Origin: Thainema sp.
GTDB lineage: Bacteria > Cyanobacteriota > Cyanobacteriia > Phormidesmidales > Phormidesmidaceae
Direction: 5' to 3'
Length of the DNA stretch: 62,989 bases
Assembly (NCBI GenBank): GCA_052168235.1
Contig: JBQLZK010000043.1
Span: 1-62,989 of the forward strand
Shown here: positions 1-62,989 of the stretch, one piece after another
Numbering within the stretch: position 1 is the stretch's first letter
How the letters are laid out: each line of letters begins with the position of its first letter
The notes under the pieces: model-generated
Told to the model about the DNA's origin: nothing
Database searches by the model: none
The model's input: the letters and a program-made list of their open reading frames with translations, nothing else
Translations under genes and position numbers: made by a program

Positions 1-77
1 CCGGATTTGCCTCCATCACCAAGGGACTGCGGCATTTAGCCCACGATATCCCCCGTCTATTTTCCTTTTTTCAATAA

Positions 78-407
78 ATCAGCCCTGCCCATCACCATGC
101 CCCAGAGGACTGGCGATCGCTGCTGGCCATGGGCATTTCGGGTGGTTTGATGCCCTGCCCATCGGCCCTGGTGTTGCTGTTAAGCGCGATTGCCCTACAC
201 CAAATCGCCTATGGGTTGGTGCTCGTCGGTGGTTTCAGTCTGGGTCTGGCATCGGTGCTCACGACCCTGGGTTTAGCCGCCGTTTATGGCCACCAGTGGC
301 TCGAAAAAGCCCCCATCGGTAATGGAATTATGCAGCGGCTGTCAGTCGTGAGCGCTTTCGCCACAATTTGCATCGGCCTTGGTTTGATAACGGTGGCGTT
401 GACATGA
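78..407 (+). pseudogene. 3' fragment of RcnA/HoxN-like Ni/Co transporter
   Basis: GISGGLMPCPSALVLLL and FSLGLA motifs preceded by HHH. The frame is closed upstream by TAA at 75-77, so only the C-terminal part is present. Confidence 0.7.
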
Positions 408-481
408 ACGTCACCTTGTTTGCACACACCTTGTTTGCGGACAAAGAACTGATTGCCTGCCAGCCGCTTGGCTGAAGTCGC

Positions 482-1876
482 TTAGCTCGCGGCTGGCATA
501 GGTTTCACATTCTCCTCGGCAAAAATACCCTTAGGAATGATGCCATGCACGCCCCAGTTGCCATCGACCACCTGAGTAATCGCAAAGTCAGTACCGACCG
601 TAATCAGCGAAAAGGCTTCATCCTCGGTCAGGTTCATGCCATTCATCAAGAAGTCGCGGGCCTTGGCGGAGCTATCCTTGAGAGCCGGATCGAGAGACGA
701 CAGGGTATAGATTTCCTTCTGGGCGTCTTCTCCCAGGGCTTCTAGATAGTTCGGGTAGGTAAAGCCGTGAACAATCCAGGAATCAGGGGTTTCTAGCAAA
801 GGATAGTTGACTCCTTCCAAAATGGTGCCCGCCAGGTCGGCTTGCTTGTGCAGAACGAATTGAAACACGCCAGTAATCGAGGTTTCAATGGCGGTGCCAT
901 CCAGTTCTGAGTCGCCCTGAGCCGCGTGGGCATCACCACCGGAGAACAGAGCACCGGGCACAGCGACCGGCAGGTACAGGGAGGTGCCCACGCCAATGTT
1001 GCGGTTATCCATGTTGCCGCCAAAGTAAGCAGGCGGAATGGAATCGACCACATCGGCTTCGCTAGGAGCGACCCCCATAGAGCCCAGGTGCAGACGGAGG
1101 GGAATTTTGACCCCTTCCAGGGTGTCTTCAATCTCGGTAACGGTGGCGTGATCAACAATGATGCCAGGATAGTCAATCGTGTCATGGGCTTTACCGTCGG
1201 GGGTCGTTTGGGACGTCCACTGGTAGCGGTAGACGGCCTTGGCCCACGGCTTCTCACCTGTAGCGTCCATTTCATACAGCGTAATCACCTCGCGCGGTTT
1301 GGGATCTCCCTTGTAGTTGTCGTACTGAAAGCCCCACCAGGCCGCCGCGTTAGAGCCATAGGTTTTGGTAGGATCCATACCGCTAGGACGCAGCTTCAGA
1401 TCGACAACGCGCACCTCCAGCAGATCGCCGGGTTCTGCACCGCAGACATAGACGGGACCCGTGAGAATGTGTACGCCAGGACCGCGATCGCTCACGGTTT
1501 TGCCCTCAGCCGTCCAGTTGTAAATGCTTTCGATGGCAGGGTCGCCTGCAATCATGCGATCGTAGTCATCACCCGCGTGGTGAGTAATGGTTTCCAGGGT
1601 GACGTAGTCCTGAGAATTAATGGAAATCACCGGAGCCTGATTTTTGCTGTAGTAGCCCCAGTGAACCGTTTCAGGGCTGGCCGCCACTGCGTAGTGGCGA
1701 GGACTGGTGGCGCGACTGCCACAGCTCGTTGGCACCGTGCTTTCAATCGGAGGCACCACCGCACTCACCGGGGTCATGCCAACGGGAAGAAAACTCGCCA
1801 TCAAACAGAGAACAAGCGTGGCAACAGACAAAGACGGCCAGGTCTTCAGCCAACGCATTTTACGATTTTCAGCCAT
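482..1876 (-). CDS. Acetamidase/formamidase family protein with N-terminal signal-like segment
   Basis: GVHILTGPVYV, GGNMDN, GDAHAAQGDSE and QVVDGNWGVH motifs; hydrophobic N-terminus. Start uncertain (1912, 1876 or 1858). Confidence 0.85.
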   Translation of the reverse strand: MAENRKMRWLKTWPSLSVATLVLCLMASFLPVGMTPVSAVVPPIESTVPTSCGSRATSPRHYAVAASPETVHWGYYSKNQAPVISINSQDYVTLETITHHAGDDYDRMIAGDPAIESIYNWTAEGKTVSDRGPGVHILTGPVYVCGAEPGDLLEVRVVDLKLRPSGMDPTKTYGSNAAAWWGFQYDNYKGDPKPREVITLYEMDATGEKPWAKAVYRYQWTSQTTPDGKAHDTIDYPGIIVDHATVTEIEDTLEGVKIPLRLHLGSMGVAPSEADVVDSIPPAYFGGNMDNRNIGVGTSLYLPVAVPGALFSGGDAHAAQGDSELDGTAIETSITGVFQFVLHKQADLAGTILEGVNYPLLETPDSWIVHGFTYPNYLEALGEDAQKEIYTLSSLDPALKDSSAKARDFLMNGMNLTEDEAFSLITVGTDFAITQVVDGNWGVHGIIPKGIFAEENVKPMPAAS

Positions 1877-1945
1877 TCTGTCTTTCCTAAAGGGATTTTG
1901 GCCCAAGAACATCGATTAGTTTTCTACAGAATGCAAATGGCGTTT

Positions 1946-1959
1946 GTAGTCTAGATAAC
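1946..1959 (-). promoter_or_regulatory. Possible NtcA site upstream of the amidase
   Basis: GTA-N8-AAC, one mismatch to GTA-N8-TAC; only a weak -10 at the expected distance. Confidence 0.3.
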
Positions 1960-2075
1960 ACAACTTCACAGACGGAGACGATCGCTTCCGCATCGTGCGG
2001 GGCAGTTCCTGGTATGAATCTTTAAACAGTTGGAGCTTGCTGTTGAGGGCGATCGCCGAAGGCCAGTCTCTGTCC

Positions 2076-2196
2076 ATTGCATTACACTAAATCGCCTATG
2101 GGTTGGTGCTCGTCGGTGGTTTTAGCCTGGGTCTGGCATCGGTGCTCATGACTTTGGGATTAGCCGCGGTCTATGGCCGCCAGTGGCTCGAAAAAG
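2076..2196 (+). pseudogene. Second degenerate RcnA-like fragment, direct repeat of 189-309
   Basis: 121-bp diverged copy with a CAA->TAA stop. Confidence 0.85.
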
Positions 2197-2287
2197 TCCT
2201 AAGGTATGGGGTGATAGCGCAGTGCCCTATTCCATGAACTACACACCGTGAACCTGAAACCTTGTCCCATTTCCTAGACAAGAAATT

Positions 2288-2302
2288 TGATAATGATTAT
2301 CA
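2288..2302. promoter_or_regulatory. Zur box
   Basis: Perfect 7-1-7 palindrome TGATAATGATTATCA matching the cyanobacterial Zur consensus TGATAATnATTATCA, just upstream of the gene at 2335. Confidence 0.85.
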
Positions 2303-2334
2303 TTCTAATAATCTCATCACCTGGGTAAATCAGC

Positions 2335-3384
2335 GTGAGTCAATCCCAAACGAATCAGTCCTATGACGTTGTGATTGTGGGTGCCGGAGCCGCTGGCATC
2401 GGCTGTGGCGTCGTACTCAAAGACCTGGGGCTGGAGCGCTTCACCATTTTAGAAAGACACCAGGTGGGAGCCTCCTTTAGCCGCTGGCCTGAGGAGATGA
2501 ACTTTATCACGCCGTCATTTCCCAGTCATGGTTTTGGGCTGCTCGATCTGAATGCTGTGACCTTGAAGACCTCGCCTGCGATCGCATTTCGGCGCGAACA
2601 CATCAACGGTAAGCAGTACGCCCTGTACTTACAAACCGTGGCCGATTACTTTGAGCTACCGATTCAGACTGAGGTTGATGTGCAGAGCGTTGACCCCTTG
2701 CCCCAGGGAGGCTTTACCCTATGCACCAGCAGCGGTGAAATTTCTACCCATTTTGTGATTTGGGCTGCCGGAGAGTATCAATATCCCTATTTCAATCCCT
2801 TTCCAGGGGCAGAGCACTGCCTCCACAACTCCCAAGTTCAGTCGTGGAGGGATCTAGAAGGTAACGAATTCCTCATTATCGGCGGTTACGAAAGCGGCAT
2901 AGATGCGGCGGCCAACTTAGTGGCACTGGGGAAGAAAGTCACTGTACTCGATCGCACTGGAGTCTGGTCAGAACCTGACCCCGACCCCAGCGTATCCCTA
3001 TCGCCCTACACCCTGCAGCGTCTGGAATCTGTCTATCGCACAGGTCGCCTAGACATGGTGGGTAACGCATCCATTGAAAAAGTCAAACCTATCCCCGGTG
3101 GCTACGCCGTCTACAGCGAATACCAGAAGTGGATGACAGCGCATCCTCCCATTCTCTGCATCGGTTTCGACACCAGCTTGAAACAGATTGCCTCCCTGTT
3201 CGACTGGTCCGAAGGCTATGCCGCCCTCACAGAAAACGACGAATCTACCCTCACCCCTGGCCTCTTCGTTAGCGGGCCTTCTGTTCGCCACGGGGATTTG
3301 ATTTTCTGCTTTATCTACAAATTCCGCCAGCGCTTTGCCGTCATTGCCAACGCGATCGCCCTATGTGCGTTTGCTGGGTATTGA
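2335..3384 (+). CDS. NAD(P)/FAD-dependent oxidoreductase (pyridine nucleotide-disulfide/CzcO-like), possibly C-terminally truncated
   Basis: GAGAAG FAD motif, GGYESG second Rossmann motif, FCFIYKFRQRF; GTG start. Confidence 0.8.
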   Translation: MSQSQTNQSYDVVIVGAGAAGIGCGVVLKDLGLERFTILERHQVGASFSRWPEEMNFITPSFPSHGFGLLDLNAVTLKTSPAIAFRREHINGKQYALYLQTVADYFELPIQTEVDVQSVDPLPQGGFTLCTSSGEISTHFVIWAAGEYQYPYFNPFPGAEHCLHNSQVQSWRDLEGNEFLIIGGYESGIDAAANLVALGKKVTVLDRTGVWSEPDPDPSVSLSPYTLQRLESVYRTGRLDMVGNASIEKVKPIPGGYAVYSEYQKWMTAHPPILCIGFDTSLKQIASLFDWSEGYAALTENDESTLTPGLFVSGPSVRHGDLIFCFIYKFRQRFAVIANAIALCAFAGY

Positions 3385-3515
3385 CCCCAAAGCGAAACAT
3401 CGTCAGTGGGAACAAATGATTCACAAGCCGGAGTGAGTCTTAAATATCAAATTCTGTGCCGCAATGTGCGTCGTAAAATTTTCGAATTTTGTTAACACCA
3501 TCTACCGTCCACTGC

Positions 3516-3601
3516 CACTAACGGTGAAGTGCAGCGGCGGTCGATAGCCTTTGCTTCCCAATAGATACCTTTTGCTCGTCCGCTGCCACGCAATGTCAGG
3601 T
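3516..3601. mobile_element. attC-like site
   Basis: CTAAC...GCAGCGG / CCGCTGC...GTCAGG imperfect palindrome with unpaired bases, directly before a TA pair. Confidence 0.5.
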
Positions 3602-3636
3602 GTTAACATATAAATATATCAGATGTGATATAGGAT

Positions 3637-3978
3637 ATGGGTAAAGATGATAAACCTCTGGTTTGGCTTCACGGTGAGGTCAAAACACCTCCTTTCAGCC
3701 AAGTTGCCAGACTTGAGGCAGGTTTCTTGTTAAGGCAACTACAGCAGGGTGAAAATCTAGGTCTGCCGCAGTCAAGGCCAATGCCAAGTATAGGAGCCAA
3801 CTGCCATGAACTTCGAATTAGGGATGCGGAGCAAAATTGGAGAATTATCTATCGCATTGATGACGATGCCATCTTAATTTTGGAAGTATTTAGTAAAAAG
3901 ACTCAGACAACTCCCACGAGTATCATCAATATTTGTAAGAAGCGACTAAGCAAGTATGACCACGATAAACGAGGTTAG
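3637..3978 (+). CDS. RelE/ParE-family (Gp49-like) toxin
   Basis: SRPMPSIG, CHELRI, WRIIY and FSKKTQTTP motifs; toxin-first order. Confidence 0.85.
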   Translation: MGKDDKPLVWLHGEVKTPPFSQVARLEAGFLLRQLQQGENLGLPQSRPMPSIGANCHELRIRDAEQNWRIIYRIDDDAILILEVFSKKTQTTPTSIINICKKRLSKYDHDKRG

Positions 3979-3982
3979 CGAT

Positions 3983-4297
3983 ATGGATAAAAAAACTCGC
4001 ACAAGACTAGAAGAAAAGGGTTGGAAAGTTGGCACAGTCTCAGATTTCCTAGAGTTAAGTCCCGAAGAGGAAATTCTTGTCGAAATCAAGTTGGCACTTA
4101 GCCGCAGCCTCAAAGAAAGAAGACAGTCATTAATGACGCAATCGGAGCTAGCAGAAAAAATTCATTCCAGTCAACCGCGTGTTGCTAATGCTGAAAATGG
4201 GGATGCTTCTGTATCCATTGAGTTACTAATCCGAGCAATTTTAGCAACAGGAGCCTCACCTCAAGATATCGGGCAAGTGATCTCTAGTGTAGGATAG
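3983..4297 (+). CDS. XRE-family HTH antitoxin
   Basis: TQSELAEKIHSSQPRVANAE helix-turn-helix; directly follows the toxin. Confidence 0.85.
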   Translation: MDKKTRTRLEEKGWKVGTVSDFLELSPEEEILVEIKLALSRSLKERRQSLMTQSELAEKIHSSQPRVANAENGDASVSIELLIRAILATGASPQDIGQVISSVG

Positions 4298-4369
4298 AAT
4301 CCCTCTTTGTCAGCTTATCTGTAGCGAGGATCTTTACAATTATTGCTTTCCTTGAATTCCACTTTAACT

Positions 4370-4404
4370 GTATCCGTTCCTCAGGCTTTCTAAGGAACGG
4401 ATAC
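4370..4404. terminator. Hairpin between convergent units
   Basis: 12-bp stem GTATCCGTTCCT/AGGAACGGATAC. Confidence 0.55.
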
Positions 4405-4411
4405 CACTGCT

Positions 4412-4560
4412 TTACTACCAATGCCAGCGGACTTCTCCATTCGGTTGATCAACCATTGATATCCCCACCGCTGCCAACCCGATCGCAAATCTGATCCGCT
4501 GTAGCAAAGTCACACTGTTGTCGAGCCGTTTGGCGCTACTGAAGCAGGTCAGCCATCGTC
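4412..4560 (-). pseudogene. Degenerate copy of the cysS 3' end
   Basis: Aligns with ~7153-7291 (RQTARQQCDFATAD...VDQPNGEVRWH) and carries a stop and a frameshift. Confidence 0.8.
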
Positions 4561-4569
4561 GCATCGTCA

Positions 4570-6282
4570 TCAAGATGAACAACTATAGTGCGACACACCA
4601 CCCACGTCAGAAAACGCGCTGGGTCGTAGACAATAGTATTTATCTTCTACTGCTTGCGATTGTTCATCATAGGGATGGCTCAGGACTGCTTGCAACTCTC
4701 TCACTAACGTGTAGTCACCCTGCATGGCTTGTTGATAAGCGGGGACAATCAACCACTCTCGCCAGGTGTATTTGGGGTTGGTCTGTTTCATCTGTGTGGA
4801 TATCTCAGCCAGTGATATCTCAACCGGGCCGTCGTTGATGAGGTTACGCCAGCTTTTGAGCCAAGTTTGCCATTGTTCATCGAGTTGTGGTGACGTTTTA
4901 CCATAGAAGCTCTTTTTCAAGACTGAGACATCGTCTGGTATGTGGGATAACTCGCGGAAGAAAATGGTGTAATCCACATCTGAGTCGGTCATTAACTGCA
5001 TTAATTGCCTAAACAACTCTGGATTAAATTCAGTCAAGCCCAGTTTAGCCGCCCACATGTTTTGAATTTGTGTTTGCATGGCTTCTGAAAAGCCACGACC
5101 GACTTGGTCGAACTGTTCTAAAACTTCAGCATCTTCTGCAAGTAGCGGTCTCACCGCTTTCCAAAACATGTAATAGTTTGTTTCTGCTGCCCTTGGCTGA
5201 TTGATGAAGGCAAAGTGTTCGCCGCCGCCCGTCCAGGGTTGAAACCAGGGGTCAAAAATTTCACAAAACCCAAAGGGTCCATAGTCGAGGGTAAAGCCAC
5301 CAGCGGCGCAGTTATCATTGTTAAAGTTACCCTGGCAATAACCAACCCGTAGCCAATTGGCCACCAGGGTCGTAAGCCGCTGGCGAAATATTCTAGCCAA
5401 CTCAACCAATTGCTCTGCAAAACCAAGGGTTTGATCAATGTCGCTTTTGTATTCTCGCTCAATTAAATGCGACACGATCAGGCGCAACTCTTCTGATGCG
5501 TTTGGATGGGCATGACTGCGATCGCGGCGGGCGAATAACTCTAGCTGACCGACGCGCAAAAAGGAGGGGGCAACGCGAGTGGAAATGGCCACGGGATTGT
5601 CCACCAAAATATCCGGGTCAAGCGAGCAAGAGTCTTGGGAATACCAGGGCCGGGTCACGGTCTCAGATTTAGACACGTATAGCGTCAAAGCGCGGGATGT
5701 GGGCACCCCTAAAGCGTGCATATACTCTTGCGCTAAAAACTCACGCACACTGGAACGGAGTACGGCGCGCCCGTCAGCACCCCGGCAATAGGGCGTTGGG
5801 CCACCCCCTTTCAATTGCATTTCCCAACGCTGGCCATTGATGATTCCTTCGAGTACCGATATCGCCCGACCATCGCCATACCCATTCCCCGTCCCGAATG
5901 GACAATTTTGGATATATTCGGTGCCATAAATCGACAGGGCATAGCCAGTCGCCCAGCCCACCTGACGCATCGGCTCAGGCGCAGCAGAGAGATCACCCGA
6001 AAATACACGGCGAAAGTTTTCATCCAGCGCCAGTTCATCGCTCAACCCAAGCTCCTTAAAAAATGTGCTGCTATGGGCGACATATTCTGGTTCTGGAAGC
6101 GGGGTGGGGGTCACAGGGACGAAATGACCCGAGAAAACCTGCCGGGGACGGTGATCATCACCATCGACCGTGGCGTCAGGATCGGCATTTAAGGTGTCCA
6201 TCAGAGAATAATCCGCCAACTGCACAAACTCATCGAAGGTCGTTACGCAGGGCTCAGCAGATGGTTTAGATGGATATGACAT
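4570..6282 (-). CDS. selO: SelO/YdiU protein adenylyltransferase
   Basis: [41 protein letters not shown] and C-terminal SCSS motifs. Confidence 0.9.
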
Positions 6283-6341
6283 GGTTGCTAACGTCGATAT
6301 TGACGGGAAAGACTCGTGTTTAATTGAGAATCATGTAGAGG

Positions 6342-7055
6342 CTAGCATGTTAAAGGTGATGTCCGCTGTGTATACCAAGCATGAATAAAAAGAGTCTGCA
6401 AGAACAAGACAGGGGGATCAAAATCGCTCGATGCGATGATTGATGCGACTTCATGGGGGGGTAGCACAGCCGCATCTCGGCCATGAGCGGCCAGAAAATC
6501 CTCGACATCCTCATCGGGATATTCCGCGTAACTCAACATTCGGGTCCAAATCTCGCGCAGCTGTCGATAGGCTGGGGTGGACATATCAGAAGCCAAATCT
6601 GCACTCACTAAATACCCCTGAGGGCGAAGTCGTGAAGCAATTTGGCTGAAGAATTGTCGTCTTTCCTCCTGCTGCATAAAGAAGTGAGAAACCAGAAGGC
6701 AAGTCGCCGCATCGAAAGGGGCTGATGCGGGTAGTGAGTCAAGATAGCCTTGATGCCAAGTACACCGCGAGGAAATCCCGTACTCTTCAGCTTTCTGGCG
6801 ACAAATTTCAAGCATTGCACTCGCAGGCTCTACCGCCGTGAATTGCCATTGTGGAAATTCTTGAGCCAGATAAATCAACTCCAAACCAGTTCCGACTCCA
6901 ACACAAAGAATTCGGGCGTCAGTCGGGAGTTCAGATAGTATCAGGCGAGTTAGCAAATGAAGCGTGTCACGCAATGGTGCTAACTTAGCGGCTCTTTTGT
7001 CGTAGGAAGAAGCGCGTTCTTGGTCGAAGACAATAGCTGATTCTTGATTTTGCAT
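6342..7055 (-). CDS. Class I SAM-dependent methyltransferase
   Basis: ILCVGVGTG motif I, VEPASAML, FDAATCLLVSHF. Confidence 0.85.
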   Translation of the reverse strand: MQNQESAIVFDQERASSYDKRAAKLAPLRDTLHLLTRLILSELPTDARILCVGVGTGLELIYLAQEFPQWQFTAVEPASAMLEICRQKAEEYGISSRCTWHQGYLDSLPASAPFDAATCLLVSHFFMQQEERRQFFSQIASRLRPQGYLVSADLASDMSTPAYRQLREIWTRMLSYAEYPDEDVEDFLAAHGRDAAVLPPHEVASIIASSDFDPPVLFLQTLFIHAWYTQRTSPLTC

Positions 7056-7143
7056 GGGTAATGTGGATAATTACGTCGTCTTACTTTTCACAATTGGAGT
7101 CTGTACAGCTATCTAAACCGCATCAGCAGTTCCATCAATAGAT

Positions 7144-8646
7144 TCACTGTCGATGCCAGCGGACGGTTCCATCGGGTTGATCTACCACCGTGACGCCCAC
7201 GGCTGCCAGGCGATCGCGAATATCATCTGCCGTTGTGAAGTCACGCTGTTGTCGGGCCACCTGGCGCTGCTGGATCAGGTCAACGATGGTCGAAGACCGG
7301 CTTGCGGCGATCACAGCCTCTAAGTCATCAGATGCCACATCAATGTCGCTGTTGACTTTGGCCTCTAACCCCAAGATCTGGGCCAGGTGTATCAAGGTTT
7401 GCCACTGCTCCAAGAGCTGATCCGGACTGGACTGCGGCTTCCCTTCATGAATCAGACGGTTTCCCTCTCGCTGTAGCCCTTTAGCCAGCTCAAACAACAC
7501 GGCCAGAGCCCCCGGCGTGTTCAGGTCATCGTCCATAGCGGATTGGAACCGCTCCATCCACGGAGCATCTGGGCTGGGTTCCTGGGGAGAGGGCTGGAGG
7601 TTGGTGGCGGGCCATCCCAGGTTTGTACCGTAGCGATCGCCAAACAAAAGTCCGGCCTTCAGGGTTTGCCAACTGTTGATTGAGGCTGCGATCGCATCTT
7701 TCGTGAAATCCAGTGGCTTCCGATAATGCCCCTGCAGCACAAACAGCCGTACTGCCATCGGGTCTACCGGCTGCGGATATTCCGGCCAACGACCCTCTAG
7801 CAAATCGCGGATCGTGGTGAAATTGCCCAGGGATTTCGACATCTTTTCACCATTTACCGTCACCATGCCGTTGTGCAGCCAGTAATTGGCCAGGGGCTTG
7901 CCATTCGCCGCCTGGGACTGGGCAATCTCATTCTCGTGGTGGGGAAACACCAGGTCGCCGCCACCACCGTGAATATCGATGGTGGCCCCCAGTCGGGCGC
8001 GAATCATCGCCGAACATTCAATATGCCACCCTGGTCGGCCCGCTCCCCAGGGGGAATCCCAGGCGGGTTCGTCGGGTTTGGCTCCCTTCCAGAGGGCAAA
8101 GTCAGCCGGGTTAGCCTTGGCGGTAGCCGCCAGGTCTCGACCACTCGCTCCGGCCTGCATTGTTGCGAGCGATCGCCCCGAAAGCTGGCCATAGTCGGCA
8201 AACTGCTCCACCTGATAATACACATCTCCCCCGGCAGCATAGGCATAGCCCTTTGCTTCGAGCTGGCCAATCAACTCATGAATCGCCCCCATATGCTCCG
8301 TCACTCTGGGATACTCATCGGCATCCATCACATTCAGACGGTGCATATCCTCGAAATAACGCTGGATGTAGCGCTCTGAAATAGCCGCCATGGTTGTCTC
8401 CTCGGCGCTGGCTCGGTTGAGGATTTTGTCGTCGATATCGGTAAAGTTTTGCACGTAATGGACGGTATATCCCCGCCAGCGCAGGTAGCGCCGCAGCACA
8501 TCCCAACCCAGGTACGACCGGGCATGGCCCAGGTGGCAATCGTCATAAACCGTTACCCCGCAGCAGTACATCGTCACCCGACCAGGATGGATGGGGGTAA
8601 AGGGTTGTTTGTGTTTGGTGAGGGTGTTGTAGAGGGTGAGGGACAT
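7144..8646 (-). CDS. cysS: Cysteine--tRNA ligase (probable Zur-regulated paralog)
   Basis: HLGH, GWHIECS, FPHHENE and KMSKS motifs; true start MSLTLYN at 8646. Confidence 0.95.
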   Translation of the reverse strand: MSLTLYNTLTKHKQPFTPIHPGRVTMYCCGVTVYDDCHLGHARSYLGWDVLRRYLRWRGYTVHYVQNFTDIDDKILNRASAEETTMAAISERYIQRYFEDMHRLNVMDADEYPRVTEHMGAIHELIGQLEAKGYAYAAGGDVYYQVEQFADYGQLSGRSLATMQAGASGRDLAATAKANPADFALWKGAKPDEPAWDSPWGAGRPGWHIECSAMIRARLGATIDIHGGGGDLVFPHHENEIAQSQAANGKPLANYWLHNGMVTVNGEKMSKSLGNFTTIRDLLEGRWPEYPQPVDPMAVRLFVLQGHYRKPLDFTKDAIAASINSWQTLKAGLLFGDRYGTNLGWPATNLQPSPQEPSPDAPWMERFQSAMDDDLNTPGALAVLFELAKGLQREGNRLIHEGKPQSSPDQLLEQWQTLIHLAQILGLEAKVNSDIDVASDDLEAVIAASRSSTIVDLIQQRQVARQQRDFTTADDIRDRLAAVGVTVVDQPDGTVRWHRQ

Positions 8647-8648
8647 AG

Positions 8649-8747
8649 GTGGAGGGGTGGGCGTGTGGATGAGTGGATGAGTGGATGAGCGGATGGGTGT
8701 TGGGTTTTGGACCTTGCACCGTAAACTGTGTACCTTGCACCCAAAAC
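8649..8747. repeat. STRR-like short tandem repeats
   Basis: GTGGATGA units in tandem, and CCTTGCACC twice, in the intergenic gap. Confidence 0.7.
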
Positions 8748-9848
8748 CTAGTTTTCTTCGGCGATACAGTCCTTCAACTTTTCTTCCATCGCCTTGAGAT
8801 CCAGGTTGCGGCCAATGCAGACGAGTTGAGTGCCGGGTGACCCTGGCCATTCGGAGTCTTCGAGCTGAAACCGCTTACCGGTGAGCTGGAAAAAGTGGCG
8901 GGCGGGGCTTTCTTTGAACCAGAGAATCCCCTTCATGCGGAACAATTCTGATGGCAAGTGATAGTCAAGCAACTGCTGAAATTTTTTGAGGGCAAAGGGC
9001 TGGTCAGAGCGAAAAGACATTGAGACAAAGCCATCGTTATCCAGGTGGTCGGAATGATGGTGATGATGTTCGTGGGGGTGGTTATGGTCGTGATGGTGAT
9101 GCCCGTGGTCGTGAGACTCATGATCATTATGATGATGGTCAGGGTCGTGGTCATGGGCAGCTTTTTCGGCATCGGCCTGGGCAACGGCTTGATACCGCCC
9201 CTGTTCTCCAGCCTTCACGTCGATGATCAGCGGCAGGGGCACCTGACCCTGCTGAGCATGGAGGATTCTGACATCTTCTCGAAAGGTGCGAATCCCCGCT
9301 TCTACTGCTTTGAGGCGCTTTGACGAAACTAAATCGGTCTTATTGAGCAACAGAATATCGCCGTAGGCGATTTGGCTCAGGGCAGCTTGGCTATTGAACA
9401 AATCCGGTTCAAAGGTTTCGGCATCAATCACCGTCAGGATAGAGTCAAGCCGGGTCAGATCCCGCAGTTCAGTACCCAGGAAGGTAAGAGTAATGGGCAA
9501 GGGGTCGGCAACGCCAGTGGTTTCGACCACGAGGTAGTCAATGCGATCGGCATTGCCGTCTCGAAGAGAATCGCGTTTCTCCAGCACTCGATGCACCGCC
9601 TGCATCAGGTCGTCGTTGATGGTGCAACAGATACAGCCATTGGTTAGCTCCACCATATCCTGCTCAATGGTGACCAGAAGTTGACTGTCAATATTGATGT
9701 CACCAAACTCATTCACCAGCACCGCAACGCGAAAGGCATCAAAATTTTTGAGGATGTGGTTAAGCAGCGTGGTTTTGCCGCTGCCCAGAAAGCCCGTGAT
9801 GATGGTGACGGGTAGGCGGGTGTCGGGGGTGTTGAGGGTTGTTTGCAT
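8748..9848 (-). CDS. COG0523 (CobW/ZigA-type) GTPase metallochaperone with His-rich loop
   Basis: GFLGSGKTT, GCICC, ETTG and NKTD motifs; poly-His tract; CobW_C domain. Confidence 0.93.
   Translation of the reverse strand: MQTTLNTPDTRLPVTIITGFLGSGKTTLLNHILKNFDAFRVAVLVNEFGDINIDSQLLVTIEQDMVELTNGCICCTINDDLMQAVHRVLEKRDSLRDGNADRIDYLVVETTGVADPLPITLTFLGTELRDLTRLDSILTVIDAETFEPDLFNSQAALSQIAYGDILLLNKTDLVSSKRLKAVEAGIRTFREDVRILHAQQGQVPLPLIIDVKAGEQGRYQAVAQADAEKAAHDHDPDHHHNDHESHDHGHHHHDHNHPHEHHHHHSDHLDNDGFVSMSFRSDQPFALKKFQQLLDYHLPSELFRMKGILWFKESPARHFFQLTGKRFQLEDSEWPGSPGTQLVCIGRNLDLKAMEEKLKDCIAEEN
9546..9569. mobile_element. 24-nt small dispersed repeat inserted in a HIP1 site
   Basis: GCG[ATCGGCATTGCCGTCTCGAAGAGA]ATCGC; adds 8 aa that are absent from the paralog at 13798. 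Confidence 0.6.
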
Positions 9849-9888
9849 GAGAAAGGGAAGAGATAAGTTTACGGTGTACGCTCACGGC

Positions 9889-10626
9889 CTAGCGTTTTTT
9901 AACGCCAAACCCTTTAGCTGGGTTGGGGCAAATGCTTTTAAATTTGACTTGATTGGTAGCGGGATTGTAGAGAGCATAGGATGCTTGGTCAGATCGTCGG
10001 CCTACGTTGCCAACTCCCACCACGCGACGAGGCGAACGTTCCTGTTCCTGGGAAACGGCGCTTTGATCCAGTGTTGTCAGCGTTGAATGCAGGGCACTAG
10101 GCTCGACCCAGCATTCAAAGGCAAGACCTGATCGGCCACAAAACAACGTGTTGGCATCGGCGCGAATTAAGCGATCGCACAATTGGATGGGCGACGTATC
10201 CGGCGTTAATTCATCGCTGTAACTGACGGTACTCCCGTGAATGAGCAGACAATCCAGTTCATGAAAACCAAAGTCAAGATGGCTCAACCATCGCACCGTC
10301 TCTCGGGATACAGCATCCCATAGATCTTTTGCAGCGCTCAGACCATAGCGCTCAACTAATTCGGGAGCATCAGGCAACCCTCGAATGCCATACAGGCTAA
10401 AGCATTGCTCCTCCCACCAGCCGGAACAAATTTGAGGTTCTGGCTCATCTGGACGATGCGATCGCACTCGCTGTACTAGTGCCTGATTATCACCCTGCAA
10501 TCCGACTAAATCTCCCAGAATATAGAGTTCTGTGACGGGATCGCGCTGCCGCTTGATATCAGCTAGCACAGCCTCGTAGGCGGCCAAATTTCCCTCAATT
10601 CCGCTCAAAAGAGCCCACTGTGCCAT
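9889..10626 (-). CDS. Metallophosphoesterase-fold protein with degenerate metal ligands
   Basis: SGIEGN, GDLVG, HGST and CGRSG; paralog of 10905-11717. Confidence 0.75.
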   Translation of the reverse strand: MAQWALLSGIEGNLAAYEAVLADIKRQRDPVTELYILGDLVGLQGDNQALVQRVRSHRPDEPEPQICSGWWEEQCFSLYGIRGLPDAPELVERYGLSAAKDLWDAVSRETVRWLSHLDFGFHELDCLLIHGSTVSYSDELTPDTSPIQLCDRLIRADANTLFCGRSGLAFECWVEPSALHSTLTTLDQSAVSQEQERSPRRVVGVGNVGRRSDQASYALYNPATNQVKFKSICPNPAKGFGVKKR

Positions 10627-10685
10627 AGTTCATCCGTTACATATTCATCGTGAACATAAGTAGCTGCATATGAATAAATGCATAA

Positions 10686-10880
10686 CTAAAAAACCGGGGG
10701 AGCACCCCGGTAGGGTGTACTTGTTTAGCGAAACACTCTGACAGATTCCCCTAAATCCCTCTTGTTAAGGGTGACTTTGAGCTAGCGGTGGTATAGCCCC
10801 TTTTTTAAGGGGGCGGCGACAGCGGGGGATCGTACAACTACGCTGAACACATACGGAGGGATGCTCCCCCGGTTTTTTAG
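10686..10880. mobile_element. MITE-like element nested in a terminator-like inverted repeat
   Basis: Outer arms CTAAAAAACCGGGGGAGCA/TGCTCCCCCGGTTTTTTAG. The inner element has imperfect ends GTACTTGTTTAGCG/CGCTGAACACATAC and a CCCCT..TTAAGGGG core. Confidence 0.55.
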
Positions 10881-10904
10881 ATGCGTTGATGCCAACTGAC
10901 TTCG

Positions 10905-11717
10905 TTATCGTGCACATACATGTGCTGGGTCATCGGCCCGTTCAGCAAACTCCATGCCCTGGGCAAGTCGCCAAGCAAAAATGGGAGGTAAGCCTAATTC
11001 GATAATGGCAGCGCAGGTTTTCTCATAGTCGTAGGGCACTTCCCGGAGGATGACCTGGGCCGTGTCGGTGTCGTACAGGACGTAGGTGGCGTTGGGTCTG
11101 CCGTGGCGAGGTTCGCCGACGGAACCCGCGTTGATAATGCGTTTGAGAGGTGCAGTGAATTCTCGGCGGGTTTCAGGTTGGCCGGGCTGCTGCACTTTTA
11201 CGGCCAGCGTGCCATTGTCCAGTTCACGCAGATACGGCTTATGGGTGTGGCCACAAAAGAGGACATCGGCCTCAGCCGTGAGCACTCGCTCTAGAGCCGC
11301 AAAACCATCCATTGTTGGTAGCAAATATTCGTGCTGGCTGTTGGGGCTACCGTGGACAAAGCAAAGATTATCAACCCGCAGAGTCATGGGTAAATCAGCC
11401 AGGTACTGCCGAACTTCGGGATGGATGACCTGATTCGTCCACTCATGGGCTGAACGGCTCCGCTTTTCGGCCAGTTGAGAGGGGTAGCTGCACTCGCAGG
11501 CATTCAGCCCTTCTACAATGTCCTCATCCCAACAGCCCTGGCAGGTAGGGATGTCTAGAGAACGAATCATCTCCACTACGGCGTTGGGGTAAGGGCCATA
11601 GCCAACCAGGTCGCCTAAACAATAGATTTGGTCAGCTCGCTGCTGATCAATATCCGATAGCACCGCATTCAGGGCTTCATAGTTGCCGTGAATACATGAT
11701 ATAACCGCTAATTTCAT
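10905..11717 (-). CDS. Metallophosphoesterase (calcineurin-like)
   Basis: SCIHGN, GDLVGYG, HGSP, CGHTH and NAGSVG motifs. Confidence 0.88.
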   Translation of the reverse strand: MKLAVISCIHGNYEALNAVLSDIDQQRADQIYCLGDLVGYGPYPNAVVEMIRSLDIPTCQGCWDEDIVEGLNACECSYPSQLAEKRSRSAHEWTNQVIHPEVRQYLADLPMTLRVDNLCFVHGSPNSQHEYLLPTMDGFAALERVLTAEADVLFCGHTHKPYLRELDNGTLAVKVQQPGQPETRREFTAPLKRIINAGSVGEPRHGRPNATYVLYDTDTAQVILREVPYDYEKTCAAIIELGLPPIFAWRLAQGMEFAERADDPAHVCAR

Positions 11718-12487
11718 CTCAGGATTACCTCCTCGTCTGTTGCGTTTGCATCTCGGTAGTACTGCTGGTGTTGCGCGATCTCACTATCGGCCAAACAGCT
11801 ATCTAGCAGCGTCAAGGCAATGAGCTGTTGCTGTAGATCCCAGCCGACGACCTCAATCCCGCTTGGGCGTTGGGGTCGCCCTTCCAACCAGCGCGGCAGG
11901 CTGAGTTCGGTATATTCAATGCCGGGCAGTCCTTCGACAAAATCAACATAGAAGGCGCGGCCATCGGGCAGTTCAAAGACGCCCTTCACGCGGTGTACGT
12001 GGCCGTAGGCTCCACCCGTCAGCTCAATGAACAGTTCATCTAAGCTTGGTGGGTCAAAGACCTGCCCCGTCAGTGATGTGCGCCAAATTTCCGGTAAGTG
12101 TGCTTCATCTGCAACTGCGATCGCATTTCCAGTCATCACCTGATCGGCCCAGTCGTGCCAATCTGAAGATGGCCAGTCCGGGGGCAAAACAGCAATGCGA
12201 TCTCAGGCTGACTCCAGCCAAACTAGCGACTCTAAATCAAGCTGAAATCCGATTTCAAGATAGACGGTAGCGGTGTCCGGTAAGTCTGCTAGCGTCTCGT
12301 TAAGCTGGCTTTCGGGCACGACCTGCACCCATGGAAACCGATAGCCAATACGGACTAGATCAACAGAGGCATCTCCTAGCCCCAAGCTGGCATAGTAGAC
12401 GGGATGAGATTGCTCCTGCAAAAACTGGCTCAACCAAGTGGTTTTGCCGCTGCCAGAAGGGCCAGAAACGACGACAAGGTGTGGCAT
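11714..12487 (-). pseudogene. CobW-related P-loop protein split by one in-frame TGA at 12203-12205
   Basis: GPSGSGKTT N-half and RVKGVFELPDG C-half are in the same frame: ...WLESA*DRIAVLPP... Confidence 0.8.
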
Positions 12488-12559
12488 AGGAACAGTAAAA
12501 ATTGAAGTTGATGGACTGAATTTTGATGGACTGAATATTGACAACCTTTCTGAACGTTT

Positions 12560-13198
12560 CTAGTGAAATGCTGGACGGTGACGAATCAGGCTCATAGACT
12601 CTTGGCGAGTTTTAGGATCTTCGGCAAAGACGCCCCGCATAGCACTGGTAGTCGTCCAGGAACCCGGCTTTTGAACGCCACGCATCACCATGCACATGTG
12701 ACTCGCTTCGATGACGACGGCAACACCTTGGGGTTTCAGCAGACCTTCCAGGGCATCAGCAATCTGGGCGGTGAGTCGTTCCTGAACTTGCAGACGTCGA
12801 GCATACATCTCGCAGATGCGAGCAATTTTGGAGAGGCCAATGACTTTGCCATCGGGAACGTAGGCGACATGGGCGCGACCCAGAATTGGTAGGATGTGGT
12901 GCTCGCAGGAGCTGAACAGGTCGATGTCGCGCACCAGCACCATTTCGTTGGCGTTTTCGTGAAAGACGGCTCCGTTGAGCAACTCATCCAGGGATTGGTG
13001 ATAGCCGGAGGTGAGAAACTTCAGGGCTTTGACAACTCGCTTTGGAGTATCGACTAACCCTTCGCGATCCGGGTCTTCGCCCAGACCCAGCAGCAGTGTG
13101 CGGACGGCTTGTTCCATCTCTTGGTCGGAGACGGGGGAGTCAGCTTTAGTTTTGATTGAACTGGATTGGAACTCGTCACGAGAAATGGATAAGGTCAT
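12560..13198 (-). CDS. folE: GTP cyclohydrolase I
   Basis: [23 protein letters not shown] and HMCMVMRG motifs. Confidence 0.96.
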
Positions 13199-13279
13199 GG
13201 CTAATTCCTAACTACAGTAAAAAGAGGGAAACAAATGAAGATGAGCTAGTTTTGGGGTGGAGTGGTTCAGGGTTTGGGG

Positions 13280-13702
13280 TTAATGCTGTAACTGATAGGC
13301 TTTGGCTTTCATCGTGTTGAAAATGTTATAAAACCCATTGGCACGAGATGGCGTCAAGCTGACACTCAGCCCAGTCTCTTGAATAAAGTCCGGTTTGAGC
13401 TGAAGAATCGTATCTGGGGATAAGCCATTCAGACCCTCAATCAAAAATCCAACCAGACCTTTAGTAATTAGGGCGTCAGAATCTCCGTGGAATATAACCT
13501 TTCCCTCCTTTAAGGTTGCTGTAATGTAGACTTGAGACACACAGCCTGCCACCTTGTTTTTAGGAGTTTTATCGGATGCCGGGAAGGGCGGCAATCGCTT
13601 CGCAAACCACAGTAAATATTCATAGCGCTTCTTGTTATCAGCGGTTTGTTGAAGACGCTGAACAAATTTATCGAGCTGCGGTGTAGGTAAGAGTTCAGTC
13701 AT
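13280..13702 (-). CDS. sufE: SufE family protein
   Basis: VAGCVSQV, GDSDALITKG and SLTPSRANGF motifs. Confidence 0.92.
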   Translation of the reverse strand: MTELLPTPQLDKFVQRLQQTADNKKRYEYLLWFAKRLPPFPASDKTPKNKVAGCVSQVYITATLKEGKVIFHGDSDALITKGLVGFLIEGLNGLSPDTILQLKPDFIQETGLSVSLTPSRANGFYNIFNTMKAKAYQLQH

Positions 13703-13797
13703 AGGCTGTTAATCGGCATAAATTGGGTTTAACTCTTGGTTGGTTATCTTTAAGATCGGTTTTCTCTGAGTTGAGAGTCATTCCAGTAGAAGCCGTA

Positions 13798-14793
13798 CTA
13801 AAGCTGGAGCAGCTTGCCTGCCAAGCAGTTCGTTAGCTGCTGATGCAGTTGCAGTGGGTTCAACTGACGACCGATGAATACAAGCTGATTTTGGGGTGCG
13901 GTTGTCCAGGGTTCTGGGGTGATGCTGCACCGCTGCCCGCTGAGCTGAAAAATATAGCGATCGCATTCTCCTTCAAACCAGAGAATCCCCTTGGCGCGAA
14001 ACACATTCATCGGCAGTTGTGTCGTTAAAAAGTGCTCAAACTTAGCCAAGCCAAAGGGGCGATCGCTCTTAAACGGCACTGAAACAAAACCATCTTGCAC
14101 TAGGTGAGCTGGTTCTGACCCTTCCAGTAACTGCTCTGGTAATACAGTCGGCGCAGTAGTACTGCCAATGTCGAGCAACGCTGAGAGAGGTAAACCCTCA
14201 GGATTCTCAGTTAGAGAACATCGTAGGAGCCGCGTCTGTTGCCTTTTGGCCTGAATATAGTCTTCTAACCAAATCAGCTTCGACTCTGGGACTAAGTCAG
14301 CTTTGTTCAACAGAATCATGTCACCATACAGCAACTGTCTGAGCGCAGCTTCGCTACTGAAATGACCTTCTGTAAAGGCTTCTGCATCTACAACTGTAAT
14401 CACTGAATCAAGGTGAGTGAACACCTTCAGTTCTGTACTCAGAAACGTCATCATGATCGGCAGTGGATCAGCTAATCCAGTGGTTTCAACCACTAAATAG
14501 TCAATCCGCTCCTCTCGCTCCAGTACAGCAAATACGGCCTCAACCAAATTGTCGTTGATAGTGCAGCAGATACAGCCATTACTCAGCTCCACCATGTTTG
14601 TAGCGACCGATGCCAGCAATTGGCTATCAATGTTGATGTCGCCAAACTCATTGACCAGCACCGCCACCTTCAGGTTCTGCTGATTGGTCAGAATGTAGTT
14701 CAGTAGCGTAGTCTTGCCGCTGCCCAAAAAACCGGTGATTAGGGTAACAGGCATCCCTCGCTTGGGAGCCAGTTCTGATAATGAAGCAGTCAT
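13798..14793 (-). CDS. Second COG0523 GTPase
   Basis: GFLGSGKTT, GCICC and NKAD motifs; no His tract. Confidence 0.92.
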   Translation of the reverse strand: MTASLSELAPKRGMPVTLITGFLGSGKTTLLNYILTNQQNLKVAVLVNEFGDINIDSQLLASVATNMVELSNGCICCTINDNLVEAVFAVLEREERIDYLVVETTGLADPLPIMMTFLSTELKVFTHLDSVITVVDAEAFTEGHFSSEAALRQLLYGDMILLNKADLVPESKLIWLEDYIQAKRQQTRLLRCSLTENPEGLPLSALLDIGSTTAPTVLPEQLLEGSEPAHLVQDGFVSVPFKSDRPFGLAKFEHFLTTQLPMNVFRAKGILWFEGECDRYIFQLSGQRCSITPEPWTTAPQNQLVFIGRQLNPLQLHQQLTNCLAGKLLQL

Positions 14794-15080
14794 TTCATCG
14801 ACCTCAAAATCGTGGATGAAATCGGTGTTGCGATCTGCAAGCGATCGCAGGGAATATGATCGGCCAGCAGTGTGGTGATGCCATCACCACTGTAAATTTC
14901 GAGTATTGCCTCTGCGACGGTTTCAAACAGGAGTAAGTCACCCGGAAATACAACGCGTTCGAAATACCAATGGGCAATGTTGGAAATTCGAGCAATTTGT
15001 AAGTTAGATGACAGGTTGTGATAGCCGCACAGAAATCTGTTTGGCAGTTGGCAGGGCAGGGCATCAAGAATTTGGGTCAT
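14790..15080 (-). CDS. DUF1830 family protein
   Basis: QIARISNIAHWYFERVVFPG and IPCDRL motifs. Confidence 0.8.
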   Translation of the reverse strand: MTQILDALPCQLPNRFLCGYHNLSSNLQIARISNIAHWYFERVVFPGDLLLFETVAEAILEIYSGDGITTLLADHIPCDRLQIATPISSTILRSMK

Positions 15081-15083
15081 GGT

Positions 15084-15917
15084 TCAGGCAGCCAGAACGC
15101 GAGCTTTAGGGATCAGAATGGCCAGCAGAAAAATGGCCAGTTGAACGGTAACGATGCTAGGGCCAGAGGGGAGGTCAAACAGAGCGGACAGGAGCATACC
15201 AATGACGGCGCTCACGGCTCCCAGGACAGCGGAGATCAGGATGTAGTGAGAAAAGTTGCGGCTGAGCAGACGGGCGGCACAGGCTGGAATGACGACAAAG
15301 GCACTGATCAGCAAAACGCCAATGGCTTTAATGGAGATGCCCACCACCAGAGAAAGCAGCACAACAAAGGCGGTGCGCTGGGCCGAGACGTTGACGCCCC
15401 GCGCGATCGCCATTGGTTCATTCAGAGTGAGAAGAATTTGCGATCGCAACGTCAAGCCAATGAACGCTACACACACCGCCAGCAGCAGAGCGCTGAAGAT
15501 CAGATCAGGGGTTTGCACAGCCAGAATGTCGCCAAAGAGTAAGTTCGTAATGCCTCCCTGATATTCATCCCGAAAGCTGAGCAAAATGATGCCTACGGCT
15601 AGGGAAGACGAATAGATGATGTTCAATAGGGCATCGGTCCAGAGCTGAGTCCGTTCCAGAAAATAGGTCACTACCAAGGCAAACACCACCGCAAAGGGCA
15701 GCAGTACCCAGGATGGGTTGAAGCCCAGCAGCAGCCCAATGCTAATGCCCAGCAGGGCGGAATGGCCTAGAGCATCGCTGAAGAAGGACAACTGCCGCAG
15801 GATGGTGAAGCTGCCTAGTAATCCCCCCATGAGTCCGGTCAACACGCCACCCATCAGCGCCCGCTGCATAAAGGGGAGTTGGAAGAGTTCGATGACGCGG
15901 GTGAGTTCGGTAGGCAT
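15084..15917 (-). CDS. znuB: Zinc ABC transporter permease
   Basis: DALGHSALLG, LLFGDIL and PSGPSIV motifs. Confidence 0.9.
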   Translation of the reverse strand: MPTELTRVIELFQLPFMQRALMGGVLTGLMGGLLGSFTILRQLSFFSDALGHSALLGISIGLLLGFNPSWVLLPFAVVFALVVTYFLERTQLWTDALLNIIYSSSLAVGIILLSFRDEYQGGITNLLFGDILAVQTPDLIFSALLLAVCVAFIGLTLRSQILLTLNEPMAIARGVNVSAQRTAFVVLLSLVVGISIKAIGVLLISAFVVIPACAARLLSRNFSHYILISAVLGAVSAVIGMLLSALFDLPSGPSIVTVQLAIFLLAILIPKARVLAA

Positions 15918-15941
15918 GGGGGGAGTGGGGGTTTAGGGAAT

Positions 15942-16418
15942 AGGGGGAGTGGGGAATGAGGGAGTGGGGGAGTGGGAAGAATAGGACAAGAGAGAGTCGG
16001 TTTTTGGGGGTGTAATGGTGGTGGGAAAAATTCAGTCTTATCGGGATTTGGAAGTTTGGCAGCAGGGAATGGCGTTGGCGGAAGTTTGCTATCGCATAAC
16101 GAGGACATTTCCGAGGGAAGAAATTTATGGCATGGTTTCACAAATTCGGAGAGCAGCGGTTTCAGTGCCAGCCAATATTGCTGAAGGCTATGGACGAGAA
16201 TATCGAAATGAATATATTAGATTTCTGCGGATTGCTCAGGGTTTTCTAAAAGAACTAGAGACCCATCTGATCCTTGCCGTGCGGGTAGAAATAATCACGA
16301 CAAAAACCGTGCAACCCATCCTCGCTCAATGTGAATCTACAGGTAAATTGCTGCGTGCCCTCCTTCGCGCTCTCCAAAAAAATCAATAACCCCACTCCCT
16401 CATTCCCTTACTCCCCCT
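15942..16418. repeat. Inverted purine/pyrimidine repeats flanking the four-helix-bundle gene
   Basis: GGGAATGAGGGAGTGGGG (15952-15969) is the exact reverse complement of 16390-16407. Confidence 0.85.
16015..16389 (+). CDS. Four-helix-bundle protein (23S rRNA IVP/Avd-like)
   Basis: YRDLEVWQ, FPREEIYG and QIRRAAVSVPANIAEG motifs; antisense within the znu operon. Confidence 0.9.
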   Translation: MVVGKIQSYRDLEVWQQGMALAEVCYRITRTFPREEIYGMVSQIRRAAVSVPANIAEGYGREYRNEYIRFLRIAQGFLKELETHLILAVRVEIITTKTVQPILAQCESTGKLLRALLRALQKNQ

Positions 16419-17187
16419 TGCCCGAACAAGAATGGTGATAGCGAACGAAATCTGACCCGTAGGCCAAAGACAATTGCTCAGGCGCAAGAGCGTGATCGGG
16501 AGGCCCCTGGCACAGCAGTCTCCGGTTCATGCAGAAGACGCGATCGCAGTTGCGACGCACCATATCTAGGTCGTGGGAAATCTGCAAAATCGCCCATCCC
16601 TGCTCCTGCTTTAGTTGATAGAGCAGCTGATAAAAATCAGATTCACTGCGTACATCCAACCCGGCTGGGGCTTCATCCAAAATCAAGAGGGAGCGGGGCC
16701 GCACCAGACAGTAGGCGAGCAGCACCCGTTTGGTTTCTCCTCCCGATAAGCTACTGACCAGTTGATCACGCAGGTGCCAAGCCTCCACTTGGGTCAACGC
16801 TGTTCGCACCGCATGACGACGCGCCCGGCCACCGACCCACGGCAGTTGCAGCCCCACTCGATCCCAGCCCAAGCCCACCAGCTCAGACGCGGTGATGGGA
16901 ATGCGGCGATCAAACAAAAAGTTTTGCGGCAGGTAAGCAATGCCCTGGCGCACCTTGGGTGGTAAGTAACCCCTGGCAGACAGAGGATGCCCCAGCACAA
17001 ATACGTCCCCCGATTGGCGCGGTAAAATGCCCAGCACCGCTTGAATTAGGGTACTTTTCCCAGCTCCGTTGGGGCCGATGATGGCGGTGTCTGTTCCGGG
17101 TTGCACCGCAAACGACACATTCTCCACAGCCCGGTGAGTTCCACGGTAAACCGTTAACCCCTCAATGACTAAAACCGGATCGCTCAA
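16408..17187 (-). CDS. znuC: Zinc ABC transporter ATPase
   Basis: GPNGAGKST, LSGGE, LDEAP and SHD motifs. Confidence 0.92.
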   Translation of the reverse strand: MSDPVLVIEGLTVYRGTHRAVENVSFAVQPGTDTAIIGPNGAGKSTLIQAVLGILPRQSGDVFVLGHPLSARGYLPPKVRQGIAYLPQNFLFDRRIPITASELVGLGWDRVGLQLPWVGGRARRHAVRTALTQVEAWHLRDQLVSSLSGGETKRVLLAYCLVRPRSLLILDEAPAGLDVRSESDFYQLLYQLKQEQGWAILQISHDLDMVRRNCDRVFCMNRRLLCQGPPDHALAPEQLSLAYGSDFVRYHHSCSGKGE

Positions 17188-17219
17188 GTCATGACTCCTT
17201 GCTCAGCACTGAACTAGCA

Positions 17220-18407
17220 TCAAAACCGCAGACCTACCCGCTGGGGCGCAACCGCCACAGGTTGGGGCACCCAGACTGGCAGCCACGCCTGGTCGGATGT
17301 CTCAAAGGAAGTCGCGAGATTATCAGCGTTCTGGCGCATGGTGTCCAGGTAGTACTGCGGCTGAATTGCGGTAGCGGGGCCGGTTTCAAGGGGGTCAAAC
17401 ACACCGACCTTGATGTTGAGATCATTTGCGATCGCATCAAAGGATTCCTGCCCGGCCTGGGGTTCGGTCATGATCGTTTTTAGACCTTCGGCCTGCACCG
17501 TTTCCATCACTTGCTTCACGTCTTCAGGAGACGGATTCTCTTCCGGAATGCCCACCAGCGTTTCGGATTCCAGCTCATAGCTATCGGCAAAGTAAGACGC
17601 GAAGTCATGGAACACCACAAAGGTTTGTCCCGTAAAGGGAGCCAGCTTTTCGGTGATTTCGGCATCCAGCGCTTCCAGTTCGGCAATAAAGGCAGCGGCA
17701 TTGGCGGTGTATTCGGCTTCACCTTCTGGATCAGCTGCAATCAGTCCATCCCGAATGTTTTCTACCTGCTCGATCGCCCGTTTGGGATCTAACCAAACAT
17801 GAGGATCAAATTCACCATGAGCGTGATCGTGGCCAGCGTGATCATGCTCCTCGCCTTCGGCATGGGCTTCGCCTTCAGCATGATCGTGTTCTTCGCCTTC
17901 GGCATGATCATGATCGTGGTCGTATTCTTCGCCCTCTGCGTGGTCATGATCCTCCCCGTGGCTATGGCCGTGTTCTGCATCGGCAGCGAGGGTGGCAATG
18001 CCTTCACTGGAGTCGATGATCGCCAAATCAGCATTTTCGGCATTCTCGATCATGTCGTCCAGGAAGAACTCCATTTCCAGACCATTTTTCACCAGCACAT
18101 CAGCATTGGCGAGCGCTTGGGCATCGCCTGGCTTAGCCTGATACTCATGGGGGCCAACGTTTGTTGGCAGCAGTTGCACGACTTCAGCGCGATTGCCTGC
18201 CACGGCTGTCGTGAACTGAGTAATGGGCAAGAACGTCGTCACCACTTGCAACGCATCTTCTGGAGCAGCGGCCACTTCCGCATCAGTCGCATCTGAGGAC
18301 TCGGTTTCGCTAGTGGGGGTATTAGTGGCGCAACTACCCAGGCCCAAGGCAATTGCCACAGAGGAGGCCAACAATAGAGCAGTTCGAGAAGGAAAGAGTT
18401 GAGGCAT
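17220..18407 (-). CDS. znuA: Zinc ABC transporter substrate-binding lipoprotein
   Basis: Lipobox LGSC, PHEY, His/Glu-rich loop, DPHVWLDP. Confidence 0.92.
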   Translation of the reverse strand: MPQLFPSRTALLLASSVAIALGLGSCATNTPTSETESSDATDAEVAAAPEDALQVVTTFLPITQFTTAVAGNRAEVVQLLPTNVGPHEYQAKPGDAQALANADVLVKNGLEMEFFLDDMIENAENADLAIIDSSEGIATLAADAEHGHSHGEDHDHAEGEEYDHDHDHAEGEEHDHAEGEAHAEGEEHDHAGHDHAHGEFDPHVWLDPKRAIEQVENIRDGLIAADPEGEAEYTANAAAFIAELEALDAEITEKLAPFTGQTFVVFHDFASYFADSYELESETLVGIPEENPSPEDVKQVMETVQAEGLKTIMTEPQAGQESFDAIANDLNIKVGVFDPLETGPATAIQPQYYLDTMRQNADNLATSFETSDQAWLPVWVPQPVAVAPQRVGLRF

Positions 18408-18455
18408 GGAGCGCTCTCCTGAGATGCTTAAAAGAACTAACTTTTTTGATAGTTT

Positions 18456-18470
18456 TGATAATGATTATCA
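18456..18470. promoter_or_regulatory. Zur box
   Basis: Perfect TGATAATGATTATCA 49 nt upstream of znuA, in the divergent promoter region. Confidence 0.92.
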
Positions 18471-18681
18471 TTCTAATTTGTCTTATTATCGTAGAGGTTC
18501 AACATTTATCTGTCAATTACCGCAGCATTTGTGCTTTAAAAAATGGGTCGCTATTCCTGCTGTCGGGGAAGTCGCAGCAACTCAAAGGGTTGGGGCTAAC
18601 CCATCATCCGTCCCCTGAACTATCGTGCGGCGGTGATACTTCCTTTTCTCCATTACTCGTTTATTGACCGCGTAAACCCTC

Positions 18682-19914
18682 ATGACCAACATGCAAACCG
18701 ATATCGCTATCATCGGCGCTGGGCCTCAAGCATTGACCCTGGTAACCCACTTGCTGCAAAAGAAGGCAAAACTCCGCCAGCGAATTCAAGTATTTGACCC
18801 TAGCGGCAGCTGGATGACGCAGTGGCATCAGCAGTTTGCCGCTCAGGAAATTGCCCAGTTGCGATCGCCCGCTGTTCATCATCCCGATCCCAATCCTCAC
18901 GCGCTCAGAACCTTTGCCGAAGGACGACATCACGAACTGCATCCGCCCTATGACCGACCCGGTACTCACTTATTTCGAGAGTTCTGCGACACGGTAGTTC
19001 AGCGTTGGCAACTGCAGGATTGGGTCACTCCCGCTCAAGTCGTTCAGTTGGAATCCTTGCGACAAAAGCCGTCTCGCTTTCGGCTAACCCTGCATACAGG
19101 GGCAATAGTGCTCGCTCGACGCGTGGTGCTGGCAACGGGAGGGGGGCAGATGTCTATTCCAGGTTGGGTAAAGCGGATTGATTCGCCTTATCCGGCAGAT
19201 CGCCTGTGCCATACCAATCAGGTAAAACTGCCAGACTTAACGTCCCTCCAAGGTGAAACAGTACTGATCGTGGGGAGTGGCTTAACCAGTGGTCATTTAG
19301 CGGTCGGAGCCGTGCAGCGCGGGGCCAAAGTTGTGATGATGGCGCGGCGTACCTTTCAGGAAAAAATATTTGATGCGGAACCGGGATGGCTGGGGCCAAA
19401 GTATCTCAAGGACTTCCATGCAGAACCAGATATGCAGATCCGCTGGCAACAGGTGCAACAGGCTCGTAACGGTGGCTCACTCACACCGGCCATGATGACG
19501 CGCCTGCGCCGCCTGGAACACCAGGGGCAGATCACCGTTTATGAACACTGCCAGGTAGCCGACGCTCACTGGTTGGGGAATGCGTGGCAAATTTGCTGCG
19601 ATAACCATGCCGTACATGATTGCATTGCTCATCAACCCATTCAGCGGATCTGGTTGGCAACAGGGACGAGTTTAGATATTCAGGCTCACCCCCTGCTAGC
19701 AAACATCTTGCACCAGTATCCGATTGAGGTCGTTAATGGAGTCCCCGTTTTGGATGAGCATCTGCGTTGGCCAGGATGTGAACTGTTTCTAATGGGGCCT
19801 TGGGCCGCACTGCGAGTTGGGCCAGTGGCTCGGAATTTGTTTGGTGGAAAGTTAGCGTCTGATCGAATCGTGCCAGCCCTGACGAAGGCTAGCCTGTCGT
19901 TTGCTCGCTCCTAA
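18682..19914 (+). CDS. FAD/NAD(P)-binding oxidoreductase (lysine/ornithine N-hydroxylase-like)
   Basis: GAGPQAL, LRSPAVHHPDP, GSGLTSG and GPVARNLFG motifs. Confidence 0.8.
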   Translation: MTNMQTDIAIIGAGPQALTLVTHLLQKKAKLRQRIQVFDPSGSWMTQWHQQFAAQEIAQLRSPAVHHPDPNPHALRTFAEGRHHELHPPYDRPGTHLFREFCDTVVQRWQLQDWVTPAQVVQLESLRQKPSRFRLTLHTGAIVLARRVVLATGGGQMSIPGWVKRIDSPYPADRLCHTNQVKLPDLTSLQGETVLIVGSGLTSGHLAVGAVQRGAKVVMMARRTFQEKIFDAEPGWLGPKYLKDFHAEPDMQIRWQQVQQARNGGSLTPAMMTRLRRLEHQGQITVYEHCQVADAHWLGNAWQICCDNHAVHDCIAHQPIQRIWLATGTSLDIQAHPLLANILHQYPIEVVNGVPVLDEHLRWPGCELFLMGPWAALRVGPVARNLFGGKLASDRIVPALTKASLSFARS

Positions 19915-19973
19915 ATCATCCTGAAGATGGAGTCTATACGCCATAATGAACCCATGAACCCCTTGAGATATTT

Positions 19974-20339
19974 GTGAATAACTCCAACCCCAAAGATATT
20001 TGCCAGGTTCGGTGCTTCAACACTGAGTTGGTCAACCATGTTCAGAACACGCTGCCCAGTGAAGACACCCTGGAAACGGCCCAAATCATCTTTGGCGCGT
20101 TGAGCGATCGCTCTCACCTGAAAATTCTCTATGCCCTCAGCCACGACCAGGAACTCTGCGTCTGCGATATCGCTACCCTGCTAGAGGTCAAAGTCGCGAC
20201 GGCCTCCCATCATCTCCGCAAACTGTGGGACTTGAAGATTCTCAAGTATCGCAATGATGGCAAGCTAGCCTACTATTCATTGCGCGATCAGCGGGTATCC
20301 GAAATTCTCAATTACTCGCTGAAGCAGTTAGTGGATTAA
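19974..20339 (+). CDS. ArsR/SmtB (CadC-like) metal-sensing repressor
   Basis: CQVRC N-terminus, ELCVCDIA, SHHLRKL; GTG start. Confidence 0.88.
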   Translation: MNNSNPKDICQVRCFNTELVNHVQNTLPSEDTLETAQIIFGALSDRSHLKILYALSHDQELCVCDIATLLEVKVATASHHLRKLWDLKILKYRNDGKLAYYSLRDQRVSEILNYSLKQLVD

Positions 20340-20360
20340 GGATTTTAGGGATTGGGCAGA

Positions 20361-20450
20361 TCTGTAACGTTGCCCATCACCCGCCGCAGATCACCTCGAA
20401 AGCTCAACAAATAGACTCTCGACGGTCAGGTGCATGGGCGTTGTTTAGCT
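20361..20450 (-). mobile_element. attC-like site directly downstream of the TA pair
   Basis: TAACGTTGCCCATCACC...GGTGCATGGGCGTTGTTTAG with one extrahelical C. Confidence 0.6.
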
Positions 20451-20457
20451 TACGTCG

Positions 20458-20796
20458 CTAATCTCCGCTAATTTCAACTAAAGCTTCACCAGATTGTAAA
20501 AGCTCTAATGCTTTTGGCAAAGTAGCACTCAAAATTTCTCGCAACTGTGCATTTGAGGTGTTACCGCAAGTCAACCATATAATTTGCGGTGGTGAACCAA
20601 AACGATCAACTAGATCAACAAAATCACTGTCTTTAGTCATGAATATAACGCCTTGAGCCTTTGCTGCCTCAAAAATCTCAGGATCTTCAGCGTCTCTCAA
20701 ACCAATATCTCGTAAAGCTAATGCTGTCACTCCAAAAGTGCTGTTAATCCAAGTTGCGATCGCAGGCGACAACTGTGCATCAATCCAAATGGTCAT
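20458..20796 (-). CDS. DUF5615 PIN-like toxin
   Basis: IWIDAQLS, DAEDPEIF and TKDSDF motifs. Confidence 0.85.
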   Translation of the reverse strand: MTIWIDAQLSPAIATWINSTFGVTALALRDIGLRDAEDPEIFEAAKAQGVIFMTKDSDFVDLVDRFGSPPQIIWLTCGNTSNAQLREILSATLPKALELLQSGEALVEISGD

Positions 20797-21017
20797 GCTA
20801 CCAATACTGGATGGTTGAGCTTACGCGATGCGTATACAAGTGCCGCTTTCAGGTCATCTGCCTCAAGATCAGGCATCTCTTCTAAGATTTCTTCCGCACT
20901 CAGTCCAGCAGCAAACAAATCTAAAACATCTGACACCCGAATTCTCATCCCTCGAATGCAGGGACGACCGCCACACTGTCTAGGGTTAATCGTGATTCTT
21001 TCGAGCAGTTCTGTCAT
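20793..21017 (-). CDS. DUF433 antitoxin
   Basis: CGGRPCIRGMRI motif. Confidence 0.9.
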   Translation of the reverse strand: MTELLERITINPRQCGGRPCIRGMRIRVSDVLDLFAAGLSAEEILEEMPDLEADDLKAALVYASRKLNHPVLVA

Positions 21018-21202
21018 AATGCTGCACTTCTAAGCAAACCTACAACTCAGTGTAGCAATTGGATAGCCCCTTCTAGCAGACTGCTACTAATTAAACGAGG
21101 CAGCTATTCTGGATTAGAGGTTTCATTTCCTTGAAAAGAAAAAACATTGGCATCCAAAAGGTTATAAACATCCAAGCTAATCCTGAGAAGAGTAGTGGGG
21201 GA

Positions 21203-21730
21203 ATTAATTTGGTCATGTTTTTTGTGGAGTTTGGGGCGGGTCTCCGAGCCGATTCCCTTTCACTGACCGGGGACTCTCTAGATATGCTAGGGGACGCTTT
21301 AGTCTATAGCACTAGCCTCTATGTGATTCATCGCAGCGCCAAAGCACAGGCAGGAGCTGCTTTACTGAAGGGAGTGATTATGTTCGGTTTTGCGATCGCG
21401 GTTTTCGCCCGTGCCATTTACCAGTTTGTGACTGAAGCCGCACCAACCGCAGAAATTATGGGAATTATTGGCTTTCTGGCACTGGTGGCTAACCTGATAT
21501 GCCTGCTGCTGCTGACCCGTCATCGCCAAGACAACTTGAATATGTCTTCCGTTTGGCTCTGCTCTCGCAATGACATTATTGCCAATACTTCCGTTTTGGT
21601 TGCTGCCGGATTAGTGTTGCTGACCCAATCCCCCATACCGGATTTGTTAGTAGGTCTACTGCTTACCGTCGTGTTTGCTCGTTCTGCCGGAACGGTCTTG
21701 TCGCAATCCTGGCGTGCGATCGCATCGTAA
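21203..21730 (+). pseudogene. Cation diffusion facilitator (CzcD-like), 5'-truncated
   Basis: DSLDMLGDA and WLCSRNDI motifs; the upstream in-frame sequence looks unrelated and has no credible start. Confidence 0.7.
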
Positions 21731-21763
21731 CGGTCTTGGGTAAGTAAACCGCTCGTTTGCAAC

Positions 21764-23782
21764 TCAAACATGGTTTACTAAGGCCCAAACCGTTTGTATC
21801 AGTGTTTCCGGCTCAATCGGCTTCGTAATATGCTGCTGAAATCCAGCCGCTAATGCTTGCTGTTGATCACCTTCTCCGGCATAGGCGGTAAGTGCGATCG
21901 CTAAAATATTTTTATTCTGGTCAGATAGCTGTTCTCTTACGCAGCGGATTAGTGCATAACCATCCATTTCGGGCATGCCAATATCACTGATCAGCAAATC
22001 AAATTCTGCCTGGGTCAATTGCCTCAACGCTTCACAAGCCGACTCTAAGGATGTAACGCTTGCTCTATGCTGTTCTAGCAAAAAGGTTACTAAATTTCGC
22101 GAATCTCGCTCATCATCGACAAGCAGCACGCGCAAACCCTTAAGATTCAGATCGGGCGTATCAGGAGGTAGCGAACGATCTGTATCCCGCTTGGTAGCCA
22201 CTAGGATAGGCAGTTTAATGATAAACGTGGCACCCTGTCCTTCTCCTGAACTCGCTACTTGAATCGTGCCGCCATGCAGTTCAACCAAATGGTGAACGAT
22301 CGCCAATCCCAATCCTAATCCCCCGAAGCTACGGGTTGTGCTGCTGTCTTCCTGCCGAAAATAATCAAAAACATGGGGTAAAAAGTCGGCGGAGATACCC
22401 TGGCCAGAGTCACTGATCGTAATTTGTGCATAAGCGTGATCGGTTGATGGAGTAGTTTGTGCTTGACTCCCTAGCTCTCTGCTGACTTCTTCTAGCCGCA
22501 CCTGCACGTTTCCACCCTGAGGCGTGAATTTGATGGCGTTGGAGAGCAGGTTCCAAACGATCTGCTGCAGACGACTCGAATCCCCCAGTACTTTGCCAAC
22601 GTCGGGTTCAAACTGAGTTTGAATCCGAATCGATTTTGCTTCAGCGGCCAACCGCACCGTTTCGATAGCGGCTTTGATGGTAAAGGGTAGCCCCACTGCT
22701 CCTGTCTTCAAATTCAGCTTGCCTTGAAGAATACGAGATACATCCAGTAAGTCTTCAATCAGTTGAGCCTGTAATTTGGCATTGCGTTCAATCGTTTCGA
22801 GGGCGTATCGAGTTTTCGCTTCATCCTGCTGGCCCATCTGCAAAATTTTGGCCCAGCCCAGGATGGGATTCAAGGGCGATCGCAACTCATGGGATAAAAC
22901 CGCCAGAAATTCATCTTTAATCCGGTTAGCCTGGCGCAGTTGTTCGGCTTGCTCACGGGTCGTTTCATAGAGCGCATCCAGGCGTTGATTGCGTTCCTGT
23001 AACTCAATTTCGGCTTGCTGACGCTCAGCCTCAATCCGTTTGCGATTGGTGATATCAACTAGGATTAAAACTGCCCCCGTAAAGTTACCAGCGTCATCCA
23101 AAACCGGGTCTACCGTTTTGGCAAACCAGCGATCGCGACTCTGAAGTTCTAAAACCTGCCGCTGGTGCGTTTCTTTCGCCTGGTGAAAGCAGGAGCCATC
23201 ACCTACCCCTAGGGTCAAATCCATCAACTCATGGTGAACCTGCCCTAAGATATCGTGGGCGGGTTTATCTAAAAGCCTGATCATTGCCTGATTGCAGCGT
23301 AGAATTCGTCCTTGCTGGTCAACGAGACATACGCTGTCATTGATGGCATCGAAAGTGGTTTGCCATTCTCGCGCCGAAGCCAGCGCCAGTTCCTCTGCCT
23401 GCCGAATGCGAAGTAGCGATCGCACTGTTGCCAGTAGCTCAATCGGCTCAACGGGCTGCGCCAGATACCCATCTGCACCGCTGTCTAACCCCTCGGCCTT
23501 GTCCTGGCTTTTGACAAAGCTAGCTGAGAGATGCAATACGGGAATAAAGGTGGTTTTGGGATCTGATTTAATCCGGCGACAGACTTCAAAGCCGCTCAGA
23601 TCAGGCAGTTTCACGTCCAAGATCACCAGGTCAGGTTGGTGCTGGGCAATCGCCTCCAGTCCGGCGGTTCCCGTTGCCGCTTCCACGACATTAAACCCTG
23701 CATTTTGCAAGACCCGCGTTACAACGTAACGATTGGCTTCGTTATCATCTACATGCAGGATTGTTCCTCCTGGCTCAAACAT
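21764..23782 (-). CDS. Hybrid histidine kinase REC-PAS-HisKA-HATPase-REC
   Basis: SHELRSPL, NLLSNAIKFT and GLGLGL motifs; receiver domains at both ends. Confidence 0.93.
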   Translation of the reverse strand: MFEPGGTILHVDDNEANRYVVTRVLQNAGFNVVEAATGTAGLEAIAQHQPDLVILDVKLPDLSGFEVCRRIKSDPKTTFIPVLHLSASFVKSQDKAEGLDSGADGYLAQPVEPIELLATVRSLLRIRQAEELALASAREWQTTFDAINDSVCLVDQQGRILRCNQAMIRLLDKPAHDILGQVHHELMDLTLGVGDGSCFHQAKETHQRQVLELQSRDRWFAKTVDPVLDDAGNFTGAVLILVDITNRKRIEAERQQAEIELQERNQRLDALYETTREQAEQLRQANRIKDEFLAVLSHELRSPLNPILGWAKILQMGQQDEAKTRYALETIERNAKLQAQLIEDLLDVSRILQGKLNLKTGAVGLPFTIKAAIETVRLAAEAKSIRIQTQFEPDVGKVLGDSSRLQQIVWNLLSNAIKFTPQGGNVQVRLEEVSRELGSQAQTTPSTDHAYAQITISDSGQGISADFLPHVFDYFRQEDSSTTRSFGGLGLGLAIVHHLVELHGGTIQVASSGEGQGATFIIKLPILVATKRDTDRSLPPDTPDLNLKGLRVLLVDDERDSRNLVTFLLEQHRASVTSLESACEALRQLTQAEFDLLISDIGMPEMDGYALIRCVREQLSDQNKNILAIALTAYAGEGDQQQALAAGFQQHITKPIEPETLIQTVWALVNHV

Positions 23783-23793
23783 GGAGTGCTTCC

Positions 23794-25923
23794 TCAAGCG
23801 TCTAGAATCAGCCCGACTTTAACAAGTACCTCTCGCAGGTGATAGGCTGCCGCTGCTTGAGACGTTTTTTCCTTCGAAAAAATCGCAACATCTTGTTGGG
23901 TTAAGCGGCTCTGAGTTGCCAAATCTAATTGAACAGACGAGTGGATAATAACAGGAATGGTCTGAGTCACAGGATTTTGCTGTAGCTGATCCAGGACATC
24001 TAACCCACTCATTTCGGGCATTTCTATGTCCAGTAAAATAGCCGTGGGCTGCTCACGCTCAGCTACCGCTATTCCTTCTCGGCCACTTGTCGCCTCCAGA
24101 ATTTGTAATGGGCTGTCTATTAATAACTGATGTATCACATATCGATAGGCTGGATCATCGTCAATCAGTAAGAGTTTCTGAATTTTGCCGCGATAAACCA
24201 GACTATTGAGCTTATTCAGCAAAGGCAATCTATCTACAGGTTTAATTAAGAAGCTATCGGCCCCTAAGGCCAGCGCCTGTTTCTCGTTATTCACAACCGT
24301 AATCACCACAACCGGAATATTGCGAGTCGCCTCATCCCCTTTCAGTTCGCGCAGGAACGTCCATCCATTCTGCCCTTCTAGTAAAATATCCAGCATAATT
24401 GCGGCTGGCCGAATTTGCTGTAAGGACTGCCTCGCCTGAGCTAGAGTACGAGCTGCAACGAGCTGATAGCGGGACTCTTGCAGGTGTTTTTCATAAACAA
24501 ACAGCGTTTCCGCATGATCTTCAACAGCCAAGACAGGTAAGTGAATGGGGTTCAGGACAAGGGGCTGCACTGAGGCGGAACCCTCAGCCGTTTGAGGGTA
24601 CACGATGGGAATGGAGAGCAAAAAGGTAGAACCTTGCCCCAATGCACTTTTGACCAGAACAGTACCGCCCATGACCTCTGCTAACTTGCGGGAGAGCGGT
24701 AAACCTAGCCCTGTCCCCTTCACCTGCCGTTGCAGATGCGACTCAATCTGCACAAAATCCTCAAAAATCCGCTCTTGGTCGTCTGAAGCAATGCCAATGC
24801 CGGTATCTGCTACGGAAAAGCGAATCGCAGAACCAACCTGCTCCGCTGTGATCCGCACTTCCCCCTGCTCCGTGAATTTGAGCGCATTGGAGATAAAGTT
24901 GCGCAGGATTTGGGCAATTTTTCCCTCATCGCTATACAGCGGGGGCAAATCCTCCGGTTCGACAAACACCAGTGAGACAGAGGAACCCTGCACCATGAGG
25001 GGACGCAGCATCCCCCGGAGAGTAGCAAACAAGTCGCTGACGGCAAAGGTACTGGGCCGCACTTCGGTTTTGCCTGCTTCTACCTTGGCCAAATCCAGCA
25101 GATCGTTGACCAATTCAGATAGGCCATCCGCTGCCTTTTGCATGAAGACCACCTGCTTCTCTTGCTCCGGCGTCAAGTCGCCATCGATACGAGACAGCAG
25201 CATGCGGGACAGCGACAGAATCGAGTTGAGCGGGGTACGAAACTCATGGCTCATATTGGACAGGAAGCGAGTTTTCAGCTCATTGGCCTGCTGTAGCGAA
25301 CTTGCCTTCTCATCCAGTTCGGCATAGAGAGCAATCACACCCCGATTGGTATCTTCTAGCTCTCGGTTGAGTTTGGTCAGTTCTTCCTCACGCCTGCGCA
25401 GTTCCGCCATCGCCCGCAGCAGTTCCTGGTTTTGGCGCTGGATTTCTTCGTAGGGATTTTGGGGCGATCGCCCCAGCACAGCTTCCTGAATTTGCTGCAC
25501 CTGCCAGTCTGTGAGAATGGGGGCTCGCTTTGGCAGGGCTTTGCCCATCGTCACCGTCATTCCCTGTCCGGGTATCGATTCCACTTCAAATACATCCATT
25601 AGCCGTTGGGTGCCAATAATGCCCAGCCCCATGCCCGTAGTGGAATGGTAGCGCCCTGCCAGTATATCGGTCAGATGCAGAATGCCTTTGCCCTGATCCT
25701 GTATCTGAATGAGGAACGTTTGTGGGCTTTCTTCTACATAGAATTTAGCTCTGCCACCCTTGGCATATTGAAAGGCATTACGGGCAATTTCAGACACAGC
25801 CGTGGCTAGTCTGGCCTGATCTTGTCCATCAAATCCCAATTGCTCTGCCAGGTCGCGAGTTCGCTGTCGGGCCTGTACAACATCCTGTTCGTAGTGAATT
25901 TCAAGCGTGAAGAGAACTTTCAT
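23794..25923 (-). CDS. Hybrid histidine kinase with N-terminal RsbT-like ATPase domain and two REC domains
   Basis: TAVSEIARNAFQYA, SHEFRTPL and two receivers; start MKVLF at 25923. Confidence 0.9.
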   Translation of the reverse strand: MKVLFTLEIHYEQDVVQARQRTRDLAEQLGFDGQDQARLATAVSEIARNAFQYAKGGRAKFYVEESPQTFLIQIQDQGKGILHLTDILAGRYHSTTGMGLGIIGTQRLMDVFEVESIPGQGMTVTMGKALPKRAPILTDWQVQQIQEAVLGRSPQNPYEEIQRQNQELLRAMAELRRREEELTKLNRELEDTNRGVIALYAELDEKASSLQQANELKTRFLSNMSHEFRTPLNSILSLSRMLLSRIDGDLTPEQEKQVVFMQKAADGLSELVNDLLDLAKVEAGKTEVRPSTFAVSDLFATLRGMLRPLMVQGSSVSLVFVEPEDLPPLYSDEGKIAQILRNFISNALKFTEQGEVRITAEQVGSAIRFSVADTGIGIASDDQERIFEDFVQIESHLQRQVKGTGLGLPLSRKLAEVMGGTVLVKSALGQGSTFLLSIPIVYPQTAEGSASVQPLVLNPIHLPVLAVEDHAETLFVYEKHLQESRYQLVAARTLAQARQSLQQIRPAAIMLDILLEGQNGWTFLRELKGDEATRNIPVVVITVVNNEKQALALGADSFLIKPVDRLPLLNKLNSLVYRGKIQKLLLIDDDPAYRYVIHQLLIDSPLQILEATSGREGIAVAEREQPTAILLDIEMPEMSGLDVLDQLQQNPVTQTIPVIIHSSVQLDLATQSRLTQQDVAIFSKEKTSQAAAAYHLREVLVKVGLILDA

Positions 25924-26927
25924 GATCCGGTTCCTTTCGCCACTAGCACGGTTATATCGTCGCGCTCCCGGTGAAAATCGCGGTAGAGAACTCCGGCAAT
26001 CAGTCCAGGATGTCTGTGGCTCAGGCCGGGGTAGCGATCGAGCTTCCACTGGGTGCCCAAGCCGTCCGAATGCATGATCAACAGCCCGTTTAGATACCAG
26101 GGGTAGCTGAATTCGTGAATCTTGCGCACCTCATGTCCTACGGTGCCGTTATAGGAGACTAGATTATGATGCTCTGTAGCGGCAGAGATACTGGCCGCAA
26201 TATTGCCAATTCCGGCAAAGCGCAGGATCTGCTGCTCAAATTCAATTTCTGCGATCGCTAATGCGGCTCCTCTTGTACTCCGCAGGGCAGCATGGGTCGC
26301 TTCGACAATGTGCTGAGGCGATTGGTGAGCGCACTCTTGGAACGCTCGAATCGCAGCGGCAGCGGCAGCAGCGGCAGCAGGCCCATGCCCTAAGCCATCG
26401 ACTACCAGCAGCAGATGGCGGGACGGCTCAGCATGACAGGCCCAGTCATCGCCGGAAACGTCCTGACCTTGCTTCGGTAAACACACCACGCCAATGTCTA
26501 AGTTTCCTTCGGGTGGGGGAGGCTCTGGGGTGGGCCACAGGTGGGCCAGCAGAGCCGTTCCTTTGCTGGGCCAGGAGTAAATATCAAAAAAGCTGGAGAG
26601 GCGACGAATTGCCCCCAGCCCATTGCCGGACGTGCCAGCGGTGGAATAGCCATCTTGCAAACAGGCTGCCACATCGGCCATGCCAGGGCCGCGATCGAGG
26701 GCCAGCACCTCAATCCCAATCGTGGGACTTTGCACAATCGCTCGGAGCAGAATCACGCCGCCCCCACCGTGCTGTACCAAATTGTTGGCCACCTCTGTGA
26801 CCAGAATTCCAACCTTGCCCCGTGCCGTTTCTTTAAATCCCAGCCGACTCGCTAAGGCCAATGAAGCTCTCCGTGCCTCTCCGGTCTGGCTTTGTTCTGT
26901 AACTGCGATCGCAGTAGATTCCCTCAA
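25920..26927 (-). CDS. rsbX: ATPase + SpoIIE/PP2C phosphatase (RsbX-like)
   Basis: EVANNL, SGDD, DGLGHG, SDGL and DDIT motifs. Confidence 0.82.
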   Translation of the reverse strand: MRESTAIAVTEQSQTGEARRASLALASRLGFKETARGKVGILVTEVANNLVQHGGGGVILLRAIVQSPTIGIEVLALDRGPGMADVAACLQDGYSTAGTSGNGLGAIRRLSSFFDIYSWPSKGTALLAHLWPTPEPPPPEGNLDIGVVCLPKQGQDVSGDDWACHAEPSRHLLLVVDGLGHGPAAAAAAAAAIRAFQECAHQSPQHIVEATHAALRSTRGAALAIAEIEFEQQILRFAGIGNIAASISAATEHHNLVSYNGTVGHEVRKIHEFSYPWYLNGLLIMHSDGLGTQWKLDRYPGLSHRHPGLIAGVLYRDFHRERDDITVLVAKGTGS

Positions 26928-26942
26928 GCGGATGTCCTCGTG

Positions 26943-27341
26943 TTACTTCCATCGTACAATCGTCACCCAGGTTCCTTGTCCCACCACAGACTTGATCTCA
27001 AACTCATTGGCCAGCCGCTTAGCACCCCCTAACCCCATGCCCAAGCCGCTACCCGTCGTGAATCCGTCCCTCAGCGCCAGATCAATGTCTGGAATTCCTG
27101 GCCCCTGATCTTCAAAAGTCAGGCTAAGTCCGCGCCGCATTCCTTCCTGGAGGGTTTTCAGCGTCATGCTGCCCCCTCCCCCGTAGTCCAGCGTATTGCG
27201 CGCTAACTCGCTAGCCGCTGTCACAATTTTGGTTTGATCAACTAAGCCCAAGCCAATCTCAATCGCAAACTGGCGCACAATTTGCCGTACTAAAACGACA
27301 TCTACAGACGATTGAATAGGAATGATTTCAATCTTCTGCAT
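26943..27341 (-). CDS. rsbT: Stressosome kinase
   Basis: TAASELARN, DQGPGI and GLGMGLGG motifs. Confidence 0.9.
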   Translation of the reverse strand: MQKIEIIPIQSSVDVVLVRQIVRQFAIEIGLGLVDQTKIVTAASELARNTLDYGGGGSMTLKTLQEGMRRGLSLTFEDQGPGIPDIDLALRDGFTTGSGLGMGLGGAKRLANEFEIKSVVGQGTWVTIVRWK

Positions 27342-27744
27342 TGCTCTCGATACCCCATTCAGTCGCAGCGATCTGGCTATTTTGGGATTCATCACTTGAT
27401 GATCGTAACAGTGCCATGCCTTTTTCTACATTTAACGCCGTGCGAATCCCGGTCAGAGACAGCCCCAACTCCACCAGCGTAATGGCAACAGCCGGCTGCA
27501 TCCCGACTACAACGGTTTCTGCATCCATCACCTGCGACATTTTGGCAATGTTGCCTAGAATTCTACCAATAAAAGAATCTACAATTTCCAAGGCGGAAAT
27601 ATCAATTAAGACTCCGTTAGCATGAGTTTTGCTAATGCGGTTAGTCAAGTCATCTTGGAGGGTTGTGGCCATGCGATCGTGCATATCGACCTGGATGGTG
27701 ACAAGCAAGAATTCGCCCATTTGCAGGATGGGAATACGCTCCAT
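27328..27744 (-). CDS. rsbS: Stressosome STAS protein
   Basis: IVDSFIG and GMQPAVAITL motifs. Confidence 0.9.
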   Translation of the reverse strand: MERIPILQMGEFLLVTIQVDMHDRMATTLQDDLTNRISKTHANGVLIDISALEIVDSFIGRILGNIAKMSQVMDAETVVVGMQPAVAITLVELGLSLTGIRTALNVEKGMALLRSSSDESQNSQIAATEWGIESNAED

Positions 27745-27760
27745 CGGTTTCTCCTATTCG

Positions 27761-28612
27761 CTACTTTTGAGCCACATTAGTTCCCATCCGTTTCAGTGCG
27801 GTGACGAAGGCATCGGCTAACGTTGCTTTCGTTGTCACACCAACCAGATCGATACCCAAATAGACGATTGTTTGGGCAATTTGAGGCCGAATTCCGCTGA
27901 TAATACAGTCGGCTCCCATCAGACGGGCGGCAGTCACGGTTTTCAATAGATGTTGCGCCGTCAGGGTATCGACCGTGGGAACGCCTGTAATGTCGATGAT
28001 GGCCACCTCTGAACCCGTTTCAACAATTTTCTGCAACAACGACTCCATCACGATCTGAGTACGAGCGCTATCCAAGGTGCCAATAATCGGCAAGGCTAAA
28101 ATGCCGTTCCACAGTTTAACAACGGGAGTAGATAGCTCCATTAATTCTTCCTGCTGTCGCAGAATTACCTCTTCCCGCGCCTTTTGGTAAGCTTCCATGA
28201 TCACCAATCCCAGCCGATCCAGCAGGTCTGTTGCTAGCCAAATCTCTTCTCCTAATTCAGTCGGATCGTGCAGTTGCTGCCCCAGTCGGCTAAACAGCGG
28301 ACGTTTGAAGGAAAAGATAAACATGGCTGTTTCAGTCGGCGTGAAGCCTTTTTGAGAACGCGATCGCGAAATGCTCGTCAACATCTCTCGCACCTCGCGC
28401 CATTCGGGAGCCTGAATGTTGGTCAAGTTGCCCTCTTGTGCGGCATCACGTAGCAATCGGAGAAATTCTCGGCATTCTTCTTGCAGTTCAGCTTCCTTGA
28501 TTAATCCCTTCCGCGTATTGGTCGCCGCTAACTCCTGATTCCACTCTGATATTAAATCTGCCTCATGGGTTTTTAGTATCTCCGGTATTTTGCTGCTGTG
28601 AGTTATGTCCAT
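27761..28612 (-). CDS. rsbR: Stressosome sensor STAS protein
   Basis: ELSTPV, GTLDSART, VDTLTA and GIRPQIAQT motifs. Confidence 0.9.
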   Translation of the reverse strand: MDITHSSKIPEILKTHEADLISEWNQELAATNTRKGLIKEAELQEECREFLRLLRDAAQEGNLTNIQAPEWREVREMLTSISRSRSQKGFTPTETAMFIFSFKRPLFSRLGQQLHDPTELGEEIWLATDLLDRLGLVIMEAYQKAREEVILRQQEELMELSTPVVKLWNGILALPIIGTLDSARTQIVMESLLQKIVETGSEVAIIDITGVPTVDTLTAQHLLKTVTAARLMGADCIISGIRPQIAQTIVYLGIDLVGVTTKATLADAFVTALKRMGTNVAQK

Positions 28613-28792
28613 GAGGCTTTTTCCTTCATCTATTCAAGTTTCAGTGTAGAACTATAGGGATTACAATTTCCAACCTGACCAATACTCAGCGTATCGAATA
28701 CCGACAACTCAGACTTCTATTTGCAGAGTTAGCTCTGATGAATAGGAGAACCGACTGAATATTTGAGCCGATAACGACAGACTGGATAAACG

Positions 28793-29344
28793 ATGATGAA
28801 GATCCGAGTGGCCGACGAAGCCGATGTGATGGAATTAGCGGACTTGTACCGTCAAACCGTTGTGACCCATGCGACCCAGCACTATACGCCCACTCAAATG
28901 GCAGCCTGGGCCTCATCTGCAACCGATTTAGAGCAGTTTAGGCGGTTCGTTTTGAATGTGACGACCTACGTTGCAGAAGACGAGACGGGAATGGTGGGCT
29001 TTGCTGGAATTGGCCCGGATGGTCACGTGGCGTCGGCCTATGTGCGGCATGACTGTCTTCATCAGGGAATTGGTTCAGCGTTGATGAAGGCCGTACTGGA
29101 TCATGCCGAGCGTCACCAGATTCCACGCCTCTATGCGGAAGCGAGTGAGTTTAGCCTGGGATTGTTTCAGAAATTTGGATTTCGTCTATATGACACGGAA
29201 GTTGTCACTCGTCAGGGAGTCGAGTTTTGCCGCTATTTGGTGGAGTATTGTGCGAGTGATGTCTGTTCGTCTCATACTGAAGGGGAACGCCGAAATATAA
29301 CAGCAGCAATAAGCAAGAGAACTACCGACACTGCATCAAAATAA
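28793..29344 (+). CDS. GNAT N-acetyltransferase
   Basis: YVRHDCLHQGIGSAL and FQKFGF motifs; the tail overlaps the convergent gene. Confidence 0.85.
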   Translation: MMKIRVADEADVMELADLYRQTVVTHATQHYTPTQMAAWASSATDLEQFRRFVLNVTTYVAEDETGMVGFAGIGPDGHVASAYVRHDCLHQGIGSALMKAVLDHAERHQIPRLYAEASEFSLGLFQKFGFRLYDTEVVTRQGVEFCRYLVEYCASDVCSSHTEGERRNITAAISKRTTDTASK

Positions 29345-29661
29345 ATAACCCGCTGAATTCCCGGCGTTAAGTTCGGGGTAGTTATACATAATCCAATAAA
29401 AGCAAGCTTACTGACTACAGCAGCAGTAATAACTACTATTCGCAGATGATAGAAAAATGCTCCATAAACTAAGGCAGCACCAAGCACCCCTAACATGACT
29501 TGGCGATGCCTTACTAGCAGCAAGACAGCATCATCTTTAAAAGCAACATTGTATAAAGATGTAATTCCATTTGGATTTAATGCAGTGATAACCGGAGAAG
29601 CTGTAATCACACCAATGACTACTAGGATTGCCACCGCTGTATTTCGGCTTAATTTAGACAT
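29272..29661 (-). CDS. Small 4-TM membrane protein
   Basis: Four hydrophobic segments with LVRHR; AT-rich. Confidence 0.7.
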   Translation of the reverse strand: MSKLSRNTAVAILVVIGVITASPVITALNPNGITSLYNVAFKDDAVLLLVRHRQVMLGVLGAALVYGAFFYHLRIVVITAAVVSKLAFIGLCITTPNLTPGIQRVIYFDAVSVVLLLIAAVIFRRSPSV

Positions 29662-29700
29662 TGAAGTTTTTACTAAAAGCGATTACACAGAAAATACTAT

Positions 29701-29790
29701 GCTTAATGGCTAAGTTGAGCGGCTATCGTCTGGCTCTGCAACAATACTAAATTAAACTTGGTTGTCTGCTTCAACAGACTCGTCCTGCTG
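29701..29790. mobile_element. Degenerate attC-like site
   Basis: TTAATGGCTAAGTTGAGCGGC...GTCTGCTTCAAC, same layout as 3516-3601. Confidence 0.35.
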
Positions 29791-29930
29791 CACCGCTAAC
29801 AATATATTACTCAAAACCTCACTTAACTGTATTGTCAAAGCACTAAACAGTGCCCTTCCAATCCTTGTCCTTCATGAATGTCTCGGTGTAGTTGTTTTCT
29901 GTGTAAGTGGGTTGGCATAGATAAACGCAA

Positions 29931-30056
29931 AGTGAGATCGCACTTCTTTCTCAACTCAACAGAAATGCGATCGCACCTCCGCTTTTGAGTCATGTTCTAG
30001 AGAAATGCGATCGCACCTCCACCTTCGAGCCTGGCTCTGGGGAGATGCGATCGCAG
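29931..30056. repeat. HIP1-containing tandem repeat, 40-bp period
   Basis: AGAAATGCGATCGCACCTCC at 29961 and 30001, with variants at 30041 and ~29931. Confidence 0.8.
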
Positions 30057-30086
30057 TTTGACTGGGCGATGCACTGCTATAAAAAA

Positions 30087-31757
30087 TTAACTGAGATGTT
30101 GCGACAGCCGGAGCGCTAAGGCAGCCAGCGTCCGGACGGGATTTGCTGTAGAACTGAGGGGCATCACAGACATATCGCAGACATAGAGCTGCTGCGTACC
30201 CACAACCCGCAGATCTTCATCCACCACTGAGTTGGCAGCGAACGGAGAATCTATTGCGGGTCGATAGGGCATCCGCAAGCTGCCAGCCGCGTGATGCACC
30301 GTTCCCCAGCCAAATCCTTTGCCGCCCTGGCCATAAAACCCATCCGGTTGTGCCGTTTGGCCATTGATTTGAAACTGCCCGAAAACTTGATCCGTCACCT
30401 GGTTCAACACGTTCCAGATATCCTGGGGACTCTTTTGCCACCCAGCAAATGCTGGCAGCCGTGAACCCGCTAGATAGTCCACCCAGCTTTGGTTGCGGAA
30501 TACAATCTCCGGCACGTAGCCAAACGGTGGGGCAGGCTTCACCTCGTTGTTCTCGTCCAGACAGTTGCCAAAGCTAAACTTGATATCGATCCGGGCACCT
30601 CCACCGCTTGGCCTGGGGCCAGCCTCTTGCGGGTCGTTCTCTCGCAAATGCCAGTATTCGTGGTTGATGTTCATCTCGATATTGAACGGGTAGCGAATTT
30701 GGTTGTTTCCGTCTCGCAATCCCTTCGAATAGAAGATAATCTTGGCGTGGTCGTCGGCCCGCAAGGGAACGCCACCAATGCTCGTGGCAAAGGTCGTCAC
30801 TTCGGTTGTGGTCGGATGGTCGGTTAAGCCTCGGCCCACCAAATCCTTAACCGATTGCGGTAGCGAGGGATACAAGCTAGAGCGGCGCAGCAGCTTCGGG
30901 CTTTCGATGGAGCCAGCCGCTAGGATCACCTTAGCCGCTTTGAAGATGCGGGCTGCTCCAGTTCGCGTATTACGAGCAACAATCTGGTAGTGATTGCCGT
31001 GATCCTGAACATCTTCAACAAACTGATTCACCAGCAAGTGCAGTCCTGGCCCATCGCCATGACTCACTCCCGGTGTCAGGCCCAGTTGGTTGACCAGCAG
31101 CTCGGCAGTATTGAACACACCCGTCGGCTCTGTGAAGAACTGGTGACTCGGCGTACCGTCTGCTTGCAGGTAGGGTTGGTGCAAGGCGCGAGGTGTTTCT
31201 TGGATATGGAAGTCATTGGCTAGCGGCGATTGTCTTAACTGCTCTACGACAGCTTTAGCCGTCAATCCCATGGAGTGAGACTCATTCATGGTTTTCCCGG
31301 CCTGCTCCAGCAGTCCCCCTGCCAGGTCTTGCCGTACAGAGCCTGGAAAGTAATCGAGTTCCCAGTCCTGCACGGCGGGAATGAGGCCAGACCAGAAGAT
31401 TGATCGACCACCAAAGTTGAGCTGTGGTTTTTCGCCAATATAGTTTTGGCTTGTGTTGTTGCCAGCCTGCCAGAACGTGTCGCAGCCAAAGTGTTTGGCG
31501 AGACTGAAGTTGGGGAAACGGGAAAAGTTGTAAACGTGGGTGGGATACAGAAATGAGCCAGCTTCCAGAACAAGAATGCGCTGCTGTGAACCCAGACGCT
31601 CAGCTAGGTCATCGGCTAGGATGCCGCCACCCATACCTGAACCGACAATGATGATATCGAAATCATCCCGAGAGCCTAGGTATTGCAAAAACAAGCGTTC
31701 TCTAGCTGCGGTTTCTTCTGAGACAAAATTAACGTAGGTAGAAGGATTGAACACCAT
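30087..31757 (-). CDS. GMC family oxidoreductase
   Basis: GSGMGG, LEAG, GGRSIFW, HHAAGSLRM and NPVRT motifs. Confidence 0.88.
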   Translation of the reverse strand: MVFNPSTYVNFVSEETAARERLFLQYLGSRDDFDIIIVGSGMGGGILADDLAERLGSQQRILVLEAGSFLYPTHVYNFSRFPNFSLAKHFGCDTFWQAGNNTSQNYIGEKPQLNFGGRSIFWSGLIPAVQDWELDYFPGSVRQDLAGGLLEQAGKTMNESHSMGLTAKAVVEQLRQSPLANDFHIQETPRALHQPYLQADGTPSHQFFTEPTGVFNTAELLVNQLGLTPGVSHGDGPGLHLLVNQFVEDVQDHGNHYQIVARNTRTGAARIFKAAKVILAAGSIESPKLLRRSSLYPSLPQSVKDLVGRGLTDHPTTTEVTTFATSIGGVPLRADDHAKIIFYSKGLRDGNNQIRYPFNIEMNINHEYWHLRENDPQEAGPRPSGGGARIDIKFSFGNCLDENNEVKPAPPFGYVPEIVFRNQSWVDYLAGSRLPAFAGWQKSPQDIWNVLNQVTDQVFGQFQINGQTAQPDGFYGQGGKGFGWGTVHHAAGSLRMPYRPAIDSPFAANSVVDEDLRVVGTQQLYVCDMSVMPLSSTANPVRTLAALALRLSQHLS

Positions 31758-31835
31758 AAACTTCTCAAGGTTAGGAGTCTAGACTGCACGGGCATGGTCT
31801 CCCCCAAACGGTCAGCGGGGTGGAGATCTTACTTA

Positions 31836-31885
31836 GCAGTTTGGCGAACAATCCCATGTTTGGGCGGCACCCATGCGGGTACTTT
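31836..31885. repeat. 50-bp direct repeat, copy 1
   Basis: 46/50 identical to 33502-33551. Confidence 0.9.
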
Positions 31886-31891
31886 ACCTTA

Positions 31892-32320
31892 CTAATCGCT
31901 GCCAACTTGTTTAGGGCGAACTTCAAATTCAGAACGCGCACGGAAGAAGCAAACATCAAACTCAAAGAAGAAATTAGCTTGCCCCAAGATCAAAGGCACA
32001 TTAGGCGCTTGTGTCCAAGCAAATGCGAGATCAACGGTGGGAAACGGATTGACTTGAGCATCAATAACGACTGCACGAGCTTCAAATCGAGCCAGGTTTC
32101 CTGCAAGTACAACCGAAAGTGTTTCGTTCTCCCAGATTAAGCCCAGTTGTAGGCCCAACTCGTAAGGCAGAACATTAACACTTGCACCTGTATCTAGTAA
32201 GCCTTCGGTGTTGAGGGATTGATCATTTAGGCTGAGCGTCAAAGGCAGATAGGCCATTCGATCAACCATGCCAAGACTGCTGTCAATGATTTTGTAGGGA
32301 AATCTTTGAGCGTCAACCAT
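31892..32320 (-). CDS. Retropepsin-like aspartyl protease
   Basis: LLDTGAS and ILGQANFF motifs. Confidence 0.82.
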   Translation of the reverse strand: MVDAQRFPYKIIDSSLGMVDRMAYLPLTLSLNDQSLNTEGLLDTGASVNVLPYELGLQLGLIWENETLSVVLAGNLARFEARAVVIDAQVNPFPTVDLAFAWTQAPNVPLILGQANFFFEFDVCFFRARSEFEVRPKQVGSD

Positions 32321-32531
32321 TCTTCTCTTGCTGCTTTGTCGCCAGAAGATTCATCAAGACATTGGCGGCTTCGGAGCAATTGTAGGGCGACCAGACGGGA
32401 TATTCTTGGTTTGCAACAAAAAAGTTTGCATCTTCTTCTTTGATCAGCTCTGCTGTAAGAAACTGCATTAGCCGAAGCTTGTCAATTTTTGGAAGCTCCT
32501 GGATTTGTGACATGAGTTCAGCTAATGACAT
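32313..32531 (-). CDS. Small hypothetical protein (partner of the aspartyl protease)
   Basis: 72 aa, overlaps the protease start; YPVWSP motif. Confidence 0.7.
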   Translation of the reverse strand: MSLAELMSQIQELPKIDKLRLMQFLTAELIKEEDANFFVANQEYPVWSPYNCSEAANVLMNLLATKQQEKNG

Positions 32532-32568
32532 CTAAGAATCTCCTCGCTTGAGGTTCAATGAAAAATTT

Positions 32569-32742
32569 AGGCTGCTAAGTAATCGCATTGATGTGATAGC
32601 GCTAGCATCTATAGTCTATCAACATCCCAATGAAACGGAGAAGTTAAAGATAGCAGTAGGATGCAAAGCGCGATCGCACTTCTTTCCAACAAAACAAACT
32701 GCGATCGCGCTTTTCTAAATTGCCAAGAATTTTGCGATCGCA
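32569..32742. repeat. Shared leader with HIP1 repeats, copy 1
   Basis: Aligns with 33250-33453. Confidence 0.8.
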
Positions 32743-32797
32743 GGCGAGGCAACGCTGCTAGCGCTGTACTCTATTCAATCTTCAGTTATAGCGTTCC

Positions 32798-32986
32798 CTA
32801 TAGTTCATCACTTTCCTGTAGGATCTGAGCCAGTAATGCTGGAGCAATTCGAAAGTTTGCATTGATTTTCAACTCGGTCAAAAATGCCGCAGGAATATAG
32901 ATTTGACCAAATTGCTGAGGCAGCAGGAACAAATGGTCAACGATCGCCAAATTGAGCAGGGGCGAGGTGTTACTGATGACGGGCAT
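32798..32986 (-). pseudogene. DUF3368 PIN toxin with internal deletion
   Basis: N-terminal VISNTSPL joined directly to a C-terminal-like FRIAPALL; only 62 aa. Confidence 0.7.
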
Positions 32987-33218
32987 AATTTAGGTCTTCT
33001 GCGAGTTCGGTTTCGGAGTAATGCCGAGGGATGTTCCGTTCGCCTAGAAGCTGGCTAAATTGGCGATGGTCAAGGTTGGCAAGTTCGAGGGCTTTGCCGA
33101 AGCTCAATAGTTCTTGGGCATAGAGGGCGATCGCAAGCTCTTTAAGTAGTTCGGCTTCGATACGGTTTTCGGGCAATCGGATGGATTGGATGATGGTTTC
33201 AGGGATAGGTAATTCCAT
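32970..33218 (-). CDS. UPF0175 family antitoxin
   Basis: ELAIALY, LSFGKA and RHYSETELAED motifs. Confidence 0.85.
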   Translation of the reverse strand: MELPIPETIIQSIRLPENRIEAELLKELAIALYAQELLSFGKALELANLDHRQFSQLLGERNIPRHYSETELAEDLNYARHQ

Positions 33219-33249
33219 TGACTAACCTCTTCTTAGACACCCTCTTAGG

Positions 33250-33453
33250 AGGCTGGGTAATCATATTGATGCAATATAGCTAGCATGTATAGTCTATCAA
33301 CTGCCTAATGGATTGACATGAGCATCATAAGCATTATCTCAATGAAATGGAGAAGTTAGAGATAGCAGTAAGATGCAAAGTATAATCGCAATTTCACGAC
33401 TTAATAAAACTGCGATCGCACTTTCCTAAATTGCCAGAAATTTTGCGATCGCA
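33250..33453. repeat. Shared leader with HIP1 repeats, copy 2
   Basis: Aligns with 32569-32742 and has an internal insertion. Confidence 0.8.
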
Positions 33454-33501
33454 CTTCTTTTTTAACTAGATATAACTGAGATCGCACTTTCCTAAATTGA
33501 C

Positions 33502-33551
33502 GCAGTTTGGCGAACAATCCCATGCTTGAGCGGCACCCATATGGGTACTTT
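33502..33551. repeat. 50-bp direct repeat, copy 2
   Basis: 46/50 identical to 31836-31885. Confidence 0.9.
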
Positions 33552-33553
33552 CG

Positions 33554-33631
33554 CTCGAATAGCAGCTTGGGCATCGTCTGCAACCAATTCGGAGCAGTTT
33601 CGACGGTTTATTGTGGATGTGGCGACTTATG
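33554..33631 (+). pseudogene. GNAT gene remnant
   Basis: AAWASSATNSEQFRRFIVDVATY vs AAWASSATDLEQFRRFVLNVTTY at 28893-28970. Confidence 0.85.
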
Positions 33632-33724
33632 CAGTATTATGCGGCTGGTACTTGCCTGACTCACAAGCACAAACCGTAATTCAGCCTGAGTCATTCAGTA
33701 CCGGAACAGGGCAGAGATCTAGTA

Positions 33725-34513
33725 TTAGGATAAATTTTCAGAAGATTCGAGTAGTCTGATTGCATATGCATCAGCTGCTATTTTCACCCAATCCGAATTG
33801 ATCCATAGTAACCAGGTAATAAGCAGAAAGAAACTTACCAGTAAACAAGCAATTGATAGTGGAGGACAGTTAGAGAATTGTAAGTTTGCGCCTGCTTGAA
33901 CTAAGCTGTCGATTTGCCAAGTTGCAAATATACTAAGTAATTCAATTTTATAAACGCACTGTGCTCCAATAAAAAACACACCTATAGATGAAGTTATAAT
34001 TCCAAGGGATTTCATTCCCAGCAAATTTCGTCGAAAACCATAATTGCAATTCTCTTCATAAATCAGGAAAAATTTGCTATGGTCGCGTGTCTTGGAAAGT
34101 AAAAATTGAGTACACGTATCGTATATTTGATCTGCTAAATCTGGATTAGCTAATTCTTCGCTTTCATTTGGCATAGGCTGCTTTGTCAAAGCAAATAACT
34201 TTCTGTGTTGGCGAGCCAAATTTATTTTATTTCGTGTATTACGGTATCGTAGGAAGGAGGTTGTAGGTTTCCCTCCCCAAACAGTGTACAATTCCTCTTC
34301 CTTAGCTTTACCCATATCACGAGCAAGTTGTGCCAAGAGCTTGAGTATTCCGAACCAAGCAAGCAAACTGACTACTCCCCCCCATGACCAAACATGATTT
34401 GGGAAAAATGCAATGATAGTCAATGCGATCGGCAAACTAACAAGTAATGCAGGTGCTAGTCTAGCCTTGCGGTTATAATCATCAAAATTCTTTTCAATAA
34501 AATCTATAACCAT
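33725..34513 (-). CDS. Multi-TM membrane protein, third gene of the MBL/E2-E1-JAB operon
   Basis: Two TM pairs around WGGKPTT and ENCNYGFRRN; AGGAG RBS before 34513. Confidence 0.75.
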   Translation of the reverse strand: MVIDFIEKNFDDYNRKARLAPALLVSLPIALTIIAFFPNHVWSWGGVVSLLAWFGILKLLAQLARDMGKAKEEELYTVWGGKPTTSFLRYRNTRNKINLARQHRKLFALTKQPMPNESEELANPDLADQIYDTCTQFLLSKTRDHSKFFLIYEENCNYGFRRNLLGMKSLGIITSSIGVFFIGAQCVYKIELLSIFATWQIDSLVQAGANLQFSNCPPLSIACLLVSFFLLITWLLWINSDWVKIAADAYAIRLLESSENLS

Positions 34514-34517
34514 ATGT

Positions 34518-36773
34518 TTACTCCTGTATTTGTCGTATTGACCATGTTTCCTGATTTTCACCAACAATGAGCATTACACCTGGCAGTCCATCACGATTGA
34601 GAATCTCAGCAAGATAGCTTAAGAGGCTGATATCATATCCACTCGGTCTAGCTGAGATTCCTGGTGGATGAGAATGCCATTCACCAATGTAGGACACAAT
34701 ATTAGCTGTCCGTGCTTTCGCCATTTTGATCTGTTCCTCAAGACCCTGAACGCCGCGTATAAATCCACTTGAATCTGCTGCACTATCTAAGGGAGCAGAG
34801 AGGATATCGACCACGAAGATTGACTGTAATTTTTGATCAAAATAGCCGAGTAAAACTCCGCCCGTTTCATTTGGAAGATTAGCAGCACGAATTTGCCTAG
34901 CCTTATCCTGCAAGCGAGCGTTCCATACAATGTTCCAACCATTAGCAGCCACAGTTAGGGTTGCAGCCACAGATACTGTGTGAACATTAATTGCCCCAGA
35001 TAGCTGCTCAACATGCCATACCGAGATTACAGCATCGGGGTACTCACATCTGAGCCTAACCTGCCCTGCAAGTGTTGCAGCATGAAGCTGAAGAAGCTCG
35101 ACTGGTATCACACTTGATACATCACGACATCCTGCACCAACCCAAAGATGTCCTTGATGTCCATGCAGATGTTGCTTACCCCAAACATTATTCAAGATGG
35201 CCTCGTAATACTGTGCCTCCAGTCCATCTAATCGCACATTGCGGTCTGAATCTTCTAGAAGTAAAACAGAGCCATGCCCAGAAGGAGTTAGAAAAACAGA
35301 TGCTGATCGCTTAAGGCTCTTAATCGCTAGATCACGCGGCACTGCAAGCGTAGTTGTTGCATCAACTACTAAATCTGCACTTTCAACAGCATTCTTTAAG
35401 TCTGCATTTGACCAATTAGTCACACTATCGACAATCGCAGAAGCTTTTGCATAGCCGTCAAAATAGGTTTCCTCTACTGTTTGTTTGACTGCATTTGCTT
35501 TAAACTGACCAACCTGAAAATGTTTAGCTGTATGTCGGGCTAAATTATGCGGCTTGATGTAATCGGGATCAACAAACATCCAGGTGCCCCACGCCTCTCG
35601 ATACCAAATATCGGCAAGACTACTACCAAGTGCTCCAACACCTGCAAGAACACCAGAGAAATCAGCAGTTTCCGTAGGAATACCCGAAGCCCGTCGTGCA
35701 GTTTCATGAGTGAGAGAGAATACGATCTCTATCGGTTCAACGTCAATAGAGCGCCAAGCATCATTAGAACTCAAATCTTCGCCAAAAGTAGGAATATTGT
35801 AGTAGTTACCATCTGTGCCATCTATTAGCACACCGCATGCTTCACCTAAATTCCCAAGATTAACGTTGAGATAGAAAGCTTTGTATTCATTTCGCTCTAC
35901 AACACTATCGCCACTTCGTTGAACAGGTATCTGAAAAATAAGAAGTGTTTTACTATCAGATACCTTTGGAGTTCCTTCTCCATCCACGCTGTGCTTAATC
36001 TCAGCACAAAGTAAATCGAATAGATTAGTGCCTCGCGCTGAAAATTGCTTGTCAAGTGTTCCTAAATCATATGGAAAAGGTTCAATAAAACCGTGAGCTA
36101 CTGGTTGAAGAGAAATAGCGAGACAGTTTAACTCTATCTGAATATTCTTTTTCTTAGATGCTTGTAAAAAGTATCCTAAAAAGACTCTATCCTCTACTCT
36201 TTTGAGCGTCAGGAACAATTCAGTATCCTGAATTTTTTCGTCAAAATTTGGAGGTAGGATAATCTCGAAGAGACTACGAAAATAGAACGGTTCAACTGGT
36301 TGATCTTCACGATGTAAAGTGCCTCTAGCGGTTTCAGAAAGCCACCATAATACTCGGTTAAGATGGCTTTGAGGAGTCCAAGAACGTTGCACTACTTCCC
36401 AGGGTTCAAAATAAAGGCATAATGACGCAGGTTCATCCTTCCTAACAAGGTTTTGGTGTAAGGTCACGGGGAAATTTTTTCGCAACGCTCGTACCTCAGG
36501 CATTTTGGTTTCTTCAGCACTGAAGATTAATCCAATACGCTCTTGATAGAGAATACCAATTCCGTTTTTGGTAGGAACACCATCATTAGTGCAATCAACA
36601 ACGAGCATTTCCGCAGTGCGTTGCCCGTCGTGAACAAAACATCTTAGCTCAATAAGCTCAAAAAATTTATGGGTAGAACAAACTCTAAAAACCCGACGCG
36701 AGATTGGTATAGTTAAAGCATCTTCAGTGAGTTCAGGAATTAATTCACCAAAGTTGGTATATATTTCTACCAT
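34518..36773 (-). CDS. E2-E1(ThiF)-JAB fusion (Cap2-Cap3-like)
   Basis: E2 LCLY; ThiF GVGALGS, DPDYIKPHNLARH and GAGCR; JAB ETGG and GEWHSHP..S..D. Confidence 0.9.
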   Translation of the reverse strand: MVEIYTNFGELIPELTEDALTIPISRRVFRVCSTHKFFELIELRCFVHDGQRTAEMLVVDCTNDGVPTKNGIGILYQERIGLIFSAEETKMPEVRALRKNFPVTLHQNLVRKDEPASLCLYFEPWEVVQRSWTPQSHLNRVLWWLSETARGTLHREDQPVEPFYFRSLFEIILPPNFDEKIQDTELFLTLKRVEDRVFLGYFLQASKKKNIQIELNCLAISLQPVAHGFIEPFPYDLGTLDKQFSARGTNLFDLLCAEIKHSVDGEGTPKVSDSKTLLIFQIPVQRSGDSVVERNEYKAFYLNVNLGNLGEACGVLIDGTDGNYYNIPTFGEDLSSNDAWRSIDVEPIEIVFSLTHETARRASGIPTETADFSGVLAGVGALGSSLADIWYREAWGTWMFVDPDYIKPHNLARHTAKHFQVGQFKANAVKQTVEETYFDGYAKASAIVDSVTNWSNADLKNAVESADLVVDATTTLAVPRDLAIKSLKRSASVFLTPSGHGSVLLLEDSDRNVRLDGLEAQYYEAILNNVWGKQHLHGHQGHLWVGAGCRDVSSVIPVELLQLHAATLAGQVRLRCEYPDAVISVWHVEQLSGAINVHTVSVAATLTVAANGWNIVWNARLQDKARQIRAANLPNETGGVLLGYFDQKLQSIFVVDILSAPLDSAADSSGFIRGVQGLEEQIKMAKARTANIVSYIGEWHSHPPGISARPSGYDISLLSYLAEILNRDGLPGVMLIVGENQETWSIRQIQE

Positions 36774-37913
36774 CTAGCCTGCCCTTGGTGTTGGAGAAGA
36801 AACAATAATGTTAATTCCAGAATTTCCAGTCATATTCAAACCGACTCCTGCGCTAGTGATATCAAACTCCAAAGGCTGTGGCTTTTGTTCGCTAGGTTCT
36901 TCCATAGTAACAACGAATCTTCGTCCACCAATCTGCTTCAAGTACCGTTCATAGCATTTTCTTGCTTGGATATGCGGTGGAAGTCCCTGTTGGTAGGCAT
37001 CCTTAGTATCAGGGATTGGTTTGCTTGAACTTACAATGTAAGCTCCTGATTGACCGTACATGAGCAGTTCTTCCACTAGAGGAAGAGGAATTGTTTCTTT
37101 CTCACCTTTGTCAGAATTTAGAGCATGATGGCTACAATGATGAGGAATGTTAAACAAATGCCATTTCAATCTATCTTCATTTTTGTGCTCTTTAGTAGTG
37201 TGTACAATATCCTGAAGCACGTCACAGGTTGAGTCTCCAACAGCAAGGTAGTTTGTTTGAATACCCGCAACCTCAAAACGAACCTGGAAAATAAGCGAGG
37301 CATCATTCCGTAAGTCATCTCCCTCATCGACATGCTTGATAAATGGGGAATGACAGAAAAATTCAACGCCATCATTCTCAAGAGAAAATCCTGGAACTGT
37401 TTTTCCAGCATTAACAATTAGCTCAAGACGTGACTCCACAGTCAAGCCATTTTTCTCAAGCCAACTTTTTAGCATTTTAGGTTTTGAGAAAACCTTAATA
37501 CCCTTACCTTTTAGAAGACGATGTCGGGCTTCTTGTCGCCAAAGGACAAACTCAGCTTTTGCTTTCCACTGCTCTGTTGTAGATGTTTCCAGTATCATAG
37601 CGGCTGGGACCCACAACTCATTCACTTTGATTCGTCCATCGCCTTGATATGTAGGATCGTGCCATAGCTCAAAGAACTCGGTACTGTGCAAGATGTGGTC
37701 TAAATCTGCATGAGTAAAAGCTAAAACATCGAAGTAGTCGCGTTTTGCTTCCGCAAGTTCGCTATGTAGTTGGCTTTTGAGATCAATAACAGGATCATCC
37801 TCATTCTCCCCACGATTCAAATGGCGAAAGTCGAACAATAGGCGCTTACCATTGCTTAAAATAATTTGGCTCGTATCACCATTTTGCGCTGGATAGAAAA
37901 TAACTTTGTGCAT
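36774..37913 (-). CDS. Metallo-beta-lactamase-fold hydrolase ending in Gly
   Basis: NGD, THADLDH, GD and PHHCS motifs; C-terminus TPRAG. Confidence 0.88.
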   Translation of the reverse strand: MHKVIFYPAQNGDTSQIILSNGKRLLFDFRHLNRGENEDDPVIDLKSQLHSELAEAKRDYFDVLAFTHADLDHILHSTEFFELWHDPTYQGDGRIKVNELWVPAAMILETSTTEQWKAKAEFVLWRQEARHRLLKGKGIKVFSKPKMLKSWLEKNGLTVESRLELIVNAGKTVPGFSLENDGVEFFCHSPFIKHVDEGDDLRNDASLIFQVRFEVAGIQTNYLAVGDSTCDVLQDIVHTTKEHKNEDRLKWHLFNIPHHCSHHALNSDKGEKETIPLPLVEELLMYGQSGAYIVSSSKPIPDTKDAYQQGLPPHIQARKCYERYLKQIGGRRFVVTMEEPSEQKPQPLEFDITSAGVGLNMTGNSGINIIVSSPTPRAG

Positions 37914-38214
37914 TAGCAGCCTCGCTTGGTATTGAACTTGAATGAGGTTGGAATCTACTGACAGCTTTGATTTACAGATTTCTTAACTTGAGTATCTGAA
38001 GCTGAAGAACAAGGTTGTCCTTGTGAGCTATCTTTACAAATCTACGAAATGTAGGCTTATTCACTGACACACAGCAGATATTGATCTCCAGCATTATCCT
38101 GAAATCCCTTGTTGAGACAGTGATACAATTGAATAAGCAAAAAAAGATTTTGAGAAAGCAGGCTACTTACACGTATGTTAGCGATATTTTTTGAAAAGTG
38201 CAAGTGTAATTGAA

Positions 38215-39060
38215 ATGGTTCGTAAAAAGGAAACAATTACGCTTTCCATCCCACCTGGAACTAAAGAGCAGTTAGAGGCTCTGGCCTATGACTTAGGTAT
38301 TATGTGGGGCGATAAGCCTAGTATTTCAGGGCTAATCACGGCGATCGCCCAACGCCAACTTGAGATTAGAAGTGTAATTACACTTGACTCAAGTCAAAAT
38401 ACTGCAATCAGACAAGCTATAAAACTCTTAGTTGACTCCGGTCGTATTGCCGATGCACAGACTTTAGCCCTTTTCCTCCTAGAACATGGCAATTTAGAGA
38501 CACCTTTACGCCAATCTCTGCTAGAACAAGTTAGTCATCCTACTGAATCATGGCGTAGAGTCATTGACCAACAACTTAAAGCTAAACAGCCTTTTCACCT
38601 GTTTTATGAAGACTCTCAGAACGAACAGATGGAGTTTACCGTTCGCTATGGCGAAATTCGCTTTTGGGAAAAGCGATTCTATCTAGAAGCTTGGTGTGAA
38701 GAAACGCAAGGTAGCTTAAATCTACCTGAACTAATCCATAATCGCTGTTTTCGGTTAGATAGAATTATCAACGTCCTGCCAGCAAGTGGTGATTGGCAAG
38801 ATCAACTTGAGTATATCGAAGTGCAATTAAAAGTATTGGGAAGGTTAGTAAAAGCTTATGAACCTAAACCAGATGATATATCCAATGAGGTAAAGGGCAG
38901 TGCCCGCTACATAGTTAGACGTGTGTCAAATACATTCTGGTTTATTCGAGAGATCTTACGTTATGGGGAAGAATGTCTGGTTTTATCTCCTGCAAGCGTG
39001 CAAAATCAATTAATAAATAAATTGAAGAAGCTTTGTGAGCACTACGAGTTTTCACCATAA
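38215..39060 (+). CDS. RHH-WYL transcriptional regulator
   Basis: ITLSI..WGDKPSIS N-terminus; YLEAWCEE, HNRCFRLDRI and FWFIREILRYG motifs. Confidence 0.9.
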   Translation: MVRKKETITLSIPPGTKEQLEALAYDLGIMWGDKPSISGLITAIAQRQLEIRSVITLDSSQNTAIRQAIKLLVDSGRIADAQTLALFLLEHGNLETPLRQSLLEQVSHPTESWRRVIDQQLKAKQPFHLFYEDSQNEQMEFTVRYGEIRFWEKRFYLEAWCEETQGSLNLPELIHNRCFRLDRIINVLPASGDWQDQLEYIEVQLKVLGRLVKAYEPKPDDISNEVKGSARYIVRRVSNTFWFIREILRYGEECLVLSPASVQNQLINKLKKLCEHYEFSP

Positions 39061-39340
39061 ATTTACAAAAAACAGTGCTTTGCCAAGCTTGTTTTGAGGT
39101 ATGAAAAAATTTTACGCTGACAGTCTACTAGAGAGCCATCTTATCTGGGAAGTCCGTCTTAATCTTGTCAGTGTGATAGGTATTGCTTGATTCAGAGCCA
39201 ACAATAAATTGGGCACGGAGATGTTTCACAAGCATATTGGGTAAGCCTTCGCTCCCCCAGGCGCAAGCAACTTTTTCAGAACCTTCTGTTTAGCATTATG
39301 CTGCCACCAAACGACAGCACAATACCTTTTGCTGCAACTA

Positions 39341-41737
39341 CTACTTCGCTAGCTCCTGCTCCTGCTCAGCAACCTGATGCATCGCCTGCACCACACTGTC
39401 AGGGTTGAGCGAAATCGAATCAATCCCACACCGCACCAAGAAAGCCGAAAAATCAGGATAATCACTGGGCGCTTGGCCGCAGATGCCGACCTTGCAGTTG
39501 TGGTTATGGGCTTTTTCAATCACCGTCTGAATCGCCTGCTTCACCGCCTCATCCCGCTCATCAAACAGATCAGAGAGTTCCGACGAATCCCGATCCACGC
39601 CTAAAACGAGCTGGGTCAGGTCATTACTGCCAATCGAGAACCCATCAAACCGCTCAGCAAACTGATCGGCCAGGAACACATTAGATGGAATTTCGCACAT
39701 CACGTAGATCTGCAAGCCATTTTCGCCGCGTCGTAAACCATTTTCGGCTAAGACCTCCAGTACCTTATCTGCTTCCTGCACCCGCCGACAGAAGGGAATC
39801 ATAATGATCACATTGTCAAAGCCCAGCACCTCACGCACTTGCTTAATCGCTTTGCACTCCAACGCAAACCCCGCCCGATAGCGATCGCTATAGTAGCGAG
39901 AGGCACCCCGGAAGCCCAGCATTGGGTTTGATTCCTTTGGCTCAAACGCTGATCCACCGATCAAATCCGCATACTCGTTAGTTTTGAAGTCACTCATCCG
40001 CACAATGACCGGATGGGGATACTGAGACGCCGCGATCTTACCAATGCCGCGCGCCAGATTATCGACAAAGTACTGCTGCTTATCTTTGTAACCCTTGGTG
40101 AGTTCTCGAATCTGCTTCCAGGCTTTGCGATCCTCTAGCTCGTCGTAGTGAACCAGCGCCATCGGGTGAATCTTAATCAGGTTGTTGATGATGAACTCCA
40201 TCCGGGCTAGGCCGATACCCTGAGTCGGCAACTGCCACCAGCGAAATGCCGCCGAGGGACTGGCAATATTCATCATGATTTGCGTCTGAGTAGACGGCAG
40301 ATTACTAATATCCACATCCACCGTGTCATAGTCCAAAATGCCGCTGTAGACCTGCCCCTGATCGCCTTCAGCACAGGAAATCGTCACTTCGTCATCATCA
40401 CTCAGCACCCGCGTCGCATCACCAGTACCCACAATGGCCGGAATTCCTAGCTCACGGCTGACAATGGCCGCATGGCACGTCCGACCGCCGTAATCGGTCA
40501 CAATTCCAGCCACCCGCTTCATCACAGGCACCCAGTCGGGGTCGGTCATTTCCGTCACCAGAATGCTGCCGTCCTGTACCTGATCGATATCCTCGGCGCT
40601 GAGAACTCGACAAACCTTGCCAGATGAGATCGCATCTCCAATACTCAGTCCGGTGACAATGGTTTCACCCTGTTCCTTGAGTTTGTAGCTCTTGAGGCTG
40701 CCAGCTTGCTTTTGAGACTGAACGGTTTCGGGGCGAGCCTGCACGATAAACAGCTCGTCAGTGTCGCCATCCTTGGCCCACTCCATATCCATTGGGCAGC
40801 CGTAGTGTTGTTCAATAGCCTTAGCCCACTCCGCCAACTGTAAAATCTCGTCGTCATTGAGGACAAAGGCATTGCGCTCTTTACCAGAGGTTTTGACATT
40901 GACGACGGCCTTGCTGTCTTCCTCGGCGTAGATCATCTTTTGGGTTTTGGAACCCTTCGTTTTTTCGATAATCGGGCGATGCTCACCGTCTAGCAGTGGC
41001 TTAAAAACCGTGAACTGGTCAGGCGTGACGGTGCCCTGCACCACGTTCTCGCCCAAACCCCAAGCGCCCGTAATCAGCGCCACATCTTCAAAGCCCGTTT
41101 CGGTATCAATTGAGAACATGACGCCTGCGCTGGCTTTGTCAGAGCGCACCATTTTCTGAACGCCAATCGACAGTGCCACGTCCATGTGGTCAAAGCCTTT
41201 CTCTTCCCGATAGCTGATAGCGCGATTTGTAAACAACGATGCGTAGCACTTGCGGCAGGCATTGAGCAGTTTCTTCTCTCCGGTCACATTGAGAAAGGTT
41301 TCCTGCTGTCCGGCAAAGCTCGCGTCCGGCAGGTCTTCAGCGGTAGCGCTACTGCGGACGGCGGTGTCTACTTCATCCACTTCGTAGCGACGGCTCAGCT
41401 CCCGATAGGCTTCGCAGATGGCATCGCGTAAGTCATCCGGAAAGGGAGCATCGTGAAACATGCGCCGAATCGCTTTACCCGTCTCGGCTAGAGACTGCTT
41501 ATCGTTTTCCAAGGCATGAAGCTGGGACTGGATCTGATCCTGTAGCTGATTGGCTTCAATGAAGGCCCAGTAAGCATCAGCGGTGGTGGCGAAACCGTCC
41601 GGCACTCGCACTCCCTCATCCTTGAGTGAGCTAATCATTTCACCCAGAGATGCGTTTTTGCCACCCACAATTTCAACATCGGTATTTTTTAATTGATCAA
41701 ACCACTGAATGTATGGATTTTCTGTTTGATTACTCAT
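39341..41737 (-). CDS. ppsA: Phosphoenolpyruvate synthase
   Basis: GGKNASLGE, RSSATAED, GGRTCHAAI, SIGSNDL and GICG motifs. Confidence 0.96.
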   Translation of the reverse strand: MSNQTENPYIQWFDQLKNTDVEIVGGKNASLGEMISSLKDEGVRVPDGFATTADAYWAFIEANQLQDQIQSQLHALENDKQSLAETGKAIRRMFHDAPFPDDLRDAICEAYRELSRRYEVDEVDTAVRSSATAEDLPDASFAGQQETFLNVTGEKKLLNACRKCYASLFTNRAISYREEKGFDHMDVALSIGVQKMVRSDKASAGVMFSIDTETGFEDVALITGAWGLGENVVQGTVTPDQFTVFKPLLDGEHRPIIEKTKGSKTQKMIYAEEDSKAVVNVKTSGKERNAFVLNDDEILQLAEWAKAIEQHYGCPMDMEWAKDGDTDELFIVQARPETVQSQKQAGSLKSYKLKEQGETIVTGLSIGDAISSGKVCRVLSAEDIDQVQDGSILVTEMTDPDWVPVMKRVAGIVTDYGGRTCHAAIVSRELGIPAIVGTGDATRVLSDDDEVTISCAEGDQGQVYSGILDYDTVDVDISNLPSTQTQIMMNIASPSAAFRWWQLPTQGIGLARMEFIINNLIKIHPMALVHYDELEDRKAWKQIRELTKGYKDKQQYFVDNLARGIGKIAASQYPHPVIVRMSDFKTNEYADLIGGSAFEPKESNPMLGFRGASRYYSDRYRAGFALECKAIKQVREVLGFDNVIIMIPFCRRVQEADKVLEVLAENGLRRGENGLQIYVMCEIPSNVFLADQFAERFDGFSIGSNDLTQLVLGVDRDSSELSDLFDERDEAVKQAIQTVIEKAHNHNCKVGICGQAPSDYPDFSAFLVRCGIDSISLNPDSVVQAMHQVAEQEQELAK

Positions 41738-41950
41738 AATGATTTAGAAATTTGTAATGGGTTTACTAAATATTGAATCTACAAAAGATTGAATTTACAA
41801 AAGTGCGATCGCACTTTTGTATTAAATTCCTTTCCTAGCAGTATGCATTTAGCGTAGTTATATAAATGCCCCGCTGTTACCACACCTTGTAAAAAGCACA
41901 ACGATTTCATCGCCGTCAACGAAAAAATTAAAGTCACAATTTTACGTGTT

Positions 41951-41982
41951 ATGTAAGGGCGAATGGCCATTCGCCCCTACAT
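41951..41982. repeat. REP-like GTAG palindrome
   Basis: ATGTAAGGGCGAATGGCCATTCGCCCCTACAT. Confidence 0.65.
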
Positions 41983-41998
41983 GAGTAGAAAACCATCA

Positions 41999-42988
41999 TT
42001 AAGCCGCTAAACGAACGGCTTCCTTGACCATCTGGCTGGCATAGCCCCATTCATTGTCATACCAGCTCATGACCTTGACCAGATCGCCATCGACAACTTT
42101 CGTCATCGTTAAGTCCACGATAGAGGCACGCGGATCTTGCACGATGTCAGCGGAAACCAGCGGCTCCTCGGTCACGCCCATCACGCCTTGATAGCTATCG
42201 CGTTCAGCTTCTTCCCGGAAGATCTGGTTCACTTCATCTACATTGGTGGGACGCTCAGTAACGAAAACAATGTCGCAGATTGAGCCGACCGGAATTGGCC
42301 CCCGAATCGCTGCACCGTCGAACTTGCCTTCATACTGCGGTAGCACCTGAGTCGTTGCGATCGCAGCTCCGGTACTGGTCGGCACAAAATTCGCGGCTCC
42401 GGCCCGACCCCGTCGCCACTTGCTGCTTGGCCCATCGACGATATTTTGCGAAGTCGTATAGGCATGAACCGTCGTCATCATCGCTTTTTTGATCCCGATC
42501 CGGCGACCTATCACTTCCACCACAGGCGTAATGCAGTTGGTTGTACAGCTAGCGCAGGAAACAATCGAATCGCCGTTGGCCTGGTTAACGCCGTGAACAA
42601 CGGTTTCAATGTCATCACTTTTGGCGGGAGCTGATAGTACGACCCGCTTTGCACCAGCTTGTAGATGCTTTTCTAAATCGGGACGCTTGCGAAAAATACC
42701 CGTGCATTCCAGCACGACATCAACCTTCATGTCTTTCCAAGGCAAATTCGCGGGATCCTTTTCGCTAAAGATAGGATAGGCGTGCCCATCAATGACAAGC
42801 TGATTGTCCTCCGCTTTAACGGATCGGTTATAGCGACCGTAGACAGTATCGTACTTGAGCAAATACGCCAAATTAGCCACATCAACCAAGTCATTGATAG
42901 CAACCAGTTCTAGCTCAGGCGTATCCAGAATAATTTTTAAGGCGGCGCGGCCAATGCGGCCTAAGCCGTTAATCGCAATCCGGGGCAT
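41999..42988 (-). CDS. gap: Type I glyceraldehyde-3-phosphate dehydrogenase
   Basis: NGLGRIGR, ASCTTNC and WYDNEWGY motifs. Confidence 0.96.
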   Translation of the reverse strand: MPRIAINGLGRIGRAALKIILDTPELELVAINDLVDVANLAYLLKYDTVYGRYNRSVKAEDNQLVIDGHAYPIFSEKDPANLPWKDMKVDVVLECTGIFRKRPDLEKHLQAGAKRVVLSAPAKSDDIETVVHGVNQANGDSIVSCASCTTNCITPVVEVIGRRIGIKKAMMTTVHAYTTSQNIVDGPSSKWRRGRAGAANFVPTSTGAAIATTQVLPQYEGKFDGAAIRGPIPVGSICDIVFVTERPTNVDEVNQIFREEAERDSYQGVMGVTEEPLVSADIVQDPRASIVDLTMTKVVDGDLVKVMSWYDNEWGYASQMVKEAVRLAA

Positions 42989-43022
42989 AGGCTTTCTCCA
43001 AAATCAACGTTGGAACTGAGGT

Positions 43023-43373
43023 CTAGTAAGGCGCAGGCTGATCGCGACCAAATGCGATCGCAGGTGGGCTAGTCGCTTCCACCGCTGTGAAGGGTTCCAG
43101 GATGGTGTACGTATGTTCCCGTTGCGCTGGCACAATCCAGGCATCACCAGGGTTCAGCGTGATGGTCTCACCATCGATATGGAGCTGGGCTTTTCCTTCA
43201 ATAACGTAGCCAACGGTTTCATATTCCCGACTTCTGGGCGGTTTAGCATCCTGGGGCTGCTCTCGCTCCCATTTGCGAATCGACATTTGATCGCCAACAA
43301 CTAGATATTTTTGGCCCATTTCACCAATCTGGGCCTCGGCTGATGGCATTTTGGTTGCGCGAATCTCTACCAT
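43023..43373 (-). CDS. Cupin domain protein
   Basis: ETVGYVIEG and LNPGDAWIVP..EH motifs. Confidence 0.85.
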   Translation of the reverse strand: MVEIRATKMPSAEAQIGEMGQKYLVVGDQMSIRKWEREQPQDAKPPRSREYETVGYVIEGKAQLHIDGETITLNPGDAWIVPAQREHTYTILEPFTAVEATSPPAIAFGRDQPAPY

Positions 43374-44093
43374 TATCGTTATGTAGTAGCGTCACCTAAC
43401 CTTAACGATCCCGCCTCGATTAATCGTCCTTCTGGTGGAAGAGCCTCAAGCTCAAGCTCCGTCTTTCTTATGAGGGATCGACATCTAGAGTGCTAGCTGT
43501 AAGCAGACCCACATCTTGTGTCGGAATTGTCCTTTTGAGTTCTTGATGAGCCAGATGCAAGATATAAGTAGTGGTTTAGCTACTGATGGATTGTGCGATC
43601 GCAGTTTTCTTTACTTATATGAAATTAACGAAACAAGCACGAAGAGAGATCTACAATAAAGTTACTAAGGCTACAATTTCGGCAAAAATCTCCTGATTGC
43701 GAGACACTTTGCCACATTAGTTTGTGAAACTTCTAATAAAGTAATCTACTCTCTGTTTTGCAAGCAGTCGTTTTTCAACAGTGACTATAAGCTGTTCCCG
43801 CTAGCTTTGCTATGCATTGCAAAATAGTGTCTCGATATTAATCAAAACTAACGGGTTCTCTATCTCCAAATCGCTCCATAACTAGCCCTACAGCATTGCT
43901 CATCATCATGAGTCTCATTGAGGTTCATGAGAGTGTTGCCCTGCCAAGTTGAGGGCGCTTTATGGCCAGAGCATAACCAGTCTGACAGTTCTAGTCGTCC
44001 CAACTGTCAGACGGTATTGGTGTGACTAAAAATCCAAAGATCATAGGGCCTGACCCCGCATTGAACTTCTACATATCTATGGGTTAAATAAAA

Positions 44094-44798
44094 ATGACTT
44101 TACCCAGATCGACAACTGTTGATTGTGACAGCCGTAATCTTTCCCAGTGCGATCGCTGTATTTTGAACTTAATTCAGCAGCGATTAATGCAACCCGATCC
44201 CGAACGACCTGCTTTCAGCCACGAAAAATATAGTCTAAGGCAGTTTAAAAAGTTTTTTGAAGAAATCGGCCTTTTAGTTGTATCAATTGATGGTCAAATT
44301 CAATTTCTAACGCAGCAGGCCGATTATCTACTTCATAAATATGCTTTATTTCATGAATCTCGCACGTTATCAGATTTAATACAGCATTGGTTTAAGTATC
44401 AAGTTGCTCAACGCTTAGCGATGGGTAATGTTCGAGCCTGCAATATTCCACTCACAATTGAAAAAACAGAAGAAAGTTTGGTTATTCGTTTTATTCCTGA
44501 TGAAAGTCGCAATCAATATTTGTTACTGCTGGAAGAACGAGAACTGCGTGGTTTTACAGTTGAATCGCTGGAATTACTTGGCCTTACCCAACGGGAAGCA
44601 GAGGTTCTATTCTGGGTCACTAAAGATAAAAGCAATGCTGAAATTGCCTCTATTTTGGGCTGTAGTAAAGGGACAATTCGAAAACACTTGGAAAACATTC
44701 ATAGAAAGCTAGGTGTACAAACTCGAACGGCTGCTGTGATGACGGCGCTAGAGCGCTTAGGTCTGCTACGAGAACCATTTGTTGCTAATTTGTCATAA
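44094..44798 (+). CDS. LuxR-family HTH regulator
   Basis: LTQREAEVL, SNAEIA and TIRKHLENIHRKLGVQTRT; no receiver domain. Confidence 0.9.
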   Translation: MTLPRSTTVDCDSRNLSQCDRCILNLIQQRLMQPDPERPAFSHEKYSLRQFKKFFEEIGLLVVSIDGQIQFLTQQADYLLHKYALFHESRTLSDLIQHWFKYQVAQRLAMGNVRACNIPLTIEKTEESLVIRFIPDESRNQYLLLLEERELRGFTVESLELLGLTQREAEVLFWVTKDKSNAEIASILGCSKGTIRKHLENIHRKLGVQTRTAAVMTALERLGLLREPFVANLS

Positions 44799-44802
44799 TT
44801 CC

Positions 44803-44848
44803 ATACGCGGATCATCGTATTGTTTCCGCTGCTTACTTTACCTATTTT
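44803..44848 (+). promoter_or_regulatory. Conserved box 1 plus -10-like hexamer
   Basis: ATACGCGGATCATCGTAT-22 nt-TATTTT. Confidence 0.75.
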
Positions 44849-44950
44849 CAAGTTATTGCTGTCAATTCATTTCTCGAAAAATGACGATTTCGCAATACTC
44901 TAATGACAAAAATACAATCCAATAATTATTTGACAAAGAAGAGGTGAACT

Positions 44951-46618
44951 ATGAGTAACCAACGAGAATGGCAGGACAATTTAGCTCTTGGGCAAAATCA
45001 AGTTTTTGAACCTGATCAAAACTATCGAACAAAGGATGAAGATAATAGAACGCTGTTTAACACAGCCACGTTTACTCACGACTATAAACTAGCGCAGGCT
45101 TATGCTAGTGTACGAGTTCTTGAATATCGAGGAGAAGGAGATTTAAAGGTTGAATCCTTTGATGATTATTTAGCTCCTCGCGCCGCTGCTTTAAGAGCAC
45201 GATTCCAATCGATAGAGCATCCTCGCCCGACATTTCCCAGTGATGAAGCCTACCTCAATATGAGAACTCGGCACCACTATCCTTGCGGAGAGGTTTTAAT
45301 CATTGTTGATCAAGCAATTTATGATGCAGTCAGTAAGAGTATTCAACAGTATGTTTTAGACATCGGTCGGGAAGGATACTGGGCTAGTATCTATTCAGTT
45401 AGCGGTGGAGGGCCGCAAGATGTTCGAGGCTTTATTCAACAACATTCCTGTGTTGGGGCTCTACTAATCGGTGCAATTCCAGCACCTTGGTTTGAGCTAG
45501 ATAATGACTTCCATGATCAAAAAACGAGCTTCCCCTGTGATTTATATTATATGGATCGCAATGCTACCTGGAGTGATCCAGATGGTAATGGTAAGTTCAA
45601 TAGTGTCAGTGGTCATGTCGATCCAGAGATTTGGGTAGGGCGGTTATGGACGCCTACTGCTAACGGTAATGATCCGGTCATGATTAATAACTATTTTACC
45701 CGCAATCATGATTTCAGATTGGGCAACCTAGGTCATGCTAATTCTGCTCTAGCTTTTGTAGATGATGACTGGCAAGGTTTCCATGATTGTGCATTTGATG
45801 AACAGTTTTCGTCATCTGCCATTACGACTTACACCAATCCCGACACAACTGATGCTGATTTATACAAAGCCGAAGTAAATTCTCTGCGTTCATGGGTACA
45901 ACTATGTGCTCATTCCTGGACGTATGGACATGCTTTACACGTTCCAGCAGAAAACAAAGATGAATATATTCAAAACAGCTACTTTAAGGATATTAATCCA
46001 CCCAATGCTCACTTCTATAACCTTTTTTGCTGTGGACCAGGTCGCTATACCTCTAGTGATTATTTGGCAGGTTGGTATATTTTTGACAAAGCAGGAGGTG
46101 GCAAAAATCACGGTTTAACCGCTATTGCCAGCGCGAAGTCTGGATCAATGCTCATGTTTGAGGATTTTTATCGTCCTTTAGGACAAGGAGCAGATATTGG
46201 TACCGCTTATCGTCAATGGTGGCAGGCACGAGGGCCATCCCATGATTTGAATGAGCAGCGATGGCATTACGGCATGGTTCTACTCGGTGACCCGACTTTA
46301 ACGTGGTCTAAGGGAGCCGTTCCGACGCTCGAACAGCCAGAAAATGAGAGCGTCTTTGATCATTGGCCCAGAAAGATGCAGTTTCGCTGGTCTCCCGTCA
46401 ACCTACCGAATGTAAAATATCACGTTCAGATTGATTACTTTACCGGGAACTGGGCAGAAGAAACGGGTCGCTCCTGCTTTAATTATCACGATGTTGCGGA
46501 TAACTCGTTAGACTTCAATTTTGTAGGTATGCAGCGGGGACGCTGGCGAGTTCGGGCCAAGGTTAATAACACTTTCTGTAGGTGGTCTCCCTGGTCTTAT
46601 TTCCGCTTTACAGTGTAA
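44951..46618 (+). CDS. Gingipain/C25-like (clan CD) protease with C-terminal beta-sandwich domain
   Basis: CDLYYMD, PEIWVGRL, AH...FCC dyad and VLLGDPTL; GAGG RBS; no signal peptide. Confidence 0.7.
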   Translation: MSNQREWQDNLALGQNQVFEPDQNYRTKDEDNRTLFNTATFTHDYKLAQAYASVRVLEYRGEGDLKVESFDDYLAPRAAALRARFQSIEHPRPTFPSDEAYLNMRTRHHYPCGEVLIIVDQAIYDAVSKSIQQYVLDIGREGYWASIYSVSGGGPQDVRGFIQQHSCVGALLIGAIPAPWFELDNDFHDQKTSFPCDLYYMDRNATWSDPDGNGKFNSVSGHVDPEIWVGRLWTPTANGNDPVMINNYFTRNHDFRLGNLGHANSALAFVDDDWQGFHDCAFDEQFSSSAITTYTNPDTTDADLYKAEVNSLRSWVQLCAHSWTYGHALHVPAENKDEYIQNSYFKDINPPNAHFYNLFCCGPGRYTSSDYLAGWYIFDKAGGGKNHGLTAIASAKSGSMLMFEDFYRPLGQGADIGTAYRQWWQARGPSHDLNEQRWHYGMVLLGDPTLTWSKGAVPTLEQPENESVFDHWPRKMQFRWSPVNLPNVKYHVQIDYFTGNWAEETGRSCFNYHDVADNSLDFNFVGMQRGRWRVRAKVNNTFCRWSPWSYFRFTV

Positions 46619-46645
46619 TGAAGTAAGCTCACTTCAAAGTCGGTA

Positions 46646-46712
46646 AATTATTTTGTGAAAGGTTGAATTTTTAGCCTTTCACAAAATAATTCGGGTTCTT
46701 ACACAAAAACTT
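46646..46712. repeat. Palindromic element, same family as 62828-62926
   Basis: AATTATTTTGTGAAAGG/CCTTTCACAAAATAATT followed by GGGTTCTTA. Confidence 0.7.
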
Positions 46713-46736
46713 GCTATTAGTATAATATTCAAATTT

Positions 46737-46816
46737 GGCGTTGCTTAATCTGGGTATGAATTGTGATGTGGGGGCGGTGCCTCCACATCACAATTCATAC
46801 TTAAAATCAGCAATCC
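46737..46816. mobile_element. Palindromic MITE-like element
   Basis: GGCGTTGCT..GTATGAATTGTGATGTGG / CCACATCACAATTCATAC..AGCAATCC. Confidence 0.65.
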
Positions 46817-46848
46817 CTTCAGATTTATTGCAAAATTGTCATAATGCT

Positions 46849-46894
46849 ATACGCAGATCATCGTATTTTAGCCAGTCAAGATATTTGCCAAAAT
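46849..46894 (+). promoter_or_regulatory. Conserved box 2 plus -10-like hexamer
   Basis: ATACGCAGATCATCGTAT-22 nt-CAAAAT, with TGn. Confidence 0.75.
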
Positions 46895-46959
46895 TAGAGA
46901 TGAAAGAGCGTGTATGCTAAGCCGCTTGAGGTCTACTGTTGGTAGATAGGAGGATCTCA

Positions 46960-47544
46960 ATGTTAGAGCAACCCAAACAGCAGCAAATGCTAACGATTTA
47001 TCTTCAAGAATACAGCAAGCTGAAGGATGAACAGTCTGCTCGAATTGGCTTTCGAGATAATTTGCTCTACGTAACGCTTGGCCTGTTTGGTGGAATTTTG
47101 ACCTTTAGCTTAGGCGAAACGTTAAACCCCTATGCACTTTTAGTTTTACCGTGGGTCAGTCTTATTTTGGGCTGGACATATCTTGTCAATGATCAGAAGA
47201 TTACGGCCATTGGCCGCTACTTACGGTACGGACTAGTCGATAAAGTTCATGCCTTGATTGGTGATGCTGGCCTTGAATCGATCTTTGGTTGGGAGATCGT
47301 CCACAGAAGCGATTTACGACGACAGCGACGAAAACTGGAACAGTTGGTCGTTGATGAGGTGACGTTTGTTCTATCTGGGATCATTGGATTAGTTGTTTTT
47401 GGCTATTTTCTGCATCAGCCATCTTCACTTAATCCTCAGTTGCCGATGATGGCCATTGTATTGCTGATGGGAGTTGAACTCGGTCTGCTGATCATTTTAG
47501 GCATCGAAATTTTTCTGTATGCAGATCTGGCTAAAGGACGCTAG
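46960..47544 (+). CDS. 4-TM membrane protein
   Basis: AGGAGG RBS; EYSKLKDEQSARIGFRDN followed by hydrophobic helices. Confidence 0.8.
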   Translation: MLEQPKQQQMLTIYLQEYSKLKDEQSARIGFRDNLLYVTLGLFGGILTFSLGETLNPYALLVLPWVSLILGWTYLVNDQKITAIGRYLRYGLVDKVHALIGDAGLESIFGWEIVHRSDLRRQRRKLEQLVVDEVTFVLSGIIGLVVFGYFLHQPSSLNPQLPMMAIVLLMGVELGLLIILGIEIFLYADLAKGR

Positions 47545-47558
47545 AGGGAGACGGAATT

Positions 47559-49460
47559 ATGGATCCCCTAATTGATTTTGCGATCGCAACGGCTATCGAA
47601 ATTGAACGACGAGCAGTTTGCCAGATCTTTCAGATAACCGATGACGATCGGGTGTTTGAAGGTTCGCGGGTCTACTGGCGCAAGTCTGTAGCACTGAAAG
47701 ATGGTGAATTCTATGAAGTTGTCGTTGTTCAGTCGCCTGATATGGGCGGAGTCGATTCTGCGCTGCTGATATCCGATACGATTCACCACTGGAATCCAGG
47801 GGCCATTTTGCTGGTTGGAATCGCGGCGGGTGTTGATCGCGCTAAACAGCAATTGGGTGATCTGATAATTGGTCGAGATATCTGTTATTACGAGCGCGGC
47901 AAGCTCACTCCAGAGGGAAAACAGCCTGAGCCAATTATGTATCGGGCTGATTCAACGTTGTGGAGTCGTGTGCAGGCCATTTCGGCTTGGCGTCCCCCGC
48001 CAACCTTGCCCAGACCCGATGGCACATCAGCAGAGCCCAAAATTCACTATAGTGCGATCGCATCTGGTGAAAAGGTAATTGCAGATCCGACAATTCGAGA
48101 TGAAATTACCAGTGGGCACCGCAAGATTGCCGCAATTGAAATGGAAGGCTATGGATTTAGTGCGGCGGCTTGGCAAAGTTTTGATCATATTCGCAGTCTG
48201 GTCATTAAAGCAGTTTGTGATTTTGCTGACACAGAAAAAAGCGATGACTGGCATCTGTATGCAGCCACCGTTGCTGCTAGCTTTGCGTACCATTTTTTAC
48301 AGGATCGACCGCTAGAGCCACGTAATGCCCCTCATCGGTCACCTCCAGCACCTAGTCAATATAAACCTATCATTAATCAATTAAAATTTGGCAATATTGT
48401 GCCTTTTTTGGGGCCAGGAATTAATCCAAATTTATATGTTCAGCTAGCCGCACAATTAGGTCAGTCAATTGAAGATAATCTTGTACATGATCCGAGCTGG
48501 CAGCCATCAGCAAAGCCAAATATTATTCAGCGGCTGATTGGTATGCCGTGTCAAGCTTGCTACTACTTACCCGATGAGCGACCTAAAGAATGCCCCATGC
48601 TGCTTGGTATAGAAAGAGCTCAGCACTGTCCATTATTTATTGAACAGCAGCTAGCAGTTGCCAAAATGAACCTACGCTACCTTTCACAGTACTACAAATT
48701 AACGAATAGTTTAAATACATTCTATGCTCAGTTTTATGACATATTTGAAACAACACAGGGCTCTCCAAATTCAGTTCATCGCTTCTTTGCTGAACTACCA
48801 TTTTTGATGAAGCATAAAGGCTATCCTAATCGTTATCCAGGTTTGCCCTATCAGCTAATTGTAACAACAAATTATGACAACTTGTTAGAACAGGCATTTG
48901 ATAAGATTTACCAACCTTATGACGTTATTTATTATATTGCCGATGGAGATAATCGGGGCAAATATAAGCATCGGTCTTATCAATCCGAAGTAGATGAAAT
49001 CATTGATGATCCTAAAAATTACGATGATCAACTGCCGCTTCGTAAACCGTGGGGGCGTTCGCGGGAACCTCGACCAATTATTTTGAAGCTCTATGGAACA
49101 TGGGAAAATAATTTTGTTGTAGCCGATGATCATCTGATCTATTTGGCTAGCAGTCCGATTCAAAATTTGCCGCCCAGTTTATTTAGAATTCTGTACGAGT
49201 CCAGCGCTTTATTCTTAGGATACAGCCCCAATGATTCTGACTTGCAACTGATTGTTCATCGACTTTGGCAAGATAAACCGCTGCCGGGTGGCTCGCGATT
49301 GATCCATCACTGCCAACCGGGAGAAATTGAGCAAAAAATTTGGCAAGAACAGAGAAATACAGAATTGATTGCGACTACTTGTTCACCAGAAGAATTTGTG
49401 GCTTCGTTGCGACAGGATATTGAAGATTTAGCGCCAAGAATTGCAGAATTCACCAGATGA
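47559..49460 (+). CDS. PNP/MTA-SAH nucleosidase fused to SIR2-like domain
   Basis: PNP motifs VGIAAG, IASGEK, IEMEG and CDFAD; SIR2 motifs PFLGPG, TTNYD, KLYG and FLGYS. Confidence 0.85.
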   Translation: MDPLIDFAIATAIEIERRAVCQIFQITDDDRVFEGSRVYWRKSVALKDGEFYEVVVVQSPDMGGVDSALLISDTIHHWNPGAILLVGIAAGVDRAKQQLGDLIIGRDICYYERGKLTPEGKQPEPIMYRADSTLWSRVQAISAWRPPPTLPRPDGTSAEPKIHYSAIASGEKVIADPTIRDEITSGHRKIAAIEMEGYGFSAAAWQSFDHIRSLVIKAVCDFADTEKSDDWHLYAATVAASFAYHFLQDRPLEPRNAPHRSPPAPSQYKPIINQLKFGNIVPFLGPGINPNLYVQLAAQLGQSIEDNLVHDPSWQPSAKPNIIQRLIGMPCQACYYLPDERPKECPMLLGIERAQHCPLFIEQQLAVAKMNLRYLSQYYKLTNSLNTFYAQFYDIFETTQGSPNSVHRFFAELPFLMKHKGYPNRYPGLPYQLIVTTNYDNLLEQAFDKIYQPYDVIYYIADGDNRGKYKHRSYQSEVDEIIDDPKNYDDQLPLRKPWGRSREPRPIILKLYGTWENNFVVADDHLIYLASSPIQNLPPSLFRILYESSALFLGYSPNDSDLQLIVHRLWQDKPLPGGSRLIHHCQPGEIEQKIWQEQRNTELIATTCSPEEFVASLRQDIEDLAPRIAEFTR

Positions 49461-49480
49461 CTTGGTAAGGAGTAAACGCG

Positions 49481-52400
49481 ATGACATCTAATCACAGTAT
49501 CCCCCAAGCATCTGCCAACGATAATCAGGCCAATAATCAAACTAATAATCAAACCAACAATAATGGTCTAACCGATAATAGTGCTGCTGCTGCTTCGGCT
49601 CAACCTGAAGTTTCTGCAGCATCAACTGTGCGATCGCAAACAACACAGTCGGCACAAACAACACAGTCATCACAAGCAGCACTATCAGCCACTTCATCAT
49701 TTCCTAAAAGCCCGTATAAAGGCTTAAATCCCTATGCTGCAACCGATGCAGAGCTGTTCTTTGGTCGAGCCAGGGAAACGCAGCGCATTGTCAATAATCT
49801 GTTAGCTTGGCGGTTAACTGTGCTGTATGGCGAAAGTGGCGTTGGCAAAAGCTCAGTGCTGCGAGCTGGCGTCACCCATGCGTTACAAGAAGAGGCACAG
49901 GACAATCTCGACGATTTTGGTGTGCCTAAGCTAGCCGTTGTCGTTTTTCCGCCGCTACATGGGGAGCGTTTTTGGCAGCAAGATCCGCTACAGAGTTTAG
50001 CGCAGCAAATTGACGAAGATATTCGCCAGAACTATTGGCCAGTTGAGCCACCGGAACCAGGCTTGTCATTTGTGGAGATGCTGCGAGTTTGGACAGAACG
50101 TTTAGGGGGTGAGCAGCGAGATGGTCGCCTATTCATTATTCTGGATCAGTTTGAAGAATATTTTTTGTATCATCCGCAGAATTCACAGGAGAGCGATTTA
50201 GTTACTGCGATCGCACATGTCGTTAATTTGCCTGATCTACAGGTTAACTTTTTGATTTCTCTGCGTGAAGATTCCTATGCCAAACTTGATCGGCTGAGGG
50301 GGCGTCTTCCTAACATATTGGACGTCTGCTTGCACATTGAGCATTTGGATAAACAGTCAGCCTATGATGCCATTACTAAGCCCATTGAGCGCTATAACGA
50401 GCACCAGCCACCTGCACAGAAGATCGACATATCAGCCGATTTAGTAGATGCCATTTTACAAGGCATTCCACAGATCGAAGAGTACAACAGCAACGGAAGG
50501 GCCGGGGTCGAAAAACTCAAAAATCTTCGTAAGAACCAGATTTTGGCTCCTTATCTACAGTTGGTTATGATGCGCCTTTGGGACGAGATGGTGCAAGTGC
50601 GATCGCATGATCTTAGCCTAGAGACATTAATCAATCTGGCCGAATCAGAAACTCCAGATCAAGTTACCAAAATTAGGGCTGCTATTCGTCGGCTAAAAAC
50701 ATCCATACATTGGGCAGATCAAAATGCCCGTGATCAAAATACTCACGATCAAAATACCCAGATTAAGAGAGCTGTCCGCCGAATTGTGCGTGAGCATGTC
50801 ACCACAACGATGGATGCATTATCTCAGCCGGAAAAAGATATTGCTGCCCGGAGCTTTCAATATTTAGTGACTCCATCAGGAACTAAATATGCCTATTCTG
50901 CAACAGATTTAGCCAATTTAATGGGCCGTAATCCAGAATCCGTCATTGCTTTACTAATGAAGCTCGCTCAAAATAAACGTATCATTCGTCCAGTTGGGCC
51001 TTCTCAGGAGCAACCTAATGTTCAGCGATATGAGATTTTCCACGACTTCTTAGCTCAGGCCATTCTCGGTTGGCGAAGAAACTACCTCGAAGAAAAGAAA
51101 AGAAAAAGTAGAATCCAGAAGTCTATTGTTCTAGTGGCAGGCTCCTTTGCTTGCGGTCTCTTCCTACTCAGTCTTTCTGCTTACCATTATCAACAAAGAA
51201 TTAATTGGCTGATTGCAGTGTCAAATGAGTCTATTCAGAAGTTTCATTCAGGTCAACAACTGCTCGCATTACAAGATGCAATAATAGCTGGGCAAGGAAT
51301 CAAGGAGCGCAGTGAAAATAATTTTTTAAAGTATATTTTGCTCAGCCCATCTAAAAGGACAGATGCTGTTAATTTAGCAAAAGAAAATTTGCAGAGTATC
51401 CTAACCCAAATTCAATTACAGCGTTATTATTCAGCTCCTACTGATCAAACGCTTCAGACTGTGTTAAGTCCAGATTGGCAAGTAGTTGCTGTTGTACTAG
51501 CAGATGGCTCTCTTCAGATTTGGGATCAACAAACAGGTGAACTGCTGCACACATTGCGCCAGACATCTGAGAAAACCTTAGCATTACGTTTCAGTTCTGA
51601 TAGCAAGATGTTGGCAGCTGTATTTTTAGATGGAACGATACGTCGTTGGGATTGGCAAAATGGCACTGAACTGGCTCACATCAAAACATTAGAATCACCT
51701 AATCGAGTATTGATGGCTGACTTCAGTGGGGATGGCCAAACACTAGCTGTAGCCTCAACTCATTCTGTATCTGCTGAAGATGTGACGGTGCAATTATGGG
51801 ATTGGCAAGCGGGTACTCCCTATGCTGCCATTCAGCCTTCAGGTTCTTTATCCAGCCTGAAAGTTGGTTCTGATGGACAAACCTTAGTAACGACTTCTAC
51901 TGTTTCCAACAAGACCGATCCTCTTGCTGCTGCAACATCTATCATTCAGCTCTGGAATGGCAAGACTGGTATCGAACAGGCCCAATTCGAGACCGAAAGC
52001 CGCCCCTCGAATCTAGTGTTGAACAATGATGGAAATGTCTTTGCATTTTCCACAGATGATGGCACGGTTGAGCTTTGGGATTTACAAGACAGAGAGTATT
52101 TAAAAGCATTTAAACCTTACGATTTGATTCTGAATCAAATACAGAGCCTGAGCTTTAATCCAGATGGTAGTCTTCTAGCCATTGGTTTTCAAAACGGTCA
52201 GGTTAAGTTATGGGATTGGCAAGACGACAAATTACAGAATCAAATCCAAATGTCAGAACCTGTAAATGATCTAGTTTTTGATCCAACCGGACAGCAAATC
52301 GCAACTCTCTTGAGTCGCAAACATCTTAGTTTTTGGCGTTTGCAATCTCCTGTGACAGCGATGTCAATAAACTCATTTAAAGCATTGGATCGCCTTGGCG

Positions 52401-53338
52401 AACTACGCCTTAGTCCTAATAGCGAGCAAGTCGCTGCTTTATCCTGGCTAGATGGCACGATTCAGCTTTGGAACATAGCAGATCAAAAACTATCAGCTGA
52501 GTTCAATCCAAATGGTCGGGTACAAGATTTTCACTTTAGCCCTGATGGTCAAACGCTTGTCACAGCCTCGGATGATCACTTGGTGCAGCGCTGGAATTTG
52601 CAAGGCAGTCTGATTGATCAGTTTAAGATGCCTAACAGCATAAGATCAGTCAGCTTCAGCCCTGATGGCCAACAGTTATTGACAACGTTAAATGATACTA
52701 AATTAGTGCAGGTCTGGGATTTGCAGGGTATTAAGCGAGCCCAAGTTAATCCCTCCGGTAATGTACTAGCAGCTGACTTTAGTCCTGATGGCCAGTTATT
52801 AATAACTCTCTCAGATAATGGCTCAGTCATATTGCAACTTTGGGATTTGCAGGGGAACGAGCTAGCCCAGTTCAATCCATCGGGTACTACACTAGCAGTT
52901 AACTTTAGTCCTAAAGATCAAATCTTGACAACTGCATCTGATAGCGGTTTTGTACAGTTCTGGAATTTACAAGGTCAGGAGCAAACCCGTTTCAAAGTAG
53001 CGGATGCCATTCGCACAATTAGCTATAGTCCTGATGGTCAGACTTTAGCAACCGCAACTTTCAATAATGATACTGTACAGCTCTGGAATTTGAAGGGCGA
53101 CGAACAAGGTCAATTCAAGGCACCTGGAATAGTTCTAGATTTGCAGTTTAGTATCGATGGCAAATCCCTGATCGCAACATCCCAAAATGGCTTTGTAGAG
53201 CAGTGGCAACTAAATAGCACAAGTTTAGACAGTTTAATTCATCAAGGTTGTGATTGGCTACAGCCTTATTTAGCCAGTCATCCTGATAAAGCACAGGATC
53301 TTCCTTGTCAGTTTAATACTAGTAATCTGTCAAAGTAG
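49481..53338 (+). CDS. nSTAND1-type NTPase - TM - WD40 repeat protein
   Basis: PYKGL, FFGR, GESGVGKSS and IILDQFEE; one TM; many FSPDG..LWD repeats. Confidence 0.9.
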   Translation: MTSNHSIPQASANDNQANNQTNNQTNNNGLTDNSAAAASAQPEVSAASTVRSQTTQSAQTTQSSQAALSATSSFPKSPYKGLNPYAATDAELFFGRARETQRIVNNLLAWRLTVLYGESGVGKSSVLRAGVTHALQEEAQDNLDDFGVPKLAVVVFPPLHGERFWQQDPLQSLAQQIDEDIRQNYWPVEPPEPGLSFVEMLRVWTERLGGEQRDGRLFIILDQFEEYFLYHPQNSQESDLVTAIAHVVNLPDLQVNFLISLREDSYAKLDRLRGRLPNILDVCLHIEHLDKQSAYDAITKPIERYNEHQPPAQKIDISADLVDAILQGIPQIEEYNSNGRAGVEKLKNLRKNQILAPYLQLVMMRLWDEMVQVRSHDLSLETLINLAESETPDQVTKIRAAIRRLKTSIHWADQNARDQNTHDQNTQIKRAVRRIVREHVTTTMDALSQPEKDIAARSFQYLVTPSGTKYAYSATDLANLMGRNPESVIALLMKLAQNKRIIRPVGPSQEQPNVQRYEIFHDFLAQAILGWRRNYLEEKKRKSRIQKSIVLVAGSFACGLFLLSLSAYHYQQRINWLIAVSNESIQKFHSGQQLLALQDAIIAGQGIKERSENNFLKYILLSPSKRTDAVNLAKENLQSILTQIQLQRYYSAPTDQTLQTVLSPDWQVVAVVLADGSLQIWDQQTGELLHTLRQTSEKTLALRFSSDSKMLAAVFLDGTIRRWDWQNGTELAHIKTLESPNRVLMADFSGDGQTLAVASTHSVSAEDVTVQLWDWQAGTPYAAIQPSGSLSSLKVGSDGQTLVTTSTVSNKTDPLAAATSIIQLWNGKTGIEQAQFETESRPSNLVLNNDGNVFAFSTDDGTVELWDLQDREYLKAFKPYDLILNQIQSLSFNPDGSLLAIGFQNGQVKLWDWQDDKLQNQIQMSEPVNDLVFDPTGQQIATLLSRKHLSFWRLQSPVTAMSINSFKALDRLGELRLSPNSEQVAALSWLDGTIQLWNIADQKLSAEFNPNGRVQDFHFSPDGQTLVTASDDHLVQRWNLQGSLIDQFKMPNSIRSVSFSPDGQQLLTTLNDTKLVQVWDLQGIKRAQVNPSGNVLAADFSPDGQLLITLSDNGSVILQLWDLQGNELAQFNPSGTTLAVNFSPKDQILTTASDSGFVQFWNLQGQEQTRFKVADAIRTISYSPDGQTLATATFNNDTVQLWNLKGDEQGQFKAPGIVLDLQFSIDGKSLIATSQNGFVEQWQLNSTSLDSLIHQGCDWLQPYLASHPDKAQDLPCQFNTSNLSK

Positions 53339-53341
53339 AGA

Positions 53342-53404
53342 TGAGGGGTAGAAGAATTTTGAAAATATCGCGTCGCGATATTTTTAAAATTCTTCTACCC
53401 CTCA
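53342..53404. terminator. Long hairpin between convergent genes
   Basis: About 31-bp arms with one mismatch. Confidence 0.75.
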
Positions 53405-53439
53405 AAACACACTTAACAAAGCACTGATGCTAAATCTGG

Positions 53440-53856
53440 TTAATTGCTGTCGCAGTCACTATTACAAGGAGCAGGTGTTTGACTCAGTATGGTGTTAGTG
53501 CGGGTATCAACAATCTCATCAAAACAAATTGTTGATCCATCTACAGAGATTAAAACTCGCCGAAACAATGTGTAGTTGTCTAACCAGCGTTGGCAAAGAA
53601 TTGTACGGTTTTCTGTAGGATACAGTTGCGCTACAGCCTGAGATCCATTTGTATTTATTGGGCACTGACTCTCTTGTTTATCCAACGAGAGAAAATGTGG
53701 CTTCTGTTCTAACAAATCGGAATAAGGCTGTAGGTTGTCAATGTTAATCGCAGTATTATGAGCAACTGATTGAGGCGCTGTAGCCACCCATAAGCACGCG
53801 GAACACAAAATTGGGATAGCGACCCTAATGGTGTTGTCAGTCATATCAATCACCAC
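53440..53856 (-). CDS. Small hypothetical Cys-containing protein, probably exported
   Basis: Signal-like N-terminus ending SVA; several Cys. Confidence 0.55.
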   Translation of the reverse strand: MVIDMTDNTIRVAIPILCSACLWVATAPQSVAHNTAINIDNLQPYSDLLEQKPHFLSLDKQESQCPINTNGSQAVAQLYPTENRTILCQRWLDNYTLFRRVLISVDGSTICFDEIVDTRTNTILSQTPAPCNSDCDSN

Positions 53857-54079
53857 CTAGTTCGAGTATAAACCCTATGTAAAAAGCACAAGAGTTGCTG
53901 ATATCAATTAAAAGCATACCAAGCCAACTTTATCCTTATCTTTATCGTGGCATACAAATTGATTAGTTATTTATAATCAAAATAATTATTTAAGAGACAA
54001 AATTTGAGCTTATTTGACTGGTTTGGTAATAAAAAATACAGCTTGTACTGGTGGTTTATTGCGATCGCGTCATATTGAT

Positions 54080-54125
54080 ATACGCAGATCATCGTATTTC
54101 GTCTAGCTGATATTTTTGCCAAGAT
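54080..54125 (+). promoter_or_regulatory. Conserved box 3 plus -10-like hexamer
   Basis: ATACGCAGATCATCGTAT-22 nt-CAAGAT, with TGn. Confidence 0.75.
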
Positions 54126-54217
54126 CGTTGAGTGGGGACAGTTTGAGATTCTAGTCTTGTCCTTCCCTTGCAGTTTATACCTTGTACCTTAGTTAACAAC
54201 TGTTAATCAGGAGGCGC

Positions 54218-56059
54218 ATGATGCCCTCAACTCAACTATCAAAAATTAAGATTTCTGATTTATCTGACTCATCTCGCTACTTTCCCTCGCCAGTCGCATG
54301 GGAAGATCAGGTCTTTTACTTTTTAATGCTGGATCGATTCTCAGATGGCAATGAGAACGGCTATAAAGATAATCAAGGTAATGTAGTCAGAACAGGAACG
54401 ACGCCGCTAGCGGCTCTGGCTGACCGAGGGAATGCGCTTAAAACTGAGGAAGATGCCCGTCACTGGCGGGAAGCTGGTACTCGATACGTTGGTGGAAATC
54501 TGAAAGGTTTAACTCAAAAGATTGGCTACCTCAAGCGATTAGGAATCACAGCCGTTTGGGTCAGCCCCATTTTTGAGCAGGTACGTTTTCAGGAAACCTA
54601 TCATGGCTACGGGATTCAAAATTTTCTAGAGGTAGAACCCCGGTTTGGTACGTCTGATGATTTGAAGAAATTGGTAAAGGTAGCCCATGAAAATGGTATT
54701 TACGTGATTCTGGATATTATTTTGAATCACGCGGGAAATGTCTTTTCTTACAAAAGCAACCGTAACCCTGTCTGGACGGGTCAAACTTATCCTGTGGAGG
54801 GATACAACGATAAGGAAGGAAATCCTACTATTCCATTTAGGAAACCTGATCCACAAAACCTGCCGGATAGTGATGGAGCAGTCTGGCCTGCTGAATTTCA
54901 AGATCCAGCGACCTTTACCCAGAAGGGGCGTATTCAACATTGGGACGATGACCCCGAATTTCTAGAGGGTGACTTCTGCGACTTGAAGGACATCCATCAT
55001 GGTCAAGGTACACCGGACGAGTATCAGGTTTCAAACGCTCTGCGCTATTTGTGCGAGGTTTATAAATATTGGATTGCCTTTGCAGACATTGATGGCTTTC
55101 GGATCGATACCGTCAAACATATGGATATTGGTGCAACTCGCTACTTTGTCTCGGTCATTCGTGAGTTCACCCAGAGTATGGGTAAAGAAAACTTCTTCCT
55201 GCTGGGCGAGATCACAGGTGGCCGCCAAAGGGCGTATGAAACGCTAGGATTGACTGGGCTTAGCGCAGCTCTGGGCATCGATGATATCCCTGATAAGTTG
55301 GAATATCTGGTCAAAGGTTATCGCAATCCAAGTGAATACTTTGATCTGTTCCGTAATTCAGAATTGGTTCACAAAAGTTCCCATATCTGGTTCCGCAACA
55401 AGGTTGTAACCTCGTTTGACGATCACGATCAGGTTAGAAAAGGTAATCATAAAGCGCGCTTCTGTGCATACAACCAGGGCGAAAAGGTTATTCTCAACGT
55501 TCTGGCGCTGAATGCCCTCACCCTGGGTATCCCTTGTATTTACTACGGTAGCGAGCAATGCTTTGACGGTGAAGGAGGATGCGATCGCTATATCCGAGAA
55601 GCCATGTTCGGTGGCGAATTTGGAGCGTTCCGATCCAAAGGAGTTCACTTCTTTGACGACAATAATCCGGTTTACCAGGAACTGGCCAAAATTTTAGACA
55701 TTCGCCGCAAATCCATCACGCTGCGACGCGGACGACAGTATCTACGACCGATTTCAGCTCCAGAAGATGGGGTGAGGTTTAGCTATCCACGCATGATCAA
55801 CGGCCAGATCCGTTCAGTCGTGCCTTGGTCTCGACTCTTCAATCACCATGAAATATTGTTAGCCATCAATACTGATTATGATCAGCCCAGAACTGCCTGG
55901 GTAACGATTGACAACGATTTGCATCAATCTGGTGATTCGCTCAAGTGTATTTATTCAACTGATCCTGTCCAAGTTAGCCAAACTATTTCTATCGAAGCAC
56001 GAAATGGAAAGGCAGTATTGATGACTGTTCCGGCAGCAGGATTTGTAATTTTTGGATAG
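54218..56059 (+). CDS. GH13 alpha-amylase family glycoside hydrolase
   Basis: YHGY, DIILNH, GFRIDTVKH, GE and DDHD motifs. Confidence 0.92.
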   Translation: MMPSTQLSKIKISDLSDSSRYFPSPVAWEDQVFYFLMLDRFSDGNENGYKDNQGNVVRTGTTPLAALADRGNALKTEEDARHWREAGTRYVGGNLKGLTQKIGYLKRLGITAVWVSPIFEQVRFQETYHGYGIQNFLEVEPRFGTSDDLKKLVKVAHENGIYVILDIILNHAGNVFSYKSNRNPVWTGQTYPVEGYNDKEGNPTIPFRKPDPQNLPDSDGAVWPAEFQDPATFTQKGRIQHWDDDPEFLEGDFCDLKDIHHGQGTPDEYQVSNALRYLCEVYKYWIAFADIDGFRIDTVKHMDIGATRYFVSVIREFTQSMGKENFFLLGEITGGRQRAYETLGLTGLSAALGIDDIPDKLEYLVKGYRNPSEYFDLFRNSELVHKSSHIWFRNKVVTSFDDHDQVRKGNHKARFCAYNQGEKVILNVLALNALTLGIPCIYYGSEQCFDGEGGCDRYIREAMFGGEFGAFRSKGVHFFDDNNPVYQELAKILDIRRKSITLRRGRQYLRPISAPEDGVRFSYPRMINGQIRSVVPWSRLFNHHEILLAINTDYDQPRTAWVTIDNDLHQSGDSLKCIYSTDPVQVSQTISIEARNGKAVLMTVPAAGFVIFG

Positions 56060-56081
56060 TTTTGGATGACTCTAAAAGCGC

Positions 56082-56126
56082 AATTACTTGTGTTGTTGAA
56101 ATCGGATTTTCACAACACAAGTAATT
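56082..56126. terminator. Intergenic hairpin
   Basis: AATTACTTGTGTTG/CAACACAAGTAATT arms. Confidence 0.55.
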
Positions 56127-56184
56127 ACTAGAACAGCACTATAAACTTATTTGTCAATTCTTTCATCAATAAGAGGCAACTACA

Positions 56185-57312
56185 ATGACTGCAAAGTCTT
56201 TACCGAACAAAAATTCTGTTGAAAAGCGTTGGACTTTTCTAGCCTATATAGCTGGCGATAATAATTTAAGTAATGCCGGTCTTGAAGATATCCAAGAACT
56301 ATGTGATGAAGGCGCATCACCCGATGTGTATGCAGGGGTAGAGATTGACACGTATGGGGAGTTTTCTGGTTCGATTCGATATGAAATTACTGAACCAGAT
56401 TTCTCGGGAGAAGCTCACCGAACCGTAATTGAGCGACTACCAGAGAAAGACTCTGGCGATCCAGAATCGTTAACCTCTTTTCTCACATGGGGTTTATCAA
56501 GGTATCCGGCTCAAAACCAGGTTGTTGTTATTTGGAACCACGGTTCAGGATTTAGATACAGGAATCGAGATATTGGCTTTGATGACTTCGGTTCATCGTT
56601 AGATATGCCCGAGGTTGAAATGGCATTTCGGCGGGCCGGTATTACGGCTGAGAACAAAGTCACTATTCTGGGCTTTGATGCATGTTTAATGAATATGCTT
56701 GAAATTGCACATCATCTTCGCGATCAGGCTGAATTTATTGTTGGTTCACAAGAAACTGAACCAGGCGATGGCTGGCCCTATGACAAAGTTTTAAGGACTA
56801 TGAAATCTGCCACTTCAGGTGTTGAGCTTGCAAAAGGAATTGTTCAAGAATACATCAAAGACTATACCGATCTTGGCGTTCAGAATGTAACACAGTCCGC
56901 GATTGATACTTCGAAGACAGAAGCTGCAGTTCAAGCATTCAGTAATTTGGGGCTGCTTCTTAAGGATAAAGTAGAAACCTGCAAATCGGAATTGAGAAGA
57001 TTACGGGCGCAGTTACAAGCCTTTGAATATGCAGACTATGTCGATCTGGTTCATCTAGTTGAGCTATTACCTCAGTTTATCAATGAACCAGATGTTGCTC
57101 AAGCAGCCGAAAACGTTCGCTTAGCTGCACTAGCTTGTGTTGTTGCATCAGATAAATATGGTCAAGCGGTGCAGAATGCAAATGGTTTATCGATTTGGTT
57201 TCCACCTGCTCCCCGAATTTATTTTAACTATCGAGCAAAATATACAGCGTTGAATTTCGCCCTTAATTCGCCTGGATGGGTCAGTTTTTTAGATGCCTAT
57301 TTTGCGAATTAG
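56185..57312 (+). CDS. Clostripain-family (C11) cysteine protease
   Basis: YIAGDNNL, WNHGSG, GFDACLM and GSQETEPGDGWPY motifs. Confidence 0.9.
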   Translation: MTAKSLPNKNSVEKRWTFLAYIAGDNNLSNAGLEDIQELCDEGASPDVYAGVEIDTYGEFSGSIRYEITEPDFSGEAHRTVIERLPEKDSGDPESLTSFLTWGLSRYPAQNQVVVIWNHGSGFRYRNRDIGFDDFGSSLDMPEVEMAFRRAGITAENKVTILGFDACLMNMLEIAHHLRDQAEFIVGSQETEPGDGWPYDKVLRTMKSATSGVELAKGIVQEYIKDYTDLGVQNVTQSAIDTSKTEAAVQAFSNLGLLLKDKVETCKSELRRLRAQLQAFEYADYVDLVHLVELLPQFINEPDVAQAAENVRLAALACVVASDKYGQAVQNANGLSIWFPPAPRIYFNYRAKYTALNFALNSPGWVSFLDAYFAN

Positions 57313-57347
57313 TTAATTTTTGATTTTTGATTATTCTAGTGACTTTC

Positions 57348-57376
57348 GTAGGGATATGACGACGTCGTATCCCTAC
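57348..57376. repeat. REP-like GTAG palindrome
   Basis: GTAGGGATATGAC-GAC-GTCGTATCCCTAC. Confidence 0.6.
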
Positions 57377-57482
57377 AGCAAGCGATTTGAAGATTCAAAA
57401 ATTTGTATCATTTTCATATCATTCTCAGTTTTGTAAGGTCAGGATATTTTACACATCAAACCAATCAAGTAGAGAATAGAAA

Positions 57483-59096
57483 ATGGAAGAGTCAAAAAAG
57501 CTTTCTAAAACACAGCAGAATATTCCAACATCGAAAGAATCACCTTTTCGCTCTATACCGAGCGAATGGTTAGGGGGATATTTCATCGTAGAACATAGCA
57601 TTTGTGGAAATCGAGATGTCCCTAACGCAGATGACGATGTGTGGGGATTTGTTAATAATCGGGCAGATTGGCAAGGAAAAAACTTTGTATACGCAAACCG
57701 AAACGTTTGGGCTACCGATTTTCAAAGTAATTCTGACTACTATTCAGTACCCAGTTTGCCCAACGGTTATGATGGGGTTGATGCCGTTCATATTGCTTAT
57801 ATCCATACTCATGGAGGTACGGATATTAATACAAACATCTTTTACTTATCTATGGGTGGAAACCCTAGCCACGGCGGTTGTCAAGTGAGATCGCAAGACA
57901 TGCGCTTGGGCAATAACAAACTCCGCTATCTGTTCTTGATTGCCTGCCAATCGGTTCAGACAAACCCGATTCCTGTTTGGGGAAGCGCATCTCAAGGTAT
58001 TCGTGCTTTCTTTGGTTTCCACACCAATGCATTAGATGCTGCGAGCTACGGAAAGAAATTTTTTGAGAAGTGGAAGTCTTCTAATAGCGCCAAGACAACC
58101 GATGCCTTCCTGGATGCGAGTTGGGATGTTAGTCATGAGCAAATTGCTGTTACTGCATGGTGCGGGCCTGATCTCGCTACAGCCTGTAATTATCGCGATC
58201 AGGAAACGCATTTTCAGATCGCTCCGGTAACCTGTGGGGCTATGGCTTGGGCACATACAGCTATTCGTGCTTTGCCGAGCCGCTCACGAATGGCAAGTGC
58301 TCCTACGGCGATCATTCAGTTCAGAAAGCCTGAACCGGAACCTCATCGGCTCTTCAGGATGACGGGGCGCGATCCGGTAGCCACTGAGCCAATTAGCCAA
58401 GAACCCTCTAGCGACTTGTATGAATGCTATACCTACGGTGAAGCAACCTTGCTGTATAACAAAGCTTCAGGTGCCACTGATTTGCGAATTTCTACGACGA
58501 ATACCGCTATGGCAGCAGAATTGAGTGATGAAGAAGCGATTGAACTAGCTCAGTCTTATCTTCAGCAAAATCCGAGCTTGCTAGCAACCATACAGCCTCG
58601 TGCGGCGGATATGGCTTATGAACTTGTTCCAGTTGCGATTCGAGATACCGTCAAAGGGAGCGGAGAGATAGATGCACCTGAAAATTCTGTAGAGACACGG
58701 ACTGAAGTAACAGTTGTGTTCCGGCCTATGATTGGCAACATTCCCACAATTGGGACTGGCGGAGTGCTTGAAATTACGCTAAATGGCGATAGACAAGTAG
58801 TCAGAGTCCGTAATGTGCTGCGCGAGATTGCAACTGTAGAGCGGCGTAACGGTGAATATGATGTCAGCCGCTTGCAGGCAGAAGCTGAACGGCGAGCCTT
58901 GGCAGAAGTTAATAGTGAACCCAGAATCGATCGCTGCGAAATTCTCAAGACAGAATTTGGCTTCTTTTCTGCTGATGCTAGCACGGCTCAAGACTCAGCA
59001 CGCTTGGCTTTCCGCATTCTATTGGAAGTTCAAAGTGGCGATTTTGAACAGTGGATTGAAAAGATTTATTACCTAGATGATTTGTCAGAAAGCTAG
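57483..59096 (+). CDS. DUF6345-like protein, probable caspase-fold protease domain
   Basis: DAVHIAYIHTHGG...LGNNKLRYLFLIACQ His-Gly/Cys pattern. Confidence 0.6.
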   Translation: MEESKKLSKTQQNIPTSKESPFRSIPSEWLGGYFIVEHSICGNRDVPNADDDVWGFVNNRADWQGKNFVYANRNVWATDFQSNSDYYSVPSLPNGYDGVDAVHIAYIHTHGGTDINTNIFYLSMGGNPSHGGCQVRSQDMRLGNNKLRYLFLIACQSVQTNPIPVWGSASQGIRAFFGFHTNALDAASYGKKFFEKWKSSNSAKTTDAFLDASWDVSHEQIAVTAWCGPDLATACNYRDQETHFQIAPVTCGAMAWAHTAIRALPSRSRMASAPTAIIQFRKPEPEPHRLFRMTGRDPVATEPISQEPSSDLYECYTYGEATLLYNKASGATDLRISTTNTAMAAELSDEEAIELAQSYLQQNPSLLATIQPRAADMAYELVPVAIRDTVKGSGEIDAPENSVETRTEVTVVFRPMIGNIPTIGTGGVLEITLNGDRQVVRVRNVLREIATVERRNGEYDVSRLQAEAERRALAEVNSEPRIDRCEILKTEFGFFSADASTAQDSARLAFRILLEVQSGDFEQWIEKIYYLDDLSES

Positions 59097-59192
59097 TTTT
59101 TGCGATCGCACTTTTCTAATCGGCACCTCTCTACTCGCTAAACCTATCTCATAGCCAATCAGAACTCCACACCCTACACATAGGAGGCTGAG

Positions 59193-61472
59193 ATGTCAGT
59201 TCCATTTTTTGATGAAGAATTTACTTTCACCCAACCCGATGGCACACAGTTTCAAGCCAAAGGCTGGGGCGACCAGCACTACGCAATTTTTGAGACGCTT
59301 GATGGCTTTACCATTGTGCAAGATCCGGAAACCGGATTTTACTGCTATGCGAGAGCCAATGAAGACGCGAGTGAATTAGAATCAACAGGTGTCAAAGTCG
59401 GTTTAGTCGAACCGAGTAACTTAGCTCTCAGTCCTCATACTCGGCTGAATCCCAGTGTAGCGAAAGAAAGAGCCTTGCAAGCAGCAGGCCAGATGGAATT
59501 GAAGCGGCGTTGTGAAGAACGACGCGAGCAAGCCAAGCAGAGACTTCGACAATCGCTGCGTGCAACAGGCCCTCTAGCGGCTCCTCCGGGTCGTCAAATC
59601 CAAGGTCAGTACGTAGGCCTATGCCTCTTGATCCAGTTCCCCGATGTGCCTGGAACAATTTCCCAGCAGGAGGTGAGTGACTTCTGCAACAAACCGGGCT
59701 ACAGCGGCTACGGCAATAAGGGATCGGTGTATGACTATTTTTACGACAATTCCGAGGGCAAATTAGAGTACACCAACCTGGTGACGACCTACTATACCGC
59801 TAAGCAGCCACGTGCTTACTATACCAATGAAGCGATTGAGCAGGGGACGCGAGCCAGGGAGCTGATCAAAGAAGGGCTTGCGGAATTAAAGCGTCAGGGC
59901 TTTGATTTCAGCACTTTAAGTGTTGATGATCAGGGATATATCTATGCCGTCAATGTGTTCTATGCCGGACCTCGCGTCAACAATTGGGCTCAAGGGCTGT
60001 GGCCTCATGCTTGGTCTCTCGCTCAACCCTATGAGCTAGCTCCGGGCAAGCAAGCGTTTGACTACCAAATTACCAACATGGGTAGCGAACTGTCACTTGG
60101 AACGTTTTGCCATGAAAATGGGCACATGCTGTGTGACTATCCCGACCTCTACGACTATGGCGATCAGTCCAGTGGAGTGGGCCATTACTGCCTAATGGGG
60201 TACGGTGGTTCCGATAAGAAAAACCCAGTTCAGATTGGGGCTTACTTAAAATACAAGTCGGGCTGGGCGAATCCGCTGACGCTGATTCAGCAAAACGTAC
60301 AGGAGGCGACGATCGCAGCAGGAAAAAATGACTTTTTTCTCTATCCAAAACATCAAGCAGAATACTTTATCATCGAGAATCGGCAGAAAGCTGGGCGTGA
60401 TGCCGCCTTACCCAGCAAGGGATTGGCGATTTGGCATGTCGATGAATTGGGCAGCAATGATCATGAGCAGATGACGGCTTCCCTACATTATGAATGCTCG
60501 CTCGAACAGGCTGACAATCAGTTTGATTTGGAACATCACCTCAATCCTGGGGATGCGGGAGACTTATTTGCCAAAGACAAACTGTTTTCTAGCATTACTA
60601 GCCCCAGCAGCAACTGGTGGGATGGTACTCCATCGAGGCTGACGATTTGTGACATCAGCGAAGCTGGCTCACCGATGACCTTCCGGGTGCAGATTGGGGA
60701 TGATGAGGGTGAAACCCAGCTGTTCCAGGCTACCTCGACCCCGGCCCAGGATATTCCTGATAATAGTCAGGTTGGCATTCGGGATGGCATTCGGTTTACA
60801 GAAGCTGCGATCGCAACTTCGATCAAAGTTAGCGTGGATATTACCCATCCTTATCGAGGCGACCTGCGCGTGACGCTCTCCAATCCTCTCGGTCGAGCAG
60901 TCGTGCTACACGATCGGCTAGGTGGGCGGGAGGATGACCTGAAGCGCACGTTTGATCTAACATCCAGTCCAGCTTTGCGGAACTTTCTGGGCCAATCGCT
61001 ACAGGGTGAGTGGGTGCTGCACGTACAAGACCTGGCTCCGTCTGATGTGGGTCGCTTCAACAGTTGGAGTTTAGCAATTGAAGGAAAGGTCAAGGGTGGA
61101 GCGGTAATTGCTCTTGAGGAGTCCCCTGGAGTCGATATTCCCGATAACGATCCGGTTGGCATTGAACGAACCCTAACCGTTGAGACTGCGGGGCCAATGA
61201 AAGAGGTCGAGGTGAGCGTGGACATCACCCACACCTATGTCCAGGATTTAATCGTGACGCTGATCTCGCCACAGGGCACAAAGGTGGATCTGCATCATCG
61301 CAGCGGTGGCGCAGCGGATAACATCATCAAAACCTATACCCTGCAAACCACGCCGGGTCTGCAACAGCTCATTGGGCAGTCCATACAGGGTGGATGGGGA
61401 CTAAAAGTGGTTGATGTTGCGAGCCAAGATCGCGGCAAGTTGAACCGCTGGTCACTGAAGCTGAAACGGTGA
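59193..61472 (+). CDS. M6 (immune inhibitor A-type) metalloprotease with two proprotein-convertase P domains
   Basis: TQPDG pro-region, CHENGH..PDLYD, YFIIENR and two DITH.Y..DL repeats. Confidence 0.9.
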   Translation: MSVPFFDEEFTFTQPDGTQFQAKGWGDQHYAIFETLDGFTIVQDPETGFYCYARANEDASELESTGVKVGLVEPSNLALSPHTRLNPSVAKERALQAAGQMELKRRCEERREQAKQRLRQSLRATGPLAAPPGRQIQGQYVGLCLLIQFPDVPGTISQQEVSDFCNKPGYSGYGNKGSVYDYFYDNSEGKLEYTNLVTTYYTAKQPRAYYTNEAIEQGTRARELIKEGLAELKRQGFDFSTLSVDDQGYIYAVNVFYAGPRVNNWAQGLWPHAWSLAQPYELAPGKQAFDYQITNMGSELSLGTFCHENGHMLCDYPDLYDYGDQSSGVGHYCLMGYGGSDKKNPVQIGAYLKYKSGWANPLTLIQQNVQEATIAAGKNDFFLYPKHQAEYFIIENRQKAGRDAALPSKGLAIWHVDELGSNDHEQMTASLHYECSLEQADNQFDLEHHLNPGDAGDLFAKDKLFSSITSPSSNWWDGTPSRLTICDISEAGSPMTFRVQIGDDEGETQLFQATSTPAQDIPDNSQVGIRDGIRFTEAAIATSIKVSVDITHPYRGDLRVTLSNPLGRAVVLHDRLGGREDDLKRTFDLTSSPALRNFLGQSLQGEWVLHVQDLAPSDVGRFNSWSLAIEGKVKGGAVIALEESPGVDIPDNDPVGIERTLTVETAGPMKEVEVSVDITHTYVQDLIVTLISPQGTKVDLHHRSGGAADNIIKTYTLQTTPGLQQLIGQSIQGGWGLKVVDVASQDRGKLNRWSLKLKR

Positions 61473-61487
61473 TGGAGGAAAAGGGCG

Positions 61488-61790
61488 ATGTTTAGAGGAT
61501 TTCGTCGTCGGTGGCGATGGGTCATGTTAGGTGCGATCGCAGGTTTGGCAATCCTTCTGTCTGCACTAATTTCGCATCCTAGTCCAGCTCAGCCATCATC
61601 ACCCAACCCAACCTCCGTTGATCAGCCAACTATTAACCAGCCCACGATTGACCAGCCAGCCCATAATTCATCATCGTTTCTGCTGGCGCATGGTGTCGAT
61701 ATTCGCGATCCCATTTGCGATGTCTACCCTAATACACCTTATAAGGTTGCGTCATCAAGGAGGCACATCGGTGAAAGGTACAACAATTAA
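61488..61790 (+). CDS. Hypothetical signal-peptide protein, possibly a fragment
   Basis: Basic and hydrophobic N-terminus, QPTI repeats; overlaps the next start. Confidence 0.4.
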   Translation: MFRGFRRRWRWVMLGAIAGLAILLSALISHPSPAQPSSPNPTSVDQPTINQPTIDQPAHNSSSFLLAHGVDIRDPICDVYPNTPYKVASSRRHIGERYNN

Positions 61791-62700
61791 AAATCTACCG
61801 CTGATTAAGGTGGTGGATGGTGACACGATTAAAGTTCGCTTAAACGATGGGTCGGAATCAATTCGCTTTGTTTGTCTCGATACCGAAGAAAGCCAGCGAG
61901 GCGGCAGTAAACCCGTTACCAATGCGGGCATTCTCGCTTCTAAATGGGCCAAAACCTACTTTGGTGCGGATGACGCAGGTTTACCGACCGGGGATGTGCG
62001 GGTCGATTTGGAATTTGACACCAATGATCCGGTAGATGTGTGTCTGCGTAAACATCGCGGCAACTACGGTCGATTAATTTGTTATGTCTACAAAGCAGGA
62101 GAACCAGAGAACTTTAACGTACGAATTGTGCGTGAAGGCTGGAGCCCTTACTTTGTCAAATATGGGCGTTCCCGTCTCTATCATCAGCAGTTTGTTGCAG
62201 CGGAGATGGAGGCGCAGGCTAAGGGACTAGGAATTTGGAATCCCGCTACAAATGCAGGTGGCAATACTAGGGATTACAGCATGCTGATTCCCTGGTGGCA
62301 TCTACGCGATTCCGTTGTGCAAGACTATCGCTATACGGGCGATCAGTCTGGGGCGCTGTCGGTGCGAATCAATTACGACGACATCGTCGCAGCGGCGCGG
62401 GCAGAGCAGGAGCTGACCGTCTTATGTGATTTGCAAGGGGGGATCAATAAGTGGCCCGGTAATGGTGCTCTGATTTATGCCGGATCGCCGTTCCAGAAGT
62501 TTAATCTCTGGATTCCTGAGCGAGATTCAGCAACGGCTCAAACAATTTTGCGTTTAATTGAAACTCGCTATGCTAAGACTGGTCGGGGTTACGTCTATGT
62601 ATCTGGCACGGCTAGTTTGTATCCGCCAACGGCGGATGGTAATCCGCAAATGGTGCTGACAGCAGTTGAACAACTGGCTGACTTTCCGCCAGGAAGCTAG
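61771..62700 (+). CDS. Thermonuclease (SNase) family protein with C-terminal extension
   Basis: VVDGDT, IRFVCLDTEE, YGRLICYV and AQAKGLGIW; AGGAGG before GTG at 61771. Confidence 0.88.
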   Translation: MKGTTIKNLPLIKVVDGDTIKVRLNDGSESIRFVCLDTEESQRGGSKPVTNAGILASKWAKTYFGADDAGLPTGDVRVDLEFDTNDPVDVCLRKHRGNYGRLICYVYKAGEPENFNVRIVREGWSPYFVKYGRSRLYHQQFVAAEMEAQAKGLGIWNPATNAGGNTRDYSMLIPWWHLRDSVVQDYRYTGDQSGALSVRINYDDIVAAARAEQELTVLCDLQGGINKWPGNGALIYAGSPFQKFNLWIPERDSATAQTILRLIETRYAKTGRGYVYVSGTASLYPPTADGNPQMVLTAVEQLADFPPGS

Positions 62701-62747
62701 CTGTCAATCTGCTCATATAGCCTTTCCTGGGCTACTGAGGTACAAGC

Positions 62748-62788
62748 TATTTTTTGGCAGCCGCGCTCCGCGCGGCTGCCAAAAAATA
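62748..62788. terminator. GC-rich hairpin with T/A tails
   Basis: TTTTTGGCAGCCGCGC/GCGCGGCTGCCAAAAA. Confidence 0.65.
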
Positions 62789-62827
62789 ACTCCCCCCTTT
62801 ATTAGCGCAAGAAGCGCTATATCTAAA

Positions 62828-62926
62828 TATTAAGTCTGATTAAAACCCTATAATTTACTTTTGTGAAACGTGTGCAGAGCACACGTTTCACAAAAGTAAA
62901 TTGGGTTCTTATACGCAGACTTGATA
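62828..62926. repeat. Palindromic MITE-like element
   Basis: Perfect 24-bp arms at 62852-62875 and 62879-62902, plus imperfect outer arms. Confidence 0.75.
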
Positions 62927-62989
62927 TAACTACGACGGCTCTTCTGACATTATAGTGATAAGTTTATCTAATCAGGAAAGCAAGCTAAT

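Follow-up and report, generated by a model that had tools for sequence, protein, structure and literature searches.

A 6A-MBL defence cassette with an adjoining membrane-protein gene and a divergent WYL-family gene in Thainema sp.

Identification of a 6A-MBL cassette

The four genes at positions 33721–39071 of the Thainema sp. DNA analysed here (the window, a stretch of 62,989 nucleotides) include, almost certainly as judged by sequence, a 6A-MBL system. The explanation that we consider the best overall, and towards which we lean without great assurance, is that this is an acquired 6A-MBL defence cassette with two additions, in which a membrane protein that we call TM1 would be the membrane-acting arm. 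We infer anti-phage, nuclease, regulatory and conjugation activities for this copy.

Three of the genes form a co-oriented operon on the minus strand: MBL (36774–37913), coding for an MBL-fold enzyme of 379 amino acids that ends in SSPTPRAG; Cap2_3 (34518–36773), an E2-E1-JAB fusion of 751 amino acids whose reading frame begins at the base directly after the MBL stop codon; and TM1 (33725–34513), a four-helix membrane protein. The gene for a WYL-WCX transcription regulator (38215–39060, plus strand) diverges from them. A preliminary description of this DNA had recognized an MBL with a TPRAG end abutting an E2-E1-JAB fusion, with a four-TM gene 3′ of it, and the reading frames, the Pfam domains and the four hydrophobic segments of TM1 agree with this. 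The observation is confirmed, and the reading placed on it as a whole is partly supported.

Both core proteins exceed the curated (equivalog) cut-offs of the NCBIfam models for the named anti-phage 6A-MBL system, MBL with 390 bits against NF058524 (cut-off 220) and Cap2_3 with 684 bits against NF058523 (cut-off 320); the cassette core therefore belongs to a known kind, as had been proposed. Within Cap2_3, Pfam places Prok-E2_A at residues 49–176 (~36246–36629, minus strand), ThiF at 375–482 (~35328–35651) and Prok-JAB at 619–744 (~34542–34919). Alignment of 22 sequences shows that the E2 signature H106/N108/C119, the Rossmann glycines G378/G380/G383, C549 of the E1 and E636, H700, H702, S711 and D714 of the JAB domain are all invariant or at least 90% conserved, with C119, C549, E636, H700, H702 and D714 invariant throughout. 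These residues are read as catalytic by analogy with E1, E2 and JAB enzymes, and in that sense the motifs of the fusion appear intact, as first described.

In the classification of Iyer, Burroughs and Aravind (2006) the 6A-MBL system is operon type 6a, characterized as "usually two genes" (PMC1779556), and citing papers credit van den Berg et al. (2024) with having tested it in Pseudomonas aeruginosa. The Thainema locus resembles other members in its MBL-fold protein with an adjacent, co-oriented E2-E1-JAB fusion, in the conserved C-terminal glycine tail of the MBL, and in its divergent WYL regulator, placed as on the Escherichia coli plasmid pSE11-2. It differs in having a third membrane gene, coupled translationally, inside the mobile unit; the NCBIfam models cover two proteins only, and TM1 matches neither.

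Evidence for horizontal acquisition

The extent of the cassette is given by a blastn comparison with another 6A-MBL locus, L001, whose positions 3703–9053 match 33721–39071 of the window as a single block (83% identity, 5359 nt), with no homology to L001 detected outside it. The block is AT-rich, as had been noted, with a GC content of 0.41 versus 0.489 in the rest of the window, and GC3 is 0.31–0.35 in its four genes versus 0.56–0.61 in ppsA, gap and the GMC-oxidoreductase gene, which flank it. There are 59 copies of HIP1 (GCGATCGC) in the window versus about one in shuffled sequences, and the absence of HIP1 reported for the three operon genes is correct (0 sites versus 4.2 expected, Poisson P 0.015); the whole cassette has one site versus 5.4 expected (P 0.03), and the longest HIP1-free gap of the window, 33453–38340, covers most of it, although at these P values (0.015–0.03) the depletion is only modestly significant. 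Horizontal acquisition of 33721–39071 as a self-contained unit, in line with the foreign origin suggested earlier, is supported by the GC3 contrast, by the scarcity of HIP1 sites and by the recurrence of the cassette, at 83% identity, between flanks that are unrelated. The 6A-MBL system also sits on conjugative plasmids.

The MBL enzyme and its C-terminal tail

The MBL carries an HxDxDH motif, and residues H68, D70, D72, H73, D227, H258 and H259 are invariant in an alignment of 53 sequences. Profile searches match it to the ComEC beta-lactamase-like domain 9ic4 (E 1.9e-7) and also to the ComEC domain 30bt; its predicted structure (pLDDT 91.9) has 9ic4 as the top fold match (E 1.6e-13, TM 0.71). 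We take the MBL to be a ComEC-like metal-dependent phosphodiesterase, most likely a latent DNase. In PADLOC it lies closest to the models RTasMBL, LmuA and Avs1a, an affinity which, like the ComEC-like fold itself, it shares with the protease-activated MBL nucleases (HamM, VcMBL) of Hachiman, AVAST, Lamassu and DRT; these, paired with trypsin-like proteases, were shown to be latent dsDNA nucleases (PMC12799240 and bioRxiv 10.1101/2025.11.14.688446). Both arrangements would have a latent enzyme licensed post-translationally by the product of a neighboring gene; according to those texts, however, the protease cleaves internally, whereas here an E2-E1-JAB ligase/peptidase would act on a C-terminal glycine tail.

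That tail (residues 364–379, 36777–36824, minus strand) is disordered in the model, with pLDDT below 50, and ends in PRAG. Of 71 MBL rows, 69 carry this motif and the other two are frameshifted fragments; 43 rows have the exact ..[PRK]AG terminus and 26 have the same motif followed by two to seven extra residues. Conservation of the terminal glycine, on which the earlier proposal of conjugation had been made to depend, is therefore upheld, G379 being invariant among the 53 aligned sequences, and the MBLs of the plasmid copies from Nostoc and E. coli have the tail too. It was absent from all four examined MBLs that partner TM1 without an E2-E1-JAB protein. We infer that PRAG is the conjugation handle of the MBL, and that Cap2_3 would carry out the conjugation; the conserved tail and catalytic residues are observed, and the chemistry is proposed. 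Ye et al. (2024) state that in Type II CBASS, Pycsar and MBL pathways the pathway's own enzyme becomes conjugated, to targets that they call unknown.

The membrane protein TM1

TM1 most likely begins at ATG 34513 rather than TTG 34567; this start lies 4 nt past the Cap2_3 stop with AGGAG upstream, giving a protein of 262 amino acids, the same start and length as in its orthologues and most of its homologues. The structural model is confident and all-helical (pLDDT 93), with a conserved and probably cytoplasmic soluble domain of about 100 amino acids between helices 2 and 3; the best-conserved residues (R18, P83, R162, N163 and Y158–F160) lie in or beside this domain, outside the membrane helices. 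TM1 matched no Pfam, NCBIfam or PADLOC model and its structure matched no solved structure, and hhalign comparison with the patatin and TM2 proteins discussed below found no similarity (probability at most 0.4%). Since it has neither such similarity nor a recognizable fold, structure gives no "pore" signal. At 0.11–0.17 against three orthologues, its dN/dS is similar to those of MBL (0.05–0.12) and the ligase (0.13–0.19), and TM1 is under purifying selection on par with its operon neighbors.

TM1 is one of several alternatives for a third gene. Among 79 metagenomic 6A-MBL loci the adjoining slot holds a patatin phospholipase in 25 and TM2, another family of membrane proteins, in 10; TM1 takes it in 21, lying beside the core genes in the same orientation. 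TM1 and patatin were never both adjacent at one of these loci. All three were absent from 12 of the 79 that have 900 bp or more of sequence to each side, and a third gene is also lacking from the E. coli plasmid copy. The slot patatins retain the SGGGxRA, VSGGS and DGGxYDN motifs. On a ligase tree (FastTree, SH-like support only) the third-gene label switches at least 17 times, against a mean of 33.6 for shuffled labels, and the clade of the Thainema ligase is sister to a patatin clade with support of 95. In close relatives the linkage is kept: TM1 occurs in all four cyanobacterial cassettes examined, with 65–82% identity in L001, L002 and a Nostoc linckia plasmid (L090). Neither TM1 nor Cap2_3 turned up in any of 400 other sampled cyanobacterial genomes. 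The membrane gene had been described as an extra one, and while its linkage holds in these relatives, it is no peculiarity of this locus.

The TM1 family, with 3511 representative clusters, is a large, unannotated and regular partner of ComEC-like MBL enzymes. It also occurs without a ligase, on plasmids of Rhodococcus, Bacillus, Curtobacterium and Clostridium, where an MBL gene adjoins TM1 in four of four cases. The Rhodococcus, Bacillus and Curtobacterium MBLs match the PADLOC model PDC-M48B (E 3.5e-57, 5.5e-150 and 8.3e-63), and the Clostridium perfringens one is 63% identical to that of B. cereus. PDC-M48 consists of a small membrane protein (A) and an MBL-fold protein (B), and we treat it as a candidate system only, because the term was not found in a literature search. 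The resemblance is that of an MBL and membrane protein pair; however, the Thainema MBL matches no PDC-M48B model and its TM1 no PDC-M48A model, a ligase is absent from PDC-M48, and the MBLs there lack a PRAG tail. Seven of 22 TM1-bearing metagenomic loci have a second, PDC-M48B-like MBL of their own beside TM1, and there TM1 may belong to a neighboring two-gene system.

A model for the cassette and the role of TM1

In the model that we prefer, the WYL-WCX protein would repress the operon and release it on a stress signal, after the manner of the CapW/BrxR class. The MBL, most likely a latent ComEC-like DNase with its disordered Pro-Arg-Ala-Gly tail, would be adenylated at its terminal glycine by the E2-E1-JAB fusion, passed through thioesters on E1 Cys549 and E2 Cys119, and ligated to lysines of so far unnamed targets, the JAB domain reversing the conjugation; in relatives with two to seven extra residues the JAB domain would trim the tail first. 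TM1, coupled translationally to the ligase gene, would work jointly with the MBL enzyme rather than be a bystander; members of its family accompany ComEC-like MBL genes both with and without a ligase. We think it probable that TM1 belongs functionally to the 6A-MBL system.

What TM1 does is a more tentative matter. Our preferred reading is that it serves abortive infection, as an effector or co-effector that becomes active after the MBL module has been activated, an assignment that we make with less than full conviction and that could well be wrong. It is supported by the sharing of one slot among patatin, TM1 and TM2, with TM1 and patatin never together, so that TM1 would hold the place taken by a phospholipase in sister systems. 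Against it, 6A-MBL loci with only two genes exist, so that MBL and ligase may suffice and a further effector be unnecessary. Those two-gene loci also speak for a rather unlikely alternative, that TM1 is a membrane sensor or anchor which detects an infection-linked membrane change, or holds the MBL at the membrane, and so controls a ComEC-like DNase; this DNase alone would do the killing or clearing, and the ligase would do no more than tune it. Relatives of the MBL are nuclease effectors (PMC12799240 and bioRxiv 10.1101/2025.11.14.688446), and the ligase-less plasmid modules of Rhodococcus, Bacillus, Curtobacterium and Clostridium need a sensor, which favors TM1 in that role; its most conserved residues are in or beside the soluble domain, not the membrane helices, and ComEC couples the same nuclease fold to a membrane channel (PMC8579336 and PMC12455585). 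Weak Foldseek rows to the stator proteins MotA, PomA and TolQ (prob 0.35, TM 0.24–0.27) point the same way but are far from significant (E at least 0.5), and a typical effector, patatin, fills the slot at 25 of 79 loci, alternating with TM1 on the ligase tree.

The translational coupling of TM1 to the ligase gene, the Lys- and Arg-rich soluble domain, and the unnamed targets of MBL pathways (Ye et al. 2024) would also suit TM1 as the ligase substrate, with Gly379 of the MBL joined to a lysine of its cytoplasmic domain, tethering the enzyme or opening TM1. We consider this improbable: no TM1 lysine is invariant or 90% conserved among 62 aligned sequences, TM1 works with MBLs that have neither ligase nor PRAG tail, and unrelated proteins fill the slot in sister loci, so that a specific ligase target would need re-invention each time. 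Nor does it seem at all probable that TM1 lies outside the system, as the remaining half of a neighboring PDC-M48-like pair whose own MBL was lost. Defence genes do cluster in islands, other 6A-MBL loci (L012) adjoin a PDC-M48A/B pair, and the second MBL in seven of 22 loci fits such an origin; but no second MBL or remnant was found anywhere in the window, 15 of the 22 loci have none beside TM1, and here TM1 is an intact gene, starts 4 nt past the stop codon of the ligase, is selected as strongly as its neighbors and is kept in all four cyanobacterial cassettes.

The effector reading recalls type II CBASS (CD-NTase, effector, Cap2 and Cap3), in which membrane effectors, patatin included, are swappable. 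Ligase-less "minimal" MBL and TM1 pairs stand to 6A-MBL as type I CBASS to type II. Both systems combine an E2-E1 ligase with a JAB peptidase; in CBASS these act on the C-terminus of the system's own enzyme (Ye et al. 2024), as they would here, and CapW-type WYL regulators (PMC13373217) occur in both. The Thainema cassette differs in that Cap2 and Cap3 are fused in one chain and a nucleotidyltransferase is absent, none of the four proteins matching a cyclase model; because the enzyme to be conjugated is a ComEC-like hydrolase, a second messenger is neither known nor implied.

The WYL regulator and the divergent intergenic region

The regulator gene was listed as 38191–39060 (plus strand) with a TTG start, and probably begins instead at ATG 38215, the position corresponding to the ATG of the L001 orthologue, which is 90% identical. 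Its product matches Pfam WCX (E 7e-7) and PADLOC WYL (E 1.7e-14), with Pfam WYL at 19.7 bits, under the cut-off of 21.8; for the N-terminus we found no Pfam match, no HTH and no solved relative. Of the RHH-WYL label given earlier, the WYL part stands and the ribbon-helix-helix part is unconfirmed, and the proposed link to cyanobacterial CRISPR regulators rests only on PADLOC's WYL models. The WYL and WCX domains and the divergent placement upstream of an immune operon are those of CapW/BrxR-type regulators, and CapW-type proteins govern such operons according to PMC13373217, the difference being the N-terminal HTH, not detected here.

A divergent WYL regulator is ordinary for 6A-MBL, occurring at 13 of 50 loci as well as on pSE11-2. 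This particular protein has a detectable homologue at one of 81 other loci (L001), those at the remaining loci being too diverged for jackhmmer to link. The intergenic region 37914–38214 presumably holds the promoters and operator. Promoter and terminator scans of it gave nothing above chance; it is alignable with L001, with conserved blocks between these two sequences, and contains short inverted repeats with a putative role.

A 6A-MBL locus with an additional membrane gene

The cassette at window positions 33721–39071 is a 6A-MBL system, an identity settled by two full-length NCBIfam matches above cut-off. The MBL-fold protein (379 aa, ending SSPTPRAG, called as an ORF at 36774–37913 on the minus strand) matches NF058524 ('anti-phage 6A-MBL system MBL-fold protein') at 390.3 bits (1–346 of 346; cut-off 220 bits), and the E2-E1-JAB fusion, or ligase (a 751-aa ORF at 34518–36773, minus strand), matches NF058523 ('6A-MBL system cap2_3 protein') at 684.5 bits (1–665 of 665; cut-off 320 bits), so that the label given in the preliminary description can be kept. 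The two genes are adjacent and in the same orientation, the MBL stop codon lying at 36774–36776 and the ligase starting at 36773, and the order of MBL then ligase is constant across all loci holding both. Pfam finds Prok-E2_A, ThiF and Prok-JAB domains in the fusion, which also matches the E1-E2 and JAB/Cap3 models of PADLOC, and C119, C549, E636, H700, H702 and D714 are invariant among 22 sequences, in agreement with the earlier view of a fusion abutting the MBL gene with its motifs intact. The catalytic residues of the E2, E1, JAB and MBL metal sites, with roles assigned by analogy, are all in place. In its core mechanism the cassette follows 6A-MBL, a type for which phage protection is reported for a P. 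aeruginosa system; since this core is already a catalogued defence system, the locus itself is no discovery.

The cassette departs from the described form of 6A-MBL, which has two genes, in carrying a third, membrane gene, referred to here as TM1 (33725–34513, minus strand). A WYL gene (38191–39060, plus strand; 289 aa as called) is divergent from these three. Type II CBASS contains a CD-NTase (a cGAS/DncV-like cyclase), whereas none of the four cassette proteins has a cyclase match in Pfam, PADLOC or NCBIfam, and of the CBASS models just Cap3 and E1-E2 are matched, by the fusion; CBASS is thus ruled out as the identity of the cassette. The PADLOC candidate system PDC-M48, a term absent from the literature searched, also differs, as the window MBL matches only the RTasMBL, LmuA and Avs1a models and TM1 matches none, although TM1 homologues elsewhere do pair with PDC-M48B MBLs.

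The MBL enzyme and its C-terminal tail

Among 53 MBL sequences, H68, D70, D72 and H73 (HxDxDH), D227, H258, H259 and G379 are invariant. A profile search of solved structures matched only ComEC beta-lactamase-like domains, 9ic4 (E 1.9e-7) and 30bt, and a search with the single sequence matched none. The AlphaFold model (pLDDT 91.9) is confident apart from residues 364–379, and its best fold match is again 9ic4 (E 1.6e-13, TM 0.71), followed by the pneumococcal phosphorylcholine esterase. The tail, disordered in the model, ends in PRAG, and 69 of the 71 MBL rows drawn from 81 loci carry the motif, the other two being frameshifted pieces; together with the invariance of G379 this upholds the conserved C-terminal glycine that had been named earlier as a check. 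In 43 rows ..[PRK]AG is the exact C-terminal end, and in 26 it is followed by 2–7 extra residues, which makes these proteins resemble pro-forms for trimming by a peptidase. The PRAG tail is absent from all four ligase-less MBL partners of TM1.

Conjugation of the MBL through Gly379 is our best inference from this correlation of tail with ligase, from the invariant E2, E1 and JAB residues, and from the statement of Ye et al. 2024 that MBL pathways conjugate their own enzyme to unknown targets. It is also likely that the window MBL has DNase activity, because its nearest PADLOC models (RTasMBL, LmuA and Avs1a) belong to systems whose protease-paired MBLs are nucleases; according to two reports (PMC12799240; bioRxiv 10.1101/2025.11.14.688446), the MBLs that Hachiman, AVAST, Lamassu and DRT systems pair with a trypsin-like protease are latent dsDNA nucleases.

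TM1 represents a large family without a model

The likely start of TM1 is the ATG at 34513, four nucleotides past the ligase stop and behind AGGAG, which gives a hydrophobic protein of 262 aa with four hydrophobic segments, as expected of the four-helix gene noted behind the fusion; orthologues and most homologues are also 262 aa and begin at the matching position. Its predicted structure is all-helical (pLDDT 93, pTM 0.86). There is no match to TM1 among Pfam, NCBIfam or PADLOC models, Foldseek finds nothing in the PDB at E ≤0.001 (best E 0.34), a wide VIA search peaks at Z 6.3 on generic helical hairpins, and an Atlas search returns only 'hypothetical protein' clusters. Searched with a TM1 profile, 1.84 billion representatives yield 3,511 relatives at E ≤0.001 and 1,565 at ≤1e-30; no fused forms scored among proteins of 460–2000 aa, and in two representatives of greater length than TM1 (406 and 320 aa) Pfam recognises no domain. 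The dN/dS values against three orthologues are 0.11–0.17 for TM1, 0.05–0.12 for the MBL and 0.13–0.19 for the ligase, those for TM1 ruling out a decaying remnant. It is this third gene, belonging to a large family that lacks a model in all three collections, that we consider the part of the locus worth keeping.

Occupancy of the third-gene position

Scanning metagenomes with an alignment of 22 ligases yielded 79 loci (31–49% identity), and their ORFs were searched with purpose-built HMMs. The linkage of the membrane gene, named in the preliminary description as a point to check, holds for a part of these: TM1 is co-oriented and adjacent in 21 of the 79, downstream of the ligase in 16 and upstream of the MBL in 5, with one further locus in which it lies 2.5 kb off. 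Elsewhere the position is held by other genes or by none of those sought. A patatin phospholipase (PF01734) with conserved SGGGxRA, VSGGS and DGGxYDN motifs lies directly downstream of the ligase in 25 loci, and in 10 there is a member of an unrelated four-helix family, TM2 (207–233 aa; same strand, within 900 bp), which has no match in Pfam, NCBIfam or PADLOC. The remaining 23 have none of the three; both flanks extend to 900 bp or more in 12 of them, and several of the 12 carry other small downstream membrane proteins (for example L026, PDC-M48A-like, and L064). TM1 and patatin are both adjacent in none of the 79, and hhalign comparison of TM1 with the patatin and TM2 profiles gives a probability of ≤0.4%, with no shared sensor domain found.

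On a FastTree phylogeny of 69 distinct ligases (ten loci with a ligase truncated or identical to another row being omitted), the third-gene label requires at least 17 changes, compared to a mean of 33.6 when labels are shuffled, and none of 200 shuffles is as low. The clade of the window, L001 (filamentous cyanobacterium CCP2) and L002 (Nostoc favosum) is sister to a patatin clade, with SH-like support of 95.

We note that TM2 is adjacent in L033, L036, L037, L038, L040 and L043 and one gene away in L041, L049, L052 and L055, and that the gene separating it from the ligase in L041 and L055 codes for a PDC-M48B-like MBL. In L012 (4101–5469 region) and L026 (7260–7835) the first gene downstream of the 6A-MBL ligase encodes a PADLOC PDC-M48A membrane protein; L012, one of the 11 loci with shorter flanks, has behind it a PDC-M48B MBL that shares 60% identity with the MBL of the B. 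cereus plasmid.

TM1 outside 6A-MBL and its possible role

TM1 is found by tblastn on 88 plasmid records, including Clostridium (40), Acinetobacter (15), Rhodococcus (6) and Curtobacterium (6), and six records were examined. In the Rhodococcus, B. cereus and Curtobacterium plasmids an MBL gene is followed directly by TM1, with no ligase annotated within 5 kb, and these MBLs match PDC-M48B with E-values of 3.5e-57, 5.5e-150 and 8.3e-63, respectively. In C. perfringens pCP-TS1, TM1 is upstream of an MBL 63% identical to that of B. cereus; on the Staphylococcus plasmid the gene is truncated and stands alone; and in the A. baumannii plasmid NZ_CP027245.2 (L096, 4065–5762) a TM1-like gene lies co-oriented and directly behind a WYL gene. 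These last two genes are opposite a diverged MBL-ligase pair, whose MBL ends in ...PMPHGAS, not PRAG. Of the 22 metagenomic loci with TM1, 7 have a second, PDC-M48B-like MBL beside it; the window contains neither a second MBL nor a remnant of one.

TM1 regularly accompanies ComEC-like MBL enzymes, whether or not a ubiquitin-like ligase is present, and the data tie it functionally to them without giving the direction of the tie. That TM1 alternates with patatin speaks for a membrane effector, and we narrowly prefer this to a sensor or anchor, a role for which one can point to the ligase-less MBL-TM1 pairs and to the fact that related MBLs are themselves effectors. The same alternation suggests that 6A-MBL, which has been described as two genes, is laid out in a modular way, like CBASS. 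If the whole system were built as CBASS is, the MBL would be not the killing nuclease but an activating enzyme ahead of swappable membrane effectors: the E2-E1-JAB fusion would prime it, as Cap2/Cap3 prime the cyclase, and it would turn on TM1 or patatin either via a nucleic-acid-derived product or by ligation onto them, in 6A-MBL systems and ligase-less MBL-TM1 pairs alike. Taken as a whole we think this scheme unlikely; were it true, TM1 would be the prototype of a very large family of membrane effectors (about 3,500 representative clusters), none of it annotated. The third gene offers a way to ask whether it is the breakdown of DNA, damage to the membrane, or both, that conjugation of the MBL controls, and the cassette, being compact (5.35 kb) and self-regulated, is a candidate for bench work.

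Regulatory genes

The divergent gene was earlier described as an RHH-WYL regulator. The WYL assignment stands, the protein matching WCX in Pfam and the WYL model of PADLOC (WYL falls under the Pfam cut-off), but RHH finds no support, as neither Pfam nor a search of solved structures recognises an N-terminal DNA-binding domain. Compared to the CapW-type layout of an N-terminal winged HTH followed by WYL and WCX, the protein shows the WCX part and, by PADLOC, the WYL part, with no winged HTH recognised. Among the loci searched a detectable homologue is present only in L001. Promoter and operator scans of the intergenic region gave nothing above chance; repeats are present but short, and the alignment, of two sequences only, is not decisive.

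A Pfam survey of 77 upstream ORFs at 50 loci, from 88 candidates (left out were L011 and L019, which are duplicate loci, and seven ORFs that were short or open-ended), places divergent WYL proteins at 13 loci and Peptidase_M78 proteins (CapH/CapP-like), with or without an HTH, at 5. E. coli pSE11-2 has WYL, MBL and ligase genes and no third gene, and we note that this two-gene form with WYL is very common on enterobacterial plasmids. In L002 (3206–4063) and L090 (Nostoc linckia plasmid2; 2225–3073), a HATPase_c-domain protein and a protein of about 200 aa, co-oriented upstream of the MBL, replace WYL; these may be an alternative regulator pair in the Nostoc copies.

Composition and acquisition

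The GC content of the cassette is 0.41, compared to 0.489 in the rest of the window, and GC3 is 0.31–0.35 in its genes and 0.56–0.61 in ppsA, gap and the GMC oxidoreductase gene. The window has 59 HIP1 sites; the three operon genes contain none, where 4.2 would be expected (P 0.015), and the whole cassette contains one, against 5.4 expected (P 0.03), confirming the AT-richness and HIP1 absence remarked on from the sequence. By blastn the window and L001 share a single block (window 33721–39071, L001 3703–9053; 83% identity over 5359 nt) and no homology beyond it. A CagX/VirB9-like conjugal transfer gene (L001 3007–3711) abuts the cassette in CCP2, which suggests that this copy is carried on a conjugative element. 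The three operon genes, without the window's WYL gene, are also present in N. favosum and on the conjugative plasmid2 of N. linckia; neither the ligase nor the TM1 family occurs in 400 other sampled cyanobacterial genomes, and by tblastn the ligase is on 254 plasmid records, 166 of them from Klebsiella and 26 from Escherichia.

Horizontal acquisition of the four-gene unit is well supported by the GC and GC3 values, the HIP1 depletion, the L001 block in unrelated flanks and this distribution, and the part of the earlier proposal concerning transfer therefore stands; the one indication that it was recent is the unameliorated GC3. No direct repeats representing insertion scars were found flanking the cassette. 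Two genomes of the same family have ppsA (75% and 59% identity), and as the GMC oxidoreductase gene was not found in either, an empty site could not be defined.

The interval from the GMC oxidoreductase gene to the cassette (31770–33600) holds two small gene pairs that look to be of toxin-antitoxin type (31892–32531 and 32798–33218), separated by repeated intergenic units (32567–32743 and 33245–33454; 31836–31885 and 33502–33551, the latter at 92%) that carry HIP1 sites. A short tandem or inverted repeat (29929–30058), lying immediately behind the GMC oxidoreductase gene, contains three HIP1 sites at 40-nt spacing (29967, 30007 and 30047).

Follow-up and report, generated by a model that had tools for sequence, protein, structure and literature searches.

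A short LuxR-type regulator and a repeated, promoter-like element appear to form a regulon of degradative enzymes in Thainema sp. We put at roughly 0.7 the probability that the repeat is an activator-dependent promoter with the adjacent LuxR protein as its predicted activator. We infer binding of this protein to the repeat, activation rather than repression, the start sites and the co-induction of the genes. The conserved promoter and regulator, found before varying degradative enzymes, point to an undescribed single switch for a digestive arsenal. No published description of such a LuxR/element system was found in the literature; the regulator name CisR had no literature match together with Anabaena and LuxR.

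The repeated element

The DNA analysed, hereafter the window, is a 62,989-nt contig whose principal features are listed in Table 1. As reported in a first-pass annotation, the 18-mer ATACGC(A/G)GATCATCGTAT occurs exactly at 44803, 46849 and 54080, always on the + strand and 5′ of a forward gene group, the first copy following the luxR stop (ending at 44798) by four bases. The window contained no further site at up to three mismatches, and none of 100 dinucleotide shuffles gave three matches (mean 0.05). The 18-bp dyad is the core of a ∼70-bp element comprising an upstream block, the dyad, a TTG and a −10 hexamer, with conservation beginning ∼25 nt 5′ of the dyad. A matrix built from six sites scored the three copies outside the window (C66:19884+, C135:1456− and C135:5471−) at 54–63 bits, versus 15 for the runner-up site in 7.5 Mb. 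The box is thus not dispersed in the genome: each of its six sites stands at the head of genes, as the annotation's regulon would have it.

Table 1. Features of the Thainema sp. window
Feature	Position	Strand	Remarks
Short LuxR-family regulator, 234 aa	44094..44798	+	N-terminal helix with cysteines, PAS-like domain, GerE/LuxR helix-turn-helix
Element 1, upstream block	44778..44802	+	Overlaps last six luxR codons and stop
Element 1, dyad (copy 1)	44803..44820	+	Predicted LuxR dimer site, centre about −43.5
Core promoter 1	44820..44855	+	TTG at −35 place 44820–44822; −10 44843–44848; predicted start ∼44855
Cassette 1: candidate C25 (gingipain-like) cysteine protease, 555 aa	44951..46618	+	No signal peptide
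Element 2	46824..46901	+	Block 46824–46848; dyad 46849–46866; −10 46889–46894; predicted start ∼46901
Cassette 2, gene 1: membrane protein of no known family	46939..47544	+	Likely start ATG 46960, after GGAGG
Cassette 2, gene 2: PNP-phosphorylase + SIR2-like, 633 aa	47559..49460	+	Pfam PF01048, PF13289
Cassette 2, gene 3: nSTAND1 NTPase + WD40 repeats, 1285 aa	49481..53338	+	Pfam PF20703, PF00400
Element 3	54055..54132	+	Block 54055–54079; dyad 54080–54097; −10 54120–54125; predicted start ∼54132
Cassette 3: alpha-amylase family hydrolase, 613 aa	54218..56059	+	Recurring element-headed cargo (L138, L217)
Clostripain (C11) family protease, 375 aa	56185..57312	+	
DUF6345 protein, 537 aa	57483..59096	+	Recurring cargo (L054, L059, L216)
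M6 metalloprotease + two P-domains, 759 aa	59193..61472	+	
Staphylococcal-nuclease-family protein	61771..62700	+	309 aa from GTG matching homologues' start; open frame from 61618

Across cyanobacteria, 94 distinct copies were found. For column counts, these were dereplicated to 48 sequences, many of them from one genus and not independent because the copies are related by duplication. The upstream block was conserved at 0.88 in copies with luxR read-through (n = 37), 0.87 in those with an early luxR stop (n = 9) and 0.86 in non-luxR copies (n = 40). Coding constraint from the luxR tail was therefore ruled out as its cause.

The regulator

According to Pfam, the 234-aa protein belongs to the GerE/LuxR helix-turn-helix family (PF00196; E = 1.1e-17, 63.8 bits against a cut-off of 23.5), and Foldseek aligned its model to the GerE structure with a TM-score of 0.86 by target length. 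A search gave 1224 homologues. The short forms made up one clade (25 rows, SH-aLRT 99 in a quick tree). Alignment to the long forms showed that the short protein lacks the extra N-terminal sensor domain of the 375–410-aa paralogues and starts where that domain ends. Its own N-terminal part is modelled as helices and a PAS-like sheet. Cysteines are conserved in the family, and the median dN/dS in the helix-turn-helix was 0.14 over pairs that are not independent. In a motif search, the upstream regions of 32 short luxR genes shared amylase relics and A+T-rich words but no regulatory one.

Co-occurrence of regulator and element

The element tracked the short LuxR subfamily, as the annotation's pairing of box and regulator predicts, whether the search started from DNA or from protein. 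In the protein-first test, it stood at the same place after all nine short-type genes (eight with a clear dyad, one degenerate), but downstream of none of 21 LuxR genes that are longer or more distantly related, nor of any of the six paralogues in the Thainema genome. The short gene was patchy (9/301 genomes), and all nine genomes that possess it carried elements. Within genus g45, all 28 genomes that have the short gene carried the element, in many cases at unlinked sites as well, while 32 of the 61 genomes had neither; in the single exception, the match lay 288 nt from a contig start. A metagenome scan with a single protein returned two loci only, with the element at both. Overall, 54 of the 94 elements were directly 3′ of a luxR-like 3′ end. 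The WYL regulator of the window (38191–39060), considered as a rival binder, was not found beside the element at other loci.

Divergent copies of the dyad also occur at the long paralogues. An exact TACG-N8-CGTA lay within 300 nt upstream of 6 of 19 (≤4/300 shuffles each), and in 11 of the 19 the best site, poor in two cases, was 83–101 nt from the start codon and pointed away from it. The locus with the most similar helix-turn-helix, L087, had an exact short-type element whose downstream hexamer lacks the T. More generally, dyad quality followed the regulator tree.

Promoter geometry

At the three window copies, the hexamers TATTTT, CAAAAT and CAAGAT follow the dyad after 22 nt, with TGn before the second and third, in agreement with the annotation. 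The TGn is not a family feature, TG being present at that place in 6/48 dereplicated copies. The −10 spacing itself is kept in relatives at columns outside the search pattern: A42 and T46 each occurred in 46/48 copies and both together in 45/48. At other offsets, the same pair occurred in a median of 3/48, the next best being 26/48. All six Thainema copies keep the A and the T though their flanks are only 27–29% identical. In addition, the G of the TTG was found in 40/48 and a pyrimidine–purine step at the predicted −1/+1 in 37/48. Numbered from the inferred start, the dyad spans −52 to −35, with TTG at −35 and the A/T signature at −11/−7, a class II arrangement that matches the lux box, described as centred at −42.5 (PMC4471428).

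The same LuxR could, however, act with the opposite or a double logic. The working −10 would then be the CATAAT hexamer of the upstream block, with a start inside the dyad, and LuxR would repress or switch between the upstream and downstream starts; in ancestors arranged back to back, the regulator itself could also have been transcribed from the block, on the opposite strand. We consider this unlikely, although CATAAT fits a −10 better than the downstream hexamer does, is conserved at 0.90–0.98 per base, follows TG in copies 1, 2 and C66, and was chosen by a promoter scan at copy 2 over the hexamer of the annotation. The fixed 83–101-nt distance to the long genes likewise fits overlapping divergent promoters. 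Yet the first base of CATAAT stays C (0.96) where sigma-70 prefers T. The downstream hexamer is typical in holding only A and T, with the TTG 17 bp before it and the pyrimidine–purine step 7 nt after it, and this dyad and spacing are kept at L136 and L143, where the block is absent. Moreover, loss of a repressor would leave the cargo on, yet the 32 g45 genomes without luxR are without the element. The scan also listed a second promoter-like match before element 2 (46698–46726, 10/12); such matches are no commoner than in shuffles.

Cargo and arrangement of the cassettes

Leaderless proteases, together with other hydrolases, make up most of the cargo, and the genes are reshuffled from strain to strain. 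The cassette 1 protein had no Pfam or PDB sequence hit; it joined an ESM Atlas cluster at 0.99 in which 64% of members carry Peptidase_C25. Its candidate His and Cys, picked by eye, are conserved in an 83% identical homologue at L070 that has its own element. Homologues of the M6 metalloprotease lie directly 3′ of luxR and the element at L025, L085 and L166. The three Thainema units outside the window encode a papain-like protease, a carboxypeptidase with a trypsin-like protein, and a 199-aa protein of no assigned function, and the regulon probably reaches beyond the window's island. ESM Atlas offered no family for a recurring cargo protein of 130–200 aa.

Cassette 2 is different. Its second gene matches the PADLOC PDC-M60C and PN-superfamily effector models, and its first has homologues in 24 of 300 other genomes, with the element at 0/23 other loci of that gene. 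The SIR2/STAND unit is thus probably a local recruit, under the element promoter only here among the loci examined. The annotation had proposed that LuxR co-activates all three window units as one programme; spacing and co-occurrence agree with this, but the SIR2/STAND unit does not hold as a standing member.

The arrangement of the cassettes invites the reading that the element is primarily an integron- or att-like recombination site at the luxR 3′ end and that the arrays arose by site-specific insertion. Content and order vary between close strains (luxR-A-C in L068, luxR-C-A-E in L090), and cassette 1 is found at another site together with an element of its own. The amylase gene can stand on either side of the regulator, giving luxR-element-amylase as well as amylase-luxR (amylase DNA lies upstream of 8/32 short genes), a pattern that circular or tandem intermediates would produce. 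A luxR relic is kept upstream in 9/39 non-luxR copies, but the relics, absent from some copies and hundreds of bases long in others, show no fixed crossover point. No recombinase was recognized by eye among 38 neighbour protein clusters, neither strand has a conserved fold, and homologous recombination between 70–100-bp repeats would suffice for the shuffling. Site-specific insertion also accounts neither for the −10 pattern nor for the divergent copies next to the long paralogues, and we give it a slim chance. A dif/Xer or loxP-like site was rejected by eye against the consensus sequences, in view of arm spacing and orientation.

Possible other readers of the element

The promoter could also be real but read by another factor, such as a global regulator or an alternative sigma factor, with luxR hitch-hiking. 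The one-contig genome G571 retains three elements, ahead of S8, S41 and amylase genes, yet of luxR only a 36-aa relic is left and no family member is intact. An element can therefore persist after its regulator is lost, or respond to a different factor. In some long-form loci, the left half of the block resembles half of an NtcA site. However, GTA-N8-TAC was absent from 48/48 elements, and an NtcA-activated promoter was ruled out even though NtcA's 22-nt spacing to the −10 is the same. As the presence of the element follows short luxR within g45, unlinked sites included, and dyad quality follows the regulator tree, another reader seems highly improbable. Structured RNA was ruled out: the dyad can form a 5-bp hairpin, and an A+T-rich hairpin follows it in some copies, but a leader role is negligible given a mean folding z-score of +0.26 (1/48 below −2), top covarying columns that are not complementary, a consensus fold of only −1 to −2 kcal/mol and no meaningful Rfam match.

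Proposed mechanism and significance

For the LuxR-activated promoter that we favour, a dimer of the PAS-like and helix-turn-helix protein would bind the dyad, which abuts a partial −35 (TTG) 17 bp ahead of a weak −10 (nAnnAT), and would recruit RNA polymerase in the manner of lux-box activators. The 25-bp upstream block may be a second protein site, bound by another dimer at a distance of two helical turns or by a co-regulator. A single luxR would switch on six units together, the three of the window along with three more from other contigs. The short subfamily may have arisen once from a longer sensor-PAS-HTH regulator standing back to back with the same promoter. Promoter copies, often with a decaying luxR 3′ piece, would then have spread and gathered cargo into arrays of strain-dependent content and order, the SIR2/STAND unit being drawn in locally.

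The purpose is a matter of speculation. Most of the cargo is without signal peptides and jointly attacks protein, DNA, starch, lipid and peptidoglycan. We therefore tentatively prefer, at somewhat under even odds, an emergency digestion programme released on lysis or causing it, either to ward off grazers, parasites or predators or to let damaged cells digest themselves. The main alternative would be non-classical export for scavenging. Rather doubtful is a bolder proposal, in which the LuxR protein, truncated at its sensor, acts as master switch for a regulated self-digestion or anti-predator programme of cyanobacteria and its promoter doubles as a capture point for effector genes: a gene landing behind a promoter copy would join the regulon, and the repeats would shuffle cassettes without an integrase. 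If true, cyanobacterial regulated cell death would gain a defined regulator and a list of targets; a 2021 review described the execution pathways of such death as largely unknown (PMC7965980).

Sequence alone thus yields a complete candidate regulon that can be tested, with one regulator, one exact operator-promoter, predicted starts and dozens of predicted targets. It spans mat-forming, soil-crust and bloom-forming cyanobacteria (Microcoleus, Pleurocapsa, Xenococcus and Microcystis, by record titles) and bundles leaderless proteases, a nuclease, an amylase, a lipase and wall hydrolases. It would grow by promoter copying, with a conflict module (SIR2/STAND) recruited in the Thainema strain. 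The element is a candidate binding motif for an unstudied sensor-PAS-LuxR family and, if activator and promoter form a tight pair, a candidate expression switch for cyanobacteria.

Relation to known systems

Integron arrays hold variable accessory genes, separated by repeats, next to a fixed gene. The present arrays are alike in this, but the fixed gene is a transcription factor and the repeat is promoter-like and 5′ of each cassette. No tyrosine recombinase was found next to the array in the window or, by eye, among the 38 neighbour clusters, nor was there a folded, covarying, attC-like single-strand site.

The dyad may resemble a TraR box. The LuxR solos OryR and XccR are reported to activate an adjacent pip peptidase gene (PMC4338825, PMC4471428). 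As far as those texts describe them, quorum-sensing LuxR proteins and solos share with the present system a LuxR-type helix-turn-helix, a ∼20-bp palindrome near −42.5, an adjacent peptidase target and the lack of a neighbouring synthase; in its arms, the dyad departs from CT-N12-AG, the motif given for las and pip boxes. Quorum-sensing members are defined there by an N-terminal autoinducer-binding domain with six TraR residues (PMC4338825), whereas Pfam found no such domain in the short protein. The extra upstream block, the cyanobacterial host, and an element promoter lying behind the regulator gene and repeated in cassette arrays also set the system apart. For the modelled N-terminal domain of the long paralogues, the top Foldseek hits were to CviR, whose ligand-binding fold it resembles, with DhaR and phytochrome GAF-PAS among the others; Pfam gave no autoinducer or GAF hit.

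The best Foldseek hits of the short protein were VqmA of Vibrio cholerae and its phage homologue (E = 2.3e-6 to 1.5e-5). They have the same two-domain plan (PAS and LuxR helix-turn-helix) and size, but identity is 17–18% and the whole-chain TM-score ∼0.27–0.30. VqmA targets a small RNA, whereas the predicted targets here are hydrolase cassettes; VqmA is reported to integrate several cues (PMC7387800). Any DPO-like ligand of the short protein would be hypothetical. In cyanobacteria, PedR and Rre1 also carry a LuxR-type helix-turn-helix, PedR being described as cysteine-controlled (PMC13421787). As presented in that source, PedR, a small protein, and Rre1, a response regulator, differ in motifs, architecture and housekeeping targets, and the short family is, unlike them, patchy. 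Finally, the STAND NTPase, WD40, PNP and SIR2-like parts of cassette 2 recall the NTP-dependent conflict systems of multicellular bacteria; nSTAND1, SIR2 and the element promoter go unmentioned in the available part of that account (PMC7159879), and the unit's other loci are without the element.

Composition and transcript traces

The annotation had outlined an 18-kb island. Three segments have 42–47% G+C against 50% genome-wide and 4.0–7.8 HIP1 sites per 10 kb against 11.9, as expected of acquired DNA. This shift in composition stood, but low G+C DNA also occurs at 32–39 kb, so the limits are not sharp. In lake metatranscriptomes, contigs covered the cargo of Microcystis locus L110 in 4/4 runs and luxR in 3/4; DNA carry-over could contribute, and contigs give no start, strand or level. 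Contig C135 is flanked by repeats common to many contigs. In the window, hairpins at 46741–46813, 53342–53404 and 62827–62927 are common dispersed repeats (84, 33 and 241 BLAST rows, respectively), unrelated to the element.

The repeat and its distribution

The first-pass annotation had placed one 18-bp box, with fixed spacing to a -10, ahead of three gene groups of the window. We found the 18-mer to be exact at all three sites, with no further match in the window at ≤3 mismatches, and three matches were reached in none of 100 shuffles of the window. The downstream hexamers, their 22-nt spacing and the distance of 4 nt from the luxR stop to the first copy all agreed with that description. A repeat finder gave a family of 71 nt, longer than the 18-mer. 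In what follows, the element is this promoter-like unit of ~70 bp, and its cargo is the gene group behind it. In keeping with the proposed regulon, a genome-wide scan using a matrix built from the copies themselves yielded six copies in total (54-63 bits), the next site scoring 15. The A and T of the -10 were kept in all six copies of this genome, the flanks of which were 27-29% identical. The genome is cyanobacterial, with 8963 HIP1 octamers.

GTDB genomes were scanned once with an exact 28-letter pattern, which matched 97 stretches. Among the 80 matches listed, 79 were titled cyanobacterial; the other was a Rhizobium bin (47% G+C, two HIP1 sites) that may be misbinned. The GTDB scan, the loci of further searches and this genome together provided 94 distinct elements, of which 48 were retained after dropping near-copies at 88% identity.

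Positions of element parts (dyad's first base = 1; columns 20 onward lie outside the search pattern) and of features in the window and in fetched loci (L numbers)
Feature	Position	Description
Upstream block	-25..-1
Dyad	1..18
TTG	18..20
-10-like hexamer	41..46
Window copies 1-3	44803, 46849, 54080	18-mer
Three copies outside window		head papain-like protease; carboxypeptidase + trypsin-like unit (trypsin-like label by eye); 199-aa unknown
Short luxR	44094..44798 (+)	234 aa
Inverted repeat	43978-44010	perfect, 11 bp, ~85 nt ahead of luxR start
Element in G571	L217:5309-7258	4-nt duplication separates block from dyad; luxR relic upstream
Third element of G630	L213:10932-16001	heads SpvB/TcdB-RHS-like gene
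Recurring cargo families without Pfam match	L142:799-1407; L113:5436-5939; L106:1752-2708	about 130-200; 140-170; 310-320 aa
Low-G+C reverse-strand trio with divergent WYL regulator	33725-39060	280-aa membrane protein; 751-aa E2-E1-JAB fusion; 379-aa metallo-beta-lactamase-like
Small ORFs of island	53440-53856 (-); 61488-61790 (+)	signal-peptide-like starts
Repeated A+T-rich boxes	32567-33551; 41792-41826; 43588-43617	centred on HIP1
Duplicated stretches	32.5-33.6 kb, intergenic	50-66 nt, ~700 nt apart
RsbR/RsbS/RsbT-like stressosome genes	21764-28612 (-)	with two hybrid kinases; labels by eye

Anatomy of the element

Among the 48 elements, A42 and T46 each occurred in 46 and jointly in 45; at other offsets, an A+T pair occurred in a median of 3, the next best being 26. 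A45 (42/48), G20 (40/48) and a pyrimidine-purine step at 52/53 (37/48) were also common. In a sigma-70-type -10, conservation is highest at the -11 A and the -7 T, and the hexamer has the pattern expected of one. Judged by sequence, a partial -35 lies 17 bp from the -10, and the transcription start is predicted near position 53. The dyad would thus span -52 to -35. Its predicted centre, -43.5, comes near the -42.5 described for lux boxes (PMC4471428).

Conservation of the upstream block was 0.88 where luxR reads into it, 0.87 where luxR stops earlier and 0.86 where luxR is absent, and the block is therefore a DNA-level feature. Its right half is a loose repeat of the dyad's right arm, 22 bp upstream. 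At four loci (L051, L109, L111 and L247), a dispersed 16-nt repeat is inserted at the block's left edge, which moves the luxR stop and leaves the element intact.

Co-occurrence of the element and the short luxR

A luxR-like 3′ end lay within 90 nt of 54 of the 94 elements. Because the box itself had found this set, we also searched from the protein side, obtaining 35 matches in 301 genomes and fetching 30 loci. All nine short-type genes besides the window's had the element at the same place, eight with a clear dyad. The 400 nt downstream contained no element at any of 21 longer or distant LuxR genes, nor at any of the six paralogues of this genome. A search for the element in the same 301 genomes (≤3 mismatches) matched 34, and 30 loci were scored, leaving G505 and G536 unscored. 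Three-mismatch matches were mostly noise among the scored loci; true elements occurred in all nine short-gene genomes and in two more, G630 and G571.

In 61 genomes of one cyanobacterial genus, g45, the short gene was present in 28, all of which had the element, several with unlinked sites too. Neither was present in 32, and G666 had one element match, 288 nt from its contig start. A reversed-pattern control yielded zero matches in this genus. No P value is given for the co-occurrence because kin are not independent.

The regulator and its long paralogues

The short protein carries a GerE/LuxR HTH, and its predicted structure (pLDDT 77) comprises helices, a PAS-like sheet and the HTH. Its top structural matches were VqmA proteins, with low whole-chain TM. 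The 1224 homologues range from 128 to 410 aa. The short forms start where the 375-410-aa paralogues reach the last helix of their additional N-terminal domain; the model of that domain is similar to CviR and GAF-PAS proteins. A quick tree placed 25 short rows in one clade (SH-aLRT 99), outside which fell two rows called short on length alone. Across 39 intact short genes, dN/dS was 0.14 for the HTH and 0.30 for the PAS part. Cysteines 11, 19, 22 and 190 were kept in 35, 42, 47 and 50 of 50 rows, respectively, and could provide a redox or metal input. The most labile part of the short gene is the N-terminus, which differs in many loci, including L016, L019 and L024, the variant form resembling, by eye, the HTH that opens cyanobacterial NB-ARC proteins. 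The inverted repeat ahead of the window's luxR was not found ahead of other short luxR genes.

The long paralogues have the same bipartite site upstream, oriented away from the gene. The dyad was exact in 6 of 19, all of them on the branch closer to the clade of short forms; the best site lay 83-101 nt before the start in 11 of 19. At L087, both HTH and element are of the short type. In G630, two convergent long genes each have an outward element, and the third element stands beside this pair, a layout suggesting that the long forms control toxin-like cargo. We infer that if such a pair lost one of its genes, the short-type order, gene then promoter, would result. Of 32 short genes, 8 have amylase DNA on their upstream side, which in five cases stops just short of the start, and amylase also occurs as element-headed cargo. 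This dual placement could reflect a feedback loop in an ancestor or a unit that was circularly permuted; it stays a hint because the intact amylase at L165 has no preceding element.

Cargo

Forward genes behind elements grouped into 89 clusters. The Pfam scan covered 59 representatives and four further proteins, 30 short or housekeeping-looking ones being left out, and matched 32 of the 63, of which 15 were peptidases (families C1, C25, S1, S8, S9, S51, M4, M8, M14, M28 and M64). The others included an I42 inhibitor, amidase, patatin, nuclease and amylase; further scans added M6, C11 and S41. The amylase, DUF6345, M6, nuclease and C25-like genes of the window are also found as cargo at other loci. 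The L142-type family matched only unnamed clusters in the Atlas. By a crude hydrophobicity test, signal-like stretches were rare, being present in none of the window's three proteases and amylase and exceeding 2.3 in 2 of 16 other cargo proteins. Our preferred guess at the purpose is an emergency digestion programme coupled to lysis or defence, the alternative being non-classical export.

Homologues of the membrane protein that heads the window's second cassette, the SIR2/STAND unit, occurred in 24 of the 300 other genomes. None of the 23 loci with sufficient upstream DNA had the element, which marks the SIR2/STAND unit as recruited locally; at four of these loci, a close PNP homologue is next.

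Mechanism

The most likely reading, with a probability of 0.72, is activation of a weak class II promoter, at each of six sites, by a LuxR dimer bound to the dyad. This way of working would be like that of a lux-box regulon. The upstream block is readable as a -10 too, and repression, or a two-start switch, through an upstream CATAAT is the foremost rival, albeit an unlikely one. That the element is first of all a recombination site is distinctly less probable. Microcoleus loci carry the same few cassettes in varying subsets and orders, and a luxR relic lies upstream of 9 of 39 non-luxR elements; no relic precedes window copies 2 and 3, and none of 38 neighbour clusters was recognised as a recombinase. 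Slightly less credible still is a promoter read by another factor. G571, a single contig, counts against the regulator-element link: its three elements head S8, S41 and amylase genes, and its luxR is only a 36-aa relic. The tabulated element of G571 reads as an orphan promoter in decay and as a phasing mutant that arose naturally. Finally, an RNA leader is very improbable: folds of the element had a mean z of +0.26, complementary covariation was not found and an Rfam search returned chance microRNA matches and nothing else.

A Microcystis copy of the locus is covered by lake metatranscriptome contigs, which cannot show starts or levels. Papers on LuxR, conflict and cell-death systems served for comparison (PMC4338825, PMC4471428, PMC13421787, PMC7159879, PMC7965980). 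The short LuxR falls outside the definition of a quorum-sensing LuxR or LuxR solo, the system is not of the NtcA type and its arrays are not an integron. Full-text searches outside subscription journals and supplements, judged by title and abstract start, gave no paper describing it. The system is real, conserved and apparently undescribed; its cassette architecture is unusual, and its cargo is striking.

Other features of the window

Neither small ORF of the island is linked to the element, and the reverse-strand one had no match in the Pfam scan. The reverse-strand trio lies opposite a divergent WYL regulator and looks like a ubiquitin-like defence locus, with no cyclase in view.

Follow-up and report, generated by a model that had tools for sequence, protein, structure and literature searches.

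Six intact degradative enzymes lacking recognisable export signals were found on a single strand within 18 kb of a 62,989-nucleotide stretch of Thainema sp. DNA (the whole of which is referred to below as the window). Located between positions 44951 and 62700, they comprise a C25-like peptidase homologue, a C11 peptidase, a DUF6345 protein, an M6 metalloprotease, a GH13 hydrolase and an SNase-family nuclease, and catalytic motifs were kept in all of them. The best reading of this arrangement, which we advance tentatively, is that of an inducible intracellular effector set linked to defence or cell death. The open reading frame list and family matches confirmed the presence and placement of all six enzymes announced in an initial annotation of this DNA. 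Its description of the region as a hydrolase set held for these six but not for the remaining content, which also includes a 201-aa membrane protein, a PNPase-SIR2 protein, an nSTAND1-WD40 protein and two small ORFs. A second defence-type cluster was located at 31.9-39 kb of the window. The features are listed below.

44094..44798, + strand: LuxR/GerE-type HTH regulator, 234 aa (PF00196 GerE, E 1.1e-17, residues 164-218)
44792..44821, + strand: shared promoter/operator-like element, copy 1 (30-nt pattern, 1 mismatch)
44951..46618, + strand: C25-like (gingipain-fold) cysteine peptidase homologue, 555 aa (Foldseek, PF01364 in relatives)
46838..46867, + strand: shared element, copy 2 (exact pattern match)
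46939..47544, + strand: integral membrane protein of an unnamed family, 201 aa (three hydrophobic segments)
47559..49460, + strand: PNPase (PNP_UDP_1) and SIR2_2 two-domain protein, 633 aa (PF01048, PF13289)
49481..53338, + strand: nSTAND1 NTPase with WD40 propellers, 1285 aa (PF20703, WD40)
53440..53856, - strand: small ORF, 138 aa from GTG, signal-peptide-like N-terminus, doubtful as a gene (ORF list, hydropathy)
54069..54098, + strand: shared element, copy 3 (exact match, 20-nt core exact too)
54218..56059, + strand: GH13 alpha-amylase-family hydrolase, 613 aa (PF00128)
56185..57312, + strand: C11 clostripain-related cysteine peptidase, 375 aa (PF03415)
57483..59096, + strand: DUF6345 protein, 537 aa (PF19872)
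59193..61472, + strand: M6-family metalloprotease with two C-terminal P-domains, 759 aa (TIGR03296, P_proprotein twice)
61488..61790, + strand: 100-aa ORF (orf100) with a textbook Sec-type signal peptide (sequence, hydropathy, independent gene call)
61771..62700, + strand: SNase-family nuclease, 309 aa from a corrected GTG start (PF00565)
62745..62791, no strand assigned: G+C-rich hairpin, likely terminator (inverted repeat, 22-nt arms, 95% complementary)

The C25-like protein matched no Pfam family, even at E<=10, and its profile recovered no gingipain among PDB sequences (best E 0.19). Family PF01364 was found in 23 of 31 aligned relatives (best E 3.5e-8) and on 64% of the members of the top Atlas cluster (score 0.99). 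Foldseek comparison of the predicted model (pLDDT 71 and pTM 0.81, with pLDDT falling under 50 near residues 319-322 and 360-364) returned Kgp (4rbm, E 6e-12) and RgpB (1cvr, E 5e-11) over about 510 aligned columns, with TM-scores by target of 0.50 and 0.53, respectively. The protein displayed motifs AH (320-321) and CC (360-361); H321 and C361 were invariant in 31 C25-like sequences, and each followed a strand in the model. An FN3-like domain was present at the C-terminus. At least 764 relatives were recorded, and the 120 listed (56-85% identical) formed a tight subfamily of about 555 aa, with names that were cyanobacterial, proteobacterial, Desulfobacterales and Acidobacteriota, plus one Promethearchaeota assembly. 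A tblastn search against plasmids gave a single weak match. We know of no studied member of this subfamily, which constitutes an uncharacterised signal-less gingipain-fold family with relatives named from several phyla.

The C11 protein matched PF03415 over profile positions 2-357 of 359 (176 bits against a cut-off of 25.8, E 2.1e-51). Its NHG (118-120) and DAC (165-167) motifs, which include H119 and C167, belong to HG and DAC stretches that aligned with those of PDB 6n9j (E 2.1e-18). Clostripain proper is a different matter, as the score for equivalog TIGR02806 was only 49.2 bits against a cut-off of 550.

The DUF6345 protein (PF19872, 77.2 bits against 26.9, E 1.7e-21) displayed a THG motif at 109-111 and AC at 154-155; among its relatives, H110 was conserved in 67/67 and C155 in 65/67. 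Its profile found nothing meaningful among PDB sequences (best E 0.19). The model (pLDDT 74, pTM 0.79, with an N-domain pLDDT of only 41-86) placed a strand followed by HG at 104-111 and a strand followed by AC at 149-155. Foldseek matched it to SAVED-CHAT (8tl0_C, E 2.1e-4, probability 1.00), with further matches to chains of caspase-11, caspase-9 and MALT1 (6ns7_B at probability 0.95, 1jxq_A at 0.92). YycI and 5coz were also matched, and the C-terminal half was YycI/YycH/PepSY-like. The N-domain is thus modelled as caspase-like with a near-invariant His/Cys pair, which brings this uncharacterised family to notice. The initial annotation had counted three caspase-fold proteases here and had made this depend on the DUF6345 model being caspase-like. 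Both points stood: caspase-type folds were matched with His and then Cys after strands, and for each of the three proteins either the fold resembles that of clan CD or a conserved His...Cys pair follows the clan-CD order.

The M6 protein scored above cut-offs for TIGR03296 (179.3 bits against 110.8, E 1.4e-52) and PF05547 (27.8 against 22), with a HENGH motif at 307-311 and two P_proprotein domains at its C-terminus. It started exactly where two exported homologues (36-38% identical) begin after signal peptides of 26 and 22 aa. The GH13 protein (PF00128, E 1.2e-43) contained motifs DIILNH, GFRID, GEIT and FDDHD, which we take to be conserved regions I-IV with the catalytic Asp/Glu/Asp; two homologues on Nostoc plasmids were likewise devoid of signal peptides. 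In the SNase protein (PF00565, about 37 bits against 21, E 5.1e-9), motifs DGDT and LDTEE, both presumably catalytic, were found. Its relatives numbered 888, and the best 120 of these were 67-81% identical and 288-331 aa long. The start was set at GTG 61771, which has AAGGAGG 4 nt upstream, rather than at TTG 61618, which opens the longest ORF and is not the real start.

Between M6 and SNase, orf100 begins 15 nt past the end of the M6 gene, and its last 20 nt are shared with the beginning of the SNase gene; these junctions, as well as the single strong hairpin that ends the series, are points for the effector-set reading. The ORF was flagged by the hydropathy test described below, and an independent gene call yielded the same protein. 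That the SNase gene is frameshifted, with orf100, which lies in another frame, as its lost signal-peptide N-terminus, was ruled out by the lengths of the 120 relatives listed (288-331 aa) and by the N-termini of 40 of them, all of which begin with MKGT or MQGT. Neither orf100 nor the other small ORF (53440-53856) matched a Pfam family; the latter was also flagged by the hydropathy test, and its exact start is absent from the protein collection.

A link with the accessory genes of type III CRISPR was considered for two of the enzymes, since PADLOC matched them to C3a212 ('SNc+LTD', E 1.1e-14) and C3a214 ('GlgB', E 1.5e-64). Each of these names stands for a cluster of three members from different genomes (Shah et al. 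2018). No Cas family was detected among the 51 window proteins scanned, and no type III cas cassette adjoins. The link was dropped on account of the weak scores, the three-member clusters and a window devoid of cas genes.

The non-hydrolytic part of the region begins with the LuxR-type regulator located just upstream of the span, whose GerE domain covers residues 164-218 only, the N-terminal 160 aa or so being without family match. Next to the C25-like gene lies a STAND module. Its 201-aa membrane protein, in which three segments pass the 19-aa hydropathy threshold, had no Pfam match, and its closest counterparts in the Atlas (score 0.96) are clusters of membrane proteins without a name. The PNPase-SIR2 protein (PF01048, E 8.8e-12; PF13289, E 3.5e-15; PADLOC PDC-M60C, E 4.4e-35) is a predicted NAD+/nucleotide-targeting effector. 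Its gene lies 20 nt upstream of that of the nSTAND1-WD40 protein (PF20703, 129 bits against 27.1; WD40, E 1.7e-44), which displays one hydrophobic segment near residues 545-568, before the WD40 propellers.

An indication of joint control is a 30-nt element that occurred three times in the window, against 0.00 copies expected by chance. All copies are on the + strand and upstream of unit starts: copy 1 lies 130 nt before the ATG of the C25-like gene, with the stop codon of the LuxR gene inside it, copy 2 lies 72 nt before the membrane-protein start of the STAND unit, and copy 3 lies 120 nt before the GH13 ATG. The element contains a -10 of the TGnCATAAT type and a 20-bp imperfect palindrome, and copy 2 overlaps a promoter-like match (TTCAGA/16/CATAAT with an upstream TG). 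A structured RNA was rejected: RNA-fold z-scores of the copies (-0.31, +0.71 and -1.77) showed no consistent fold and Rfam gave sub-threshold hairpin matches only, so that a site acting at the DNA level fits better. An element common to three units suggests co-regulation. No copy was found before the C11, DUF6345 and M6 genes; GH13, C11, DUF6345 and M6 are separated by hairpins and gaps of 96-170 nt. The overall promoter and terminator scan was at chance (37 matches against 36.8 expected, and 18 against 17.1). The hairpin at 62745..62791, with A/T runs on both sides, is the likely terminator closing the series from GH13 to SNase.

The main rival, to which we give appreciable weight, is that these genes are unrelated neighbours, i.e. 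separate cytoplasmic enzymes with roles of their own beside a STAND module in a variable region. GH13 might act in glucan turnover and C11 in peptide maturation, while SNase would be a conserved cyanobacterial gene, and the element would connect no more than three units, those of the C25-like gene, STAND and GH13. Conservation data point this way. Nine loci were inspected around homologues (three for DUF6345, one for C11, two for M6, one for SNase and two for GH13), a sample lying outside the neighbourhoods of the closest relatives (85% identical for C25-like, 81% for SNase and 47% for DUF6345), and a second member of the set was recorded at E<=1e-3 in 0/9. In these nine loci, the co-occurrence proposed as a check in the initial annotation did not reveal a conserved gene set. 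Family spreads were very unequal, with nine DUF6345 relatives in a word-based search against at least 764 for C25-like and 888 for SNase, the best 120 of the latter belonging to a subfamily 67-81% identical across many cyanobacteria. The nearest plasmid homologue of C11 is a signal-less gene within a YcaO/TfuA cluster, which points to another kind of role. No plasmid was matched by positions 54218-62700 in a megablast search.

Composition was uneven as well. GC3 ranged between 0.31 (the LuxR gene) and 0.45 from LuxR to DUF6345, against 0.44-0.67 in the 17 core genes measured (most at 0.53-0.67). M6 (0.53) and SNase (0.47) were more host-like than most other island genes, and the contrast between C11 (0.32) and M6 favours unrelated neighbours, as does the restriction of the element to the three units mentioned. 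Against such a fortuitous assembly stand the three copies of one element before three units, two hydrolase genes among them, the grouping of six degradative enzymes on one strand within 18 kb, the tight joining of M6, orf100 and SNase, and the loss, in M6, of the signal peptide borne by its homologues. Were the genes mere neighbours, the region would be an ordinary variable island.

The preferred reading of an intracellular effector set also requires that the enzymes remain in the cell. The previous stop lies 1 in-frame codon upstream of the start for C25-like, 7 for GH13, 4 for C11, 1 for DUF6345 and 3 for M6, which makes a longer N-terminus impossible for these five. A hydropathy test for export, which flagged 5/5 exported and 0/5 cytoplasmic controls, flagged 0/6 hydrolases. 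The absence of visible signal peptides noted initially was thereby borne out, and alternative upstream starts that could encode signal peptides are excluded for the five genes, while the SNase start was corrected. Applied to relatives, the same test found exported-looking proteins in 0/120 for C25-like, 0/120 for SNase and 21/67 for DUF6345. Signal-less N-termini are thus, judging from these proteins, a property of the whole C25-like and SNase subfamilies. The statement that such enzymes are usually exported did not hold for these two and was only partly upheld for DUF6345.

Export without Sec or Tat signals (through lysis, vesicles or an unrecognised route), the enzymes then scavenging outside the cell, is quite unlikely. 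It would agree with the frequent export of relatives (2/2 M6 homologues examined and 21/67 for DUF6345), with the two small ORFs bearing signal peptides in the island, and with the P-domains of M6 and the FN3-like domain of the C25-like protein. P-domains and FN3-like domains are common among extracellular enzymes. Yet Pfam, NCBIfam and PADLOC revealed no secretion-system gene among the 12 ORFs submitted from the 44-63 kb interval, an informal look recognised no C-terminal secretion motif, and the complete lack of exported-looking members among the 120 C25-like and 120 SNase relatives fits a cytoplasmic role. As for a gene-calling artefact, in which true starts further upstream would encode signal peptides, the hydrophobic stretch in the longest SNase ORF is the one point in its favour, and it is hardly credible since upstream stops rule it out for five genes, 120 relatives of like length, 40 N-termini and a Shine-Dalgarno sequence set the SNase start at 61771, and an independent gene call (same start in 6/10 genes) concurs for C25-like, C11 and M6.

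The effector-set reading can then be formulated as follows. A largely low-GC3, probably acquired island in the cyanobacterial chromosome would couple a STAND conflict module (membrane protein, PNPase-SIR2 effector and nSTAND1-WD40 sensor) to signal-less degradative enzymes, in units led by the element. One of these units is the C25-like gene and another the STAND unit; the third starts at GH13 and probably includes the genes that follow. Since the same promoter/operator-like element heads three units and a LuxR-type regulator adjoins them, these are most likely switched on together, putatively by the LuxR protein. Likewise, catalytic residues were kept and no export signal was present, so the enzymes most likely act inside the producing cell, where they may serve as inducible effectors of defence or self-digestion against protein, glucan, nucleic acid and NAD+/nucleotides. 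The initial annotation had proposed a cytoplasmic cascade. A jointly controlled intracellular role gained some support from the element and the STAND/PNPase-SIR2 neighbours; a dedicated cascade, in which one enzyme would act on another, did not, given the result for the nine loci, the unequal family spreads, the host-like composition of M6 and SNase, and the lack of the element before C11, DUF6345 and M6.

To date, domain architectures have been the main basis for predicting such systems. If the units are co-induced and intracellular, they would provide a concrete, testable example in which enzymes of several degradative classes have been drawn into a single bacterial response, be it defence or cell death. 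A bolder version, which we consider unlikely, is a single LuxR-controlled regulon combining the STAND sensor, an NAD+/nucleotide-destroying effector and a cytoplasmic 'execution set' of three clan-CD proteases, a signal-shed metalloprotease, a nuclease and a glucan hydrolase. If true, it would represent the bacterial equivalent of an apoptotic demolition programme, built from enzymes with normally extracellular relatives.

Several known systems can be compared with these genes. With gingipains Kgp and RgpB (MEROPS C25, PF01364), the C25-like protein shares, in its model, the catalytic-domain fold and the following beta-sandwich domain, as well as the clan-CD order with invariant His321 and Cys361 each after a beta-strand. 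It differs by the absence of a signal peptide, a recognised propeptide and a T9SS C-terminal domain, and by Ser instead of Gly after the His. The C11 protein resembles clostripain/PmC11-type peptidases (MEROPS C11) in its full-length PF03415 match and in the His-Gly and Asp-Ala-Cys aligned with solved structure 6n9j, but contains no signal or lipoprotein sequence. With M6 enzymes of the immune inhibitor A/PrtV type, the window protein shares an M6 domain above cut-offs, HExxH and C-terminal accessory domains; it lacks the signal peptide of its homologues and begins at their mature N-terminus.

The STAND module is reminiscent of the STAND-NTPase conflict systems of multicellular bacteria (Kaur et al. 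2020, PMC7159879; 2021, PMC8195603), as its nSTAND1 NTPase with C-terminal repeats adjoins a protein composed of PNPase and SIR2, effector domains that these papers name. A STAND NTPase with a repeat sensor and an adjacent effector was indeed found. Passages of PMC8195603 list, among the components of predicted conflict systems, nSTAND1, PNPase and SIR2 along with peptidases of the caspase type. In general scans with Pfam, NCBIfam and PADLOC, no protein was given an adaptor domain of the effector-associated kind, which couples effectors to the NTPase. The peptidases discussed for these systems are of caspase and trypsin types, whereas those of the window are C25-like, C11 and DUF6345; by word search, neither 'clostripain' nor 'gingipain' occurs in the main text of PMC7159879.

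Finally, the DUF6345 N-domain and the C25-like model matched the folds of SAVED-CHAT (CBASS), Csx29 (Cas7-11), MALT1 and caspases. The likeness is at fold level only (8-14% identity), and the window set is devoid of a SAVED, TPR or CRISPR partner. Caspase-like defence proteases are intracellular and adjoin immune-type genes, as the window proteins appear to do.

All sizeable ORFs but one between 44.1 and 62.8 kb were located on the plus strand. Families were assigned by means of Pfam, NCBIfam and PADLOC, as follows:

44094-44798, plus strand, LuxR/GerE regulator
44951-46618, plus strand, C25-like protein of 555 aa
46939-47544, plus strand, membrane protein of 201 aa
47559-49460, plus strand, PNPase+SIR2 protein
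49481-53338, plus strand, nSTAND1-WD40 protein of 1285 aa
53440-53856, minus strand, small ORF
54218-56059, plus strand, GH13
56185-57312, plus strand, C11
57483-59096, plus strand, DUF6345
59193-61472, plus strand, M6 with two P-domains
61488-61790, plus strand, 100-aa ORF
61771-62700, plus strand, SNase

The hydrolase set observed in the initial annotation was confirmed, with slight corrections, and all the motifs quoted there were located in the C25-like (AH 320-321, CC 360-361), C11 (NHG 118-120, DAC 165-167) and DUF6345 (THG 109-111, AC 154-155) proteins. The M6 protein displayed HENGH at 307, GH13 its four conserved regions and SNase both DGDT and LDTEE. The host is read as a cyanobacterium, in line with the best-named SNase relatives and with the HIP1 octamer GCGATCGC, a repeat that is a mark of cyanobacteria and was counted 59 times where about 2 would be expected.

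The absence of signal peptides from the six enzymes, also claimed initially, proved robust. A hydropathy rule (best 10-residue Kyte-Doolittle window starting at or before residue 30, scoring at least 2.0 and without charged residues) flagged none of the six, this rule being distinct from SignalP and such that unusual signals would escape it. All five proteins expected to be exported (two M6 homologues, ZnuA and two small ORFs) were flagged, and none of five housekeeping proteins. Nor could an earlier start supply a signal peptide in five of the genes, where an in-frame stop lies 1 to 7 codons 5' of the ATG; a GAGG- or GGAGG-like sequence precedes each of these ATGs. An independent gene call, from a protein collection, gave the identical start in six of ten cases. 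A cytoplasmic location of the six enzymes is well supported, and whether the signal-less state is unusual depends on the family. By the same rule, none of the best 120 C25-like relatives and none of the best 120 of 888 SNase relatives looked exported, which is why both groups are predicted to be cytoplasmic subfamilies throughout. Signals were also missing in two GH13 homologues from Nostoc plasmids and in the nearest C11 plasmid homologue. Among DUF6345 relatives, 21 of 67 looked exported (the near-full-length sequences among 150 relatives listed, fragments and partial matches being left out of the alignment).

The M6 protein was the striking signal-less case. Its homologues from Clostridium acetobutylicum (38% identical) and Pseudoalteromonas (36%) carry signal peptides of 26 and 22 residues, respectively, past which both align from residue 2 of the protein in the window. 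A protein of its 90%-identity cluster, encoded on another contig, has the same start. As for SNase, TTG 61618 begins the longest ORF, which includes a hydrophobic stretch; AAGGAGG lies 4 nt before GTG 61771, from which the protein counts 309 aa. Its best 120 relatives, the best-named of which are cyanobacterial, measure 288-331 aa at 67-81% identity, and MKGT or MQGT opens all 40 N-termini examined. Between the M6 stop and the 100-aa ORF lie 15 nt; the ORF is in another frame than SNase, whose start it overlaps by 20 nt. Given its textbook signal peptide and separate frame, it is predicted to encode an independent small exported protein. It could be discarded as a lost SNase N-terminus on these same two grounds, SNase being moreover full-length from GTG 61771. 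This ORF has a Pro/Thr/Gln-rich stretch; no family was found for it and its own 90%-identity cluster has a single member.

Three of the enzymes had been proposed to be caspase-fold proteases. Membership of family C11 was clear (176 bits), the His-Gly and Asp-Ala-Cys stretches aligning to the solved protein 6n9j, and according to NCBIfam the protein is not clostripain proper. The Pfam C25 model misses the C25-like protein of the window and matches 23 of 31 relatives. The AlphaFold model of this protein (pLDDT 71, pTM 0.81) resembled gingipains K (E 6e-12) and R (E 5e-11) over some 510 columns; structure matches of the C-terminal domain were FN3-like. The family is very uniform, the best 120 relatives being 56-85% identical and nearly all 545-572 aa long. 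Among the few named ones are cyanobacterial and proteobacterial assemblies and others from Desulfobacterales, Acidobacteriota and, in one case, Promethearchaeota.

In the DUF6345 model (pLDDT 74, pTM 0.79), the N-terminal domain appears caspase-like as had been anticipated, with matches to SAVED-CHAT (E 2.1e-4), MALT1, caspase-11 and caspase-9. The C-terminal half (residues ~250-537) was similar to 5coz, YycI/YycH, YpeB and a vibriolysin propeptide; likeness to the latter three corresponds to PepSY-like folds. Among 1.84 billion representatives, a search by profile gave 336 relatives at E<=0.001, and in the alignment His110 was conserved in 67/67, Gly111 in 64/67 and Cys155 in 65/67. Some relatives display an added N-terminal signal peptide and DUF4384 domain. 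His-to-Cys spacing was 40, 48 and 45 residues in the C25-like, C11 and DUF6345 proteins, respectively. A full-text literature search for 'DUF6345' returned one paper, whose listing points to an unrelated topic.

A repeat search of the window uncovered a direct repeat of 71 nt, present three times. Its 30-nt core GTCATAWTNNTATACGCRGATCATCGTATT occurs at 44792, 46838 and 54069, always on the plus strand (three matches against 0.00 expected in shuffles), and a 20-nt core behaved likewise; chance does not account for this element. The copies lie 130, 72 and 120 nt 5' of the C25-like gene, the membrane-protein/PNPase-SIR2/nSTAND1 unit and GH13, respectively, the first overlapping the LuxR-type gene at its stop codon. 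Within the element are a TGnCATAAT-like -10 and a 20-bp imperfect palindrome, of a length that would suit an HTH protein acting as a dimer. A promoter scan, at chance level overall, lists copy 2; neither a consistent RNA fold nor an Rfam match was obtained. We infer a shared promoter/operator, and its repetition therefore suggests co-regulation of at least three units. The left-hand 10 nt of the palindrome, TATACGCAGA, recur at 62910-62919 (~0.07 matches expected in the whole window), 210 nt past the SNase stop and inside an inverted repeat with 49-nt arms (62827-62927).

The element is absent 5' of C11, DUF6345 and M6, which are separated by 96-170 nt and hairpins without T-runs, and a strong G+C-rich hairpin lies 3' of SNase; a single GH13-to-SNase transcript is therefore possible. 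Long A+T-rich near-perfect palindromes (53342-53404, 46646-46691, 46741-46813 and 56082-56126) come after the nSTAND1, C25-like and GH13 genes, and matched only unrelated microRNA hairpin models of Rfam, below threshold.

Conservation of the set as such was not upheld. A genome scan with the DUF6345 alignment gave three loci, two in mycobacteria and one in a Desulfomonilaceae assembly, with unrelated neighbours; six plasmid loci around C11, M6, SNase and GH13 homologues were also included. When searched with 12 window proteins (tblastn, E<=1e-3), none of these nine loci displayed a second member, the sole match being the one for which the locus was chosen. The loci carry distant relatives, at 30-46% identity, and contig ends truncate two of them. 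GC3 was 0.31-0.45 from LuxR through DUF6345, 0.53 for M6 and 0.47 for SNase; the 17 core genes measured were mostly at 0.53-0.67, with three at 0.44-0.50. Together, the lack of co-occurrence and these GC3 differences count against a dedicated module. On a Skermanella plasmid (L004, 5940-9128), the nearest C11 homologue among plasmids, signal-less and 36% identical, overlaps a TfuA-like gene that itself comes after a YcaO gene, a hint that some cytoplasmic C11 enzymes may act in peptide maturation.

Elsewhere in the window, a second defence-type cluster of low GC3 (0.31-0.35) occupies 31892-39060. It encodes a 142-aa protein matching PADLOC PDC-M52B (E 3.5e-54), a 280-aa protein without matches, a 751-aa E2/E1(ThiF)/JAB fusion, a 379-aa protein with weak LmuA and DRT-associated MBL matches, and a WYL/WCX regulator. 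Core genes for PpsA and GAPDH lie between it and the hydrolase island. On the minus strand, 7144-18407 carries znuABC-like transporter genes, two CobW-family GTPases, GTP cyclohydrolase I, SufE and cysteinyl-tRNA synthetase, a gene content typical of zinc limitation. A Gp49-like/HTH_3 pair overlapping by 23 nt (3637-4297, plus strand) resembles toxin-antitoxin pairs of the HigB/HigA type.

The N-terminus of the nSTAND1 protein is of low complexity and rich in Gln, Asn and Thr. The protein also contains a single hydrophobic segment, around residues 545-568, with KKRKSR ahead of it. As this segment lies between NTPase and WD40, the propellers might be situated outside the cytoplasm. The words 'clostripain' and 'gingipain' do not occur in the main text of PMC7159879, as a word search showed. 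In passages of PMC8195603 and PMC10907252, nSTAND1 is the name given to a STAND clade from predicted counter-invader systems, and the effectors listed include PNPase, SIR2, TIR, caspase and trypsin domains.

Follow-up and report, generated by a model that had tools for sequence, protein, structure and literature searches.

Three adjacent genes in a Thainema genome raise the question of whether a four-helix membrane protein (4TM), a PNP-SIR2 fusion protein, and a STAND protein with WD40 repeats form one immune unit, and of what the SIR2-like domain in its middle does. The genes lie in a 62,989-nucleotide (nt) stretch of contig JBQLZK010000043.1 (assembly GCA_052168235.1), here called the window. 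A first-pass annotation had described them as a tight operon encoding a three-gene NLR-like unit with a PNP-SIR2 "double effector," and had also proposed that the SIR2 domain might be an inactive adaptor. The gene structure was borne out: three plus-strand open reading frames (ORFs) were confirmed (Table 1), with gaps of 14 and 20 nt between them and purine-rich, RBS-like words ahead of their ATGs. Pfam matches were obtained for gene 2 (PNP_UDP_1, amino acids [aa] 52 to 230, E 9e-12; SIR2_2, aa 433 to 600, E 4e-15) and gene 3 (nSTAND1, E 5e-37, plus WD40 propellers), and the same scan matched gene 1 to no Pfam family. Promoter and terminator counts around the three genes were at chance level, and DNA contigs of four runs span the locus in short pieces only.

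Table 1. Features of the three-gene locus, with positions in the window.
Feature	Position	Strand	Details and basis
Gene 1	46960-47544	+	194 aa counted from ATG; ORF finder start is TTG 46939
4TM protein, unnamed family	46960-47544	+	Both ends predicted cytoplasmic; genomic partner of immune-type PNP genes
Gene 2	47559-49460	+	633 aa
PNP/MTA-SAH-nucleosidase-fold effector domain	47559-48308	+	E16, E194-M195-E196, D221 intact; Pfam, PADLOC
SIR2-like domain, KomC/ThsA/Avs5 fold, probably non-catalytic scaffold	48345-49433	+	Pfam, alignment, fold matches
Eroded NAD-binding segment	48402-48446	+	GPG for GAG; ~20-residue loop ending LPSxxEL deleted; KomC/family alignment
Four-Cys insert, candidate zinc site	48549-48629	+	C331-x2-C334-x10-C345-x11-C357; motif reading
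TTNYD, retained	48864-48878	+	aa 436-440; motif reading
KLYG	49086-49097	+	aa 510-513; Tyr512 aligns with KomC His146; alignment
Gene 3	49481-53338	+	1285 aa
N/Q/S/T/A-rich low-complexity leader, no effector domain	49481-49705	+	Translation, relatives' alignment
nSTAND1 NTPase module	49712-51085	+	Walker A GESGVGKS, Walker B IILDQFEE; Pfam, motifs
Single transmembrane helix	51125-51181	+	K/R-rich stretch before; KD hydropathy
About 14 WD40 repeats, two propellers, predicted outside cytoplasm	51458-53224	+	Pfam, W-x endings
C-terminal Cys pair, candidate disulfide	53249-53308	+	C1257, C1276; sequence reading

The nearest solved relatives of the SIR2-like domain are Kongming KomC, ThsA, and DSR2. 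KomC matched the SIR2-like family profile with an E of 1e-17, and the gene 2 domain gave fold matches with Z scores of 18.8 to 9v0g, 18.3 to KomC, and 17.5 to ThsA. Kongming KomC, Thoeris ThsA, and DSR2 keep GAG, the LPSW loop, and the His (seen for KomC, by alignment), whereas gene 2 has lost all three. It reads GPGIN instead of GAGxS and its cofactor loop is deleted, two lesions overlooked in the first pass; the third is a His-to-Tyr change that leaves YG at the KomC H146 position, with neither HG nor the Avs5-type NG. The motifs reported earlier (TTNYD, KLYG, and a Cys-rich insert, comprising Cys331, Cys334, Cys345, and Cys357) are present, and GYS..D is also retained. In the relatives' alignment, the four-Cys insert is restricted to His-less SIR2-like copies.

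Motif loss accompanies fusion to a second enzyme. Among 118 non-redundant sequences of 173 SIR2-like ORFs, GAG and the catalytic His are both intact in 62/68 stand-alone but 1/41 enzyme-fused copies, and the cofactor loop is present in 65/67 stand-alone His copies versus 5/17 PNP-fused ones. The fused enzymes and domains include PNP, CHAT, TIR, trypsin, calcineurin-like, cyclase, kinase, ParA, and SARP. A quick version of the SIR2-like tree places GAG loss repeatedly, in TIR-fused clades and, separately, in cyclase-fused ones, and marks His loss as the property of one cyanobacterial clade (23/24 rows). His loss alone proves nothing, because PaAvs5 is described as an active NADase despite NG replacing HG (PMC12931631) and because the gene 2 copy retains TTNYD. 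Both points, like the kept GYS..D and the Z scores of 17 to 19 to KomC and ThsA, also speak for a true double effector, in which a variant SIR2 site would hydrolyze NAD, or bind NAD or ADP-ribose as a sensor, alongside PNP. We regard this as quite improbable, given that three lesions occur together in gene 2, that a Tyr or Phe would lack the polar nitrogen that Asn keeps, and that erosion is repeated in separate enzyme-fused clades. The "double effector" of the earlier title is therefore unlikely, since the SIR2 domain looks dead. Its three lesions, joined by a new four-Cys site, make it probable instead that the domain is a scaffold, like that of human SAMD9.

Human SAMD9/9L comprises tRNase, non-catalytic SIR2, STAND, and TPR modules in one cytosolic chain with a TPR/OB sensor (PMC13600222). 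As in gene 2, the effector sits on a SIR2-like domain without the NAD-binding lid, next to STAND, and SAMD9 (9zjr) matches the fold of the gene 2 domain at Z 10.8. The present locus differs in having two genes, a membrane helix, a WD40 sensor, and a PNP effector, and the SAMD9-family content of AlbA2-SIR2-STAND-TPR-OB in one chain is not matched here; the resemblance would be a likeness of logic. Avs5 (AVAST type 5), a single-chain SIR2-STAND-TPR protein for which the available text mentions no transmembrane helix (PMC12931631), likewise has a SIR2 effector under STAND control and matches in fold (Z 15.7 to 15.8), but here there are two genes and WD40 repeats, and gene 3 has no PADLOC Avs match.

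The PNP domain is intact, as first noted, with its catalytic Glu and Asp present; E16, M195, E196, and D221 are conserved in 20/20. PADLOC, suggested earlier as a check, recovered part of the locus: its CBASS PN effector model matches the gene 2 PNP (E 1e-27), but the STAND and 4TM proteins are not covered by any of its models. The housekeeping MTAN model scored 55 on this domain, against a cut-off of 169. By profile scores, the gene 2 PNP is nearer to immune than to housekeeping models. Like Cap17 and Detocs DtcC, it is a PNP-fold immune-type protein with an intact catalytic Asp (10.1101/2023.01.24.525353), and by this analogy it is a probable ATP-cutting enzyme. Cap17 and DtcC are ATP nucleosidases activated by a cyclic oligonucleotide or a phosphorelay, and the available text on them mentions no 4TM partner (10.1101/2023.01.24.525353).

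Gene 3 scored 129 bits with the nSTAND1 profile (PF20703; cut-off, 27.1), and its partner STAND relatives carry Walker A in 77/84 and Walker B in 72/84 cases. A lone hydrophobic helix (aa 549 to 567, KD 2.2) separates the STAND module from the WD40 repeats, which were counted as 12 W-x endings by pattern plus two read by eye. The helix is found in 68/84 partner STANDs, and K/R residues are richer before than after it in 65/68, consistent with the proposed membrane-anchored STAND whose N terminus is predicted inside and whose WD40 propellers are predicted outside the cytoplasm. Membrane anchoring is not obligatory, however, as 16/84 partners lack the helix. The helix is weakly linked to the C-terminal Cys pair (42/53 versus 8/16, p 0.03). 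The leader of the STAND protein is not conserved among relatives and has no counterpart at the gene 2 end by eye, and on these grounds amyloid-type coupling was rejected.

This layout, with an effector on the upstream gene and a C-terminal WD40 repeat sensor, is that of nSTAND1 conflict systems. Supplement 1 of Kaur, Iyer, Burroughs, and Aravind (2021) lists nSTAND1+TM+BetaPropeller proteins, some of them effector-less with an upstream TIR+DrHyd effector gene (PMC8195603). In that supplement, 0/8 "SIR2" entries are the immediate upstream neighbor of nSTAND1 and "PNPase+nSTAND1" is absent (0 occurrences), and the main text, as available, discusses no SIR2 adaptor or 4TM-PNP link.

Across genomes, the adjacency of the two larger genes is conserved. 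In 159/173 related ORFs, drawn from several phyla, an effector-less nSTAND1 gene immediately follows the SIR2-like gene. The 14 exceptions comprise 12 ORFs <400 bp from a locus end, one natural fusion of SIR2 with nSTAND1 (L082), and one unexplained case (L119). The two proteins also co-diverge (rho 0.71 over 109 pairs; shuffle maximum, 0.21), although p-values overstate such results because kin are not independent. One genome (G033) holds two SIR2-like/nSTAND1 pairs, each matching its own clade. Inter-protein covariation between SIR2 and STAND, by mutual information over 109 paired rows (89 effective), reached a top z of 4.6 versus 4.7 to 4.8 in shuffles, and a single-protein locus scan for SIR2 in genome contigs gave no match. 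Motif loss upon fusion, together with this adjacency and co-divergence, argues for the inactive SIR2 adaptor suggested in the first pass. Our literature search, with subscription papers and bioRxiv supplements outside its scope, found no paper pairing SIR2-like with nSTAND1 or 4TM with PNP.

Around the cyanobacterial loci, 68 of 137 collected flanking ORFs were scanned and yielded 0 defense families over the cut-off; most were housekeeping. Putative secreted proteases flank the three-gene locus. These neighbors, the sensor predicted outside the cytoplasm, and the regulators or signal enzymes among the SIR2 partners (SARP, cyclase, kinase) would suit a function other than phage defense, namely, trans-envelope signaling or a programmed-death switch for envelope damage, competitors, or developmental cues. 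Such a switch would be placed in filament-forming and soil bacteria. We judge it unlikely, as the effector set overlaps the known conflict repertoire (PMC8195603), the distribution is patchy (4/61 and 4/401 genomes for the query used), and the PNP lies nearer to immune models.

The 4TM protein has different allegiances. Its single sequence shows three KD peaks of >1.6, but the family alignment has four apolar segments and the AlphaFold model is a four-helix bundle, in agreement with the original four-TM reading; conserved charged and aromatic residues line its cytoplasmic face. A 4TM gene stands beside 20/21 PNP-fused SIR2-like loci versus 0/89 non-PNP loci with upstream room. It also neighbors PNP genes in conflict systems unrelated to this one (22/29 regions in cyanobacteria and 22/32 in actinobacteria) and with PNP in 6/6 plasmids viewed. 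At the genome level, 4TM occurs with PNP in 20/22 versus 9/228 genomes, PNP counts that are lower bounds because the PF01048 search of this genome listed one other gene and missed the gene 2 PNP. That 4TM could belong to the STAND receptor as a dedicated subunit, in one three-protein membrane complex, is suggested by its close placement in the same orientation, both here and in the majority of PNP-SIR2 loci. This is highly improbable: 4TM is missing from every one of the 89 SIR2-STAND loci without PNP that have room upstream, only 2/29 cyanobacterial 4TM loci have a SIR2 gene within 1.5 kb, and in L008 4TM is divergent from PNP-SIR2. 4TM is a genomic partner of PNP rather than of SIR2/STAND. 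The three genes are thus two modules (SIR2-like/nSTAND1 and 4TM/PNP) rather than one, and the three-gene unit first described is supported for the SIR2-like/nSTAND1 pair but not for 4TM, which accompanies PNP into unrelated systems.

What 4TM does for PNP is approached through their divergence. The 4TM copies of cyanobacteria share 58% identity on average, compared with 38% for their PNP neighbors, and show no co-divergence with them (rho 0.13; shuffle maximum, 0.25; n 36), which hints at a link via a small molecule. Direct binding of PNP by 4TM, as an antitoxin or membrane anchor with no product sensing, would be at odds with these values and with frequent divergent transcription, which would disfavor a stoichiometric complex. 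Such a protector or tether would better fit the co-divergence of 4TM and PNP in actinobacteria (rho 0.57, n 23), the tight linkage in all orientations, and the long charged cytoplasmic helices of the AlphaFold model, which could bind protein; we hold it to be rather unlikely. Pycsar PycTM and CBASS 4TM are nucleotide-gated membrane effectors. Gene 1 is like them a small membrane protein with a conserved cytoplasmic face adjoining a nucleotide-processing enzyme, although profile matches among 80 4TM members were marginal (PycTM, 1/80, and CBASS 4TM, 1/80, at E 0.004 to 0.006; Pfam 8xMP, 5/80). Foldseek gave no match at E <0.001 in PDB or BFVD, which does not show a new fold; matches were to generic helical bundles (best VIA Z 12, a designed bundle). 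A single-protein locus scan found no 4TM match in viral contigs and none in phage records, and 8000 longer candidates held one unconvincing 488-aa fusion match, which is weak evidence. Supplement 1 of PMC8195603 also lists unnamed TM+TM+TM+TM genes adjoining PNPase+bDLD3, which resemble 4TM by their description.

The reading we lean toward is an NLR-like system for conflict, whether immunity or cell death, that is split over separate genes and has taken in an effector cassette from elsewhere. Anchored by one helix and lying outside the cytoplasm, the WD40 propellers would bind a cue, whereupon the cytoplasmic nSTAND1 would swap nucleotide and oligomerize. The effector-less STAND would then recruit the upstream gene product through the SIR2-like domain, to which it is coupled in genomes; ancestrally a NADase effector, this domain would have lost its active site here and become an oligomerizing scaffold for swappable enzymes. 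Clustering would activate PNP, which, from its observed residues and the precedent of Cap17 and DtcC, may convert ATP, dATP, or a related adenine nucleotide to adenine and ribose-5'-triphosphate. In the weakest step, 4TM, having arrived with PNP, would most likely handle the PNP product at the cytoplasmic face, as a ligand-gated membrane effector or exporter rather than a STAND binder; here coupling is observed and the mechanism is what we infer. With considerable doubt, we can imagine that immune PNPs in filament-forming cyanobacteria and actinobacteria make a signal that the widespread 4TM reads, killing the cell or cueing its neighbors, and so would be more than ATP sinks. The signal might then be ribose-5'-triphosphate or a relative, and the cassette might be plugged into a membrane-spanning NLR by way of a SIR2 fold repeatedly converted to a death-domain-like adaptor, in parallel with SAMD9.

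Judged from sequence, the three genes resemble an immune receptor that is split and spans the membrane, with defense as the presumed role; 4TM keeps company with PNP in otherwise unrelated immune systems and might respond to the PNP product. Because nature supplies both intact and eroded forms of the one SIR2 partner of one STAND family, the conversion of a NADase into a scaffold, the state seen in human SAMD9, becomes testable. The locus suggests that bacteria have NLR-like sensing across a membrane, and 4TM, as a conserved partner of ATP-nucleosidase effectors at the membrane, raises the question of whether their product is a messenger.

The three reading frames described in the first-pass annotation, with their gaps of 14 and 20 nt and all the motifs quoted there, are present in the sequence. 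Gene 2 matched the Pfam families PNP_UDP_1 and SIR2_2 and gene 3 matched nSTAND1 and WD40, while no Pfam family matched gene 1, which encodes the four-transmembrane (4TM) protein. Bar distant STAND paralogues, each gene has one copy in the genome, and the closest named relatives of the proteins are cyanobacterial. The hairpins bracketing the operon recur genome-wide (58 and 31 BLAST pieces, palindromes counted twice); they are REP- or MITE-like and may act as terminators. GC in the surrounding stretch is mostly 0.41-0.46, versus about 0.50-0.55 in much of the remainder of the window, and the flanks encode putative secreted proteins (a clostripain, an M6 peptidase with P-domains, a DUF6345 protein and a 555-aa ORF without an assignment). 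A candidate ubiquitin-like defence operon, with a divergent WYL gene, lies 8-13 kb upstream.

Positions of the three-gene locus, neighboring features and two related loci (L082 and L302, each in its own coordinates)
Feature	Position	Strand	Description
Gene 1	46960-47544	+	4TM protein, 194 aa
Gene 2	47559-49460	+	PNP and SIR2-like fusion, 633 aa
Gene 3	49481-53338	+	nSTAND1-TM-WD40 protein, 1285 aa
Low-GC stretch	32000-58000		Interrupted by housekeeping genes near 39-43 kb
Upstream operon	33725-39060	-	Metallo-beta-lactamase-fold gene, fused E2-E1-JAB gene, membrane protein
555-aa ORF	44951-46618		Unassigned, flanking the locus
Upstream hairpin	46737-46818		Near-perfect, ~25 bp stem
Downstream hairpin	53319-53423		Near-perfect, ~28 bp stem
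Fusion locus L082	7791-11018		Natural in-frame fusion of intact SIR2 and nSTAND1, acidobacterial genome
NrtR locus L302	1150-5048		NrtR (NUDIX-wHTH), PNP, 662-aa protein, then 4TM

The annotation had read these genes as a single NLR-like unit. We collected 169 related loci from genome searches (7 + 3), genome contigs (80) and metagenomes (80, of which one is the window), with locus scans keyed on a pattern around LIVTTNYD that under-sample copies differing there. The proposed adjacency of the SIR2-like and STAND genes is conserved: an nSTAND1 gene lies immediately downstream of 159 of the 173 SIR2-like ORFs of at least 200 aa, and the 14 others comprise 12 ORFs less than 400 bp from a locus end, the L082 fusion and one unexplained case (L119). 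Named hosts include Cyanobacteriota, Acidobacteriota, Actinomycetota, Chloroflexota, Planctomycetota, Myxococcota and Gemmatimonadota. The two proteins co-diverge (rho of 0.71 over 109 pairs; shuffle maximum, 0.21), and one genome carries two pairs, each in its own clade. This shows partnership, not contact, because inheritance of whole operons would give the same signal. The STAND protein begins at its NTPase, without an effector of its own. Directly 3' of the STAND gene are cyclodipeptide synthase genes in L032, L060, L063 and L079 and GrrM/OscB radical-SAM maturases in L015, L016 and L020.

The 4TM gene probably does not belong to this unit; it accompanies the PNP. Of 21 PNP-fused SIR2 loci that extend far enough, 20 have it upstream, versus 0 of 89 other SIR2 loci; these counts include redundant loci and leave out 62 that were too short. 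Searching from the 4TM family (1175 clusters at 50% identity), we found a PNP within 1.5 kb in 17 of 29 cyanobacterial loci and a SIR2 in 2 of 29. Extending the view at 11 of the 12 loci without a PNP revealed five more, one as fragments only (22/29 in total); in the remaining seven, four 4TM genes are broken or truncated and another lies on a 1.1-kb contig. Across 250 genomes, PNP relatives occur in 20 of 22 with a 4TM gene versus 9 of 228 without. A PNP is also nearby in all six plasmid loci viewed (of seven matches) and within 5 kb in 22 of 32 4TM regions sampled from one actinobacterial family and from its phylum. Host systems vary (NB-ARC-TPR, PIN-TPR-GreAB-C, nSTAND5, AAA with a SAV_2336-type protein, and NrtR operons), as does orientation, which may be tandem, divergent or convergent. 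This cassette is the least expected part of the locus.

NrtR operons like that of L302 occur in related actinobacterial loci and on a plasmid (L206); their 662-aa protein has no Pfam match. A short similar motif, which we take to resemble bacterial amyloid signalling, is shared in L302 by the tail of the PNP and the beginning of the protein after it. Locus L215 has a SIR2 and STAND-WD40 pair with a calcineurin-like fragment and no PNP; the 4TM gene upstream of this pair is interrupted by a stop codon, which may reflect decay of the 4TM following an effector swap.

The 4TM protein has four apolar segments alternating with K/R-rich cytoplasmic parts. Most of the residues kept in 90% of 80 diverse members fall on the predicted cytoplasmic face: E17, K22, E24, R28, R32, D33, N77, D78, W111, E112, R121 and K125. 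Cyanobacterial 4TM proteins did not co-diverge with neighboring PNPs (rho of 0.13; shuffle maximum, 0.25), whereas actinobacterial ones did (rho of 0.57). A conserved basic pocket serving very different PNPs would point to a shared small molecule more than to a protein interface.

The PNP domain is intact, as first proposed: all 20 PNP-SIR2 proteins carry E16, M195, E196, D221 and D224, and 19 of them carry E194. It scores far higher with PADLOC immune models than with housekeeping MTAN. Cap17 and DtcC release adenine from ATP and dATP, leaving ribose-5'-triphosphate, according to 10.1101/2023.01.24.525353, and by analogy gene 2 may use an ATP/dATP-type substrate.

The SIR2-like domain had been suggested to be an inactive adaptor. 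Removing redundant (41), partial (9) and open-ended (5) rows left 118. Both the NAD-binding GAG motif and the catalytic His survive in 62 of 68 stand-alone copies versus 1 of 41 enzyme-fused copies, and among His-bearing copies GAG is retained in 62 of 67 versus 1 of 15. Nine rows fell outside this comparison, namely seven long copies with no partner assigned, a SARP fusion and the nSTAND1 fusion (8/9 intact). In a quick tree, His-to-Tyr/Phe marks one cyanobacterial clade (23/24 rows), and GAG was lost repeatedly, in an actinobacterial clade fused to TIR and in a clade fused to a cyclase. In gene 2, Tyr512 occupies the position of KomC His146, the residue altered in the PDB entry named KomC(H146N). 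The loop ending LPSxxEL, aligned with KomC LPSWSQL, is deleted in the window's subclade; it is present in 65 of 67 stand-alone copies that have the His versus 5 of 17 PNP-fused ones. Among 120 proteins, all four Cys are present in 45 of 77 lacking the His versus 0 of 42 bearing it; these positions precede TTNYD and are therefore not the classical sirtuin zinc ribbon. The predicted model keeps the SIR2 fold (pLDDT of 88), nearest to KomC, ThsA and Avs5. That the domain is still active is the alternative: TTNYD is retained, and the available text of PMC12931631 describes PaAvs5 as active with NG. We consider it very probable that the domain is a non-catalytic scaffold. SAMD9 is by analogy a precedent, since its SIR2-like domain is described in the accessible portion of PMC13600222 as lacking a lid and as making the SIR2/SIR2 contacts that activation of the attached nuclease requires.

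The annotation had placed the STAND in the membrane with its WD40 propellers outside. A hydrophobic helix follows the STAND module in 68 of 84 partners long enough to test, and the WD40 sensor is likely extracytoplasmic, since K/R are richer before than after the helix in 65 of 68; in a cyanobacterium this could be the periplasm or thylakoid lumen. The other 16 lack the helix, so anchoring is optional. A C-terminal Cys pair (42 of 53 anchored versus 8 of 16 unanchored complete WD40 forms) weakly favors the outside placement.

In the available parts of Kaur et al. 2021 (PMC8195603), nSTAND1+TM+BetaPropeller proteins are recorded, as are unnamed 4TM genes adjoining PNPase+bDLD3; a keyword search of its supplement 1 returned no SIR2 gene directly upstream of nSTAND1. 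Neither pairing is described in the accessible portions of 10.1101/2022.07.19.500537, 10.1101/2023.09.22.558884, 10.64898/2026.10.19.760177 and PMC12803255, nor did we find a description elsewhere in the searched literature, although closed supplements may hold one. No defence family exceeded the cut-off among 68 flanking ORFs scanned (of 137) in cyanobacterial loci, and a defence role is putative.

The anatomy of the genes, their motifs and their linkage are established here, and we infer every activity and interaction in the following mechanism. A cue met outside would trigger STAND oligomerization inside; the oligomer would recruit the gene 2 product through the probably inactive SIR2 domain of the latter; clustering would activate the PNP to cleave adenine nucleotides; and the 4TM protein would respond to the PNP product. 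The locus would work as SAMD9 or Avs5 might if divided between two genes, without being a member of the SAMD9 family or an Avs5, and is a real, new form of the predicted nSTAND1 conflict systems.
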